This document shows positions 1-64,000 of a stretch of 64,000 nucleotides of DNA, in pieces. The translations under genes were made by a program, and so were the position numbers. The DNA is taken from NCBI RefSeq assembly GCF_037042905.1, contig NC_087251.1, positions 46,998,001-47,062,000 on the forward strand, given 5' to 3'. The first letter of the stretch is position 1, and the number at the start of each line of letters is the position of its first letter. The DNA is from Lytechinus pictus (taxonomy: Eukaryota). The notes beneath the pieces were generated by a model that had not been told where the DNA came from, did no database searches, and saw only the letters and a list, made by a program, of their open reading frames with translations.

Positions 1-161
1 CTGGTTCCAGTTAGGATTTCCAGTTGCCCAACTGGTTTCAATTGGTTTCAACTGGAAATTGTTATATTCCAGTTAAAACCAATTGAAACCAGTTGAAACC
101 AATTGAAACCAATTGAAACCAATTGGAAATCCAACTGGTTTCAATTGGATTTTGGTCCTGG
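1..161. repeat. End of a foldback-like element built from 10-mer repeats (ccaattgaaa / tttcaattgg)
   Basis: Tandem and inverted copies of CCAATTGAAA/CCAGTTGAAA; truncated by the window edge. Confidence 0.5.
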
Positions 162-164
162 GTA

Positions 165-2198
165 GTGTAAAAGCAGTTGGTCTACTAATCAGATAGGCTA
201 ATACACCACATGGGTTAAGTCTTGGTGTAAAAGTAGTTGGTCTACTTATCAGATACATGTAGTCTAACACACCACATGGGTCAAATCTTGGTGTAAAAGT
301 AGTTGGTCTACTTATCAGATAGGCTAATACACCACATGGGTTAAATCTTGGTTTAAAAGTAGTTGGTCTACTTATCAGATAGTCTAATACACCACATGGG
401 TTAAATATTGGTGTAAAAGTAGTTAGTCTACTTATCAGATAGTCTAACACACCACATGGGTTAAATCTTGGTGTAAAAGTAGTTGGCCTACTTATCAGAT
501 AGGCTAATACACCACATGGGTCAAATCTTGGTGTAAATTGAGTTGGTCTACTTATCAGATAGGCCAATACACCACATGGGTCAAATCTTGGTGTAAAAGT
601 AGTTTGTCTACTTATCAGATAGTCTAACACACCACATGGGTTAAATCTTGGTGTAAAAGCAGTTAGTCTACTTTTCAGATATTCTAACACACCACATGAG
701 TTAAATCTTGGTGTAAAAGTAGTTGGCCTACTTATCAGATAGGCTAATACACCACATGGGTCAAATCTTGGTGTAAATGCATTTAGTCTACTTATCAGAT
801 ATTCTAACACACCACATGGGTTAAATCTTGGTGTAAAAGGAGTTGGTCTACTTATCAGATAGGCTAATACACCACATGGGTTAAATCTTGGTGTAAAAGC
901 AGTTAGTCTACTTATCAGATATTCTAACACACCACATGAGTTAAATCTTGGTGTAAAAGTAGTTGGCCTACTTATCAGATAGGCTAATACACCACATGGG
1001 TCAAATCTTGGTGTAAATGCATTTAGTCTACTTATCAGATATTCTAACACACCACATGGGTTAAATCTTGGTGTAAAAGGAGTTGGTCTACTTATCAGAT
1101 AGGCTAATACACCACATGGGTCAAATTTTGGTGTAAATGCAGTTGGTCTACTTATCAGATAATCTAACACACCACATGGGTCAAATCTTGGTGTAAAAGC
1201 AGTTGGTCTACTTATCAGATAGGCTAATACACCACATGGGTCAAATCTTGGTGTAAAGTAGTTGGTCTACTTATCAGATAGTCTAATAAACCACATGGGT
1301 CAATTCTTGGTGTAAAGTAGTTGGTCTACTTATCAGATAGTCTAATACACCATATGGGTTAAATCTTGGTGTAAAAGCATTTGGTTTACCTATCAGATAG
1401 TCTAATACACCACATGGGTTAAATCTTGGTGTAAATGCAGTTGGTCTACTTATCGGATAGGCTAATACACCACATGGGTTAAATCTTGGTGTAAATGCAG
1501 TTGGTCTACTTATCACATAGGCTAATACACCACATGGGTCAAATATTGGTGTAAAAGCAGTTGGTCTACTTATCAGATAGTCTAACACACCACATGGGTA
1601 AAATCTTGGTGTAAAAGTAGTTGGTCTATTAATCAGATAGTCTAATACACCACATGGGTTAAATCTTGGTGTAAAAGTAGTTGGTCTACTTATCAGATAG
1701 GCTAATACACCACATGGGTTAAATCTTGGTGTAAAAGTAGTTGGTCTACTTATCAGATAGGCTAATACACCACATGGGTTAAATCTTGGTGTAAATGCAG
1801 TTGGTCTACTTATCAGATAGGCTAATACACCACATGGGTTAAATCTTGGTGTAAAAGCAGTTGGTCTACTTAGTCCAATACACCACATGGGTTAAATCTT
1901 GGTGTAAAAGTAGTTGGTCTACTTATCAGATAGGCTAATACACCACATGGGTTAAATCTTGGTGTAAAAGTAGTTGGTCTACTTATCAGATAGGCTAATA
2001 CACCACATGGGTTAAATCTTGGTGTAAATGCAGTTGGTCTACTTATCAGATAGTCTAATACACCACATGGATTAACTCTTGGTGTAAAAGTAGTTGGTCT
2101 ACTTATCAGATAGGCTAATACACCACATGGGTTAAATCTTGGTGTAAAAGTAGTTGGTCTACTTATCAGATAGGCTAATACACCACATGGGTTAAATC
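165..2198. repeat. 60-bp tandem repeat array (about 34 copies)
   Basis: Unit ggtgtaaaagtagttggtctacttatcagataggctaatacaccacatgggttaaatctt; columns line up in the 60-nt rows; source of the 20-aa-repeat ORFs 73..1170 and 1283..1888. Confidence 0.97.
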
Positions 2199-5100
2199 CA
2201 TTTGTCTCAGATCAATTTGGTCTCCTAGTAATTGCATTTGGATTTAAACTATACTTGGTCTAATACAGTTTAGTCTAATGCCCAGATGGTCTTATCATTA
2301 TTATTATTTTTATAATTCATTATTTATTATTATCATTATCATTATTAAAAAGAAAGATTGATTCTTAAGCAGTTCATCTAACCATATAGACTAAGTGGTA
2401 CTGTATAAAAACATGTTGATATTCGATGAAATGGGCTAAGCCTATCTGGAAATTTGACAAAATAGTTAGTATACTGGCAGTAGATGAAATATGAGACCAA
2501 ATGGAGAGTAGACCAAGAGGGTGTAGACCAACTGGCAATTTATCTTGCACACTGCAAAAAACCACAAGCTTTCAGTATACAATGTACCTAAAGAAGATAT
2601 AGAGCTATGTATGTATTCATCACTTGAGAAGAAGAGGAAAAAAATTAACAAGATAATGTGATTGAAATAGCAAGAGCAAAGGACATATAATTCAATTTTT
2701 CTATCATGTTCACGAATTTTAGCTTTTCTGTTTTAAAGCTGATCCTGTTGCCTGAAAATTCCTCAAGCAATCATTTTTCATGCAGGGCAGATTTTTCTTC
2801 ATGCTTAAAAATATACCAATAAGGCCTGACTTGAGAATTTGCCTGAAAATTCGGGGCATATTTCTATTTTTGTTTACATACAGTATATCTATATATCGGT
2901 TTGGTACACTTAAAGAGGTTTGATGATGAATTTTTATGTGTCGTCCTCCAACTTTCTTCTGGGCTTCCAAGGAGCAAATCATTATAACCCCCCCCCCCAT
3001 AATTTCATGACAACCTTCATGCAGCCCTAGACTAAAGAAATACATCAATATTTTCATTTCATTTTCACTTTATTGCAACTTGTTCCATTTACATATTAAA
3101 ACAAAGAAAATGAAAAAATAGAGTACAAAGAACAAACTTGTATTTTCTATTACATAATGATTTTAGAAGGTTGCAGGGGTTACCACTATAAGCTAAGCTT
3201 GACTGCATGGCAACCCCTGAAAACAATTACAAATTATATTTAATAAAATTATCTTAATGTAAAAGTGCAGGTGCATAATAGGGGGGGGGGGCGCTGAGGA
3301 GGGAGCATAATGATGAATAAATTCATAAAAAACAAGATGCAATTACTAAAAAATAAAAATATATTCTTTCATGAAATTCAAATCATGAATAATGTGTCCT
3401 TTGAAAAAAACAAGGTCATACATTCTTACAAAAAATATCTTGAATTCCTGTCACTACTACATTTTTATAACATTTTTCCTGGAGAAAATTGTAAACAGGA
3501 AGTTGGACACAACAACAGTCACTTTGCTTCCTAATGTGTGAAGTGAGTGAGGAAAGGAACACAATGACAGACTGGAAACTATGTCTTTGGCAATGAACTG
3601 AACAACAGATTATTAGTGAATTAACAAACAGGGGGTGAGTCTGACAGACAGTGATTTCCACTGACAACTGTTATAAGCTACTGAAATCCTTGCATCTGAT
3701 TGGCTGAGAGTGAGTTTGTCATTGACTATTGGTTTCATGAAAGGCTCCCCAGGTAAATCTGGCATCAGGTGAGTTGGCACATCTAGTGGAGTGGATGACT
3801 AGGGCTGGTAAATATTTTGGCTAACCTTGGCATATTGAACTTGTGTTAAGGAAGTAATTACATATGTAGAGTGTAATAAGGGATATAAGAAAGTAGGGTT
3901 CACTTAAGTTATGTTCTTTTTAGGAGGATGGTTTTCACATTATGAGCGTAAGTTATAAGAGTTTTTTGATTGGAGGATGCAAAATGGATTCTTTTAATCA
4001 AGGACTTCCTCACATGAGGTTACAAAGTGAAAGTTTAACCAAGATCTATTCAGTATCTCTATACTAAAGACAATTTGCACATTTCATAATACATGCACGC
4101 AATTTACGCCAGTATAGTGACGTCTTTCATACACATTAATCCTGAGTGATTGCTTGACAACGGTATAATCAACAACTTACATCAAACACTGTTTCTATTT
4201 CGAAGTGATTACAAAACTCATTCAAACACGGTAGTTTTTTTGTGGGATTTTGTAGTTCTCTGCCTACAGATTAATATTTTTTCCCCCTGCAGTTGAGATT
4301 CACTTTCATAATATTTCTTAACCTTTTTCTTGCTCAATTGCAGTGTGTGGTATCTAGGTCGAAATTGCTGACCCACGAGGAAAGGTAGGTCTATCGTGAT
4401 AATGAGCGTTGGTGGCATAAAAGTATGTGCATAAATCATAGGATAGCAACATATTTTCCTACCTGGCCATCAAAGAGTTTAGTTTAAAAACAAAACCATA
4501 ATTCCTCCCACGACGAGGTGTTTACCATCATTCACGACATTGACAGCATTGAGAAAATATGTAATATGTAATTCAACTCTAAAAATATACTCAAAAAATT
4601 ATTTTCCACATGAATAATTTGGGCACAAATGAGTTTGGAACACAATTCAAATCAGTTTGAACTGAACTAATCTACCATCAAACTTGACTCTTCCTCCCAC
4701 TCAGATTGAATAGTCTCTGATCAAGAATTATCAATTTTTATGCTGTGATTTCCAAAAATATCAACTATTTACTTGCTACTTATACAGAGCTGCCATTCTT
4801 AGTCACCCCCCGGAATCAAAATGGCCGCCCTGAAAAGAGATTTTCCAACCCCTAAAATAATAATTTCCAAGGAAAAAAAAGGGAATATCAACACGAACCT
4901 TAAAAGCAGGCCTGCTGGCCTTTGGCACTTAATCAACATTACTGGTGGACATATGCACAACTAGAAAGCATGTACCAATTACACATACGGGGTATGTTAC
5001 ATTGCTAAAATGAGGAATGAAAAAAAGGGTATGTTTTGAGAAAAGAGGCAAAAATCAATGTAAAAGGGTAATAAGACTTCATGAAGTTTAATAATTTTGC

Positions 5101-5406
5101 ATTTAAAAAATCTTTACCCCATATTGGTCTGGATATTCCAAAGGTATAAAATTCCTTGATTATAGGGTCCCATCTTATGAGGTTTACTTTTCATGGACTA
5201 CAATGTACGCAGAAAACATGCAAATCCATTGATAGGGCATCATTCTGTCAAAAAAAAATTAAATTGTAGGGTTTGTGTTTGAAAAACCTGTGTTTATGAG
5301 TGTGTACAGCTATATAGGCAAGAGTGCCCCCCCCCCCCGATATATTGTGCATCATGTGTGAATGAAACCATGAACCGGAGGAGAGGGTCAAAGGTCATAT
5401 CCTTAC

Positions 5407-5553
5407 CTCTGTCAAGACCGTTTCTTGGGCACTTTTTTGAGGCATCCAGGAGGAGGAGGAGGACGAGACCAGATTGAAGTCATCCGATGGGATCTTGCTC
5501 CCATCCTCATCATCACCCTCGCAAGGAAATTGACCCTGGCTGCCGACGGCACT
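5407..5553 (-). CDS. TOP6BL: TOP6BL coding exon 14 (acidic/Ser-rich linker SAVGSQ...VLTE)
   Basis: gtcccacag| ... GAG|gtaagg; 147 nt, phase 0-0; low complexity, so no homology support. Confidence 0.7.
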
Positions 5554-8500
5554 CTGTGGGACGGTAAACAGGGAAGAGCCAAGATCCAACCAAAGTCTTC
5601 GAAACAGATGCTTGTACCCCCCCCCCCCATTAACTAAACACACATTGTGAAATATGATGAAGCACTGGGGATGAATCAAAGTGAATAATAAAGGGAGTAT
5701 CCGATGGTGATAAAAACTGTCGGAGAGAGGAAAAGCATCCTCAGTGAAAGAGTACTTAAAAGGGATAAAATTCAATAGTAAAAGCAGTCAACATTAAAAA
5801 TTCAATAGTATAATTCTCGGGAAGTAACGGATACGAGCATGTTTGCTCCCCTCCTAGAACTATCTACAAACATGATTACAAAAATGCAGAATTATTCCAT
5901 CGGTGATGTGCATTGAGCTAAGATGCATCTCCTGCAATTTTCAACTTTTAACAATTGTTAAATTTTTACAAGATTGACACTGAAATGCAAGTATTTTTAT
6001 GCGTCACTAACATCACTTGCAAAGCTGGATTCATATACTGAAAGAAGTTATCTTTTAATTTTGAAAATCATGGAAAACGTTACCATTTGCCTTTAATAAT
6101 GATGTGAAGTCTTTCTTTTTACCAAGTATTTGAAACTCCCAATAAACATCTAAACTAATGTGAAAATTTGAGAGAACCAACCTGAGAATGAAAATTCCTG
6201 TATTGACCGTTGGGCCTTTCACACAGCACCTTGAGGTGGTCAGATAATCGGTCGGTCAGTTCCATGCATGTATCGGCCTGAATGGAACAAAATATTAACA
6301 TATATATCAACTCAATGGCTTGACTTTTCAGAACAAGATACAGCAAAATAAGTGAAATTACTTTTATCTATCAGCTTTAACATCATTGTTAACAAAATCG
6401 TCATAATTTACAGCACCATTATCATTATTTTCATCATCACCAAGACAATCATTATCATCATCATCTTCATCCTCCATCTCCTGATGTTTATCATTATCCT
6501 CCTCCTCATCACCAACACCACCACAGTCCTAGTACATACCTGCAAAGCATCGAAACACCTTCGTCTAAATGTATCATTTGCACTGTGGCTAATGATCTTA
6601 TGGATAGATGATTTGATGGAAGGCACTGCAGATTTCATAATAGCTTCTCTCTGTAACAATGACAAAAAAAAATCAAGAATTGTTGTTAAAAAAACAAGTA
6701 TTATCAAATACCCATGATAGGATATTCTATCCCTCTTATGAACATTCATGAGTGTGATAAACGATTGGTCAATTAGTGATCATGTGACAAAGTATAATTC
6801 CAATAGGAAAAACATCGCTGCAAATAGCTCTGTACAGTTTTCTTCCAGCTCCGTATATTTTTTGATATACTTTCATGGGGAGAACTGCGCATGCTCACGC
6901 TCGATATGTTCTCTCAACGTTAAAATGCGCATACTCCCTGACTTGACCGTATCATCGATCCAGATCTTGCTCAAATTATTTACCGACAATCTGAAAAGTC
7001 AGTGTAGAATTAGGTCTAGATTATCATGCGGGAAATATAATTCCATGACGGCAATTCATACAGGACACATAGATTAATGGTGAATTAGCCTACTATTAGG
7101 CGAGTCAAAGTCCAATACGAGTCTTAAAAATATGTTAGCCTGCGCAATTACAAAATTATCTTGAGACTGAGTGCAACTGCAGCGTACCTCTCATTAACTG
7201 CAGTCGGGTACCGCGCGCAGCCTACCCAGGGACTGGCTAGCATTAGCTCGACAGGCCTAAGACTACTTAGGAATAGGTCCGGCAACGTTAGAATTGGTCT
7301 AAATTGGTGGCAAATCAGCAAGGACTAGGTCTACAAGTTAAAGAGGGATAAAAAACAAATATATCAGGCGTTTCTTTCGAAAGCATAGTGGTAATTATTA
7401 ATCTTTGGTTGGACTGGCAATGTAACTATTTTTCCCTCGGGAAAAATAGTGATTGCCAGTCTAACCTCGGATAATTCCCACTATACTTTCTCAAAGCCTG
7501 ATATATTTGTATACTATATAAAGTGTTCAGTCAGAATAGTTTCAAAATAGTTTTTCAGAATGCTTCAATATTGTCAACTGGGTGATAGAACACCTGAAGC
7601 TCTTTTTTTTTCAAGAAAATTTCAGATTTTCTATCATTTTCTATGTTAAATCTGTTTATTGTACATATTGTTTTTTTTGTTTTATTCTCTCTCTCTTATT
7701 TCCTTTATTCCCTTCTTCCTTCTTTCAAATCATATTATTCTTCCTCTAATATATCTTCCCTTCTCTCTCCAATTACTAATATCAGTTCACCTATATTTTA
7801 TCAGATTAGTTAGCACAATTGATATGTTCAATATAGTTAATATTGCATTATATGCTGTACAAATTTTGTAAGATTATTCATAATTCAGCAAGTTGACTGC
7901 AACAATTATTATTTCAATAAATACCATTATTAATATCATTAAGTCATCAGTGTTCTAGAAACATATACTTCTAGTGGTAAAATATGGTGCCACATTTTGC
8001 AACGAATAGAATAACATAATAAACAACAGATTATTTTTAGAGGTTAAAATGGGCTTAAAATGTCGCTGGAGCAAACATCTAGTCATTGTTCTCACACCTA
8101 TTGACAGAGTCTATTTGTGATCTATATTTAAAACGGCAGAATAATGGCAATATTCTCATATTTCACGAGCAAGCCTAAAGGAGATGTGCTTGTCCATCAA
8201 CAACTATTATCAAAATTGACAAAAGCATATTTCTCACAGTCATCCAAGAGGATATCTTACAATTTCCATCCTCATGATTGAAAAATAATTTACTTCCTCA
8301 CCGAGTCTCTCTCTCTCTCCCTTTTCTCTCTCTGTAAAGAAATAATGAAGTTTCATAATTTCTTTTTTTTAAACAATTTTCTCAATTTGTTTTATCTCCA
8401 GGCAATGGGGTAAGTGACAACATCAACGGTACAGCTTTTAAAATAGAATTTAAAAAAATGTGGTCTTGCACCTAAATAAATCAGGTATTTGCTTGAAAAT

Positions 8501-11500
8501 TGTTATATATTTGCATATCTATGATGATAACCCAGATAATGCATGTATTCACATGCACTTGGTCTTTTTTCTAAATATCTTCAAAGAACACTAAAGTTTA
8601 TAACTGGTCTACTATGTATATCATATGTTCTATTACTGTCATTTTTTCCAAATCTAACTTGGTCGAATACCGCTTAGTCTAACTGTTGTTCTATCATTCT
8701 GTCACATGATCAATTGGTCAAGTTGCAACTTTATCTCCATAACGTATATCATCTTATCTAATGACTATTAAGTCTATTATCAGTATGTCTACTCCAGTGG
8801 ACTTTAGAGGATATTGTTGTAGCCCTTGTTATATGTAAATGTAACTGTAAATGGTGTGGCGATTAGTAGACTAAAAAGGTTTTTAATAATCTGGTCATAG
8901 ATGGGATCAGACCAAGTGGGAGGACACCAAACTGGCATTTTAGAATTGGAAATAATGCAGTAGATTTGGTCGGTCTGGGGTCAGTTTTGCCACTGTGACT
9001 GGGCATTAGGGTTGTGATAAGAGGTTTGGAAATATTGTAAGGATAAAGGCGACCGCACACCTTACGATTGGTCTGCGACTCAATTTTGGAATAAAACGTA
9101 GTAGAATTTGAAGCTAATATTGAGACTTGGAATATCTTACTGTGTAATGTTCGAAATCATCTTACAAATACCTATGTTCAAATCTGTGACTATGCTATCA
9201 TCCTTCTTAGAATAAAAGCATATTTAATATCTAATCGTAATGACGTCATAGCAGTCGTACGATTGTCTACGATTTGAAACTTATTTGGCCTTTACTCCAA
9301 AATAAAGGCTTGCAATCTTTCAAAATGGTTATATTAGTATTCTTCCAATTAATTTTAACCTCAAATAAAATGATATGTTCCATTCACATTTTCAGAAAAT
9401 GAGCAAAATGTGATTTGTTCCAAAATCGGATAGTGAACAGTTGTAAGGTGTGAGGTGGCCTTAAGGGAGTGTTTTGTTCGGCTAATATATGCATGTATAT
9501 TTGGCATGGGAGCTTAACATGACAGAAAGGGTGCAAAGGTGGTACAAATCATGGAAAAGGCTACATTTCTAGAGTGTGATATTTTTGTTAAGAACAATTT
9601 CCCCCCATATTGGTCTGGGTTTTTCCTATGATCTGTGATTAGGGCTGGTGTTGCGTTTTGGCTAATAACATTCATGCTTGCATGGAAGCTTTGGTCATTG
9701 AAGCAAATGTCAGAGAATCACCGATGCCATCACAAGATTGCAAGAAACCTCAGACCGATGATTACTTCCTCCCATTGTTAATGGGTCCCCGAGGAGATAG
9801 GGGGCAGTGCAATCGCTAATTAGTCGAGGGCTTCAATTGTCTTGTTCCTCCTGACACAACCCACACCAAGAGCATGCCATGGGATCAAGAGGAAGCTGGT
9901 CTCATTGCCCCTCCCATCCCCAGAGAATTCCCCCTTCCTCTTTAGATTCTCCGAGGGATGCTTCAACTGTCAATCAGAGTGATGGATTCTGATTGTTGCA
10001 TAATTAAAAGCATCTTAATTGCAATGTTGTCCTTCGTGGAAAGTATATTTTATGCTCATCTTCATCATCATTAAACCTTATCATCATTAAAGTAACGGTT
10101 GAATTTCACACCACATCAGGTTATAATCTCCTAGCAAGTCATTATTTTGGTATACTTCTCACTTTGATCATTTGTATCTCCTTCCTTTCTACGGTAATTC
10201 AATTGATGCAGTTCATATGATATCAACTATGTAATTGTATACAATTCTGGGGGCTGTTTCATAAAGCTGTTCGTAAGTTAAAAGCGACTTTAAGAACGAC
10301 TGGTGATCCTTTCTTGTGGTAAATGATATTCACCATTTAATGTTCATTGGTAATTATTTAGCGCATAAGAAAGGATCACCAGTCGTTCTTAAAGTCGCTC
10401 TTAACTTACGAACAGCTTTATGAAACACCCACCTGGTCACTTAATCTTCAGCCCTTGAAGGTGGGCTGAATTTGAAACTCAATATCGTGATTCGGGGCCC
10501 TGTCTTACAAAGATTTGCAATGATTAAAATCAATCTCAACTTGCTATTGATCCAAATTTATTCAGTTAGGAGATGGTAGTTTCAAATCAATTGCAAATTG
10601 AGTTTGATTTGAATCTATCATATCACTATGTAAGACAGGGCTCTGATCAGTTTTATTTCCGGGTAAACTTATATCACATGGTAAAAATTAATTTTGTGTC
10701 AACACTTTGCTACTCCATTTCTCAAGAGAGAAAGAGAAAGAGAAAGAGAAAGGGAGAGAAAGAGAAAGAAACATAAAGGGGGGGGGGTAGGAATTAGGAT
10801 GAGGTGAAACAGGGAATAGGAAGAATTGACTCACACAACTTGGCAACATATTATTACAGGGTGGGGGGGGGGGCAAAACAAACTTTGCGAATGTATATAT
10901 TGGAGAGCAATTTACCATCACACATCACAAACACACGATATCCAACAAACAACCAGACCACAATAATAGCCAAATACAAACAAAAGGCAGTCGTCAACAG
11001 CACTCGCTGCAGACCAGTTGCAAATGTAGGATAACTTGATTATGCATGATCGTAATCCCACCGCTGCCACCGCGCGAGCCCAGTCTACAATGATACATCG
11101 GAAGTTATGATTGTCAGGTCAGGAAACAGGAAGCAAACTGCCTGCCAATATCTTGGGATTCATATAACCTTGGCATTACACAGGACCCGTCAGCATCCTT
11201 CATCTCATCATGACCACAGAGAGAGATAGAGACAGAGTGAGGTTAAAAAAGGGATGAAAAATTGTCAGTCATAGATAAAAAATTGCCGAAATCCTCCAAA
11301 GTTTTCGAGATAGAAAATTGCCCTGCCTTTATTGATTTCCAGCTCTGTCTTCATGCGCGAACGCCGCCTAATCAGTCTCAGGATATGGATCAATTGCATC
11401 GCACTTGCACTTGAGAGAGAAATAAGGATCCCTAATTTTATCTCTATTACTGAGATTGCAGCTTAACTCATGGTACTTTAGTCCTGTCGAGATCCGCCGG

Positions 11501-14500
11501 CAGGGCATTGAAAGCATCCGTTCTACAGCTTGTCACCTCGAGCTGGTTAAAAAAAAACCTAACCCGATAGAAGGTTATCTGCTCATTTCCATTATCTCTG
11601 ATCAACTCACATCTTTTCTGGCCGGTCGAGATGAGCCGAGGAGCTTGGCCAACGTGTCATGGATAATCTTCTGGATCCTGGAGAGTTGTTGGGTGCAGAT
11701 GTGAGGAAACTCCTGCCGCACCCGATTCAAGAGATCTTGAGAGGAGGAGGAGGAGGAACCCATGTAAAGTGGAAAAGAAAGTGAAAGATAAACATACATA
11801 GAAAGGGGAACAAGACACAAGAAACAAGACAAACTTGTAAACCCAAGCATGTTGATATCACTTTATCTATATTGCTTTTCTTACTGGTGCCATTCTTCAA
11901 TTTCCATTGGCAATTTATGTTAATAAAACAAGGACTCGTGACAAACAGTCAAATTTCCAAAAGAAAATAGATCTAAGAAAACATAACAAATAGTCACCAC
12001 TCCAACAAATAAGAACAAAACCTTATTGATGGTGATGTTAGCCGGATTAATTTTTTAAAAATAAGACGAAAGAAAACTACTAGGCAAAAGGAAATACAAA
12101 TCCTGACATAAAAGTTGATTGCAACCAGTAGAGTGAAATTGAACTAGAAATTTGACGTGTCCAAAGGACTCAGATGCCCCCGCTTAACACGATCAGAAAT
12201 TCATTCAATATGATTGAATGCATACAAATTTAGACCTTTGAACCAACTTGCATATATAATGAGCTGTGACCTTTGACCTGCGGACTCCGAATTCGAACTG
12301 AGTCTGTATTTTGGTATCATCTACCTACACACCCAATTTTTAAAAATCTGTTGAATATTTCATAAGTTATGTGGAAACCAACTTGCATATTTAATGAACT
12401 GTGACCTTTGACCTGCAGACTCCAAATTCGAACATGGCTTGTATTTTGGTCTCATTTACCTACACACCAAAATTTTTCAAAATCCATTAAATATTTTTCA
12501 AGTTATTGCGTGGAAACCAATTTGCATATCTAATGAGCTGAGACCTTTGACCTGCAGAGTCCAAATTTGAACTTAGTCTGTATTTTGGCGTTATCTACCT
12601 ACACACCAAATTTTTAAAAAATCTATCAAATATTTTTCGAGTTATTGCGCGGAAACCAAGTGGGGGGACGGACGGACAGGGGCTACGTTTAATGCCCCCT
12701 CGGACTTCGTCTGCAGGGGCATAATAACCCAAATGGGATAAAATGTTTACAGATATTGCATGAATCTTTAGGTTAGAGAGATAATAGCCTTAAAACACAT
12801 TTTCTGAGCAAAAGGTAAAATGATATAAAATACAATAATATAAAATACAAGTAACAAATGTGAGCAATTAATGAAATTGCACACAACCTTATTCATTGAT
12901 TCATACACCCGTGTAAACTCTAACTTTAGGGGTTTTTTGTGTGTAACTTGTTCGATTTGACACATGTTCATTGAAATGAAATACATAACAGGATCATGCA
13001 AAAAAATTAATTTGCTATTTCAGGGGAAACTTTTCACAACACATTGCTTTATATCTGCATCACTGGATAAGCTTTAACATTAAAATGAATAGAGATTTTC
13101 CTGGGCTGTTTTGAGCATTTCAGGGGACCTGATCAGGATGAATATCCACTTGATGCTCCTGTCACAGTCACACCAACGAAACTGACTCCAAACCAATCAA
13201 AACCATTACACTATTTCAGCTGGGTTACCATTGGTTGGTTTGAAGTACATTTCATTGGTGTAACTGACTCCAAACCAATCAAAACCATTACACTATTTCA
13301 GCTGGGTGATCATTGGTTGGTCTGAAGTACATTTCATTGGTGTAACTGACTCCAAACCAATCAAAACCATTACACTATTTCAGCTGGGTTACCATTGGTT
13401 GGTTTGAAGTACATTTCATTGGTGTAACTGACTCCAAACCAATCAAAACCATTACACTATTTCAGCTGGGTGACCATTGGTTGGTTTGAAGTACATTTCA
13501 TTGGTGTAACTGACTCCAAACCAATCAAAACCATTACACTATTTCAGCTGGGTTACCATTGGTTGGTTTGAAGTACATTTCATTGGTGTAACTGACTCCA
13601 AACCAATCAAAACCATTACACTATTTCAGCTGGGTAACCATTGGTTGGTTTGAAGTACATTTCATTGGTGTAACTGACTCCAAACCAATCAAAACCATTA
13701 CACTATTTCAGCTGGGTGACCATTGGTTGGTTTGAAGTACATTTCATTGGTGTAACTGACTCCAAACCAATCAAAACCATTACACTATTTCAGCTGGGTG
13801 ACCATTGGTTGGTTTGAAGTACATTTCATTGGTGTAACTGACTCCAAACCAATCAAAACCATTACACTATTTCAGCTGGGTAACCATTGGTTGGTTTGAA
13901 GTACATTTCATTGGTGTAACTGACTCCAAACCAATCAAAACCATTACACTATTTCAGCTGGGTGACCATTGGTTGGTTTGAAGTACATTTCATTGGTGTA
14001 ACTGACTCCAAACCAATCAAAACCATTACACTATTTCAGCTGGGTGACCATTGGTTGGTTTGAAGTATGTTTCATTGGTGTAACTGAAGCATAACAGGAG
14101 CTCACCTAGCCTGTCCTGAACAGTCATTGTAGATCCCTTGAAGTTCTCCTTGAAGAGCAGGATCAGATGGATGATATGGAGAGGTTCGCTGGTGTTGGTA
14201 CGGCCATAGAAAGTGGTTTGGAGGTCCACTTTGAAGCAATCTACACACACAGAACAAAAATTAATATCATTATGGATAATATTTTTCAGGAACAACTCTT
14301 TTTCCCTACAAGGGTATTCCACACTGAAATTAATAAATTTTTCGAACTTGAAATGCTCAAAATCTTATTTTCAAACTGGTACAGCAAAAGAGACTTGAAG
14401 GTCTAAGCAAATCAGACAAGAGAAAAAAATGGTTGAATAAATTAACAGGAAAAATGCAAACTAGGTTTATTTGCAGGAACAAATCCTTTTATCTAAAGGG

Positions 14501-17500
14501 ATTGTTTGTATACAATTAAAACTTAAGTCATTTGAAACTGAGAAAATAAAAAGAAAAAATTAAGAGGTTTAATAAAATATTTGATAATTTTGATTTTGTG
14601 ATATTACATATACTGTTGCGCAACACAATGTGCACTGCGAATTTATGTGAAATTCTACAAATTCCTGTTACCTTATCATGGCTCATAGCAAATGGATCCG
14701 TCTTTTTAATGAAGGCTTCAATATTTCTCATTACTTTAAGGTGTTGACTTTGAATAAATAGTATCTGAAGCTATAAAAAGTTGGAAGTGTCAGGTATTTC
14801 CTCCTTAACAAGAAAGAGCTAAAAGTTGTTTTCTACAAATCTTTTTTGGGTCAAAGAACGCTTACTTTCTAAAGATGTCTACAATAAAAACAAGAGATGG
14901 TATCATATTGACTTTCCCTTTTTCATGAATTTAAATGAAAAAAAAAGATGTGATAAGAGATATATAATAAAAGGGGCAATAGATTGACCATTTATCAATT
15001 CATTGCTACACTTGAAAATAAAATATTGATATCTTGTTTTAAGCAATGACCTTCATTAATTATGATGGGGAAAAAAATAAAATGGTGAAGAAGAACTACA
15101 AAATTTTGTTTTTCTCAAGATGACTACAGATGCAAAACAAGTGAAGACAATCACATAGACTTCCAATTTTTTAACAAATTAAAATGAAAATATGATTAAG
15201 AGGTATATAAAGAGGCATAACGGTTAAAAAATAATTTCTTTACTGTTAAACCCAAGAATAAAAATGTACCTCTAGTCTTAATAAATAAGTTCCTTTATGT
15301 TTGTTGGATCAATTAAATGTCGCTATATCAAACTAGTTCAATTGGCCTAAAATGAACTTGATTTACATCCATGAAATCAAGTCGAATCACATAAAAAGGG
15401 GTCAAAGACATGTATTACAAAAGATGTTGAGCAAATTGGACTGATTTAGAACACAAAATGCAAGGGAATGACCAGTTAATCCTCAAGAAGACGTAGGGTA
15501 CCCTAAAATAGTGTCACCAAGATCTTTCTAGTTTCATGGAGGTCACACACTTGGCAAAGAAATCTTTTGCTTCATGGGACAAGACTGGTCAATGTATCCT
15601 AGCCAGGATATGCATCTGTCTTTCAACTCAAGAGGGGGTTTTATGTCATCGGGGAAACTTTCATTAAATAAATTACACTCTGGTTCTCTTTGTCTCTCCC
15701 TCTCTCTCATTTTCTGAATTCACAAATCAAGATCTCTTTGCACTCTATCATCCACTCTCGACTCTTCTCCAAACGGACATCCAACTGTTGGAATGCTTCA
15801 TCAGAAATCACTGCGTAGATAATGAATGTTAATGGCCGATCCCTGATCACCCTGGCTCATGACCTAGATAGGAAACTCCTGTTAACTCGCTTGAGAGTTT
15901 CACCGAGAGGGTTCGCACCAGCTAAGGCCTGTTTGTTACCAAGGGATTTGGCTCAACCGCACCGTTATGCACATCAAGCCACGCATCCACGGACGAGACC
16001 GGCAGTGACCTCGGGTGGGCTTAAGCTTGATCCACGTCCAACGGCAATCTCAAGATTTGCTTAAATAAATTAACAGAGGTGTTCCTCCCCGACAGTTTTA
16101 GCTGTGAAGAAAATTGGATGTGCTGTCCTTTACTTGGAAGTTGTGTTTTCCGACAGCGAGGGGGTACACCCAGGCCACATGGCCGCACTTTTCAAGGCGA
16201 GGGAAGGCAATACTGTGGTTTCTTTATTGGGAGCCAATGCTGTCCAACTAATTAACAACCGAGAGGTTTGTGGCTCTTCCTCTCGTCAAGAAGGAAGATG
16301 TTTCCTCTGTTTCTAAACATCTTCCAAGTCAATGCACTGCGGCATGTCCAAGATGATTTACAGAATGGGGTCACCAACCCTTGAAACACAGCCAGAGCAG
16401 CGCTTCATTAAAAGATTTGTCACTGATTTTCACCAACTTATTTGCTCTCAAACAATAACATTAAAGGATTTCCAGTAGCTTATAACAATATTCAGTGAAA
16501 ATCATCATTTGGTTCATGAAATGTTTCCCATTACAATGAGATATAAAGATGTTTAAATGAATGCGCTTTCCTTTAAACAGATTTAATGCTTTTCATATTT
16601 GACAGATGTTTAGATATTGTCTTTAAATACAAAAGAAGTGTTACTGAATGACTGAATACTTCTATCTTATGGCAACAACAATGTATATATTTTTTTAAAG
16701 ATCACTTAATAAAAAAAAAATGCAAACAAAATAGTACTGCATGGTTTGTTTTTTGTTTAAAGGACAAGTCAACCCCAACAAAAAGTTGATTTGAATAAAA
16801 AGAGAAAAATCCAACAAACATAACACTGAAAATTTCATCAAAATCGGATGTAAAATAAGAAAGTTATGATATTTTAAAGTTTCGCTTAATTTCACAAAAC
16901 AGTTATATGCACATCCTGGTCAGTATGCAAATGAGGAGACTGATGACATCATCCACTCACTATTTCTTTTATATTTTATCATGTGAAATATGATATATTC
17001 TAATTTTCTGCTCATTGCCAAGTGAAACAACGATTAATTCCTCCCTGAACATGTGGAATTAACATTGTTTAATACTATATGGATCAGTCAAGTTGGTCCT
17101 TATTGTCGAATCTGTAAAAAAATGAAATATTGTATAATGAAAAAAAAAGAAAAAAAAAGAAATAGTGAGTGATGGACATCATCGACTGAGTCACCTACTT
17201 ATGCATATCACTGTTTTGTGAAAAATAAGCAAAACTTTAAAATGTCATAACTTTCTTATTTTACATCCGATTTTGATGAAATTTTCAGCGTTATGCTAGT
17301 TTGATTTTTCTCTACTTATTAAAATCAACATTTTTCTGGGGTGGACTTGACCTTTAATGAAAATAGGACATTACTGGCTCTCTCATTTGCATATCACTTT
17401 TGACTTTGTCACATTTTCATTGACTTTCAATAAAATGTTCACAGCTTTACCATCTGGAGTACTTTCAATATTCAAGTAAACTCATAATTTGGATGGTCTT

Positions 17501-19161
17501 GGCCACTTCATGCAGTAAGTGTGAAGACATTCAAAATCTGAACATACAAGTTATGAATACTTTACTTAAAAAAATGACTGAAAAAAGAGAGGAGAAAATG
17601 TGGTGGAAACGGCAGATCACTACCAGAGCCAAAAATTTACCTTTAAAAATCCCTTCACATTCTTTTTATTTTGGATCGCTAGGATACTGTGACCATGACT
17701 TTTACTTTGCAGCCAGTGAGCCTGTAAACACGTCTGGCATTGATCAATGGCAAGCTACGTGTTGAATCATCGCATACAACATTCTGTTTCTTGCAAAAGA
17801 GTCCATCAAAACATATTAACACTGACGTGTGGAAGCAAGGGGTCGGAATTGACTCCCCGTTTTCTACTTTTCTGCTATTTCTACTCCAATGTTTGTCTCA
17901 CTTTGTCCCCATTTTCTTACAGTACCCCTCCCCCCGGCCTCTCTGTTATATGGCCCTTTATTCCTGTTGTTATTAAAATTCTTTTTCTACATATTCATCT
18001 TATTAAACTTCCCTCTTATGCCCTAGTCACAAACTGACTGATAGTATTACATTGTAAATAACATATTTAGATTTGGTCAGTTTGGAGTCAGTTTCGTTGG
18101 TATGACCGTCATGACAGCAGTAAAGCTACATGTTGGTGTTACAGTCTCACCCCATGAAACTGACTCCAAACCGACTGTGATGGTATGTCATTGGAAAAAC
18201 ATATTAGATTTGGTCAGTTTGGAGTCAGTTTCGCCAGTGCGACTATGGCATTAGTCTCCATTTACCATGTTTGAAATCAATCCTCCCTCCCCCACTTGCT
18301 CTGCCATATCTTGTTTACCCTCCGTAACAATTCCTCTCTTCTTAAATTTATCTTCCCATCCTTACACCTGCTTCTAATTAATATTCATGTAGCATTTTAA
18401 ACTTATTTCTAGAAAGCAAAACCCTTCTCATGTTCTTTGCCATTTCCCATTCTCCATCTCTCTCTTGTATGCGTCTGTTTTTTCTTTTTATCTACATCCC
18501 TCCCTCTTGTTAACATCCATTTTAGTCTATCCTTTACCACTTATTAATATTTCAGAAGTATAATTATTTCTTTTTAATAATGCATGTATCATTTTTGCCA
18601 ATCATACATTACATGTTATTTCTATATCCCCACTCTCTTTCTCTCTCTTCCTCTCCTTTTCTATTACATCCCCCCTCTCTATATTTCCCTCCACTTTTTC
18701 AAATTCATCTTCCACCTTGTCTGAAACTGGGTTTATGGTTGCCAGGCAACAGTCATGCATTTGAGGCATATTTTCTCAGATCATCTGGTGAAAATTGGAG
18801 TAATCAGCAGCCATGATTTGCATTTTTGTGACACCCATGATTGAGAATTGAGAGAATGAGAATTGAGAATTGATTTTATTCTGTCCATTTAGGAAAATAT
18901 TCTTGTTGGCATTTACATATACACAGAAATATACAAAATCAAAGCGTAAAGATAAATTCTACAGAATATATATACAATCACACATATTTGAAGAAAAATA
19001 CATAATACAAAATAATTTCAATCAAATCGGTAACATTTTACTCTTAATCATCGTTATTATTAATATAATTATCATTATTATTATTATCAATCTTATTATT
19101 ATCATTATGATTATTATTATTAATTGTATTATTATTATTATTGTTATTGTCATTGTTATTA

Positions 19162-19198
<37 letters not shown>

Positions 19199-19505
19199 TA
19201 TTATTATTATTAATATTGTTTCTATTATTACAATTATCAATAATCAATCATTACTATTATCATTATCATTATTACAGGATATACAGAAAAAAAACATACA
19301 AAGAAATACAACAAACTACATACAGTCATACAAATAAGGGGAAAATACATAATATAAAATAATTTCACTCAAAATCGGTACAACTTTGCTCTTAATTATT
19401 GTTATTGTTATTTATTTTCAATATCATTATTATCATTGTCATTATCGTTATTATTAATATTATTATTACTATTATCATTAATATAATTTTCCTATCATTA
19501 TTAAT

Positions 19506-19536
<31 letters not shown>

Positions 19537-22500
19537 CATTATCATCATTATCATTCATCATTATTATCATAATCATCATTATAAATAGACAATTGCTCAT
19601 TCAATGCTTTCATTTCAGTCGATAGTATCAGGGTAATATTAGTAAATTGTATACATGTGTAAGAATATAGTAGGTGACTGACGAAGTGGCAAGATTACAG
19701 GCTTGATTGAAGTTGTTCGTTGTATTTTCGAATGGAGAGCGGCACAAAAGAATGAAGGAAACGCGATGTTCGAGCCCTCATTGATCTATACCGCCTTCCA
19801 GATCGCATTTGAATATAACATGAGTGGAGGGGGTGGTCCTTATTTTGTATGATCTGTGAGGCCTATGATCTATGATCATGAATTAGTAAAATATTCAAGA
19901 GAGCCGAATGGATTCCAAATTAAATTGCTGGATGTTATTAAAGCAGATTTATCATGATAATCAAGTGCAGTAACGAAATGAGAGTTATACTGAAAAAAAA
20001 AATGTTCATGACTTGCACATTTTCATGAGCGAAAACCATTGGTTTTAATCGCAAAATTTGCCCATTTTCGTGAAGCTTCTGCAATTAACTGTATACTTTT
20101 GAAAAGAACTTAGCATTGAGAATGTATAATAAGAGAATGTTGTTCAAAATGAACAAGTTCACTCATTTGATAAAAAGAAGGAAAAATATACACTTAAAAT
20201 TCAAAGTACTTTCTCCCAAGATATCAATCATACATAAAATCAAGGGCATGCTGGATGGATCATGGCAGACCTGCCAACCTCTGGGAATGAAAAACTGTAT
20301 TCTGTGATTAAAAAAACTGTATTTTTCCCAAAAAAAGTGTATTTCATAATAAAATGCTTGGTGCACTCGCTCATCGCGGCGCTCAAGCTGCATGCAAGCT
20401 AAAATGCGCACTGCTCTTGCAGATAAAAAAAAAACATTAAAACATGTGTATATCTTCACCCTGGTTTGAACAAAATGATTGAAAAAAAAAAACAAGTTAC
20501 CTGAAATTACATTGATCTAATAACCATATTTGTGCACGTTTTATGAAATAGAGACATATAGAGAGTATTTTTCTCAATAAATTACGATTTAGTTAAAAAA
20601 AAAACAACAACATATTTTTCAAAGAAAAAACGTACTGCCGTATTTTGGTTGCAAAAACGTACTAAATACGGCTAAAACGTACTGGTTGGCAGGTCTGTCA
20701 TGGCCATTTCAATATTATGCAATACAATATTGATCTAGAATAGACAGCTACAAGCAGTTTGTGGTAATAACTGGTCCAATTCCTTCGGGGCCAGTCAAAT
20801 ATACTGCTGTACAAATGCATGACCCAAAAAACCATGTTTAATGGGGTGTTTTTTCAGTTTTGAACGAGGGCCGCGCATGCACTCGTTAAGGGTATAAAAA
20901 CACCGATTTAAAAAAAAAAGGTGGTTTTGAAAGACTGGTCAGTGGTCAATCGCGGGGTCAAACTTTTTTTTAGGGTATGTTTTTTTCCAAAACTTTTTTT
21001 TTAAAGACTAGCCAAAAGTGTTTAGGTTATGTTTTTTACCCATGAATATAGTTTTGTCTATTTAAGCTTATTGTAAGCAAGCATAACTTGTTTAGGGGTC
21101 ATATTCTGGCAACAACTTAAGGGGCCAAAATGTGCAAATGAAGCCCGCGAAAAACTTGTTTAGGGGGTTATTTTGCACAAGGAGAAAAACTCATTTAGGG
21201 GGTTTTGGTTTGGTTTGGTTTATTCATGATAAAAATATATAAATATAAACAAAATATACATTGTAAGATCAAAGAAGCAAATCATAACATAAATAATGAA
21301 TATAATACAACATAAAACATATACATATCGTAGGGATGACTTTTTCAGATGGGCTAAAAATAATATAGCCCATCTGTGTTCTTCCCCGAGGTCCCTGGAA
21401 ATAAATATCTTAAATTAACATTACAATTTCAATGACAACTTCAAATTAATATAAAGAGATATAAAAGTTAAGGTGCATGAACTTGCAGTGCAAGCTCAGA
21501 TACCCCCCCCCACCCACCCATGAAATCATCATTACACAGTTCTGATATTTTCTAGGATTTCTCTTTTATAGGTTGAAAAGTTGTTTAATTTTTGTATGTA
21601 AAGAGGTAGATTGTTGTATCATTTACCACAACGATATATGAATGTACGCTTACAATTTTCAGTCTTTGGTTTAGGCATTATAACTCGATTTCCTTTTCTT
21701 GTGGGGTACCTCAATGTCTTAAAATTCATTTTTTCTTTTAAATAGGCAGGAGACATATTTATATAATAAACAATAAGTATGGAAAGTTTGACGTTGTTGA
21801 AGAATATTCAATGTTTGAAAATAATTTGGTCTTGCATGTGTAGAGCAATATATTTGACTGGCCCCCAGGGGTCCAATTACACCCATGTTCCTTCCCAGAC
21901 GTATCTTAATTATCGACCATTTGTCAAAAAATTGTGTAAGTTAGATTAGGTGGTTTCAAACCGCCTCGATCACAAGAATCCCCGTTAAATTACGAGAACA
22001 TTTTTAGGCTAAAAAATACCCATTACTTATTCCTGCATTCACACCGCCACGAAACATACCTTTCGGGATAAATTCCTGAAGTTAGGAGCATGCGCAGTAT
22101 GGTCTAATAAGCAGGCAAGGCGCGAGATTCAAAACCACTAGCCCCGCAGCCACTCACTGCGCCCGCGCCCAACGACACGCTGGGCTAAATGTTCCCGTAA
22201 ATTGCTTTCATATTGCCAAAATACCTGCGACCTTGGAAAAATCCCCGCGAAAGTTCTCGTAATTTTGACAGGTACCTACTATTTAGCGGGTATTTTCTTT
22301 CGGGGAAATTACGCGTAGTTTGCTTTCACAATACCAAAATACCTGGTATTTACTGATCGGGGTAAATTTCCCGATCAGAGAATACCTGGAACTGACGAAC
22401 TTCGAGGCGGTCTAAAACCACCTAATGTCTCCTGGGTCTTCATCTGGGGAGTGTTTCATAAAAAGTTTTGCAAGTGATTTTTCACTGACTAATTTGCTCT

Positions 22501-25500
22501 AAGCCAATCGGATGCAAGGATTTGCAGTGGCTTATACAACAATAGTCAGTGAAAATCACTGAGTGTTTGTTTCATGAAATGCTCCCCTACTTTATCAATT
22601 ATCTTGGGTGCATACAATACTGTATGTGCTGCACATTGATGGCATATTCCGGATATGTGTTGTTATATTTTCCTTCTTTTAATTAGAGTTCTTAGAACAC
22701 ATCTTTTAATCTAATTTGGGATTAATTGACATAATAATTCTGCGGCCATTTGAAAGGATATCCTCTGAAGCTCTGCAAGTGCAATTTTTTAATTAAAAAC
22801 ACAATACCAAGATATCATAGTGAATGAAATCTGAACTAAAAAAAGTAATAATAAAAATAATTAATTAAATTCTTATAAAAAAATATGACAAAAATAACAA
22901 ATTACTGCAGTGCATCAGTCAATTATGGTCAAGCCAATAAAAGAATAGCTGAATATCTTATATATTGTACATAAATTCTATCAATTTTGTCTTCAAAGAG
23001 AGTTTACGTCAGGAGATAACTATTTTATATTGAATGACATGCATCATGTAGAGGATCCATTCTTATGCACATTTATCACTATGATGTCAGCATGAATAAA
23101 GACCCAAAGTCCAGATTGTTGTTTCAAGGCCCTGGTGGATGTTTCATAAAGCTGTTCGTAAGTTAAGAGCGACTTTAAGAACGACTGGTGATCCTTTCTT
23201 GTGGTAAATGGTATATTCGTTGGTGATGGTTTAGCGCGTAAGAAAGGATCACCAGTCGTTCTTAAAGTCGCTCTTAACTTACGTACAGCTTTATGAAACG
23301 GCCCCCTGGTGCCTTTGGAATAACCCCCCCCCTCCACTTCCTCCTCTCCCCTACACCCATCCCCTACCCGGCTGTGGCATTGTTGCTCAATCTACTTGGT
23401 GAATTACGGAAGCAACCACTAAGAATGAACCTTTCATGGGCTGCGTTTATGCGACCTCAAGCCAGAATCATGATTCAAAACACAAATATGAATCACAATG
23501 ACAAAGAATCAGCGTTCAGACGACCTTCATTTTAAAGCTGTTTTTCCTCGGATTCGGACCGATCCAGTGCGCATCACAGTGCGCAGTTTGACAGAGGAAG
23601 TTAGGTTAACTTTTTTCGCACGTGTTTTGGCTCTCGAAAAATCAATCCTGTGCCTTCCGAATTCAGTCTATTATACCACAATTTGTTTACTTATCATTCT
23701 TCTTGTCGGTTTATCGAAAATTGTGTGCGGATGTAAATTTTAGCGTAGATCCAATTTCATATTGACACTTGTTAACTCAACAACAATTGATATCATTGTC
23801 TGTTCAGTTAGTTCATTTACTAGTTCACTTGAAGTTGAAGACATGACCAAAAAAAAGATGAAAAGAAGTGGACGATGCGATGCCCAACACAGAATGCATG
23901 CATATCATATTATGTATAAATACACTGAGCACAGCGCGTCTTGAGCTTGGCAAGTTAGAGTCAAACCTAAAGTAGCCCGACACAATGACGTCATAGAATC
24001 ATGATTGTAATCACGATATCGTTTATTCGAACATTTTCGTACGTGATTATGCAGAAACGTCTTTCCAAACGCCCCTTTTTTCGTGTTTCATGTTTGTGAT
24101 TCTAATCATGATTATATTCAATTTCGACTTAACGCAATCGTGATTCTGCAGAATCATGATTTGAATCATGATTCTAGGGTAAAAAAGTGGCGGATAAACG
24201 CACCCATGGTTTACCTACAGCAATCAAGAAAGACCTAACGCCCAGACTGTTGTGCCAAGGCCCTGGTGCCTTATGGCACTCACCTACATTGGTGGTACTG
24301 TAATGTGCCGCTTGGATGACCCCCTTTTTCAGACCTAATTTTCAGTTCTCTAGATACTGAAAATGACAAAAGTTCCTTTCAGAAGCCGCCCCGCTCACGA
24401 AACATCTCAGTTCCCAAGCCGAGCCAAAATTGTCCGGCACGAGCACTGCATGCGAGAGCTGCATGCACGGTATGGCTTCACAACTCCCTTCACGAGCAGC
24501 TCCATGCATAGGTCCAATCTGGACTACTCCATGCACCGCGCGCTAGCACCCACTATACATGCACATTGCCAGCATGCACCGTACCGTGATCCTGTTTCGT
24601 AGACCGTTTTTCACACTGCCCAGTATCTATTTAGTTCCCAAGACCCCATATTTTACCCTTTTGGTCTGTTCCTTAGACCCCCATTTCAGGGTTTTGTGTG
24701 GCACACCCCAATCAAAATATAATTTGATTGCCCCCCCCCCCCCTCTTCTACATCCATCTCCTACCCTGTTGTGGCATTGTTGCTCAATCTACCTGGTGAA
24801 TTTCAGAAGCAACCATTATTTAAAAAAAAAAAATATGGTTTGGCTAACACCCCTGCTGTAGCATTACCAATACTTTACAAATTTACAATCTTCATCATTT
24901 CAACAACTTTTCCAGAGCTATGCAAAGATATATTCTAAAGATGCCCCTCTTTATTCATAATGATAGAGCATAAATTTTGATAAATGACCCCTTCCTTTTT
25001 CATCAACTATTTTAGATGTTTGCAATCTTTTACTGACCTTGCACATTGGAAGAATCGATACACATTGATATAAAAATTGAAAATTTCAATATCATGATCA
25101 TCTAGTGTGTACCCAAATGGTCTATCTACATTGTAAATTTACGAAGTCAAGTATTACAACACTCAACCATTCTGCATTTATCAACCAATCTGAAAAGAAT
25201 ATTAAAATCAACTGCTTTTTTGTGCCCAGTGCAGAAATCCACACTATGTCTCCCTTCATAACGAGAACTAGGCTACCAGAAGAAGATGATAATTTCAAAA
25301 GCGAAACAGGTAAGATGACGTTCAAAACCTCATTTATAGTAATATACTAATCTTTAATCAGAGGATCAGTGCTTTACCGGCAAGTAAATCTTCATAAAGA
25401 TCACATTTTCTATTAAAGATAAAGCACAAAGGAGGGTTATGAGCCAATCTTCTTGAAGTAGGTCACTGCAAACAAACTTTCTGTCTTAGAGCATGAATGT

Positions 25501-28500
25501 CACTGCAAAGAAGCTTCCACCCTTGTGCACCCCTAACATAACAAGGTGCGTAATACTACCTTAGGGACCGCGCACTGGAGGTGTCCGAGGTGAGACACTC
25601 GTGAACAATTTGATGACATCATCAAGAACTTTAACAGAAATTGATGATTTCTGGCACATCGAATCTCTGAAGTCATTGCTCACAAGCTTTTCCCTTTTCA
25701 AGGTAGTCACAGGCCCTTACCACACTCAATGCTGATGGAAATTCCTATGGGTTGTGCACTAAGTGCCCTTGACAGAATGCCTAGCCCCATCTACCCACAA
25801 TAATGTCAGTAATAATGACTTCAAAATGTGTCACAGCAAAGCACCATACCGCATACCCCTCTTTGAAGATGTTAAGAAGTACCTTCCCAAATACTCTTGA
25901 CAAGCATCACGATGTAGTGGTTCTGACTCTCGCCTGTCAATCGGAGGGTTGGGGGTTTGAACCCTAATTCGGGCAGTAATAAAGCAAGACATTCTTCCAC
26001 AATGGCTGCATTAGACCAAGGAGAGGTGAATTTAATCCTTAAGTGCTTATATGGCAGCTACATGTAAGCAACAGCTGGAATATGTTAAGCGCAGTACCCT
26101 CCCTACATAAATGGACCTATTTTTCCATGTAAATCATGATCTATTACTATAAAAAAATTGTAGAATGAAATAGAGCTATCACCAATTGCAATGGATAGTG
26201 CTTTACAAGCATTTAGAAGCCCTTATCATTCGAAATACTAAGGCAGCTAGGTGCTGAAATGATCATCCAAACAAAAAAAATTATGCAAGATTGCATAACC
26301 CCATATAGCAGAGCTGCCAAACTGAGGTACACTATTTTATAAGCTGAAAACCAGTATTTTGGTGATGAAAACACTACATGTATTTTCAAAGAAATACCAT
26401 AGGACAATACATTAAAGGTAAATTCCAGTTTTGGGAACGATCTCAAAATTACTTTTTACAGAATTTAATATAATGATCACCAAAGCGTCTGTTTGTATGA
26501 ATAAAAAATATGTGCCAAAGGATTCTGGAAGAAATTGTGTAATTGCTGAGAAATAAGCAAAATAAGCGCGGATTCGGTCACTTCCGTCGGGTCTTTATTC
26601 CAGCAATAATAATACACTGTCCCACGTGTGCTTATCTGTGTTGGCGATCTTCAGTGTGATCGTTTTTTAGCTAGATATTATGATTTTACAAAGTTCAGTT
26701 TATGTAACTGTACCAGATCTAGATCCACGATGATATATTAATACTTTGCCTTGGTTTTACAGACTTTCTCACGAAATCAGTGTTTTACTGCAACTACGTT
26801 CATTTAGCTTTAAACTGAAACTTCAGAAATCAGTATTTGGCATGAAACCATCTGTATTTATCTCGTTTTTCAGTAATAATTACTGAAAATCAGTACTATA
26901 CGTGGTAGCTCTGTAAACACAAGCAGATATTCTACCACGATGTCACCTATTAAAGCACCTGTTTGTCTGACTTTTTGTGGGATTAAACCAAATGCAATCA
27001 CACAAGAAGGGCAGTGGGGGTGGATAGGAAGTGGAATTAAAACACTTGCACATTGCTATATCGGGCCTCCGTGTTGGTGCTCACATTCACTGGAATGAAA
27101 ATAGATGGGGGAGAATATCAAAAGAGGGCATGATTTGCCTGACAAAGTAGAGGAAAAGTTTGAAAGTTCAACTAAGCTATGAAAGTTCACCCTCATTTTA
27201 TTAGATTAGTAAGCTTTGTAAAGCTCACTATCAGAATATGCATGATATGGAAGTTGTAATAATATTCAACTAAATATGTGAGGATGACTGAGTAATCGAC
27301 TAACAATTACAAAATTGCATGCATAATTACATATTAAGTTATTAAGTATAAGTACATATTAAGGTATGCATAATTACATAAAGGTATACATAAAATTTAC
27401 AAGGGTATGCAAAATTACATCAATATAAGTTTTTAAGTGACCTTTCAATTATTCAAAGAATCAAATCAGCGAAAGGGATAATCATAAAACCTTTATCAGA
27501 AAGTGTAGGTTCATTTACACACCTGACTATGTGTTTTCCCCCCTTTTTTTTTTTTGGGGGGGGCCTACTATTGAGCTCACAAGCCCCAAAAGCTACATTG
27601 TATTAAAGTTAACATCAGACCCAATGGAAATTTCAGGGACACTTTTTCAAGTTTTCAAGGGCTCTTTAAAGGCATTTCGGGGGCGAAGTCGCCCAAAGCC
27701 CCCATGTAATTTTGTCACTGATACACAGCCTATGAGGGCTATACCTTTAGTTTTTTGTTTCAGATACATAAAAAAACCTCATAGTTTTGATTGTGAGTGA
27801 GTGGAGATCCCCACCCTGCTATGTTTTCTCCTTCATGTTTTGGAGGGATGCTGATTCATACGCTGCTAACGGAAGAACAGTGATGCACCGGGGGGAATCC
27901 ACAGAGGCATTCTGCTTTTATGGATGGATATCCTCTTCCTATCACTCCCCGTTCCCTTCTCTCCCTCTCCCCTGCCATCTATCATCTCTCTATAGGATTG
28001 CCTTGTTCTTCCTCTCTCTCCCTCTTTTATTTTTCATGTGTCATCCCTTGCTCTCCCCCTCTCTCCTCTTACTTCTTTCTATCTCATTTTCAGATATTGA
28101 CAAAATTGTTACCAATCGTTCATATCATATCTGGCATATATTTTCTTTGTCTAATATCAAGTCACTTCGGAAAATCCCCCGTTTTTATAGGCATGTGTAC
28201 CTCTCACTTCCCTACTCTCATTTTTTTCAAACCTAAAAAATTTCCTTCCATATTATGTGGCATACATGTGCTTTTTCTGTTTTTCTTTCACCCTCTCTCT
28301 TCCTCTATATTTACTTCTCTAGTTTTTTTTACTTCTCAGTTTTGTCTTTATCTTGTTCCATCTTTCATATCATATGTGGCACATATTTACTTTGTTCTTA
28401 TATCACTTCTGAAGAAAGAGAAGCATCCTCTCCCCTTTTTTTTTCTTTCTCTCATCTTCATTTTCATTTGTCTGTCTCTGTCTCTTCCCATCGATACAGC

Positions 28501-31500
28501 CATCTCCCAAGTTCATGTGTAATAAAACCGATTCTCACTCTCTTTTCCTGTTCACCTCTCAGCAGACTAAGCACTCTATCCTGTTGATATTATTCAAACC
28601 AGATGCTTGAAAAGTGTACTTGAATCATCCTACTTTCATCATCATCTTCTTTGTCACTACGTTGAATGAATTGAATCGATCTGAACCAAGTTGAAATGGA
28701 AAAATTATTACATATAATCATATGTTGAATTGCAACTCTCCACCCGGGTGTAGTAAATGAGTTGATTGAATGCTTGAGCACCTAATCAATGAAGTCGTGC
28801 TAAACCCAGGGTGATATTTTGCAGCACTTAGAACCATAAAAGCACTATTTGTTGCATATTATCATTACATGGATCGTTGTGATGGAATTTCATTTACACG
28901 CAACATCAGGGAAAAACAATCAAATGTTTTTCATAATAACCATGAAAAACCAATGATACCAATCTTTACTGAGACAATTACTATATTCATTCCATTTCAA
29001 CTTGGATGTTGGATCTTAGACATTCTGGTATTAAGTTAACCATCACTCTACCACAAAGCAATCTCACTAACTAAATCAAATTTATTGGATCTTTAATTTA
29101 TAATTCAATTCAATTCAATTCACTTTATTCACATCCATTAAAAAGGTACAATATACAACATATAATATTACATGAACAATAACAACAATCAATACATAAA
29201 CAAATCAATATAATGAAAAATATAAAGAGTAGAACCAACATGCAGTGGATGTAGGGGAGTAGCAAAGGCCAAAGACCTATCGAGGCCAATCCTCCTTGGT
29301 TCTGCGCATTGGTTAAAGAAAACAAATTAATGGTGATTAAACAGTTATATGTACTGCAAAAAACATCAACATAAACAAACAAACAAAAACATTAAAAAAA
29401 CAAAGAAAAAAAAACACAAGGCTCCATTTTATTTAAAAACTGATGGAGAATTGGCAAGATATGATTTATATTTACGTTTAAAAGTCAATAAAGATATCTT
29501 TTAAGAAAGGTGAAGTGATGATGTCAAAACTTTGTGCTACATCTTAATCCAGATTCTATAATGTATCAAGAGGTAAATTGTCACTTGGTCTCAACCACTT
29601 TTCCTACATTCTATCTGGTCTCATCCTACATGATCTAACCCTATTTCATCTATAAAACTGTTTGTATAATTGCCATTTATACCTTGGTCACATTTGCTCT
29701 ACGGCGGCCGTACGGTGAGTCGAAAACAGCCGTTTTAATAATTTTCATTCAAACCACCTATATTGTACAAAAATGTTAAAACGTCTGTTTTCGACTCGCC
29801 GTACGGCCACCGTAGAACAAATGTGACCAAGGTATTAGCAGTTACCACTATGTCTCATTTCCTTTGAAGCTATTCCCATTTTGTTTAACACCGCTAATTC
29901 TACATGATTAGATGAACTTGAACCAAACTGAAAAATCTATTTGACCAATAATAGCAGTAACAGTGAAAAATGAATGCTACATTTATATATATTGCTTTGT
30001 ACAAATGCTTTCAAGTGCCGTAAAAAGTAGACCAAGTGGGTTTATAGCTATGATGGTGTTAGATAATCTGAGAATCAGACCGTCTTCTAGTAGATCATTT
30101 GGATACAAACCAAACAAGTCACTCCACGTCCTTGTCTCCATGTGTCCAGTATCCACTCATAATTAGAGAAATATGAATGGATTTGAAGCAAACATCTTGG
30201 AGTACATCATGAAACACTCCATCCTCTCGGAAGGGAGAGCAAATTAAGGAAATGCCACTGACATTCGGGGAGAGCCACTCTGGCAACATTTGAATTAGTC
30301 TACTTACCTCTGGTTGGTGGGCCCGGGGATCCAGGCCCCGCCCCCATCTCTCCGCCCGCCGCCGGGGCTAAGCCCAATTCTTTCCACTTGACAAGATGCT
30401 TTAGATTAAGCCAAGTCTCCATCGGGCTGGAGGCAGGATGAGCTAATGGGAAACTTCCCGGCCCGTACACGCTGAGGTATTTTTGTGATTAAGGGAAATG
30501 AAGGAGGGTAATTGGATGGAGGAAAAAAAAAACAATGTGAAGTATAGAGGAATTCTGTGGAGAATTCAAGCAAAGTGAAATAATATTTGGGCATGACTCT
30601 CTATCAAGGCAACAACTCAATAATTCAGAGTAATAAATGTTTGGCTCCCTATCATTTAAATAGATTTTGTTTTCAACTTTCACTAGCCACTGAAATTTGA
30701 TAAGCTAGTGGGCAAGTTCACCATATTTGTAACTGTATACATAGTCTGTGAGTTATAAACCTAATTGAATTGTTGTATTGAATCATTTAACTAAATGAAT
30801 AAATCAAACAGATGAATTAAAAAAATGAATCAAAGTAAAATGAATTTCTGATTGTTAAACTAGAAAAAATCAATATGACATAAACAATGGGGAAAAAATG
30901 TACTAAGACCTCTTAAAAATGTTTGACCATGATCCTACTACTATATAGGTATACAAACAAAACTACTGTGAAGGCGCAAACTTTTGAGTATATACATAGC
31001 ATGGTAATAGAATAAAAAGAAAAAAATATGCAAAATTCATATTTTTTAAAGCAAATATATTTATCTTTACTTTCTGTTTAAATAAAAGAAACTTGATAGG
31101 CCAAAAATTCAATCACTTGAAAATTTTTATGATTTTTTTTCTCTAAAAAATCTCTGATCTTATTTCATCTATATCTTATAACATTCTCTCTCATTGCCAA
31201 ACTGAAATGTGTGCATTACAACTTGTCAAAGTTGAATCTGCTGCTGGATCTAGCTTTGACGTAGAAAAATATCATACTTACATAATAACAAACAAGTAAT
31301 AATCAGAGAGAGAGAGAGCAAATTGAATGTTTTCAGCATTAACAATTTTTTTTTCTTTATATTATGCCTCCACGGTGCAAAGTTGATTGCATATTTGAAC
31401 TAATAATTCAAGTGTAAAGAGAAATAAAAATATTCAAACTCATTTATTCACATATTTTATAGGTAAATAAAATCAACAAGTAAAATGAACTGAACATTTT

Positions 31501-32844
31501 TAATTTCAAGTATAATTTCAAAGTCTAAATATATCACACTCACGTCAACCAGTTATTTTCTAATATATTCTATCTTGCACCTTCATGAAAGAGAAAACAT
31601 AACTAATCATGATTCAATTTTCTTCTTTATAACAAGTACAAAAGTAGAAAAATATTTAGACTTGTCATAGCAGTAAAGATCAACTGGGTGACATTTATTT
31701 AAAAAAAAAAAGGATCATAAAATATATCAATAAGCCCATAATTGTGAGCAGTGAAAACTTCAATTTAAACTGCATCATTTCCCCGCATTTTCATTACTTC
31801 TTGTCCATCTATGCTACATCCGCCAGGATGTAGTTCATTCGTGCGGGCCTCGGGGAGAGAAGATCAAAGGTCCAGAGAAATGGGGGAAAGAAAACGAAAG
31901 AGAGAGAGAGAGAGAAAAGGAAAGAGAGTTTGGGTGAGAGAGAGATTATTATCAAATGCAGCCCTATAAATGTGAATAAGTGACTAAAAGCAACTTACAT
32001 GGGGATGTTCTGTGGAGAAAATTAAGATTTCAAGGGGAGAATAATACAGTTGTTTTTCAGACTCACACTGATAAAAAAAAACATAATATGATTGCCTTGA
32101 ATAAATAATTAAATAAAGTTTCTAAACGTTCATGGATTGAAAACCCTACAGTACTAACTACACAGAATATTGTCATAAGGGAAAACAGTGTTTTAAACTT
32201 GTTTTACCACACAACAGTTTTGCTCAAAAGTTAGTGAACCCCACCACAAAATGCACGCCTTCTTTTAGGCAAGCCAAGAGAGACAAACTTTGTTAAAATG
32301 TAATCACCTGACTTCACAAGTAAATATCTAAAACAAGGCAGAACCTGAACATTTAGAAATAAATATGTACATTCTCTGGTGGGGTTCACTAATTTTTAAG
32401 CATCACTGTATTACTGTACCAATGTTTTTAATCTTTTTTTTTAAACAAGTGAAATTAATCAAAATAATTTGCAACGTTCAGACCTCTGTCATCACCTAAG
32501 AAGGAAATAATAACACTGAAAGAAAAAGAAAAAAAAAAGAAAAAATGAGACAAAGAATCAGAGATTTTTTTTGAAAAAAAAAAACCCTTTGAGTCATTTC
32601 CATGACATTCAAACTTCATCCCCTACTTCACAGGGCCCAATGTTGCATGGCTTCAGACCAACACAGTTTTTAGAATAAAATTTACCCCCCCCAAAAAAAA
32701 AAGAAAGAATTGAACTAGATAAAAGAATTCATAAGAGGAGCGTGAAATGTCAGGTAAGTTCTGTTTAAATGAGTTTCTTAAAACCGTCAACTGCGACAGG
32801 CAGTAAGGGAATCATCTGGAAGCATCTATAGGCAAAGCAGACAG

Positions 32845-32876
<32 letters not shown>

Positions 32877-35800
32877 AGTAGGCAGGCAGGAAGCGCAGAG
32901 ACTGACAGTGGAGTAGCCTCGGATCTGTGCATCACAAAACAGGAGATATTTGTCATTTCCTAACGTTTCTGTCGGCATGGAATCATCATTTCTATATCCT
33001 CTTGCCAATTGGGCAAGGATATCCCCTCCCAGAATGCAGGAAGTCCTTCAAGATCTGCAAAGGCTCTCTTCTCTACTGCACCTGAGCCATGTTCTACCGC
33101 TCTACCTTGCTTCATGAAGATTTATACCCCTTTCATAAACCTATCCTCCAATTAGCCGCCTAATAGTAATGCGGATAATTCAATAAAAATTGCGTTCACA
33201 AACTCCGAAAATTATCCGCATTATTTTTACGAGCGCCCGTCCTGAAAAAGGCAGATAATCGTCATGACAACTGGACACGCCCCCTCCGATGCGGTTGTGT
33301 TGGAAAAGGGTGACCTTGTGACCGCACCATGGCAATTATCCGCATTATTTGGAAATACGTTCATAAACTCAAAATCTTTTCCCTATGCTGCTATTATGCG
33401 GATAATTGCAGCATCAAAATAATGCGGATAACTCTGGTCCTCCTCCGATTTTACGACCAAATTATGCTGCTATTAGCCGCATAATTGGGTTTATGAAAGG
33501 GGTATTAGTTTTTAGTCCTGTCTGGGTTTTTCATGTATGCGGAATTTCTTGCAGCTAAACTATTGTTGTGCTACCTTTATTTTATATCACAGTATTTGTA
33601 AATAAATCAGTATATATCCAAAAGGTTTTTAATATTATAAAGATATCTACAGCTATTAAATAGGTTTTCAATGAAGGTTTTTCTTGTCTTTAAAGGTCAA
33701 GTCAACTCCAGAACAAAGTTGATTTGAATCAATAGAAAAAAATTAAAGAAGTATAATGCTGAAAATTTCATCGTTTTAAAGTTTCGCTTATTTGTCACAA
33801 AACAGTTATATGCACAACTTAGTGATATGCAAATAAGAGAATTGATGATGTCCCCCACTCACTATTTCTTTTGTTTTTTTATTGTTTGAATTATACAACA
33901 TTTCAATTTTTACAGATTTGACAAGGGCCCTCTTGTTTGAACCACAAAATATCAAAGCAGTGGTAATTCTACATGTTCAGGAAGGAATGAAATACGAGGA
34001 ATGGAATACAAAAGAAATAGTGAGTGGATGATGTCATCAGTCCCCTCATTTGCATACTGACCAGGAGGTGAATATCACAATTGTTTTGAGAAATTAAGCA
34101 AAAATTTGAAATGTCATTACTTTTTTATTTTGCATCAGATTTTGATGACATTTTCAGTGTTATGCTTGTTTGATTTTTCTCTTTTTATTCAAACGAACTT
34201 TTTGTTGCTACACAAATCACTATACAGTAACTCAAGTTGTCATTAGATTACTTAATGTAAAATATTCAAATCTCTTCCTGAAAAGTTTAGGAAGTAGAAT
34301 ATATGTTCATTTGCTGGGCATTTTGATTATACAATCAAACTTTTGCCTCTGGAAGTATATTGAGTTTTAAGTGACAATCTTTCTTGCACAAAAATTCATT
34401 TACAGAAAAAATGTATTTCATTGCAATAAATATGGAAAACGAAAATAGATATTGATAATCAGGAATATATCTATAATCACAACCACTTGAATTTTTCTTC
34501 AATTAATAACTATTCAAAGCTACACTCACAGTTGAAATTAAGTTAAATAACTATATACTACGATGTAAAGCTGATTAAGGGGAAGTGTTCAGTAAAAGCT
34601 ATGGAAAATTGAATATATCATGTTTTAATACTAAAATCATCACTCTAAATAAACATGAAACTGAATATAATGAAATTTATGCTAACATTCACATCCTTCC
34701 AGCCACTGCAGGGATTTTTTCCTCTTTTTTTTGTTGATGTCAAGGCAGGATTTTTTTCTTTTCGCTTTTGGCTCTGAACCGCTATCAGGATGTACATACT
34801 TCATATAGGATATCCATACTACCCCCTGACTGGCAAAATAAATATCCGATTCTCACTAAGACGCCGCTGCCTGTTTGTTTGCATGTGGCATAGCCAGAGA
34901 TGACATGGCGGTGGATGTGTGTTCATGCCAGGTTTTTATTTACACTTTTCAATATTGACTGATGTTGAAATGATCATTGTAAGTTCTTGTAGAAAATAGA
35001 GTTACTTTTTTTTGTTTTAAATAAATATCAACCAATAAAAAGATCATTGCCAGTTCTTTAATAGAGGAAGAAATAAAAAAAGGTTCTCTTTTATAGTTTA
35101 TTTTTCTGTTTTCTAAAAATACATCCGGCAAATACAGTTTTTCATCTGAAGTATGTATCTGTTCTTCCGTATAGTTAAAGATGCAACCAAATTCAACAGG
35201 TTAATTTTTCAAGAACTTGATTAATGTAGAATTATAATAATTTCATAATTGAGAAAACACATACATCTATGAATTTACTTATTTTTGTCATGACTTTAAC
35301 ATCCAATACGACCCATTCCATTTAAGGTGTAAGGTGAAGATTGAACCTCAAAGTTGCTGATTGGGTAGAAAAGGTAAAACAAGTATGGTCACATTCTTAA
35401 TAGGGGTGGCATGATGTCTAGTTTTATTCAAATTTCAAGCAGAATTTTTTTCTAGGATATTTTTCTCGACCAGAAGTTTCATGGAGATTTTGAACTTCCT
35501 ACCTTCTCAACATGACTTTGACATTGAATAAAGTACCAGTTGAGTGAATCAGAAATTTCATGTTTGCTTGAAAATAGAAAGTGGTATCGACGCACTCCTA
35601 GGAATAGCCGTCAGGACTTCTAGATTTATTGACATTGACATTGGCCATTTCCCCCTCATTAATGAACTTAATTACTTCCAATGGGAAGTTTTGAGAACTA
35701 AGAGTGCACACATTATACTGTCCTTCACCTTTTAACCATTTACAAACACATCACGGTTGTAACAAAAAGGATTCGCTATGCTGTGTTGATTTGTATCACA

Positions 35801-38800
35801 AAATGGCTTCTGATTGGTTAAAACCTAATATAATAAATTATCTCCTATCAGAAAATAATACCCTATCACTAAATTCTAATACAGTAAATAAATCAAAATA
35901 AATATTCTTAATGAGGGGGGGGGGGGGGATAGGGTATATGACACTCCAGTTAGAATCCGTCTGCACGTGCACTATAAAAAACCTCTAAAGGTGGCGAAGA
36001 ACATCCTAACAAAAGAGCAAAATTGTTTTGATCCTAAAATATCAAAAAGGTACAGTAGAATCAATGATTCCTTTTTCATAAAGCAAATACAGTTTAATAC
36101 TTCTACCACACTTCCTTTCAACTGTACAGGGGCCAATTAAAAAAAAACTTGTCATAATAACAGATTTGCAATAACAGTTTAAAGCTACTGAAATTCTTCA
36201 ATCTGATTGGTTGATAGTACATTAGTTATAAAAATTGTGTATTTGTTATTATAACAAGTCTTCATGACATGGGCCCCAGGTCTGTTCCTGATGGGGGCCA
36301 TTTCATAAAGCTGTCTGTAAGTTAAGAGTGACGACTGGTGAACCTTTCTTACGCGCTAAGTAATCACCAATGAACATATTATTTACCACAAGAAAGGATC
36401 ACCGGTCGTTCTTAAAGTCGCTCTGAACTTACGAACAGCTTTATGAAACGGCCCCCTGGTTGCACCTGTCATCCTCTCAACATCCTAAACCCTACCTTGC
36501 TTTCATTTCGTTAGAGAAACAAGTCTCCTTCCTCGTATAGACGATGCACTAAGGGGCACATTCAGAGGGGTTGGTGGATTCCCCCTTCCCATTCATTCAA
36601 TTGTACCCTATTTGATTTCACCTTCCCTGTACAGCAGTGGCAGGTAAAAATTACACTGGGGTAGAAATGCTACAAAGTATCCTGGAAAATAAACAAGTGG
36701 AACGCCTCTGGCAGTCTCACCTGCATCACCCGATTCAATATAGCAGCAGTGCTGACTTTGAAAACTACTATAAAATAATTGTTCACAAAAAACACCATTC
36801 ATATAATGATACAATACTACGTTCATTGACATTTGACCTTGATCATGTGACCTAAAACTTGTCAGTGTTACTTGATTTCCCCTATATCCACATTTTATAC
36901 ACTTTGAAAGTTATGACAGCAATCTAATAATTACCTCTAAAATGGCCAAAGTTCAATGACCTTAAATAACCTTTGACTTTAGTCATGTGACCTGAACCTC
37001 GCACAAGATGTTCAAAGATACTTGATTACTCTTATGTCCAAGTTTCATGAATCAGATCCATAAACTTTCAAAGTTATGATGTTAATTCAACAGATACCCC
37101 CATTATAGCCAAAGTTTATTGACCTTTGACCTTGGTCATGTGACATGAAATTCACACAGGATGTTCAATGATACTTGATAACTCTTATGTCCTACTTTTA
37201 TGAACTAGGTCCATATATTTTCTAAGTTATGACATTTCAAAAACTTAACCTTAGGTTAAGGTTTTGATGTTGATTCCCCCAACATGGTCTAAGTTCATTG
37301 ACCCTAAATGACCTTTGAACTTGGTCATGTGACCTGAAACTCAGGCAGGATGTTCATTAATACTTGATTAACTTTATGGCTAAGTTTCATGAACTAGGTC
37401 CATATACTTTTTAAGTCATGCTGTCATTTCAAAAACGTAACATTTGGTTAAGATTTGGTGTTGACGCCGCCGCCGTCGGAAAAGCGGCATATGTAGTCTC
37501 ACTCTGCTATGCAGGTGAGACAAAAAAGAGCTCGCTAGCCCCAGAATTTCCCCATTCACAGCATTGTTAAATTATCCACAGTTTAGCAGATTTAGGGAGT
37601 AGATGGTGAAAAGTAGCTCCCCAAATTAAAAAAATGATAATTTAACATAACTTTTCGTTAAATACGAGCCTGTATGATTACAACAAGCAGGCCATTTAAA
37701 TTTTTCGTGATTTTATTCAAAAATCTAATGACCTTGATTGCACCACACAATTAAACCTAACCCCCCTCCCCCGCCCTGTAACACGGTTTAAGTTAACATA
37801 CCATTTTTTTCATATATGCCTGTATGACTATGATGATGTGAAGGTTATAATTTGAATTTTTCAAATGCCACAGTCTACAGTGTCCTTCACTGCAAAGTAT
37901 ATGCAGAAAAATCTTGCTGTTTGAGGTCAGAATGTCATTTATTTTCTAATTTTATTCAAAATCTATTGACCATGGATGCGCCAAGTAATGATGATCCATG
38001 ACAATTGCTCCTACTGAAAATGCAGACCTGAAGCTAAACAAACCTGAGCTTCAGACCTTACCTTAACATTAATCCTATACCTCGCACGATTCCAAACTAA
38101 AACAAGTGGAATGCCTCTGGCCGTCTCACCTGCATCACGCGATTCAATATAGCAGCAGTGCTGATTTTGAAAACTACTATAACTCGCACAAGATGTTCAG
38201 TGATACTTGGTTACTCTTATTTCCACGTTTTATGAACTAGACCAATACACTTATAGAGATATGATGGCAATTCAACAAATACCCCCAACGTGGCCAAAGT
38301 TCTTTGACCTTACATGACCTTTGACCTTGATCATGTGACCTGAAACTCGCACAGGATGTTCAGTGATACTTGATTACTATTATGTCCAAGTTTCATGAAT
38401 CAGATCCATAAACTTTCAAAGTTATGATGGTAATTCAACAGATACCCCCAATTCGGCCAAAGTTCATTGACCCTAAATGACCTTTGACCTTGGTCATGTG
38501 ACGTGAAACTCATGCAGGATGTTCAGTGATACTTGATTAACCTTATGTATAAGTTTCATGAACTAGGTCCATATATTTTCTAAGTTATGATGACATTTCA
38601 AAAACTTAACCTTAGGTTAAGATTTTGATGTTGATTCCCCCAACATGGTCTAAGTTCATTGACCCTAAATGACCTTTGACCTTGGTCATGTGACATGAAA
38701 CTCAGGCAGGATGTTCAGTAATACTTGATTAACCTTATGGCCAAGTTTCATGAACTAGGTCCATATACTTTCTAAGTTATGCTGTCATTTCAAAAACTTA

Positions 38801-41800
38801 ACCTCAGGTTAAGATTTGGTGTTGACGCCGCCGCCGCCGTCGGAAAAGCGGCGCCTATAGTCTCACTCTGCTATGCAGGTGAGACAAAAACCCCAACTAT
38901 CACAATCCTAACCCTCAACTTATTTCATCTGAGTTGTTAGCGGAGGAGGAATCACCGCAAGAGCAAATGTCACGTGACCGTAATTACACCTACCCACCCT
39001 CCTTTGCATGCTCGCCCCCAGATCCTGATCATGGTACTTCTGAACAAAATAGCAGGAAGAAGTCTAGCATGAGAAGCACTGCGGATGTGGAAAGATTAGA
39101 AGGAGAAGGATTGACAGGAAATCAAAATCTAATCATCCCTTGAGGGAAATTAAAATTTGCTTCTTCTATCCTTAAAGTAAAAGAAAAATAACTGAAAGAA
39201 GCCATTCAATGGTACTGCAACGGTAACGAGAAATGAGTACAAACTTGGTCTTAGATGATGCTGACAATAAGATTATCTCTACTGGGCAGATGCGTAAAAA
39301 TGCTCTATTTTCTGGCTAGTAATTAATCAAAACCAGAATTTAAAAAATGATATTGTAATTAATGAATGATTTACCAAATTTCGAATAAAGACAGGAACAA
39401 AAACAAAATAAAACAAAGATGCGCGAACCTCCAAATAGACCAACCTACAACTGGTACATCAGGGTTAAATGGTTGTTTAACTGTGCAATCTTTGCGATAT
39501 CACATTTTATCTAAATTTAGAGGAATAACCTTAAGCTGAAAAGAAAGTGTTATATTTTGCCTCAAACAGTAGATATTAAAAAAAAAATAGCTGGAAAGTG
39601 GTGTGAAACAAGACTACCTGGAAAGGAAAAATCAACAATGCCAAAGAATTTGCAGGCATTTTAATTCATTAAAATCTGAAATAAATACACATAAGTATTC
39701 TTGGCATGTTTTGCGTACAAATCAATCAACTTCCACAAAATATAACATAATAGTAACTTAAATTCAAATTTGACCCCTCCCCCAAACAGGACCAAATCCT
39801 AAGGTCAATCACACATTTTACCATATAAACCATGGTTAAAAGGGAAAACATTTTATTACTCCTTCAGTGGTTACAGGCTTCCACCAATTCCTATATTGTA
39901 TAAAATAGGTTTTTCCCAAAATACCACAATGATTCATATCCTCATGTTTGTATGATGTAAATAATGAAGTCATGCCTGAAATAAAATCAGGTTTGGTGAG
40001 GAGCTATGCTGCCAATCTTACATTAATATAAATACTCTCAGATAAAAAAAAGGATCTGATCATGAATATATGTATCTGTAAGTTGTTGCTTTGTCACACT
40101 TTATGATAAACTGTCATAATTTTCCAATTTGTCAATAGAACGTACATTTTTCAGAGTACAGTACATACTTGGTAGATTCCATGATGGGTGATGTGCAGGC
40201 ATATACATGTATTTGTCGCGGCCACCTGATCGAGATCTGGGGGGTTCATACTAAAGTACTCTTTTCCCCCCAATAATGAGATACTGAGTGTCCCAAAGTA
40301 GTTTACACTTTTGTAAAGACCCCCCCCCCGCCATCAATTATATCACTACTGAAAGGAGGGGGAGGGGAAGGGGTATACAATGTACATATTTATGGAAGAA
40401 CTTGGTATCTTATCTTATGCTATATAAGCAATGTTTATTATCATCATTATCATTTATTTTAATAAACATATTTATTAACAATTTTTTTATTTATATCTGG
40501 AACATGTAGGTCGTGGTTGTCCATTTTAGGTATCTGTTGGATGCACAGATCTAGTTTTTACTAGGAGAGGAAAATGACCCGTCTAATCCAATGTGGGGGG
40601 GAGGGGAAAGGAGGGTGAGGGGTATATTACTGTACATATTAATGGAAGCACTAGGTCCCTTTTCACTTTTTTATACAATTATTTAGAGCTCTAGTTGTCC
40701 TTTTTTATGCACTTATATTTGTTGCATGCACAGATCCATTGTTAATTACGAGAAGAAAATAAACTGACCTACCTCATCCACCATCATAGAAACATTTTTA
40801 TCTGTATTCCTCACGTAAGGTTTAAAACAAAGAAGTCATGAATTCACTCACATCCGGACCTAAACCTTTTTAATAAAAAGAACAGCTTTGGGACAAAATC
40901 ACAGAAGTTTCAATCAGTCATTAGACCGGATCTCTAAATACAGAAAGCTCAGAGGAAATTTTCAATCACTATAATTTCATATTTCGAGATCGATCCGGAG
41001 TGCCAGATCTCACCTGTGGTTTATTATTAGCTCTGTAAACACTTGATACTCTAAAATCTTAAAAGTCAATCCATTTGCCAAGACAAGACACATTTCTCTG
41101 AGAGGCCCTTCATTACGACAACTAGTCAATGGAACAAAGAGATCAACACTATTAAATCATATAGTTAAAAAACTGAATGCCAAGAAATAAGGACAGAAAT
41201 TCAAGGGATATCCCAAAATAGGTATATTTCCAAATTTTCTATTCATTCTCTTCTTAACATTTTAAGTATTTTATAGTCATTTCCTCTACCTCAAGTAGCA
41301 ATATGTGTAGGCTTGCCCTTTTCAGTCAGGCATACTTAACCGATTTATTTCACATGAAGAATATTTCTGTATTCGGTAATCTTTTTAATGGATGCATGAA
41401 AATCATTTAAGTGCCAGGAACAGGAAGAATGAAATTTTATGGTTTGGAAAATTGCCAGTTTTTGTTTTGTTTAATTTTTTTTTTTTTGGAAAAAGATAAT
41501 GGTTCCGTGAAACTGTGTGAATGCAGTAACTTTGACATTACGGTAGTAAAATAGGAAAGCCTGGGTACAGTAGAATGGATGTAAATTATTCAAGTTAGCT
41601 AGTGCATACAATTCCTACTTACCAAATCATACCCGAATATCATTTGTAAAGTTAAATAATAACTTAAAAAACACTTTTACAAAACTTATCATATTAGAGA
41701 AAGAAGACTGAAAATAATCTTCTACATAGATTGCCATGAAATCTCCATTAAAACATATTAAAAAGGAAAAAAAATTGACAAAAATGTGATGAACTCTCAA

Positions 41801-44800
41801 AAAATGTGCAAATCATGTTTACATTTTCACATAAGGACTCTGTGCCAGTTTCACCAACACTTTTAATAAATGAACTTCCTTCTCACAACTGATTTTATTT
41901 ACACGTATACTTAAAAATAAACTCAATTACTTCCATCCACTACATTGGTCAACATTTTGATGTAATGACATACAAGGCGGTTCAAGAGTTAGAACGACAG
42001 CAGCTAAAAGGCACCTAATAAATCGGGTGACACAACATCTGAATTTTGCCTAATGTGCTTCCTAATTTCCCCACAGACCACTGCCCTTGACCCTTAATTT
42101 TCATGTTGAAACAGGAGGGGAAATATGACAATATAGGCCTATAAGGGCTGGGGTGTGTTTCAAGAAAAATTCTATCACTGTTTTTCACGGACTAATTTGT
42201 TCTCAGCCAATCACATACAAGTATCTGCAGTAGCTTATAACATTTGTAACTGATTTTCACTGAATAACTTTCCCTAAAAGTTAACCTTGTTAACACTTAT
42301 AGGAGCCATAATAACATTATCAAGGGTAAGTTCAAGAGGGGTATATTCCATAATAGGAATTTCAAACTCCAGGAAAGAGAAAAGAAAACTTATTGGCGAA
42401 GAGCAGTGTATGCATGAAATGGTTCATATGCCAGCATTCTTGTCAAGACCCAAATATCGAGCACGGAGGAAAAAGGTATGCTGGGTACTCATCAAAAGAA
42501 AACTTATCATCTCATTGAATCATGATTACCAATCCCCACATCCATTCTAGCACATAAATAGTTGGGTTTTTTTTACAAATCTTATTTACACAGACAAGGA
42601 ATTAAGCCCCCGAACAATACAATTCTTATGACATTTCCATACACCTAAACATAGCGACACTGGCTTAATCTTAGCCAGATCCTGTGAGTATCAAAACAAA
42701 CAGACTTGAGTCAAAATCTATCAGATAATTTCAAATGTCACACCCTCCATCCGATACTGCAAAACCAAAATGTATTTTAATATACTGCTCAATCACCAAA
42801 GGATTTTAAGATTCACAGGTTATGAACTTCTCGTTGTGCCTCCAGCAATTACTGTTACAGAAATCTTGATTAAAATCTTCCCCCTTCCTCTCTCTCTCCT
42901 TCCATCACCCCCTCCCCCACTTCCATCTCGACCTACGCCCTTGCCGTGATCCCAGAGCAGAGCCAATAGGGAGCGGGTCAGTCTCCGCGGGATACTGCAT
43001 TCACCGATGGATAGGTAACTCAACACCTGGCACGCCGCGTAACCCTAAACGAAAAGGATCCAAGCTTGGTAACTCGACGCGCACTTCCCACTGGAGGAAA
43101 GCCAAAATGAGCCTAATTAGCGGTTCCCGTAACCTTGGTTTCCATCGCAAGACATCAGACCGGAGAACCGAAACCCTATCTTCTACAAAGCCGCGAGATC
43201 ACATCCTAGATAGCACCGCTAGACATCCTCACAGAATTGCAATGAAATTTGTTTCTAAAAGGGACAAAAGGGGGACATGCATGGGGATAACAATAAAAAT
43301 AAACCAAAGGAAATGAAACAAATGCTTATCTCTTGCAGCTATAAAACATAATTCTATTTTGTCTCATGAATATCAAGGTGTATCAACGTCCTTCCCGAGT
43401 GTACAGTATCTCTCTAGTGGATGGGGAGACAGTCTGAAGAAAAGGAGGTGTGACCCGCAGAACACTGACCTCTAAGGCAAGGGCCCACATTCTTAACTCT
43501 GGTTTAACCATGGTGTACAATTGCCATTTAGCTATGGGAAGCCAAATGTGGCAACAATCTCAAGAATAAGGTGATCAATTTATTATAACTTTTGTCATTC
43601 AAATTATTTGAAAAAAAATTCTCAAAATTATGATCCAAGTAAATACAAGAAGCATTACAGTAACAAACTCTCTACACACATAGATAGCTTCCCATAATTT
43701 TAGGCCAGACTTAGACCATGGCCTAAGTTAAACCTGGCTTCAGAATACAGGGCTATGTCTTTAAAACTGTAATTGATTCAAATAAATTAAAACTATGGAG
43801 AGCCAGCAATGTCATAAAGAAGGATGGTATAAATACCATTCCTTTGTCAAGAAATAAGGAGCACACTGATTGGGCGATTAATGGCACAAGCACAGACGAG
43901 AGTCTCTAATGGAACATCAAAGATAAAAAAAAAAACATTGGCAGGGGTTAAGCACATTAATTCTATATTTCTTACCATACATTCTATCCAATAAAGATTT
44001 TCTTTGAATTCTGAATATCTTACTGGCTGATTAAATGAAAAAAAAAATGATTGGAACATTTGTTCTATGGCCAGATTTTTTACATCAAGATTTCATGCCT
44101 GCATCACAGAAAATTGAAAAAAAAAAAACACTGATAGAAAGAGAATATATTCTAGGTCTTCATTAAAATCAATTTTTATAATTTCTAATCAGTAAGGATT
44201 TTGTTTGATTGGTGGAAACCTTATAAATAGTAATAAAAGAAGGACTGATGGACACTTTCAGTAATATAGCAAAGTATTTTCACATCTAGGTTTAATGTCA
44301 GCATAACAAACAGAATCAGAACATTGATGAATATGACAATGTATCTAGAGTTTTTAATTAAAACTATTCTGAACACCATATTATAGATTCTAGCCCATAG
44401 GGATTTTGTTCAAATCTTGAAATCCTTACTAGTCAGTTTTAAAATATAATTGATTGAAACTTTCGTTGTAATGCAATATTCTTCACATCAGGGTTTCAAA
44501 CCTGCATCACATAAAATAGAAACAGAACTCTGGTCAAAATGACGAATGTATTTTAGGTCTATATTATTAAAACACTTTTCAAAAAGTCCTTGGCACACTG
44601 ATGACATCACTGATTTTCATAAACTTTATAAAGAAGCTTGGATGTATTTCCTAAATTACTATTTCAAATGCCAAAGTATCAATAAGAGGCTTCCTAAAAA
44701 GATAATCTAAATGTGTATTTCCCTTTTTCTACATATGGAGTATGGTCAATAAAATATGTCATGGCCTGGTACCGTTTTACGTCATAGTCATCAATCAAAG

Positions 44801-47800
44801 TGTGATGAATTATCCTCACATCCTTGACAACTACTACAAGGTCCTGTTTCATAAACCGTATTATCAAGCAATGAAAGAGATACAACTTGATTTCGTTAAC
44901 GAAAGCTATATCACATCCTTGACAACTACAGGACTCACAAACCCTGTTATCAATGCTAACGTTACTGATTCAAGCTACTGTAAAGATGTGATTTGATTGG
45001 TCAACAACACATTTGTCAAATCCTTGACTACTGCAGAACCCTGTTTCATAAAATTTGTTATCAATTCTAACTTTACTGTTGTAAGGTACTGAAAAGATGT
45101 GATTTGATTGGTCATAGACTAAAAAACATTTGTTAATATTGTTAAGCTTTTTGAAAGAGGCCTAAATCTCATCTTCCGCTGACCTTCAACAATGTTTTAT
45201 TTCTGTAGGAAGTTCTCCCTGATTCTGATTTAGTTGTCTGTGATATTCAAGATTCAAAATTATGTTCTACACACTTTCAAATGTCCATCTTTTCCACATG
45301 AAATGATGTAAGAAAAGGGAAAAGGGGTGATAAGGAGAGAAAAAGAGAGAGAGAGATAACTCGTAAGGATTATAACTAAACTAATTGTTCTACCCATTCT
45401 AATCTGGATATAGCTTTTCAGGCTTAGTGATTCTATAAAAGCATTTTCCTGCACTATTCTGCAGTAAATGATTGGCTGCCACTTAAACAAATATAATAAT
45501 AACATTCCATGGTGTCTTTCTTGCTCCAGTAAGATATCAGTAAATAATGTCAACTCTTATTTCTTTCTTTCTTTCTTTCATTCATTCATTCATTCATTCA
45601 TTCATTCATTCATTCATTCATTCATTCATTCATTCATTCATTCATTCATTCATTCATTCATTCATTCATTCATTCATTCATTCATTCATTCATTCATTCA
45701 TTCATTCATTCATTCATTCATTCATTCATTCATTCATTCATTCATTCATTCATTCATTCATTCATTCATTCATTCATTCATTCATTCATCATTCATTCAT
45801 AACGTATTATTTAAACAGGGTAACCCCATCAGTAGTCCAATACTTTTGTATTTGGGGGCCCTGTATAACATAGAACAAAACAAAATACAAGCATATATAC
45901 AATACAAATGGAAAATGCAAATCTTCTTCCAGTTAATATTATCATCTGAAATACCAATACCACCACTAAGCTATAAAAAAAATGGGAAATTATATCAAAA
46001 TGACATTAAGGAAAAACACTAAATTTCCCATTCTGTCACAAACCACATTTGCATTTGCATTTAAAGCATAGGCAATTCGCCTTCCTTTCAATCAGCTGAA
46101 ATGGCATATTTGATGGGAAAGAAGATATGAGCTAAATCCAGTTGCAGGTTTTAAATATGGAATGTACTTGTACATACACACACAGGAATGGGAAGAGAAA
46201 CATGCTTGATTAAATAGGAGGGGTGAAGCCCCGCTAGTCCCCCATGACAGGTATATCACGGAGGAAATCATATTAAGATAAGGAAAATATGAAGGGCAAT
46301 CGCCGTTAATATTGACTACTAAACATCGTGCAACAACGTTTAAGACCGGCAAATAGGTTTGTACTCTCGGATGAATAAATTTGCAACGTTTCAGTTTATG
46401 GATGTTTTAGGAACATTAGAGGTTCTTCCGCACAGTTGGATAGCAGTGAATGAGATCATATCAAGATAATGCATGCAATGGTGTGCTAACACAGCAAATA
46501 TTGATCTTAAAACAAGAATATACATCAATGTATGACAAAATATTGTACGCAATACTGCTCAGGATAAATTCACGTCTTTAGATCACTTAATTTTGCCCCT
46601 CCCTCATATAAAAACTACTTGCAAAACAATTTCAAAAGTACCTTAAAATATGGTGATAATCCTTAAACTTGCAAGCCATTTAAATGATTTGTTTATTAAA
46701 TTTATTTTCTATTCATTTTAATTTATCAAATTTGTTTTTATCATTCTATTATCTATTCTTCTTCATTCATTTTTTATTTCCCGAGGGGATTCCAAAGAAG
46801 AATGAAAAGCACTTACAACGATCTGTGAATAAATTATCTTTTGTTTTATATACTCGAATCCCCCACCCCCACGTTAGGAATAACCATAAAATATAGCAAA
46901 ACCAAAGTGGTCCACATGACTACAACTTTTGCAACAGATTGTCGCATCATCACATTCGGTGTATAAGTCAATGGGATATGAAGCAGCATTTTTTTCAAAT
47001 AGGGTTCAAGACAAGACATTATTTTGCCACTTGGCAGCAATCAGATGTAAGCCAATTAAATCCCATAAAAGTGTGATGTCATGGGTTCTCTAATGCAACT
47101 TTAGAGAGAGAGAAAACAAAATTGTATAAGAGTTGATAGTTATCGGCGATTGAAAATCTGCTACAAATGACTTGCACCTGGAAATGAACCCAAATTCAGA
47201 AAGGAAGATTTATGCATTGATTACAAAATGCATAATTGAATAATTCCTCTTTATGCAGGTGCCTAATGAAATATGGCATTGAAGCGCAGCTTCCTATAAT
47301 AACTAGCTAAAAGACCTTAACATATTTTAGGGTGTCTTGAACAGTTGCCAGTTATCCATTGACATCTCTAAAGTATCTAAAGCATTGTGAAATCGTAAAA
47401 ATAGTTCTTGGCAAAAAAAAGTGTAAAAAAGCATTAAATGTGTACTGAAGAACTTTGAAAGCAATCACGACGAGTGTAATATAAGAAACCAGTTTATAAA
47501 ATGATATACTGCTTGCTTCTGTAATAGTGGTATAATCATATGACTTATTCAACTATCTTTGTATATATGACTTATTTATACTGTCACATGATTTTATGTT
47601 ATAATCATGACTTATTTACTGTCTTTGTATTCTTGTTAAACAATATGATATCTATATTTTGTCTCATGTAAAGTTCATACAGAACTGCATCACTTATGCA
47701 CTTAATAAGTATTTTCTGTTACCATCATTATCAAATACTTGAAATTTTCTTGAAACATTCGTGAGAATTAAGCCTCAGCTTGCACTTCTCTGCCATACTC

Positions 47801-50800
47801 TCAACACACTGAATTTGTTTAAAAAAAGGAAATAAACGTGACTCTCTTCTCAATCGAAACATGCTACTTCGTGAAAAGGATATCCATAGCTGCGAAGGGG
47901 TGGCAGCCCGGGCCTGCAGGGGCGACGGCGGTGGAATGAGGGTTGCTACGGCCACGCACCTGGCAGAGAAGCATGACTCACTGGAGCCGAGGGAGGGCGA
48001 GAGGAAGACAAAACTCCCCTCTGATACCGGCCTGAGGTGATGACAGGGGGCACCCTGGACCCCGTCTGGGCTGCAAGGGGGAAATCGAAAGGGGGGGGGA
48101 AAAGGGAGAGGACAATTATTTCTATTGCATCTGATTTCTTACATGTACCTGTGCTGCATTGTTGCTTTACAATGTTTTAGCCAGTGTATACTGATGGATG
48201 TATGGCAAGCCATTTTCTTATTTAATCTAATTTTTTTTAATCAACCATTCCATACTTGATATCAAGAATTGACTATGATGACATAATATACCAAGAAATC
48301 ATATTATTAATTACATCACAAGATCATTTTGCGTTGTTAACAAATATAAATACTTGATATCGCACATTTCATTCTTGATATCAGGAATTGACTTTGATAA
48401 CACAAAATGTCAAGAAATCAAATTCTTTATATCAAGAAACCATTTTGTATTAAATAACAGAAATAAATTCTTGATATTGCACATTTCATAACAAGAATTG
48501 CATTTTGGTTGCACCACAAAAAGAGCAACAATAAGAAATCAAATTATTTGTATCAAGAAACAATTTTGGGTGTTTAAAAGATGCCAATATAGAAAAGGAT
48601 TAAATAAGATTATAGCTTGCCATACATATGTCCACATACGCTGGCAAAATCACCCAGGTGTAACAGACTCCCTATCTGCAAGGCTTTTTTTCACCATCGC
48701 ATAGAATCAATAACATCTAAGATTATATCTAAGCTGCACTAGGCAATAACCGTCAATAAAATGATTGATCATTAAAACTGAAGATACTGACATTTTCAAA
48801 AGTGGGAATAATACTGAACCTTAATTCAATTTTCTTTCCATCATCAGTAAATATTCAGCATAACCTTGCATACACCATTGTCTTACATTTTGCATTGCTG
48901 AATCAGTATACCAGATTAATAAATTTGATCATTTACTTTCAAAATTTGGAGGAAATAAGATTTTTACTCTGACTTTCGTTTTATCAAAATTGAAAATTGA
49001 TCTAGATCCAGTGACCAGTTTAGTTAAAAATACGTTTATATATATATACCCTATTTATAATGGTGAAATAAGTTTATTTGTATTGGAACTTTTTTAAACC
49101 TTGACTGTTTGCATAGAGTGTACATTTGATTACATCAACAGTTATGTCTTTAGATCCACTCTGATAACTGGGGGCCCGCTGAGAGAACAGTTTTCGGAAC
49201 TGAAGTGGCTACCCTGGGTAAATATGCAGATATTATTATTATTATTAACTGGTAAATTGCCACTTTGGCCTACAACCACTTTATCTACTTTCCAATCGGT
49301 CTCATCCCACTTGGCCTAATCCTAGCTCATCTACGAGCTTTTTGGTTCATCCAATACTAGTAGCCCATTTACCATTTTGTATAATATCCAGTTAGGCTGG
49401 CAAGTCTATTTTATGTGAAGTGAATATAAACCAAATTTTCATTTGACAAAACGTAAAATAATAAAGCAGACGGAAGTGGAAAATGGAAATTAAACCAGAT
49501 CTGGATATTAAACTATAAAAAGGTTAAACCAAGTGAGTGATCACTATTTTCAGTCCTGCAATTAATTGGAAATTCATAGTAGTGGTCACACCACCAGAAC
49601 TTTGCTGGAGCGGTGAAAAAAATTTATCACTGCTCGTTACCATTCACCGTTTAACAGAAGTTGGCCACCGTTAAGGCAACGCTGTATACGCTCCGCCACC
49701 GCTGATGGTCCCTCCTACCGCTCTGAAAGTTTTGAGCTGCACAAAATATTGTGAGTGGTGAGGAGCGGGCAATTTTTCGGCTCCGGCAAAGTTCACCACC
49801 GCTCCAACAATGCCAAGTCAAAGTTTGGCACCACTAAATGCAAGTTCGTGGACACTTGGGTCCGCTAGGCCAACGCAAAATCTTGAACGCTGCGGTGATC
49901 AAATGTTGCACAAACTTTGGTGGAGCGGTTGTAAGCGTTTTACGAGCAGGCACGGGATTGCTGGAACGGTGTCGGGGACGTAGAAGCAGCGATCCATTGC
50001 GGTGATGAACTTTGGTTTGGCGTTGGTATGGAGGTGTCACTGCTAAACCAATGCTCGCTACCGTTAAACCAACGCTAAAGAAACAAAGGCTTTAGCGGTG
50101 CACCGCTAAAGCATTGCCGTGTTTTCGATTTTTCTTCCCATTTTGCGCGCGGTTGACGAGCGTCATCAAAATTCGACCCCCTCTCCCTACCATTCAAGGA
50201 ACGCTTAAACAAAGTTCGGGCGGTGTGACCATGGCTTTAGATTAACTGCCGATCTCCTTCTTGCAAGAAGGAGTGTGATCTGATTTGCCACAGATAAAAT
50301 TGATCTATAAATTGTATAAATGAAACAGAATATTTGCAACTGATTGCAAATATCTTCTTGCAACAACCCCAAAGTGATGCTCAGATCAAATGACAATTAG
50401 ACCAAACTGATAACAGACCAATGGAGTTTGGTCATCATGATGTAAGACATTCAGAGAATTGGACTGTATGCTAATAGATACAAGGGGGCACTTATATGCA
50501 ATCAATTCATCATAATCATATATATGAAAGCCATTTTTTAAAGGTCGAATACACCCCAGAAAAATGTTGATTTGAATCCAAAGAGAAAAATCAAACAAGC
50601 ATAACACTGAAAATGTCATCAAAATCGAATGTAAAATGAGGAAGTTATCACATTTAACATTTTCACCTTTTTTTCACAAAACAGTTTCATGCACAAATCA
50701 GTGATATGCAAATGAGAGTAAATGATGTCCCTCATTCACTATTTCTTTTTTGCTTTTGATTGTTTGAATTATTATTTTACAATAAGGACAAACTTGATTG

Positions 50801-53800
50801 AACCACAAAATATTGAAACACTGTGTCACGTGAAGTAAATTTGTTATGCCTTACTGCTACTTGACATCAAATGATGAATGTGTAAACATGTTGTATACAG
50901 TTCAATTCAGATTTGATGTCACTTCACATGACACACTGGTAGATCTGAAGTTCAGGGAGGAATAAAACTGAAAACTATGTTTCAAATGACAAAGAGGAGA
51001 AAACTCAAATATTTCATATAATAAAATGTAAAAGAAATAGTGACTTGGTGATGTCGTCAGTCCCCTCATTTGCACACCGACAGGGTTGTGCAATAAATGT
51101 TACATGTATGTAAAATTGAGTAAAACTTAGTTCTTTTTATCTAATTTTGATGAAATTTTCAGTGTTATGCTTGCTGGATTTTCCCCTTTTTATTCAAATC
51201 AATTTTTTGTTGGCGTGGAATTATCCTTTAAAGGAAGAGTGTCAGGGTTTTCGTTGTCATTCACGTACAAGGGGTGTGTGCCAAGAATTCACAATGACGC
51301 ATCTGGGGGGTCTTTCATGAAATAAATAGTTGTTGATTTTCATTGACAAATTTTCAATCAGCCAATCAGATGCAGGCATTCTGGTAGCTTTTAACAAGAG
51401 CCGATGAAAATCAAGGAGTGTGAAATGCTCTCCTGATGTCTACAGGGGAGGATGACGATAGGAGAGGTAATCCTAGAACCTTGTTCTTTTATCGATGATG
51501 ATCCACCTATCCTTTAGATTCCAAGAACCCAGCAGGTATGGAAGTCAAGGTTAAACATTTGCTACGGCACAGTTTAGTCACAAAATTAGACAAACTGTTC
51601 ACATTAAAAATTGTTGTCAGTATTCATATAAGTGAAACCTTATCTAGATATAAACCCTCAATTTCCAATCACATGGTGGTCAGGGCATTTTTTAGCTGAT
51701 GCCATGTACTAAAATATATTGCCAAGGATAATTTGTAGTTGATGTAATGTGCAAAAATAAATAGCGAAGGGTATCTTTTTCATTGATGTAACATGGACAA
51801 ATGGTGCTACATGTATGGGTGTTTCCGTGCCGTCGCAACAATTTATTCCGAGAACTCCGGAGGTAATTAAGGTTAATTGAACAAAATATACTGCTAGACT
51901 GCCAAACAGAGAATGCAACTGATTATTCAACGAAGACTGACTCACTAATTCAAAGGCGATTTTTGGCATTAAGCAATTGTTACTTTACAGTCCCCCCCCC
52001 CCCCGAACAACAACGAAAAAGAAAATATCCCTTCGAAATATTCTTTCATCACATGCAGCTAACGTAGTGACAACCCAGCTTTGCTATTCCAAGAACTCGG
52101 TATGTATTAAAGTCAAGGTAAATAGATTGTTGCCAGTCAGGTGAGTCAAGTATTCAAAGCAGAATGAGTCATATCAACAAAAGAACCAGGGCCCTGTTAT
52201 ACAAAGCTCAGCGATTGATTGTAACGATGATTTCTATGATCGATTGCATTGGTTATTGTGCATGATCAATTACAAAAATCAAACCCATGATTGATCACTT
52301 AGGTTTGCGTTTCAGGGCCTTGGTATCAAACCTACATGGTATTTCAAATATCTTGTAAAAAAAAAGTTAAAAAAAAAGTTTTCACATCAGTCTTAGTATA
52401 ATACCTAAACAAAGTTGGGTTTGCTATAAAGTATTATATAAATTTATGGTATATCTACATAAATTATTTTATCAAATACAATTGAAGCAAATGAAAAGTG
52501 TAATAACTGAGATCAGTAATAACACTGATCCTGTGGAACCATTATAGGCAAAATTTTCCACTTAATATTCATATTGCAGTAAAAATAAACAATTGTAGGT
52601 TGTTATGGAGGGGGAGGGGTCAACAAGTCTTCACATACCTTCATAATAAAATAATTTTATAGGTTACACAGTGAAACTGCACTAAAAATCCCCAAAAGAG
52701 AGCTTAAATTAAAAGGACTCTTGGGATCTGAAACAGAAATTTAAAACTGATAACTCATTCACCAGTGTTAGTCACTGGTAATGAGTCGATAATCATAAAA
52801 ATTCTCATATTTACAACTTAAATTAACACATCAAATTAACACATTTCTCCTATCTCTCTTTTCATAACAGACTGAATCTTTGGCACTAATTCTCATCCTG
52901 TATATCTAGCATTTCAATGCCTGCGAAGGCCATAAACAATGATTTCACTTGTCTCAGCCTCCTGACAAATTTCTGTGGAAATGCGAAGGCTTTTAGAATT
53001 GTTGCTTGTATCGTTTTTCGTTTCCATCAGCACCAGTGTTTATAAATAATCCTCCTTGTCTGGGATAAGTCGAGGGATAATACACCAGCTACTGCGGGAT
53101 ACAATGGAGAAGACAAGATATCCCGTCCTTGGACTTAAGAAAGAGGAAACAATCAAACTGCCTGTGAATCATTGTTTTCCCTCATCCCCCGATATTCCCC
53201 CTAGCGCCTGAAAATAACCTTCATTAGGAGCGGGCCGGGTGCTGATCTGTTAAAGACGCTATTACTCATGTGGCATATCTCCTGTATCCCCCGATAGACC
53301 GCGGAGGATATTATGAGATCATGCACACAATGGCTGATTTGCACGGTGCGATCGGTGCGCTGCTTTCATAGGAGGTGCACGAATAACAACGGGTGGGCCT
53401 CTTGCTATTCTCCATGGAGGATGCGTGGCTCAACCGGCCGTCCTCTTGGGGGAAGGCTCTAATTCGCTTCCCTCCTTATCGTAAGATCGTGTTCGGCTTG
53501 CGAAAACAGGCAGTATTTATGGTCAATTAAACAATTAAATGTAATAACAATGTAAACTAGTGATCAGGATGCATTTTGCGGGCTTTTATTTTTCACTTAG
53601 GAGTTAATTCAAGTGCCCAGGACAAAGAAAGAGTGCCATATATAATTCAGTTTTCTCAGAAACTTATATCCAGTACTTAAGCTCTATTAAATGGAATACC
53701 CTTTACTAAACATGGTCATTCGAAGATTAAAACAAATAGCTACTATTTGTAAAATAGGAGATGGTTAGAGACTTGATTATTTGTTAAGAAAAAGCAATCC

Positions 53801-56800
53801 TATGAAATACAAACCGAAATATTCATAAAATGAATAAGAAAATTTCCTCCTGAAAGTTTAAATACCGTGGATGGATTTCACATAATTCTACAAGTTTATT
53901 TTATTTATTTGTAAAGAACTTATACATAAATTTTTTTTAAATACAATTAATACATATCACCCTTTCCATCCGTATATATTAGAATTAATTATGTGAAAAC
54001 ACACATTCATAATAATGAAGATGAAATATAATTTCATGTACCTTACTTTTGTTGATCTTCTTTTTTTTATACTATAAATGAAACAATAACATCCATATTT
54101 TGAAAAAAGAGAATGAATTCAAACATTGAATACATGGTGGGTTAAAATGGTTTAATTACCATTTAACTATTTTATCAAGTATTACAAAATCTCACATTTT
54201 GATGATTTTGAATGAGAACTATTAAAAAGAGGAGAAAAGAATCATTAAAATATCACATGCAGGAATGTAAAATATTATTGTTTTCCAATAACTTTCAAAG
54301 TTCTTCCAGTAGTAGAAATCATCTCAAAAGATTATACAGGTAATCCTCAGCACAGCTGGCATTTAGGATATTATTTAACATCAAATAGTGTATATAAGTA
54401 TAGTATATTTGTAGTTCTTGTAAGAGTCTACCATTAGGTCAGAAGTTGCCACAAGATGGCAGCATTTCACACAAACATCAGACTCTGTACAATAACCTTC
54501 CATAAGTCAAAATAATCGCCTATTAGTTTAGTTCACATGCACGTTGATCTTTTTTTAATATCAATTCATAAATACCACCAATAGAGGGCAGTATACAAAA
54601 TATTCTTACCCATCTCATCGGTCCAATGCCACAAACAAGCCAACTTCCAGGAAAGATGAAATATTGAAAAACCAACAAAAGATAACTGTTTTGAAAATGT
54701 AAAGTGTAAAACAACATTGTTAGATTATACCTTCTAACCAAATTGAAAAAGTCAACATTGAACAACAAAACACAAACTATTTTATGAGCAAAAAACAATT
54801 GCTTTCATACTTAACAAAACAAAAACCAAATATAACACTGTAACAAACACTGGTTAAAAACAGACCTTGTTCTTTCAAAGTAGATATTAATGTTGTCAGG
54901 ACCCTTTTTTTTTATCTTTTCTAGAAAATTACTAAGATCATCTATCTGATATATATAGAACTATTCATCAAATTGGTTGATTGAAAAATTCATATAATGT
55001 ATCTGAAAGAGAAATATCAAACAGAAATCCATTACCTGTTGAAACAGGATTTAAAGTAAATCCAAATTTTTTTTTTTTTTCAAGTTGAACATAAACATCT
55101 AATTTATAATATACAAATCAAAACACTGTAATAATACTCACATTAAGAAATATCTTGGGTCAGTGATAATGTCTATTCCATGGCAAATTGAAGCAAATTC
55201 AATTTTCCTTTCCCTGCAAATAAAATATAAAATCAGTAAGCCAATACATTATACAAAAACAAAAATAAATATATAAGAGAAATTGTAATAAAACAAAAAT
55301 CACATATATGTTTTTCCCACAATTAATCATATGCATAAATGGTTGATATAACAAGATACATGACTGAAGTTCCTTATCAAAATTCTACACTTGTCCTAAA
55401 TGAATTGTTTTTTTCTTTTGCTTGTTTCATACTATTCTATTCGAGAAATTGCACACCATAGTTAAAAGTTATAATAATCGCGCAGAATTTCCTTTTAAAC
55501 ATAAAGAAAATTCTAGGCAATTATTAATAATTTGTATTCCATGGTGCCCAATTTTCTGTTCATCAGTCTGTCCTATATCATTTTGGGGGTATTTTTGGGG
55601 TGAATATCAAAAAGTAAATAAAATTCAATCATACTCAAAGTTCTTGAAATCCAGCTTGTCACATTTTGAAGAAAGTCCAACTGCAATCTGTCAAGAAAGA
55701 AAGATAGAAAGACAAATTAAAATACAAATAAATGCTAAAGAAAATCATCTAGTAGGCGAATTACTGGGAAAGGTTTGCTACTTTGCCAGAATACATATCA
55801 TATCAAAGCTCTTTAATCCCTTTTTTTCATACATTACTAATTAATGAACAGTTTTAGAGGAGCAAAGTCACTCTAATGGCTAATGTTCTTTAAAAAAAAA
55901 AAATTAAAAAAAAAGATACAACCTATCATAAGACTTACACTGGGTGGTTTCAGACCGCCTCGAAGTTTGTCAGTTCCAGGTATTCTCTGATCGGGAAATT
56001 TACCCCGATCAGAAAATACCAGGTATTTTGGTAATGTGAAAGCAAACTACGCGTAATTTCCCCAAAAGAAAATACCCGCTAAATTGTAGGTACTTGGCGA
56101 AATTACGAGAACTTTCGCGGGGATTTTTCCAAGGTCGCAGGTATTTTGGCAATGTGAAAGCAATTTACGGGAACTTTTAGCCCAGCGTGTCGTTGGGCGC
56201 GGGCGCCGTGGGTGGCTGCTGGGCTAGTGGTTTTGAATCTCGCGCCTTGCCTGCTTATTAGACCATACTGCGCATGCTCCTAACTTCAGGAATTTATCCC
56301 AAAGGGTATGTTTCGGGGCGGTGTGAATGCAGGAATAATTAATGGGTATTTTTTAGCCTAAAAATGTTCTCATAATTTAACGGGGATTCTTGTGATCGAG
56401 GCGGTTTGAAACCGCCTATATTTCATGAAAAGGCAGAAGACTGAAATTTTCTGAAGATATCTAAATGCCATGTCCTCTACCACTCACCTATCTGATATAA
56501 ACAAAGTGATCCATGATATGTAGCCTGATTCGCCATGAACCTATCCACGGAGGATTATCTATAGTTACTGGGGGTGCTGTGACAATGCTCAGCACCCCCA
56601 GTAACAATAGAATAATCCTCCGTGGATAGGTCCATGTGATTCGGGGTTTGGTAGATTCTAAAAATTGGTCTATATGTATCTCTTTTTTTTTTCCGGTGAG
56701 CCAGTATCAAGACAAAGACAAGATGATGGGATATTCCCTTTCCCCTCAAGTTGGCTATCATACTATATATTTGGAGGCTACACAAAACCATAGATAGCTA

Positions 56801-59800
56801 TATTCATACAAAGTTTGTACCTCATTGTGATATCTTTTCCCCTTAAGTCGACTGTCAAACTAGGGGAAAAATTTCAAGGGGCTCAGACGATTTCTCCCCT
56901 GAAATGCTCAAAAAGAGCGGTGGAAAATAAAAAAAGAGTGCTGGAATCCCATTCACTGCAATGTTAAAGCTTATCAAATATTGCAGATTTAGGCTGTAGG
57001 TTGTCAAAAGTAGCCCCTGAAAATTAAACTTAATTTTTTGCCTGTATCGAACTGTAGACATTTACCCGAATCATCGTTGCATCTGCTAGTGATTGATAAA
57101 AAAAAGGGGTACTGAAAAATCACTATGTGAATGCTGGGAAATCTACACTACTGGTGAGAATGTGGGAAGAGCTTCTTCAAGGACAAGTCCACCCCAACAA
57201 AAAGTTGATTTGAATAAAGAGAGAAAAATCTGACAAGCATAACACTGAAAATTTAATCAAAATCGGATGTAAAATAAGAAAGTTACGACAGTTCTGCTTA
57301 ATTTCACAAGCAACACTTTAAAGTGTCATAACTTTCTTATTTTACATCCGATTTTGATGAAATTTTCAGCGTTTTGCTAGTTTGATTTTTCTCTATTTAT
57401 TCAAATCAACATATTTCTGGGCTGGACTTGACCTTTGAATTACCAATGGATGAACCAGCTTGAACTTGAACAAGAAATTCCTCACATCTAAGCAACACTT
57501 TGCAAGTTCTTCCATTGTACTTGGACACTGAAGATAAAAGGGGATGTAACATATAGAGAAAGAGAAAGTGAATGAAGGGCATAAGAAATATGTCTTAATA
57601 CTTTGCATACAATTTTCAAACATATATCTTGGTAAACCTGTAGAGAATCACAACTTTCTGGTATCAAAATATTGTTGCATATTACCAAGATGGTTTTGAG
57701 AAATATAAATTCTTATCAAAACAAATTGAGCATCGATACACAAGGTCTGAAACCCGACAAAGAGTCTTCTACATTGCACTGATTTTTAGAATAGTTTGAG
57801 GATAGGAAGTCAGCACAAGTATTATTGGACTAAAAATATTTTGGCACACAGAAATTTTTACAATTTCTTTTTTTTGTGGGGGAGGGAGGGGGAATTCAGA
57901 ATATTTCGAATTCTAATTCTCACCTGCTAACTTTTCTTTTTAAAAAGAAGTTAATAGTTTGACAATGTTAGAAAAAAATAAAACTTACAGAAAATATGTA
58001 AATTTAAGACCATCAAGAAAATGCAGAACATAAATATACTGAATCAGAATCAATTAGTATTTTCAGTGTATAATTTTGCACCACACCATGGATAGCTAAA
58101 ATAATACATCTAACACCATCTATCTACACAGGGCTACTGAATACAATAGTATCAAAGATATCAACTCACTTTCAATGTAATGGTGACATCGGTTTGTGTA
58201 TTCTCTACAGCTAGACCAGCTTCCTCATGACAGACATCGAGTCGTCCACTTTGCATGGTAATGGTGTACCTATCTTCTTTTGACCGGTTCACTGCTATGT
58301 ATCTCATACAGGCAGCATCACCACTAGCTTCGGTCTCTCCCGTAGTCATGGGAACACCCTCATCAAGAACTGACGCCAAACTTGGACAACCATCTGTTTG
58401 GACAGAAGGGTGATACAAAAATACATAGCCCATGATAAACTAGACAAGGATGCAGTCAAGCTTCTTCCCAGATTCGATAAGACTTTGGAACTCCCTCCCC
58501 AACAGCACAGTTAATTGTACCTCTCTACACATCTTTAAACAAGAGGTACAAAAGACCCAGCTCCGTTAATAACGGTGGTTGTTTTTACTTGCACGCTGTA
58601 AGCAATTTTTTATCAAATAATGTACATACACTTGCACGCTGCACTTCACCAGTACGACAATACACCAGACGGTGGACTGTACTGTTTCCAGAAGAAGAAG
58701 AAGAAGGCCACATTGTGCCAGCCTTTGCCTTGGGCCGAATCACATGTAAAAGGTCTACAGAGAAGGTTTTTCCAGTAGTCTCGTGATCAGGGCCCAGGGG
58801 GGCGTTTCATAAAGCTGTTCGTAAGTTAAGAGCGACTTTAAGAACGACTGGTGAACCTTTCTTACGTGCCAAACCATCGCCAATGAATATACCATTTACC
58901 ACAAGAAAGTATCACCAGTCATTCTTAAAGTCGCTCTTAACTTACGAACAGCTTTATGAAACATCCACCTGGGAACAATTTTTTTAGATGGGGTTGCTGA
59001 TGCAAATATAACAAGGAAAAAAAAAGGTTTTCAATATAGAATGAAAGAAGTCATTTTAATTACACTTCTCCATTTTTCACATCTTCCAGAATTCCAGGGG
59101 GTGCGGCCTATGGAGAATAATGCACGCAGCACCCCCCCCCCCCCCCGGCGACTGACTAGGCATTTGAAAGTCCGGGATTCGACCCCCAGCACCCCCGCTT
59201 CCAAGGGCCATGCTCATGACTCGACTACATCTCTAATTGACAACCACCTGTTTGGACAGAATACACAATCATCAAAAGAAAAACCATTCCAATGAATGAT
59301 CATTAATGTAACAAGTGACGGCCACGTATATAGGAAATCCTCGAGGGCAACGGGCAATTCTGCCCAAATGACAGAATGACAAATCGCCCCTAAAATTCCC
59401 AAATTGAATACTTTGGGGCAATCATCTCTTCTAAAGTTGCCAAATGAGGTGCCACAAACAATATTCAAGAAACTTTAGAAAATAGTAAAATCTCACCTAA
59501 TACACCTTTGCAAGACAGCAAACTCGTCCATGTTCCCTGGACTTTGACTGCAAGAGAGCAGAGATCATGAAAAGAAAAAAAACAATGAAAAAGGCTAATA
59601 CAAGCACCTGGAAAATGAATTTTAATCTTGGATGGATTCTTAAGCAATTTTAGAAAACTAAAATTCATTTTATTTCATATACTGTATAATACACACAGAA
59701 GAATGGGCTTTGACAGGTCATCATCCATTCATTGTGACAAAGCCTTACTCACTGTTCACTGGAAAGAATGAGAAATAATAGATTTTTTCCTTTTTTTACA

Positions 59801-60824
59801 TGGAAGATTGACTTTTGTTTAATGAGTTATCCTGGTGAAATACGAACATATCTAGGCCTAAATAGATTTTTAAAAACATAAAATTTTCAATGGAGTATTC
59901 AATGCTCATCAAATTCTCACCCTTTATCTTTGAATACATAGTGTAATAGAGATCATTGCTCCCACTCCTAGATGATCAGATTTTAGCAGTAAAAAAATAA
60001 GCATTGAAGGACTGAATAAATGTCACTTACAATTCACATTATTGCACCCAGTGTTTTCACTTCTGCTAAATCTCACATCCAACACATCTTCAGCAGAGTG
60101 CCCAATGGACTTGAATGTTGCCCGATGGGTCAGTACACACTCCAGTATCTAAATTTACAATGAAAAAGAGAAAAGATATCAGAGATAGGAGATAAATAAA
60201 GAGAGAGCAAGTGAAATGATGGGGGGGGGGAGTGGTAGAGACAGACCGACCTACAAATCAAAATTTAAATGACTTTGGTCGGGGGGGGGGGGGGGGGTGT
60301 CCACAACTGAAAAATTTACAACATTAAGTTAAGTGTACATAAAGTGTACACAATGTCCTCCGTGGCCAGAATCCTGGAAGCTCAAAGGTTCTGTGGTAGA
60401 ATCCCTTGTGGGAAACACTCATGGGAAAAGACGATGCCATGAATTTGATGTTAAAGATATGGCTCTAACAGAGGTGCATCACTGACGCTATAAAATTATT
60501 TCAGCCTACTTATTTGCAAGGGTTATTTTGGTGAAAATGTCAACTATTATCAGGGGCAAGGTGGGGTGTATTGAGAAATGAAAGTGGCAAAAATGTCAAA
60601 TATTAATAAAGAACATTTCAAAAACTGAAAGACCTCTTCCTTTAAATTCACCCCAAACATAAATAAAGAAAAGTTCCTGTTTATGATAATATTAGGCAAG
60701 TATGTTACCCTTTCTCCAGAAAAAAAACAAATTGGTACTTGGCACAGAATGACAAAACTATCTTATCTTGTAAATTGAAAAGTTGAAAACTTACTTCAAT
60801 GCAAACTTGTGAGAGAACCGCCAT
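5407..60824 (-). CDS. TOP6BL: Spliced gene: type 2 DNA topoisomerase 6 subunit B-like (TOPOVIBL), meiotic SPO11 partner; 14 coding exons, 3' end not located
   Basis: Exon chain 60795-60824, 60031-60148, 59497-59547, 58170-58393, 57444-57527, 55635-55687, 55142-55213, 47884-48070, 30308-30476, 14106-14240, 11611-11735, 6540-6650, 6182-6277, 5407-5553 gives 534 open codons with matching phases. Colinear similarity to human TOP6BL as I recall it: VCIEILECVLTH~AVFEILRFLIIH; CLDVRNFLFKFKLVHP~CLVIKHFLRKIIMVHP; GIDIITDPRYF~GIALLVDSQHY; LSVYGPGSFPL~IFLYGPLGLPL; LVKWKELGL~LVDWKKYHL; SIHKIISHSANDTFRRRCFDALQADT~[27 protein letters not shown]. No database search was run. Confidence 0.88.
6182..6277 (-). 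CDS. TOP6BL: TOP6BL coding exon 13 (ADTCMELTDRL...NFHSQ)
   Basis: ttccattcag| ... CAG|gttggt; 96 nt, phase 0-0. Confidence 0.85.
6540..6650 (-). CDS. TOP6BL: TOP6BL coding exon 12 (REAIMKSAVPSI...FRRRCFDALQ)
   Basis: tgttacag| ... CAG|gtatgt; 111 nt, phase 0-0; S...FR..C...LQ motif of TOP6BL. Confidence 0.9.
7355..7510. mobile_element. Small palindromic MITE-like element
   Basis: acaaatatatcaggc ... gcctgatatatttgt inverted termini with internal symmetry. Confidence 0.6.
9047..9461. mobile_element. MITE, PIF/Harbinger-like
   Basis: TIR AGGCGACCGCACACCTTACGA vs AGGCCACCTCACACCTTACAA; TAA duplicated on both flanks. Confidence 0.75.
10250..10432. mobile_element. Palindromic MITE family A (about 170-180 bp), copy 1
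   Basis: gtttcataaagctgttcgtaagtt...aacttacgaacagctttatgaaac; CTG on both flanks; other copies at 23135, 36294 and 58798. Confidence 0.85.
11611..11735 (-). CDS. TOP6BL: TOP6BL coding exon 11 (DLLNRVRQEF...PARKD)
   Basis: cctcctctcaag| ... GAT|gtgagt; 125 nt, phase 1 to 0; amphipathic helix pattern fitting the transducer stalk. Confidence 0.85.
12142..12726. mobile_element. Helentron/HINE-like non-autonomous element with internal tandem repeats of about 137 bp
   Basis: Subterminal IR atgcccc/ggggcat, terminal hairpin atgccccctcggacttcgtctgcaggggcat, ggac microsatellite, three gacctttgacct-containing repeats. Confidence 0.65.
13181..14087. repeat. 82-bp tandem repeat array (11 near-identical copies)
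   Basis: Unit actgactccaaaccaatcaaaaccattacactatttcagctgggtNaccattggttggtttgaagtacatttcattggtgta; period 82 holds from 13181 to 14083. Confidence 0.97.
14106..14240 (-). CDS. TOP6BL: TOP6BL coding exon 10 (DCFKVDLQ...HIIHLILLF...QDRL)
   Basis: tgtgtgtag| ... TAG|gtgagc; 135 nt, phase 1-1. Confidence 0.85.
16761..17353. mobile_element. TTAA-targeting MITE family B (Kolobok/T2-like), full-length copy
   Basis: TTAA|AGGACAAGTC ... GACTTGACCT|TTAA with long imperfect TIRs; related copies at 33694, 50542 and 57180. Confidence 0.85.
19040..19585. repeat. Two (ATT/ATC)n microsatellite tracts inside a degenerate local duplication
   Basis: ATT-rich runs at 19040-19275 and 19395-19585, each preceded by a similar aaatacataat...aaatcggta segment. 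Confidence 0.9.
20266..20697. mobile_element. MITE with 6-bp target-site duplication
   Basis: Perfect 14-bp TIR CAGACCTGCCAACC; TCATGG on both flanks. Confidence 0.85.
20787..21866. mobile_element. TIR element interrupted by a LINE fragment
   Basis: TIR GGGGCCAGTCAAATATA(C/T)TGCT(G/C)TACA at both ends. Confidence 0.7.
21201..21820 (-). mobile_element. 5'-truncated CR1/L2-type LINE 3' end
   Basis: Minus strand reads YPTRKGNRVIMPKPKTENCKRTFIYRCGK*YNNLP (ORF2 C-terminus pattern), then a 3'UTR with AATAAA and an (CCAAA)n tail. Confidence 0.7.
21948..22423 (+). mobile_element. 476-bp MITE family C, copy 1
   Basis: TIR GGTGGTTTCAAACCGCCTCGA; near-identical inverted copy at 55942-56417. Confidence 0.85.
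22447..22587. mobile_element. Short (about 140 bp) CCAAT-core MITE family D
   Basis: gggagtgtttcata...ttcatgaaatgctcccc with core agccaatc.gatgcaaggattt; degenerate relatives near 3650-3750, 16405-16530, 36128-36279, 42150-42270 and 51305-51435. Confidence 0.6.
23135..23305. mobile_element. MITE family A, copy 2
   Basis: Palindromic; CTG duplicated on both flanks. Confidence 0.85.
23439..24205. mobile_element. 767-bp non-autonomous DNA transposon, Harbinger-like
   Basis: TIR GG(C/G)TGCGTTTAT; ATG duplicated on both flanks; repeated subterminal AATCATGATT palindromes. Confidence 0.8.
25905..26110 (+). mobile_element. Degenerate tRNA-derived SINE
   Basis: A-box-like gatgtagtgg and B-box-like ggtttgaaccc at tRNA spacing, followed by a body not resembling tRNA; probable 3'-half remnants at about 28730-28870 and 49165-49245. 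Confidence 0.5.
26309..26913. mobile_element. Nested insertion: TTAA-flanked element (26416-26809) inside a CAGAGCTGCCA-TIR element
   Basis: Outer termini cagagctgcca / tggtagctctg; inner TTAA|AGGTAAAT ... ATTTAGCT|TTAA. Confidence 0.6.
29680..29834. mobile_element. 155-bp palindromic MITE
   Basis: TACCTTGGTCACATTTG ... CAAATGTGACCAAGGTA; TTA duplicated on both flanks. Confidence 0.85.
30308..30476 (-). CDS. TOP6BL: TOP6BL coding exon 9 (LSVYGPGSFPL...VKWKELGL...GPPTR)
   Basis: aaaatac| ... AG|gtaagt; 169 nt, phase 0 to 1; carries the YGP motif and the WKxY-equivalent motif; this frame is absent from the supplied ORF track. Confidence 0.88.
32215..32408. mobile_element. Tc1/mariner-like MITE
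   Basis: cagttttgctcaaaagttagtgaaccccacc ... ggtggggttcactaatttttaagcatcactg|ta. Confidence 0.65.
33125..33504. mobile_element. 380-bp MITE, Harbinger-like
   Basis: TIR TACCCCTTTCATAAACC; TTA duplicated on both flanks; internal aatgcggataat repeats. Confidence 0.85.
33694..34207. mobile_element. MITE family B, inverted copy with one end eroded
   Basis: TTAA|AGGTCAAGTC start; homologous to 16761-17353 in reverse. Confidence 0.75.
36294..36455. mobile_element. MITE family A, copy 3
   Basis: Same palindromic arms with a small deletion. Confidence 0.8.
36691..37525 (-). mobile_element. Helentron/HINE-like element with internal tandem repeats, copy 1
   Basis: Subterminal IR GTCTCACCTGCAT/ATGCAGGTGAGAC, terminal hairpin gtctcactctgctatgcaggtgagac, A-run flanks, gacctttgacct repeats of 160-190 bp. 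Confidence 0.75.
38099..38889 (-). mobile_element. Helentron/HINE-like element, copy 2
   Basis: Same termini and internal repeats as 36691-37525, in the same orientation. Confidence 0.75.
45576..45800. repeat. (TTCA)n microsatellite
   Basis: Over 50 near-perfect TTCA units. Confidence 0.98.
47884..48070 (-). CDS. TOP6BL: TOP6BL coding exon 8 (PDGVQGAPCHHLRPV...ATPSQLW), ending at a U12 donor
   Basis: ttcccccttgcag| ... TGG|atatcctttt; 187 nt, phase 2 to 0; GC-rich. Confidence 0.85.
49578..50236. mobile_element. GC-rich non-autonomous TIR element
   Basis: tggtcacaccaccagaacttt ... aaagttcgggcggtgtgacca; internal accgct/agcggt repeats. Confidence 0.7.
50542..51227. mobile_element. MITE family B, diverged copy with an internal insertion
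   Basis: TTAA|AGGTCGAAT ... TTATCCT|TTAA; homologous to 16761-17353. Confidence 0.75.
55142..55213 (-). CDS. TOP6BL: TOP6BL coding exon 7 (EERKIEFASICHGIDIITDPRYFL)
   Basis: ttatttgcag| ... AT|gtgagt; 72 nt, phase 2-2. Confidence 0.85.
55635..55687 (-). CDS. TOP6BL: TOP6BL coding exon 6 (IAVGLSSKCDKLDFKNF)
   Basis: ctttcttgacag| ... GA|gtatga; 53 nt, phase 0 to 2. Confidence 0.8.
55942..56417 (-). mobile_element. 476-bp MITE family C, copy 2 (inverted relative to 21948-22423)
   Basis: Reverse complement of copy 1 with few substitutions. Confidence 0.85.
56534..56636. mobile_element. 103-bp hairpin MITE, hAT-like
   Basis: Near-perfect stem of about 46 bp with CATG termini; flanks TGATTCGC / TGATTCGG (7 of 8 match). 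Confidence 0.75.
57180..57434. mobile_element. MITE family B, internally deleted foldback copy
   Basis: Only the two TIR arms remain: AGGACAAGTC ... GACTTGACCT. Confidence 0.8.
57444..57527 (-). CDS. TOP6BL: TOP6BL coding exon 5 (CPSTMEELAKCCLDVRNFLFKFKLVHPL)
   Basis: ttatcttcag| ... TTG|gtaatt; 84 nt, phase 0-0; resembles the TOP6BL FL.K..LVHP segment. Confidence 0.88.
58170..58393 (-). CDS. TOP6BL: TOP6BL coding exon 4 (DGCPSLASVL...DVTITLK)
   Basis: aaacag| ... AAA|gtgagt; 224 nt, phase 1 to 0; within ORF 58161..58433. Confidence 0.85.
58432..58706 (+). mobile_element. 5'-truncated CR1/L2-type LINE 3' end
   Basis: Plus strand reads SFFPDSIRLWNSLPNSTVNCTSLHIFKQEVQKTQLR* (SFFP...WNSLP ORF2 C-terminus), then a 3'UTR and a (GAA)n tail. 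Confidence 0.85.
58798..58968. mobile_element. MITE family A, copy 4 (probably nested in another repeat)
   Basis: Palindromic arms; CAG/CTG flanks. Confidence 0.8.
59497..59547 (-). CDS. TOP6BL: TOP6BL coding exon 3 (FKVQGTWTSLLSCKGVL)
   Basis: ctctcttgcag| ... TAG|gtgaga; 51 nt, symmetric phase 1-1 (could be skipped in frame). Confidence 0.75.
   Translation of the reverse strand, partial: SKSREHGRVCCLAKVY
60031..60148 (-). CDS. TOP6BL: TOP6BL coding exon 2 (ILECVLTHR...GCNNVN)
   Basis: tttag| ... |gtaagt; 118 nt, phase 0 to 1, open frame. Confidence 0.85.
60795..60824 (-). CDS. TOP6BL: TOP6BL coding exon 1 (MAVLSQVCIE); the exon including 5'UTR spans 60795-60870
   Basis: Acceptor ctgttag before 60870; in-frame TGA upstream of the ATG; context aagATGG; donor GAA|gtaagt, phase 0. 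Confidence 0.8.
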
Positions 60825-61709
60825 CTTGTTCAGCTCAATAGTGACAGGGGTAGACTTTCACTTGTTACATCTAACAGAGGGGAAAAATAACATTGTCATA
60901 GGTCGATAATCTTCTTGTTGACTGTGTTTTGAATTTGAACCTGCCCAATTTGAATACATTCCCCAGTTGTGAAAAATTCACAAATATCATTATAATTTCT
61001 TGCTGACAAATTTTCTTTAGAAACAAAATGAAATATGAAAAGTAAGGATACAAGAAATGATATTTGATAGTAGGATGGGGGGTTGGGTGTCCGGACACCT
61101 AACAGAAATGAAGCCTTGTTTTTTTTCAACCCAGGAGTAAGCCAAAAATATATGTTGAATAGTTCTTATCACCATCAATATTTGTTCTTTATCATATTTT
61201 CTTACATTCTGTGCTAAAAAAATCAAACTAAAGACATTGCCTGTAAACTTTTCAATATTGAGAGTAAAACATCATGCGTCCGGACACCCAACCCCTCCGC
61301 ACACAACCACTGGGTATACAGCTGGTAGCTGCTTCAGAGTTGATGCCCCAAAATCTAGCCTTCACTTTTTCTTTGAAATTCTTTGAATTTGATAAAACTT
61401 TGATTGGGACAAGAATTCCATATATCATTAATTCCATTAATAACGTCATTTTGTAGCTTGGTACAAGTGTCTATTATACCCCCAAACTGGCCAACTTGAT
61501 CTATAAACTTCTCTGAGATAATAAAACATTTCTGAAAGAGAAAAAATTACTCAGAAGGTCAAAAAACAAAAATTACTTTCTAACTTCACCAGCCTTGTTG
61601 CACATGTGTTGTCTGTATATGGTGGATGGCTGTTGATAATGACAATAAATTGAGGGCAGTATTGCAGAAACTTATTTAAAGATGTTAAAGAAAATTACAA
61701 TGTTTCAAC

Positions 61710-61742
61710 CATAGAGATGTATACTAATAACGCATCTCTATG
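61710..61742. mobile_element. 33-bp micro-MITE with a perfect 8-bp target-site duplication
   Basis: GTTTCAAC|CATAGAGATG...CATCTCTATG|GTTTCAAC. Confidence 0.75.
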
Positions 61743-63054
61743 GTTTCAACTAACCCCGGTCTCCCATACCTGACAAATCAAATTTTGCGAGCACGCAGCG
61801 CGAGCAGAAAATGTTTATTTTCAGACCATAAAACAAAAAATTTTACAGAGCAATTTTTAAAAATCAATTTGTAAATCAAACAAAATAATGAAAGTTTGAT
61901 TTCCGAGCTGAAATATGTTTGGTATATTGAGTTCAAAATTTGATATTTTAAGCTCCATATTGAGCAAGATAAATCACCTAAAAGGCAATGCGAGCGCGAA
62001 AATTTTACATAGGGACATAAAAGATTTGTTTAAAGATCATTTTCCAAGTCTTCCCCTCATCTTAGTTCATTCAATCGTCTTCGTCCTCTTATGTTTCCCC
62101 CCTTTTTTGTGCTCCGCCAATGGGGGGGGGGCCCGGGCCCCCCTGGATCCGCCTATGGCTATGTGATATACATGTAGAATCTAGACCTATAAATTATGCT
62201 TGGATAGGTTTGGTGAAGTTAGTGGTCACTTATGCCTATGGGACAGGTGCAAAAGTCCCCCAAACCCAGGTTTACCACCCCCCCTTTTTTTTTTTACTAA
62301 CTTGCCTGCCCTGGAGCTGCATTAGCTTTTTATGCTTTTGTTTTCTGTGCACAGCTGATCAGAAAAAGGGACCAACATTATAATACATTCTACATTCAAG
62401 AACTGCTTTTTTCTGGAGAACCATCCTGTTTTTTAAATCAACAACCAATCATATAAAAATAGTATTCTGAAAATATATCAAATCAATTAGCATTAAATGA
62501 ACAACAAAGACATGAAATCGATCAGTAAAAGTCAATAAAAACATGAAAATAAATACAACATTCTAATAGTAATACACTGTCTGTCTGGCTAAAAACTAAT
62601 TTTGAATTCTGTGTGATCTAATTTGCATATTATTTCTTGCCCTTTTCGTTCTAGAACTTGCCTACATTGCATTGCACACAAAAAAGCCGAAAATGAATTG
62701 AATATATGCAATAATAAACGACAGATGCTTTTCTGAAGAGATAGTCCATATTCTAAGACACAAACTATGCATGTTTGTAATTTTCTTTAGCCAAAATATC
62801 CGTAAATAAAGGGAGCAAATACTCACAGTTCACACACACATGTTCTTGACAGGTACCGTATTTTGACAATCAATTATTATCAGGGGAAGTAATGAAACAT
62901 GGGACAATTACTATGAAATAATAAAAATAATTTTAGAATCTAAAACTATTTTAAAACTAGTATCAAAAGAAAATAAGTAGTATATTATTATCATATGGAT
63001 TACAAGGAAAAATTATTTCATACTTTTGTCATATTTCTAATGACAGTTTCAAAA

Positions 63055-63110
63055 TTGACCCCGTTATAAATCGACTCGCCTTATACCACGTGACATCTAG
63101 CCAATGATGT
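63055..63110. promoter_or_regulatory. Candidate promoter motif cluster upstream of TOP6BL
   Basis: CCGTTA (MYB-type site) 63061-63066, CACGTG E-box 63087-63092 and CCAAT 63101-63105 in a locally CpG-richer stretch; candidate 5'UTR donor gtgagt on the minus strand at 62826-62821. Confidence 0.35.
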
Positions 63111-64000
63111 ACGAGGACCCCCTGTGAAAAGAGATGTTGTTTCAAGTCTCAGCTGTGTGTGTAAACGTATACAGCCGCTGCATACATGCACTGCATATAA
63201 TTCAACGACGATTACCGCTAGATTTTCAGATGCGGATTCTCCTGTTGATCCCGGCTGGTAAACCCTATGTAAAACATGTAATTTACCGATTTTTCAATAT
63301 TTCCTGAAGGACCAAGAAGGAGAATTTGTACCAGTAAAGATAAACACCAAGTAAATCATCTGTGAGACTTCTAGAGGAAAATAATCATGGTAAAGTAGAC
63401 AACTTTGTAGGAATACATCGCATATTTCACGAAATGTTTTGCGTGTTTAGTCAATGGGCGCTGGGCTGGGCCGGGAGAGTGCAGAGTGCATGCCACTGGC
63501 ACTGCCAGTGGTGTTGACTGAGCTGAAGTGATGTGATCACTATTGCAATAATAAAATTGTTAACGTACTAATAGATCATCTATGCCGTGAGCTGAGTGAG
63601 TGTTCAAATCAACAAATGAGAATTCTAGCCTAACTAACATTTAGGTCGAGATTGCTAATCATTGTCTGATATGCTCCAATTTTTATTCTTATCATTTGCA
63701 TGAATCTTGTCTAGACTAGTAACTTGCTAATTGATCGATATCATCAAGCATGTCCATTGAAAACAAAAAAACAAGGGCATGAATGAAGGGCAAGTGAAGT
63801 GAACTTTGAAGTAAGTAAGTGTCAGCCGCTAGAGTGAGAGCAGAGGGTTGGTTGTTGGTGTTGGAGATGGGTTGGCGCTCTTCAATCTAGTATCTACAAG
63901 AGTAATGTTGTAACCGATTTTTATTGCAATTCCTGATCCGATCTGATTTTTCCCTTTTTTCTACATTTTTCCGAACTCAGATTTTTGACGAGTGGGAAAA

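Follow-up and report, generated by a model that had tools for sequence, protein, structure and literature searches.

Meiotic recombination begins with DNA cuts made by the enzyme SPO11, and TOPOVIBL is its partner in the break-making complex. TOPOVIBL is essential for starting meiotic recombination, evolves fast and is routinely missed or mis-annotated. The chordate proteins, TOP6BL, make up the Pfam family PF15091 (DUF4554), whose curated cut-off is 27 bits. The text of PMC9665070 describes TOPOVIBL as widespread in animals and its GHKL-like domain as lacking ATP-binding motifs. In the mouse, W562 and W572 lie in the helix that binds REC114, as given in the text of PMC9671922, and Top6bl is named among minor-intron genes in that of PMC12956336. 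The main text of PMC9665070, figure 5B and supplements aside, names no echinoderm. In our literature search, no paper mentioned TOPOVIBL or TOP6BL together with 'urchin'; the single one that mentioned C11orf80 alongside this word concerns fragile sites.

We analyzed a window of 64,000 nucleotides, C7:46998001-47062000 in the 812-Mb Lytechinus pictus assembly, in which a sequence-only reading had reported 14 small exons that join into 534 open codons of a hidden, divergent TOPOVIBL orthologue. When we spliced exons 1-14 by their coordinates with a script, the same 534 codons were recovered, in 1602 nt and with no stop. The exons lie in order on the minus strand, from the ATG at 60824 to 5407, and four of five short motifs of the previously assembled protein mapped to this strand, ordered from 60824 to 5466. 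The identification held up, given the collinear relatives, two of which (P0004 and P0007, below) score over the PF15091 cut-off, and the GHKL fold. We put the probability at roughly 0.9 that the locus is one gene of 16 exons and 845 codons for the TOPOVIBL/TOP6BL orthologue of L. pictus, the B-like subunit that accompanies SPO11. A search of the genome found no second locus for a TOP6BL-like protein.

NCBI lists two genes here, LOC129265668 and LOC129264120, both under the name 'uncharacterized protein [Lytechinus pictus]', which is the fate that had been predicted for the gene in automated pipelines, namely, to be fragmented or called uncharacterized. Their products are P0001 (266 aa) and P0003 (483 aa), respectively. 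An exhaustive HMMER search with P0001 as the query retrieved P0004, a protein of 770 aa (E 2.9e-27), which matches P0003 over the whole length of the latter (E 1e-81). P0004 is encoded on a contig assembled from a public run, whose length of 2,846 nt suggests an mRNA. A further search added LOC763563 of S. purpuratus (P0007, XP_011668978.1, 673 aa) and a protein of Diadema setosum (P0008, 564 aa). Each of these three full-length echinoderm relatives aligned with the joined model in a single block: P0007 with 70.8% identity over 468 residues (model residues 67-534), P0004 with 45.4% identity (residues 4-531) and P0008 with 35.3% identity (residues 1-534).

RNA reads were mapped on 47800-60900. 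The features of the gene are as follows, with the pieces of RNA contigs from the runs X7 and X1 where they apply.

Exon 1: 60795..60824, minus strand; start codon at 60824, 10 codons, donor GTAAGT; matches P0001, and its 30 nt agree with the end of the RNA contig of 895 nt.
Exon 2: 60031..60148, minus strand; 118 nt, AG and GTAAGT at its ends; X7 and X1 contig pieces are exactly 60031-60148.
Exon 3: 59497..59547, minus strand; 51 nt; both contigs leave a 51-nt gap between their exon 2 and exon 4 pieces.
Exon 4: 58170..58393, minus strand; 224 nt, encodes the GHKL-like domain's core strands; 100% identical to P0001; contig pieces are exactly 58170-58393.
Exon 5: 57444..57527, minus strand; 84 nt; from here on the orthologues match the DUF4554 profile.
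Exon 6: 55635..55687, minus strand; 53 nt; joint 55212->55634 in X7 and X1 contigs.
Exon 7: 55142..55213, minus strand; 72 nt; the GHKL-like domain ends here; RNA contig joints on both sides.
Extra exon, '7b': 54610..54685, minus strand; 76 nt, AG and GTAAGA sites, between exons 7 and 8.
Exon 8: 47884..48070, minus strand; 187 nt, GC 0.66; codes for the linker region and is followed by the AT-AC donor; contig piece is exactly 47884-48070.
Intron of U12-type AT-AC sequence: 30477..47883, minus strand; 17,407 nt.
Exon 9: 30308..30476, minus strand; 169 nt, GC about 0.62; the second NCBI model starts at an internal Met (30422).
Exon 10: 14106..14240, minus strand; 135 nt.
Exon 11: 11611..11735, minus strand; 125 nt, best-conserved helical region, 70% identical to P0004.
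Exon 12: 6540..6650, minus strand; 111 nt.
Exon 13: 6182..6277, minus strand; 96 nt.
Exon 14: 5407..5553, minus strand; 147 nt, non-terminal; donor GAG|GTAAGG leads to exon 15.
Exon 15: C7:46991312-46990455, minus strand, outside the window; 858 nt, Ser-rich, GT-AG sites.
Exon 16: C7:46988154-46988080, minus strand, outside the window, followed by TGA; GT-AG sites.

The boundaries of exons 1-14 in the earlier gene model were right, but its 3' end was incomplete, as exons 15 and 16 were missing. Exon 15 is reached across an intron of 12.1 kb (intron 14), and the full coding sequence of 2538 nt, with its 845 codons in 16 coding exons, extends over about 70.7 kb and ends about 10 kb past the window. 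The splice sites had been described as phase compatible. Indeed, 12 of the 13 introns within the window have GT...AG ends in compatible phase; the boundaries at exon 8/exon 9 were also placed correctly, but they are of the AT-AC and not the GT-AG type.

Exons 8 and 9 encode a GC-rich stretch, rich in Pro, Ala, Gly and Ser, between the two conserved domains. Their GC contents exceed those of the other exons (0.32-0.54) and of the window (0.32-0.39).

Repeats occupy parts of the introns. In intron 10, a unit of 82 bp is repeated in tandem at 13180-14087 (11.1 copies, 98% matches), beginning 19 bp past the exon 10 donor, and in intron 14 a unit of 60 bp forms another tandem array at 165-2198 (34 copies, 90% matches). 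An interspersed repeat of about 180 bp, at 58793-58973, 23130-23309, 10249-10436 and 36293-36459, matches copies of itself on both strands with 76-94% identity. In RNA-like runs, this repeat and the intronic stretches 49111-49547, 50422-51295, 55666-56539 and 56977-57413 had contig depths in the thousands, indicating that they are abundant transcribed repeats.

The intron between exons 8 and 9 starts with ATATCCTTTT at 47883 and ends with ...TCCCTTAATCACAAAAATAC, with neither GT nor AG at its boundaries. A branch-site-like TCCCTTAAT ends 12 nt before the terminal AC at 30477, and [AG]TATCCTT occurs only four times on the minus strand of the window. The consensus of U12-type AT-AC introns comprises a 5' end /ATATCCTT, a terminal AC and a branch-site motif some 10-15 nt upstream. 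Judged by this sequence signature, the exon 8/9 intron is of the U12 AT-AC type. The protein junction that it produces is conserved in P0004, P0007 and P0008, and two RNA contigs end or diverge from the genome exactly at 47884. We also considered an in-phase GT-AG option, with the donor CCAG|GTGCGT at 47960 and a CAG acceptor at 30471. It was rejected because the orthologues keep the residues that it deletes and the RNA contigs reach 47884. A (TTCA)n microsatellite of 60 copies is found at 45561-45800, within the U12-type intron.

The gap between the two NCBI gene models coincides with the AT-AC intron. P0001 consists of exons 1-7, then the 76-nt exon and then exon 8 in another frame to a stop. 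P0003 begins at the Met inside exon 9, continues through exon 14 (its match to exon 10 is 98% identical) and has about 240 further residues encoded outside the window by two further exons. We infer that the AT-AC intron and the frame-shifting 76-nt exon, both of which sit where the annotation breaks, caused it to fail. The weak spot after exon 7 seems to recur in another genus, as a Diadema antillarum protein (P0006, XP_071509791.1, 254 aa) leaves the family right after the equivalent of exon 7, compared with 564 aa for the Diadema setosum protein. Two smaller discrepancies were seen. Exon 15 of this assembly encodes about 70 more Ser-rich residues than P0003, and P0003 and another NCBI model, P0002, differ by 2-4% from the window sequence. 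These differences look like allelic or assembly-version variation, or an internal splice of exon 15.

Taken at face value, the NCBI models describe two separate genes, one for a GHKL-like-only protein of 266 aa and one for a transducer-plus-tail protein of 483 aa, that is, a naturally split B-like subunit comparable to yeast Rec104 and Rec102. Such a split would agree with the RNA contigs of two runs, which hold the 76-nt exon that ends the first frame inside exon 8, and with the TOPOVIBL forms without a GHKL-like domain that the text of PMC9665070 reports from several animal groups. It is nevertheless distinctly unlikely, given that exon 8 is conserved in the frame of the 534-codon model and not in that of NCBI (56% identity to P0004, E 3e-12), and that P0004, P0007 and P0008 all read straight through exons 7-8-9. 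Moreover, the 717-nt X1 contig covers exon 8 and links it, at exactly 47884, to 527 further letters, a length that would fit exons 9-11 and part of exon 12 in one transcript, and neither a promoter nor a first exon of its own was seen for the second half. A single gene is the reading that we retain.

The X7 contig (895 nt, depth 17.6) has pieces that are exactly 47884-48070, 58170-58393 and 60031-60148, corresponding to exons 8, 4 and 2, and this coincidence of contig pieces with exon ends confirms the exon boundaries. The length of this contig equals that of exons 1-8 plus 76 nt. The joint 54685->55142 was found in both X7 and X1, as was that between exons 6 and 7, and the 76 nt correspond to the exon 54685-54610. 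A direct joint between exons 7 and 8 was absent from the 15 joints listed among 53, and raw reads of two other runs, X8 and X9 (about 6% of the reads), contained no joints of the TOP6BL-like gene. An index search listed no RNA run for exons 12-14. The 717-nt X1 contig extends two bases past the exon 8 acceptor (48071-48072). They match the end of neither exon 7 nor the 76-nt exon and may reflect an additional isoform, a retained intron or an artefact of the assembly.

Alignment of spliced RNA to the proposed junctions had been suggested as a check of the 14-exon model. The boundaries of exons 2, 4 and 8 and the divergence at 47884 were exact, but the spliced contigs seen carry the 76-nt exon, which the model skips; the frame that results from skipping is the one conserved in the orthologues. 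With the 76-nt exon the frame shifts and meets a stop within exon 8, at 47980, which lies 96 nt ahead of the following exon junction and would truncate the protein at 266 residues. Two runs have this exon in their RNA contigs, as do the NCBI models P0001 and P0002; it is absent from all three full-length orthologues and is single copy in the window. It may be a 'poison' exon. Conservation argues for the productive form in which it is skipped, whereas the RNA seen carries it.

Another reading is a decaying or unproductive copy of the gene, always transcribed with the frame-breaking exon and yielding no full-length protein. Among the contigs listed, the only visible form is indeed the one that includes the 76-nt exon, as do both NCBI models of the N-terminal half. 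Against such decay, all 16 exons are open and their splice signals intact, and the 70.8% identity to S. purpuratus over 468 residues includes everything downstream of the break. In addition, the genome search found no other locus for the protein, and the genome has retained SPO11, with an SPO11-type TP6A_N domain (PF04406) at a single locus, C17:6068683-6068796 (51.1 bits against a cut-off of 26). An unproductive copy is therefore very improbable, more so than two separate genes.

Within a functional TOP6BL gene, the two splicing features might be part of its control. The form with the 76-nt exon would stop translation after the GHKL-like domain, while the productive mRNA would require that this exon be skipped and that the 17.4-kb AT-AC intron be removed by the minor spliceosome. 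Production of the SPO11 partner could thus be gated by splicing, or the truncated GHKL-like protein could have a role of its own; we consider either proposal doubtful. We know of no 76-nt frame-breaking exon in vertebrate TOP6BL. If the gate were real, a splicing switch specific to the germline or to a stage would decide whether meiotic breaks can be made.

Membership in the family was examined with Pfam. P0004, with 44.3 bits (E 1.7e-11), and P0007, with 31.9 bits (E 9.9e-8), were over the PF15091 cut-off and P0008, with 21 bits, was below it, so that two of the three full-length relatives pass. PF15091 was the only family over threshold in the orthologues. A profile match to DUF4554 had been proposed as a check of the assembled protein, and it was obtained with these orthologues, but not with the window's own halves. 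PF15091 was the top Pfam match of P0003, at 16.1 bits (E 0.006) and at the corresponding profile positions, 212-322, but below the cut-off, and P0001, the N-terminal half alone, had no Pfam match. Eleven single exons searched against Pfam gave no PF15091 match and only chance-level matches. Against PDB sequences, phmmer searches with P0001 and P0004 returned one chance match (E 0.18), and an echinoderm profile (A1) found no chain. Rfam at its gathering thresholds had no match in the window. Each of the three named atlas clusters nearest to P0004 bears the name 'type 2 DNA topoisomerase 6 subunit B-like' (scores 0.96, 0.95 and 0.95), with PF15091 on 96-100% of their members. For residues 1-213 of P0001, a cluster of the same kind came first at 0.87, a score that the atlas search rates as a lead only, with generic HATPase families next.

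The gene is hidden only in a relative sense. In L. pictus it is represented by two unnamed NCBI genes, but its S. purpuratus orthologue is already labelled DUF4554 in public data. The locus adds an L. pictus member to the known TOP6BL family; its gene model is now corrected, and two splicing features of it deserve note.

Structure models, both of low confidence, were used to compare the domains with known folds. The model of P0004 had a mean pLDDT of 38.8, with residues 22-200 or so at 50-82. In Foldseek, its best eight chains all came from topoisomerase VI-B of S. shibatae (E 1.3e-5 to 8.2e-5), and the matches listed were without exception GHKL ATPases. In VIA-align, the top matches were 2q2e_B (Z 12.7, rmsd 3.3, 160 residues aligned) and 2zbk_B (Z 12.7, rmsd 4.1, 173 aligned), so that Top6B came first, in a tie that also included ParE, Topo IV and Topo II. 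A mean pLDDT of 57.6 was reached in the model of the window's own N-terminal half. Foldseek placed GyrB first (E 7.2e-6) and 1mx0 at ranks 4-5 (E 2.8e-5), all of the matches listed again being GHKL ATPases. The best 11 rows of VIA were all ATPase domains of type II topoisomerases (Z 10.3-12.0). Top6B was one of these tied best matches, with 2zbk_B at Z 11.5 (rmsd 3.4, 158 aligned) and 2q2e_B at Z 11.4, and MORC, MutL and Hsp90 were lower. The predicted fold of the N-terminal half, exons 1-7, is therefore the GHKL fold of the type II topoisomerase kind, and in these models Top6B is not singled out by the fold alone.

The GHKL domain of TopoVIB-like proteins had been described as degenerate, in agreement with the combination of GHKL fold matches and missing motifs seen here. 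DxGxG, GxxGxG and ExxxN were all absent from residues 1-213 of the model and of P0001 in a pattern search, as distinct from a structure-based alignment. C-terminal to this domain, the region of exons 8-9 was modelled below pLDDT 50 in P0004. The conserved helical region, which the DUF4554 profile covers, is encoded by exons 10-13. Helices were predicted at residues 404-507 of P0004 (pLDDT about 40-74), in the best-conserved region; their fold matches were unspecific (Z 4.8-5.9). The tail, encoded by exons 15-16, is Ser-rich, and its end is a short, conserved, helix-like stretch with two Trp 10 residues apart. This W-x9-W pattern is found at the extreme C terminus in exon 16, P0003, P0004 and P0007, and a helix was predicted there with low confidence in P0004 (residues 740-769).

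Some other GHKL-domain protein (MORC-, MutL-, Hsp90- or sacsin-like) that merely resembles TOP6BL is exceedingly improbable: the N-terminal domain is inseparable by fold from other type II topoisomerase ATPase domains and its atlas score is only 0.87 with generic HATPase families behind it, but PF15091 is the sole family over threshold in the orthologues, type II topoisomerases score Z 10-12 compared with Z 7-9 for MORC, MutL and Hsp90, and both the lack of ATP-binding motifs and the C-terminal helix pattern fit TOPOVIBL.

If the L. pictus TOP6BL protein works as its mouse and archaeal counterparts are described to do, its helical region (exons 10-13) would bind SPO11, its terminal helix (exon 16) would bind REC114, and its degenerate GHKL domain would no longer hydrolyse ATP. 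L. pictus is under development as a genetically tractable sea urchin, and the correct 16-exon, 845-codon model would permit knockout or tagging of the gene in this species.

Among the known systems, archaeal Top6B (S. shibatae 1mx0/2zbk_B and M. mazei 2q2e_B) resembles the L. pictus protein in the predicted fold of the N-terminal domain (Z 11.4-12.7, 154-173 residues aligned). It differs in sequence, with 7-12% identity; the L. pictus protein lacks DxGxG and GxxGxG, and no transducer match was obtained. By fold and by the literature, the L. pictus protein is a relative of archaeal Top6B and not a member of that group. With yeast Rec102/Rec104 and plant MTOPVIB it shares the slot of the B-like Spo11 partner, according to the text of PMC9665070. 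In yeast the B-like function is divided over two proteins, whereas in L. pictus there is one gene that is divided by annotation only.

The direct orthologue is S. purpuratus LOC763563, with 70.8% identity and with junction peptides and a C-terminal helix that are common to both. It is annotated as one gene, 'uncharacterized' and apparently without its first 60 residues or so, in contrast to the two genes of L. pictus. Vertebrate TOPOVIBL/TOP6BL (mouse Top6bl, human C11orf80) is too diverged from the L. pictus protein for detection with a single sequence, and the latter is longer, with 845 aa compared with the 579 aa of the mouse protein implied by the residue numbering in the text of PMC9671922; the extra length is mostly that of the Ser-rich exon 15. 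In likeness to the vertebrate proteins, the orthologues P0004 and P0007 match PF15091 over threshold, and the N-terminal GHKL-like fold without ATP-binding motifs is followed by a conserved helical middle, a disordered tail and an end helix whose W-x9-W has the spacing of mouse W562/W572 (text of PMC9671922). Furthermore, at least one U12-type intron is present in the mouse gene, as listed in the text of PMC12956336, and in the L. pictus gene. If its position is the same in both, this intron would serve as an old marker of gene structure in a family whose sequences are hard to align.

Follow-up and report, generated by a model that had tools for sequence, protein, structure and literature searches.

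A 17.4-kb AT-AC intron with U12-type splice signals in the TOP6BL/TOPOVIBL orthologue of the sea urchin Lytechinus pictus

An intron of the sea urchin Lytechinus pictus that begins with AT and ends with AC raises two questions: is it removed by the minor spliceosome, and does the output of its gene, a TOP6BL/TOPOVIBL orthologue, depend on this? The locus was examined in a stretch of 64,000 nt, here called the window (contig NC_087251.1, positions 46,998,001 to 47,062,000). The intron lies on the minus strand at 30477..47883, is 17,407 nt long and separates exons 8 and 9. Both boundaries of this 17.4-kb intron and its U12 donor were found as described in the first-pass annotation, and the donor was seen in contigs. 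A genuine U12-type AT-AC intron in a TOPOVIBL orthologue, together with an ancestral deuterostome origin and an mRNA that needs the minor spliceosome, is regarded as a highly probable explanation of the locus.

By sequence comparison, the gene is identified as a single-copy orthologue of TOP6BL/TOPOVIBL, which acts as the B-like partner to SPO11. All 13 genome matches to the gene were found at one locus. With the echinoid orthologue P0003 as query, phmmer detected proteins of a crinoid (5.4e-13), opossum (3.8e-9) and pika (7.4e-4), each named 'type 2 DNA topoisomerase 6 subunit B-like'. In a BLASTP comparison with human, the L. variegatus protein reached E = 4e-10 over 358 residues. For the domain DUF4554 (PF15091, cut-off 27 bits), 31.9 bits were reached by the S. 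purpuratus orthologue and 44.3 bits by an echinoid transcript from Logan. The L. variegatus protein (22.3 bits) and the C-terminal model of L. pictus (16.1 bits) remained below the cut-off, and a scan of the window's single exons for PF15091 gave no match. Among solved structures, no sequence match to P0003 was detected at E up to 1, and a search of the literature on DUF4554 found nothing relevant. By orthology with the mammalian protein, the urchin protein would be expected to bind SPO11 and to be needed for meiotic double-strand breaks.

The gene is read from the minus strand. Exons 2-7 (60148-60031, 59547-59497, 58393-58170, 57527-57444, 55687-55635 and 55213-55142) and exons 10-14 (14240-14106, 11735-11611, 6650-6540, 6277-6182 and 5553-5407) are all GT-AG, and two more exons are located past the window's left end. 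Exon 8 (47884..48070, 187 nt) ends with ...CAG CTA TGG (Q L W) in phase 0. Exon 9 (30308..30476, 169 nt) starts with CTC AGC GTG TAC GGG CCG (L S V Y G P) and is followed by a GT donor. Exons 2-14, joined without a 76-nt exon described below, gave 524 codons with no stop, and the in-frame join QLW/LSVYGP (slash, splice site) claimed in the first-pass annotation holds. A stop in exon 2 suggested by tblastn was merely the acceptor ...tttag/. GT-AG boundaries were found for every other model intron within the window (11/11), as had been stated. Among all introns located (intron 1 was not located) the AT-AC intron is the longest, again in agreement with the earlier description; the next longest measure 16,067 nt and about 12.1 kb. 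Nothing in the analysis supports the further claim that this length is demanding for U11/U12.

At 47884/47883, exon 8 passes into the intron with ...CTATGG/ATATCCTTTT. The boundary letters on the minus strand are ...TCGCAGCTATGG/ATATCCTTTTCAC at this position and ...CATTTCCCTTAATCACAAAAATAC/CTCAGCGTGTACGGG at 30477/30476. The first 9 nt of the intron, ATATCCTTT (47875..47883, minus strand), agree with the pattern of the U12-type 5' splice site, /ATATCCTT. In spliced contigs from three public runs, belonging to two studies, the match to the genome breaks off precisely at 47884. The AT donor at 47883 is thus in use, as these RNA contigs show; the runs themselves are not on record as RNA, and no RNA run is listed for exon 8. 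Contig X1 (record 4, 367 nt) matches 47884-48072 and continues with 61 letters found nowhere in 45810-58500, the range on the donor side covered by the contig alignment. Contig X3 (record 16, 717 nt) matches the same positions, followed by 527 letters likewise found nowhere in this range. The first letter of contig X15 (record 9, 920 nt) falls exactly on 47884, and five GT-AG joints of the gene are found along it. Three of the five joints in contigs correspond to model introns (55212>55634, 55687>57444 and 57527>58170), and two flank the 76-nt exon left out of the model (48070>54610 and 54685>55142). A GT donor within exon 8, CAG/GTGCGT at about 47961, was rejected, as all three contigs read through it. 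In run X19, which is on record as RNA and of which about 6% was read, coverage of exon 8 did not exceed a depth of 0.09, and the gene as a whole was hardly represented.

The terminal AC of the intron (30477..30478, minus strand) is placed by orthologous proteins reading W/LSVYGP. The proteins XP_011668978.1 of S. purpuratus and XP_041467866.1 of L. variegatus run uninterrupted over the join with ...LW LSVYGPGSFPL..., and the same was found for the 770-aa ORF of a 2,846-nt echinoid transcript contig from Logan. From the colinearity with these three echinoid proteins and the open frame, we infer an acceptor after AC at 30477 in L. pictus. Single-exon protein searches matched only P0003 and P0004, or P0003 alone, and no ORF of the X1 or X3 contigs. 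For the junction 47884/30476 expected in the first-pass annotation, the donor is exact in the contigs of three runs, none of the reads or contigs aligned to 45810-58500 was seen to span the junction, and the acceptor is placed by protein colinearity. An AG acceptor 5 nt past the AC would, as reasoned from the letters, shift the frame and was dismissed.

The AT donor could be real and yet be joined to at least one unannotated exon within the interval 30477-47883, or to another acceptor, so that at least two introns would be present. Contigs cover only the donor side of the intron in L. pictus, and the earlier gene model had already missed one small exon, which speaks for such an arrangement. 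However, none of the three echinoid proteins, one of which stems from a transcript contig, has residues between ...LW and LSVYGP; a well-placed branch site is combined with an AC exactly at 30476, and no Pfam domain was found in the five largest intronic ORFs (5/5 tested). Additional exons are therefore considered improbable, and a single AT-AC intron is preferred. Rfam families were not found in 30000-48200 either. The intron contains a (TTCA)60 microsatellite at 45561-45800, and the sequence of 45887-47883 occurs only once in the genome, save for its first ~37 nt and one weak match of 90 nt. Signs of retention of the AT-AC intron were also noted.

The consensus of the U12 branch site is TCCTTRAY. 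The motif CCCTTAAT (30488..30495, minus strand) agrees with it in 7/8 positions, whereas the strict 8/8 pattern gave no match at this site. The putative branch A at 30489 is 12 nt from the last intron base. The 10 nt between this box and the AC, TCACAAAAAT, are purine-rich with 4/10 pyrimidines, hence a pyrimidine tract is absent before the AC. Branch-site distance and missing tract are both as first described. Over the last 20 nt of the intron the pyrimidine share is 0.60, compared with 0.60 to 0.95 for 13 AG acceptors (12 GT-AG model exons and the 76-nt exon), 11/13 of which reach at least 0.70. The number of ATATCCTTT sites in the window, two against 1.58 expected, is by count alone not above chance, and a branch-site match of at least 7/8 located 9-15 nt before an AC occurs at 69 of the 6,588 AC sites in the window. 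What goes beyond chance is that both signals stand exactly at the two boundaries that protein homology had fixed independently, and that RNA contigs break exactly at 47884.

Genes for the minor snRNAs were found in the genome in full length and above the Rfam cut-offs: four for U12, three for U11, two for U6atac and two for U4atac. In minor splicing, U11 and U6atac pair with the donor and U12 with the branch site. ATATCCTTT is complementary to the 5' end of L. pictus U11 (AAAAAGGGC) and to AAGGAGAG of U6atac, and CCCTTAAT is able to pair with GUAAGGAAAAU of L. pictus U12. The termini by themselves do not settle which spliceosome is involved. In rare cases, AT-AC introns are also spliced by the major (U2-type) spliceosome, as in SCN4A/SCN5A and TAF2. 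For the intron described here this is hardly to be expected: the donor shows the complete U12 consensus ATATCCTTT and is not U1-like (ATAAGT type), the 3' end is preceded at a distance of 12 nt by a TCCTTRAY-like box and lacks a pyrimidine tract, and the apparently orthologous intron of mammals is assigned to the minor class, with Top6bl splicing altered after loss of U11.

Removal of 30477-47883 by the minor spliceosome would follow the established model of minor splicing. U11 would pair with the donor ATATCCTTT, and U12 with CCCTTAAT, leaving the branch A at 30489 bulged. U6atac would then take the place of U11, and the cut would be made after the AC, 12 nt 3' of the branch A. As a result, ...CTATGG would be joined to CTCAGC..., encoding ...QLW/LSVYGP..., and the predicted junction letters are ...CAGCTATGG followed by CTCAGCGTG. 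Because of the intron type, productive TOPOVIBL mRNA in this animal is likely to need the minor spliceosome. The earlier suggestion that TOPOVIBL output may depend on it follows from the type of intron and agrees with published work on the mouse. In mouse testis, Top6bl is reported to be mis-spliced after U11 loss, and the Top6bl events were validated after ablation of Rnu11. In L. pictus, the AT-AC intron may have a rate-limiting role.

A second element of the transcript bears on this dependence. The first-pass exon model had the structure of exons 8 and 9 right; the alternative 76-nt exon '7a' (54610..54685, minus strand), with GT-AG flanks, was missing from it. All spliced contigs seen (X1, X3 and X15) include exon 7a, and none of them represents the productive mRNA. 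According to the computed translation, inclusion of exon 7a shifts the frame and leads to a TGA stop at 47978..47980 (minus strand), 94 nt short of the last base of exon 8. In L. pictus the locus is annotated as two, with one product of 235 aa that terminates within exon 7a and another of 483 aa that begins at a Met in exon 9; the model P0007 ends in the exon 7a translation. Unproductive splicing through exon 7a might therefore be the main control on TOPOVIBL output, with the AT-AC intron as a conserved passenger. Its occurrence in the contigs of all three contig runs, the stop caused by inclusion and the split of the L. pictus models point in this direction, and no joint of exons 7 and 8 was seen among the 15 of 31 joints listed. 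The models of L. variegatus and S. purpuratus and the Logan transcript, in contrast, skip exon 7a, and control by the exon and by the intron are not mutually exclusive. On balance, exon 7a as the main control is possible, but rather doubtful. A combination of both, in which skipping of the poison exon 7a and the subsequent slow removal of the 17.4-kb AT-AC intron form two adjacent gates on functional TOPOVIBL, would imply unproductive transcription outside meiotic cells and an intron kept for gating since before the echinoderm-chordate split. This idea is speculative and seems unlikely. The need for the minor spliceosome remains our preferred reading of the AT-AC intron.

Supplement files 1 and 8 of Olthof et al. 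2019 (PMC6717393) include the human gene C11orf80 and the mouse gene Gm960 among the genes with a minor intron and give their 5' splice site as TCC/ATATCCTTT. A TOP6BL minor intron with the same donor is thus already catalogued in mammals, which makes the urchin intron less novel; it is not new in kind. The gene family is the same, and the 9 intronic letters ATATCCTTT are identical, as is the AT-start subtype. The human sequence ...SVS/IFLYGP..., cited in the first-pass annotation, is a real motif and aligns gap-free, column for column, with ...QLW/LSVYGP... of the urchin. Urchin and mammalian introns apparently share their codon position, 3 residues ahead of the conserved YGP, and are both in phase 0; the mammalian position is deduced from the last three exon letters (TCC = Ser) and from irregular gene models instead of genomic sequence. 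In 16 of 123 mammalian TOP6BL models, the residues right before (I/V)FLYGP are added or altered and end in Tyr, several conflicting models among the 16 belonging to one bat species. Since these models are disturbed exactly there, a non-canonical exon boundary is indicated. The AT-AC intron accounts for the failure of gene models at this position, with spurious residues in these mammalian models and a split locus in L. pictus. The Diadema model starts at the 3' end of the AT-AC intron.

The urchin intron hence appears to be the orthologue of the human and mouse minor intron. For the earlier question whether the vertebrate orthologous intron is U12-type, the catalogued status of the human and mouse gene gives a positive answer, the match of position being apparent only. 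As codon position and phase are apparently shared, an ancestral deuterostome minor intron retained at one codon would be the simplest explanation. Such a retention would cover over half a billion years. The introns differ in length, with 17,407 nt in the urchin compared to 9,674 nt in human and 5,984 nt in mouse. The branch site of the urchin, TTCCCTTAATCA, is nearer to the consensus than those of human (TTTTCTTTAGCA) and mouse (TTTTCTTTAACA). The last codon before the intron is TGG (Trp) in the urchin and TCC (Ser) in human and mouse, and the urchin intron resides in an echinoderm and not in a chordate.

A literature search found nothing linking TOPOVIBL to U12 or C11orf80 to a minor intron. 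For S. purpuratus, 274 minor introns are given in Table S4 of Olthof et al. 2024; in this supplement the species is included, but TOP6BL and C11orf80 are not named. One supplement text file of Moyer 2020 contains none of these gene names. According to the mouse study of Takemoto et al. (2026, PMC12956336), spermatogenesis genes largely retain their status as minor-intron genes within chordates, but less so elsewhere. Against this report, TOP6BL of the urchin represents one clear case outside chordates, and its minor intron would be placed before the echinoderm/chordate split. Sea urchins could serve as a system for testing whether minor splicing limits the meiotic break machinery. A similar case is Spo11, the catalytic partner of TOPOVIBL, which is likewise reported as a minor-intron gene in chordates and as a major-intron gene outside (Takemoto et al. 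2026, PMC12956336).

No new mechanism is revealed by the urchin TOPOVIBL intron. U2-type AT-AC introns such as those of SCN4A/SCN5A and TAF2 share the AT...AC termini, but lack the ATATCC donor and the TCCTTRAY box. U12-type AT-AC introns were reportedly described by Tarn and Steitz in 1996 and by Frilander and Steitz in 1999. In general, they share with the urchin intron the donor consensus, the box about 12 nt from the 3' end, the AT...AC termini and the lack of a pyrimidine tract. In length, the urchin intron is presumably at the upper end of the range. Like the others, it is one minor intron among many GT-AG introns, with nothing different in kind.

On sequence comparison, the gene is the single-copy sea urchin orthologue of TOP6BL/TOPOVIBL (human C11orf80, mouse Gm960). 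A search with the exon 9 peptide returned the Strongylocentrotus purpuratus protein XP_011668978.1 (P0003, 673 aa) and the Lytechinus pictus model P0004. With a cut-off of 27 bits, Pfam DUF4554 (PF15091) was detected in P0003 (31.9 bits) and in P0005, an echinoid ORF of 770 aa derived from a transcript contig (44.3 bits); the L. variegatus protein XP_041467866.1 (P0019) scored 22.3 bits and stayed under the cut-off. The HMMER scan with P0003 gave 15 representatives, including crinoid, opossum and pika proteins named 'type 2 DNA topoisomerase 6 subunit B-like'. A search with the opossum protein found 265 relatives, and PF15091 was present in 120/120 of those listed. The names among these 120 were mostly TOP6BL, 'TOP6B like initiator of meiotic double strand breaks' and C11orf80 homologue, with a few rows labelled otherwise, e.g. 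'CAAX prenyl protease 2' or 'hypothetical protein'. Four mammalian models (P0085, P0102, P0119, P0120) fuse TOP6BL (PF15091) to CAAX prenyl protease 2 (PF02517), presumably by read-through into the adjacent gene. In BLASTP, the L. variegatus protein matched a human protein with E = 4e-10 across 358 residues. In the window's own genome (811.7 Mb) all 13 of 13 matches fell on a single locus of one contig, and no retrocopy of TOP6BL was found there. By orthology, the meiotic role would carry over to the urchin TOPOVIBL.

The gene model was built with P0019 as guide, and the exon boundaries were read in the window sequence. Exons 2-14 lie within the window on the minus strand, with exon 8 at 48070-47884 and exon 9 at 30476-30308; joined, the exons give 524 codons with 0 stops. 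The intron between exons 8 and 9 (30477-47883) has AT-AC ends and a length of 17,407 nt, while the remaining 11 introns of the model are GT-AG. On the minus strand the exon 8/intron boundary reads ...TCGCAGCTATGG / ATATCCTTTTCACG... at 47884/47883, and the intron/exon 9 boundary reads ...CATTTCCCTTAATCACAAAAATAC / CTCAGCGTGTACGGGCCG... at 30477/30476. The translation is ...ATPSQLW before the join and LSVYGPGSFPL... after it. Thus, the letters, coordinates, exon numbering and in-frame join of the first-pass annotation were correct, as was its claim that all other introns in the model are GT-AG.

The consensus of the U12 branch site is TCCTTRAY. A box matching it at 7/8 positions, CCCTTAAT, was located at 30495-30488; the strict 8-of-8 pattern gave no match at this box. 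Counted from the final base of the intron, the second A of the box (30489) is 12 nt away, and the 10 intervening nt, TCACAAAAAT, are purine-rich. This agrees with the earlier description of a U12-like branch site about 12 nt from the terminal AC without pyrimidine tract. Taken alone, the donor and branch-site motifs are not above chance. The donor motif ATATCCTTT occurs 2 times in the window, with 1.58 expected, and a box of at least 7/8 sited 9-15 nt ahead of an AC was counted for 69 of the 6,588 AC sites in the window. The signals go beyond chance because both are placed exactly at boundaries set independently by protein homology, and RNA-derived contigs break exactly at the donor.

For the RNA evidence, four public runs were aligned to 45810-58500 of the window. 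In run X1, positions 62-250 of a 367-nt contig (record 4) correspond to 47884-48072, and its first 61 letters match nothing in 45810-58500. Likewise, positions 528-716 of a 717-nt contig of run X3 (record 16) correspond to 47884-48072, and the remaining 527 letters match nothing in this region. The extra letters are absent at 47883 and below, though the region is covered; hence these contigs are spliced and the donor directly before ATATCC is used. A 920-nt contig of run X15 (record 9) starts exactly at 47884, followed by five joints that read CT..AC, or GT..AG in the orientation of the gene. In total, three runs belonging to two studies show use of this donor. X1, X3 and X15 carry no RNA label on their records, but their spliced joints show that spliced transcripts are present. 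In X19, an RNA run by its record, the gene was hardly covered.

The acceptor at 30476 was placed by comparison with three echinoid proteins. The S. purpuratus and L. variegatus proteins read …TPSQLWLSVYGPGSF… over the join, and P0005, the ORF of a 2,846-nt Logan transcript contig, reads …THLWLSVYGPGSF…, in each case with 0 residues between W and L. Since exon 8 ends with TGG in phase 0, L-S-V-Y-G-P is obtained only by a start at 30476. The junction cannot slide, because the bases differ on its two sides. Its predicted mRNA sequence is ...CAGCTATGG / CTCAGCGTG.... With a spacing of 12 nt to the branch A, the AC falls within the preferred range. Two other candidates were rejected: the AC at 4 nt from the branch A is too close, and the AG at 17 nt shifts the frame.

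The spliced contigs of X1, X3 and X15 also contain a further exon of 76 nt with GT-AG flanks, exon 7a (54685-54610, minus strand), which sits between exons 7 and 8. Its inclusion shifts the frame and leads to a TGA at 47980-47978, 94 nt ahead of the end of exon 8. This explains the split L. pictus models, of which P0007 (XP_054759611.1, 235 aa) ends in exon 7a and P0004 (483 aa) starts at a Met in exon 9. Exon 7a is skipped in the models of L. variegatus and S. purpuratus. Furthermore, X15 contains a 2,027-nt contig (45887-47913) that extends from inside the AT-AC intron across the donor to exon 8; the 2-kb stretch it covers is unique genome-wide. The depth of this contig was 11.7, compared with 17.4 for the spliced contig and, in the same run, 0-4.4 for those bins with low coverage in the adjacent GT-AG intron, whose high-depth repeat bins were set apart. 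X1 and X3, too, contain short exact matches to parts of the AT-AC intron. These contig depths, which are poor measures, hint that the intron is retained or slowly removed. Two leads on regulation emerge: the poison exon 7a and possible retention of the AT-AC intron.

No Rfam families were found in 30000-48200, and none of the five intronic ORFs tested contained a Pfam domain. The AT-AC intron includes a (TTCA)60 microsatellite (45561-45800) and 163-nt and 192-nt tandem repeats in 2-2.6 copies (38181-38825). Elsewhere in the gene, long open minus-strand frames at 73-2211 derive from the tandem unit ...FTPRFNPCGVLAYLISRPTT..., a minisatellite within the intron that separates exon 14 from the large exon 15; exon 15 is outside the window. 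Four intronic stretches (48778-49625, 50474-51321, 55562-56409 and 56834-57681) had very high contig depth in all runs (to ~54,000) and many mutual joints; they are probably transcribed high-copy transposable or satellite elements.

The genome contains full-length snRNA genes for U12 (n=4, 109-115 bits), U11 (n=3), U6atac (n=2) and U4atac (n=2), all above the Rfam cut-offs. The regions expected to pair with minor-intron signals are present: U12 carries GTAAGGAAAAT, the 5' end of U11 has AAAAAGGGC, and U6atac contains AAGGAGAGA. The suggestion that the intron length is demanding for U11/U12 recognition found no support in this analysis.

The description and main reading of the first-pass annotation were upheld: urchin TOPOVIBL has a real AT-AC intron of textbook U12 type. 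Very probably human and mouse share this intron. The human sequence ...RISSVS IFLYGPLGLPL... aligned with the urchin ...TPSQLW LSVYGPGSFPL... without gaps in MAFFT and BLASTP, so that the colinearity of SVS-IFLYGP with QLW/LSVYGP, stated in the first-pass annotation, was confirmed. The residue just ahead of (I/V)FLYGP is S or F in 107 of 123 mammalian models. The other 16 (P0018, P0033, P0034, P0057, P0058, P0063, P0065, P0067, P0074, P0083, P0084, P0087, P0096, P0115, P0116, P0142) differ at exactly this point by changed or additional residues with a final Tyr (SVY, SLY, PLY, HLY, SVSHLY, SVSQLY, SASNDRQLY), which probably reflect faulty annotation at the minor intron. For one bat species the TOP6BL model versions conflict at this boundary, as expected when gene prediction runs into the 3' end of an intron that lacks GT-AG borders. 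The same effect is seen in the Diadema antillarum model XP_071504978.1, which opens with MAKKPY/FSVYGPG at this place, and the window's own intron tail translates to ...K Y/. The evidence that position and phase are the same in urchin and mammals is good but indirect.

Sea urchin minor introns and the minor intron in TOP6BL are already known. Mouse Gm960 and human C11orf80 are both catalogued as minor-intron genes (supplement file 1 of Olthof et al. 2019, PMC6717393). The same source gives the common 5' splice site TCCATATCCTTT, the branch sites TTTTCTTTAACA (mouse) and TTTTCTTTAGCA (human) and, in file 8, the size of the minor intron, which is 5,984 nt in mouse and 9,674 nt in human. The catalogued intron spans chr19:4652276-4658259 in mouse and chr11:66804191-66813864 in human (ENST00000360962). 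The catalogued exon tail TCC encodes Ser and therefore fits ...SVS/ in phase 0. A second paper's supplement places C11orf80 among the minor-intron genes with Mendelian disorder. After Rnu11 ablation in mouse testis, validated Top6bl splicing events are reported (Takemoto et al. 2026, PMC12956336). According to that report, the minor-intron status of such genes is kept more in chordates than elsewhere, and Spo11 belongs to the minor-intron genes in chordates and to the major-intron genes in other groups. For S. purpuratus, 274 minor introns are counted (Olthof et al. 2024, Table S4), and non-tunicate deuterostomes such as a starfish are described with vertebrate-like minor-intron densities (Larue and Roy 2023). 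The novelty is small: a catalogued case gains a non-chordate member.
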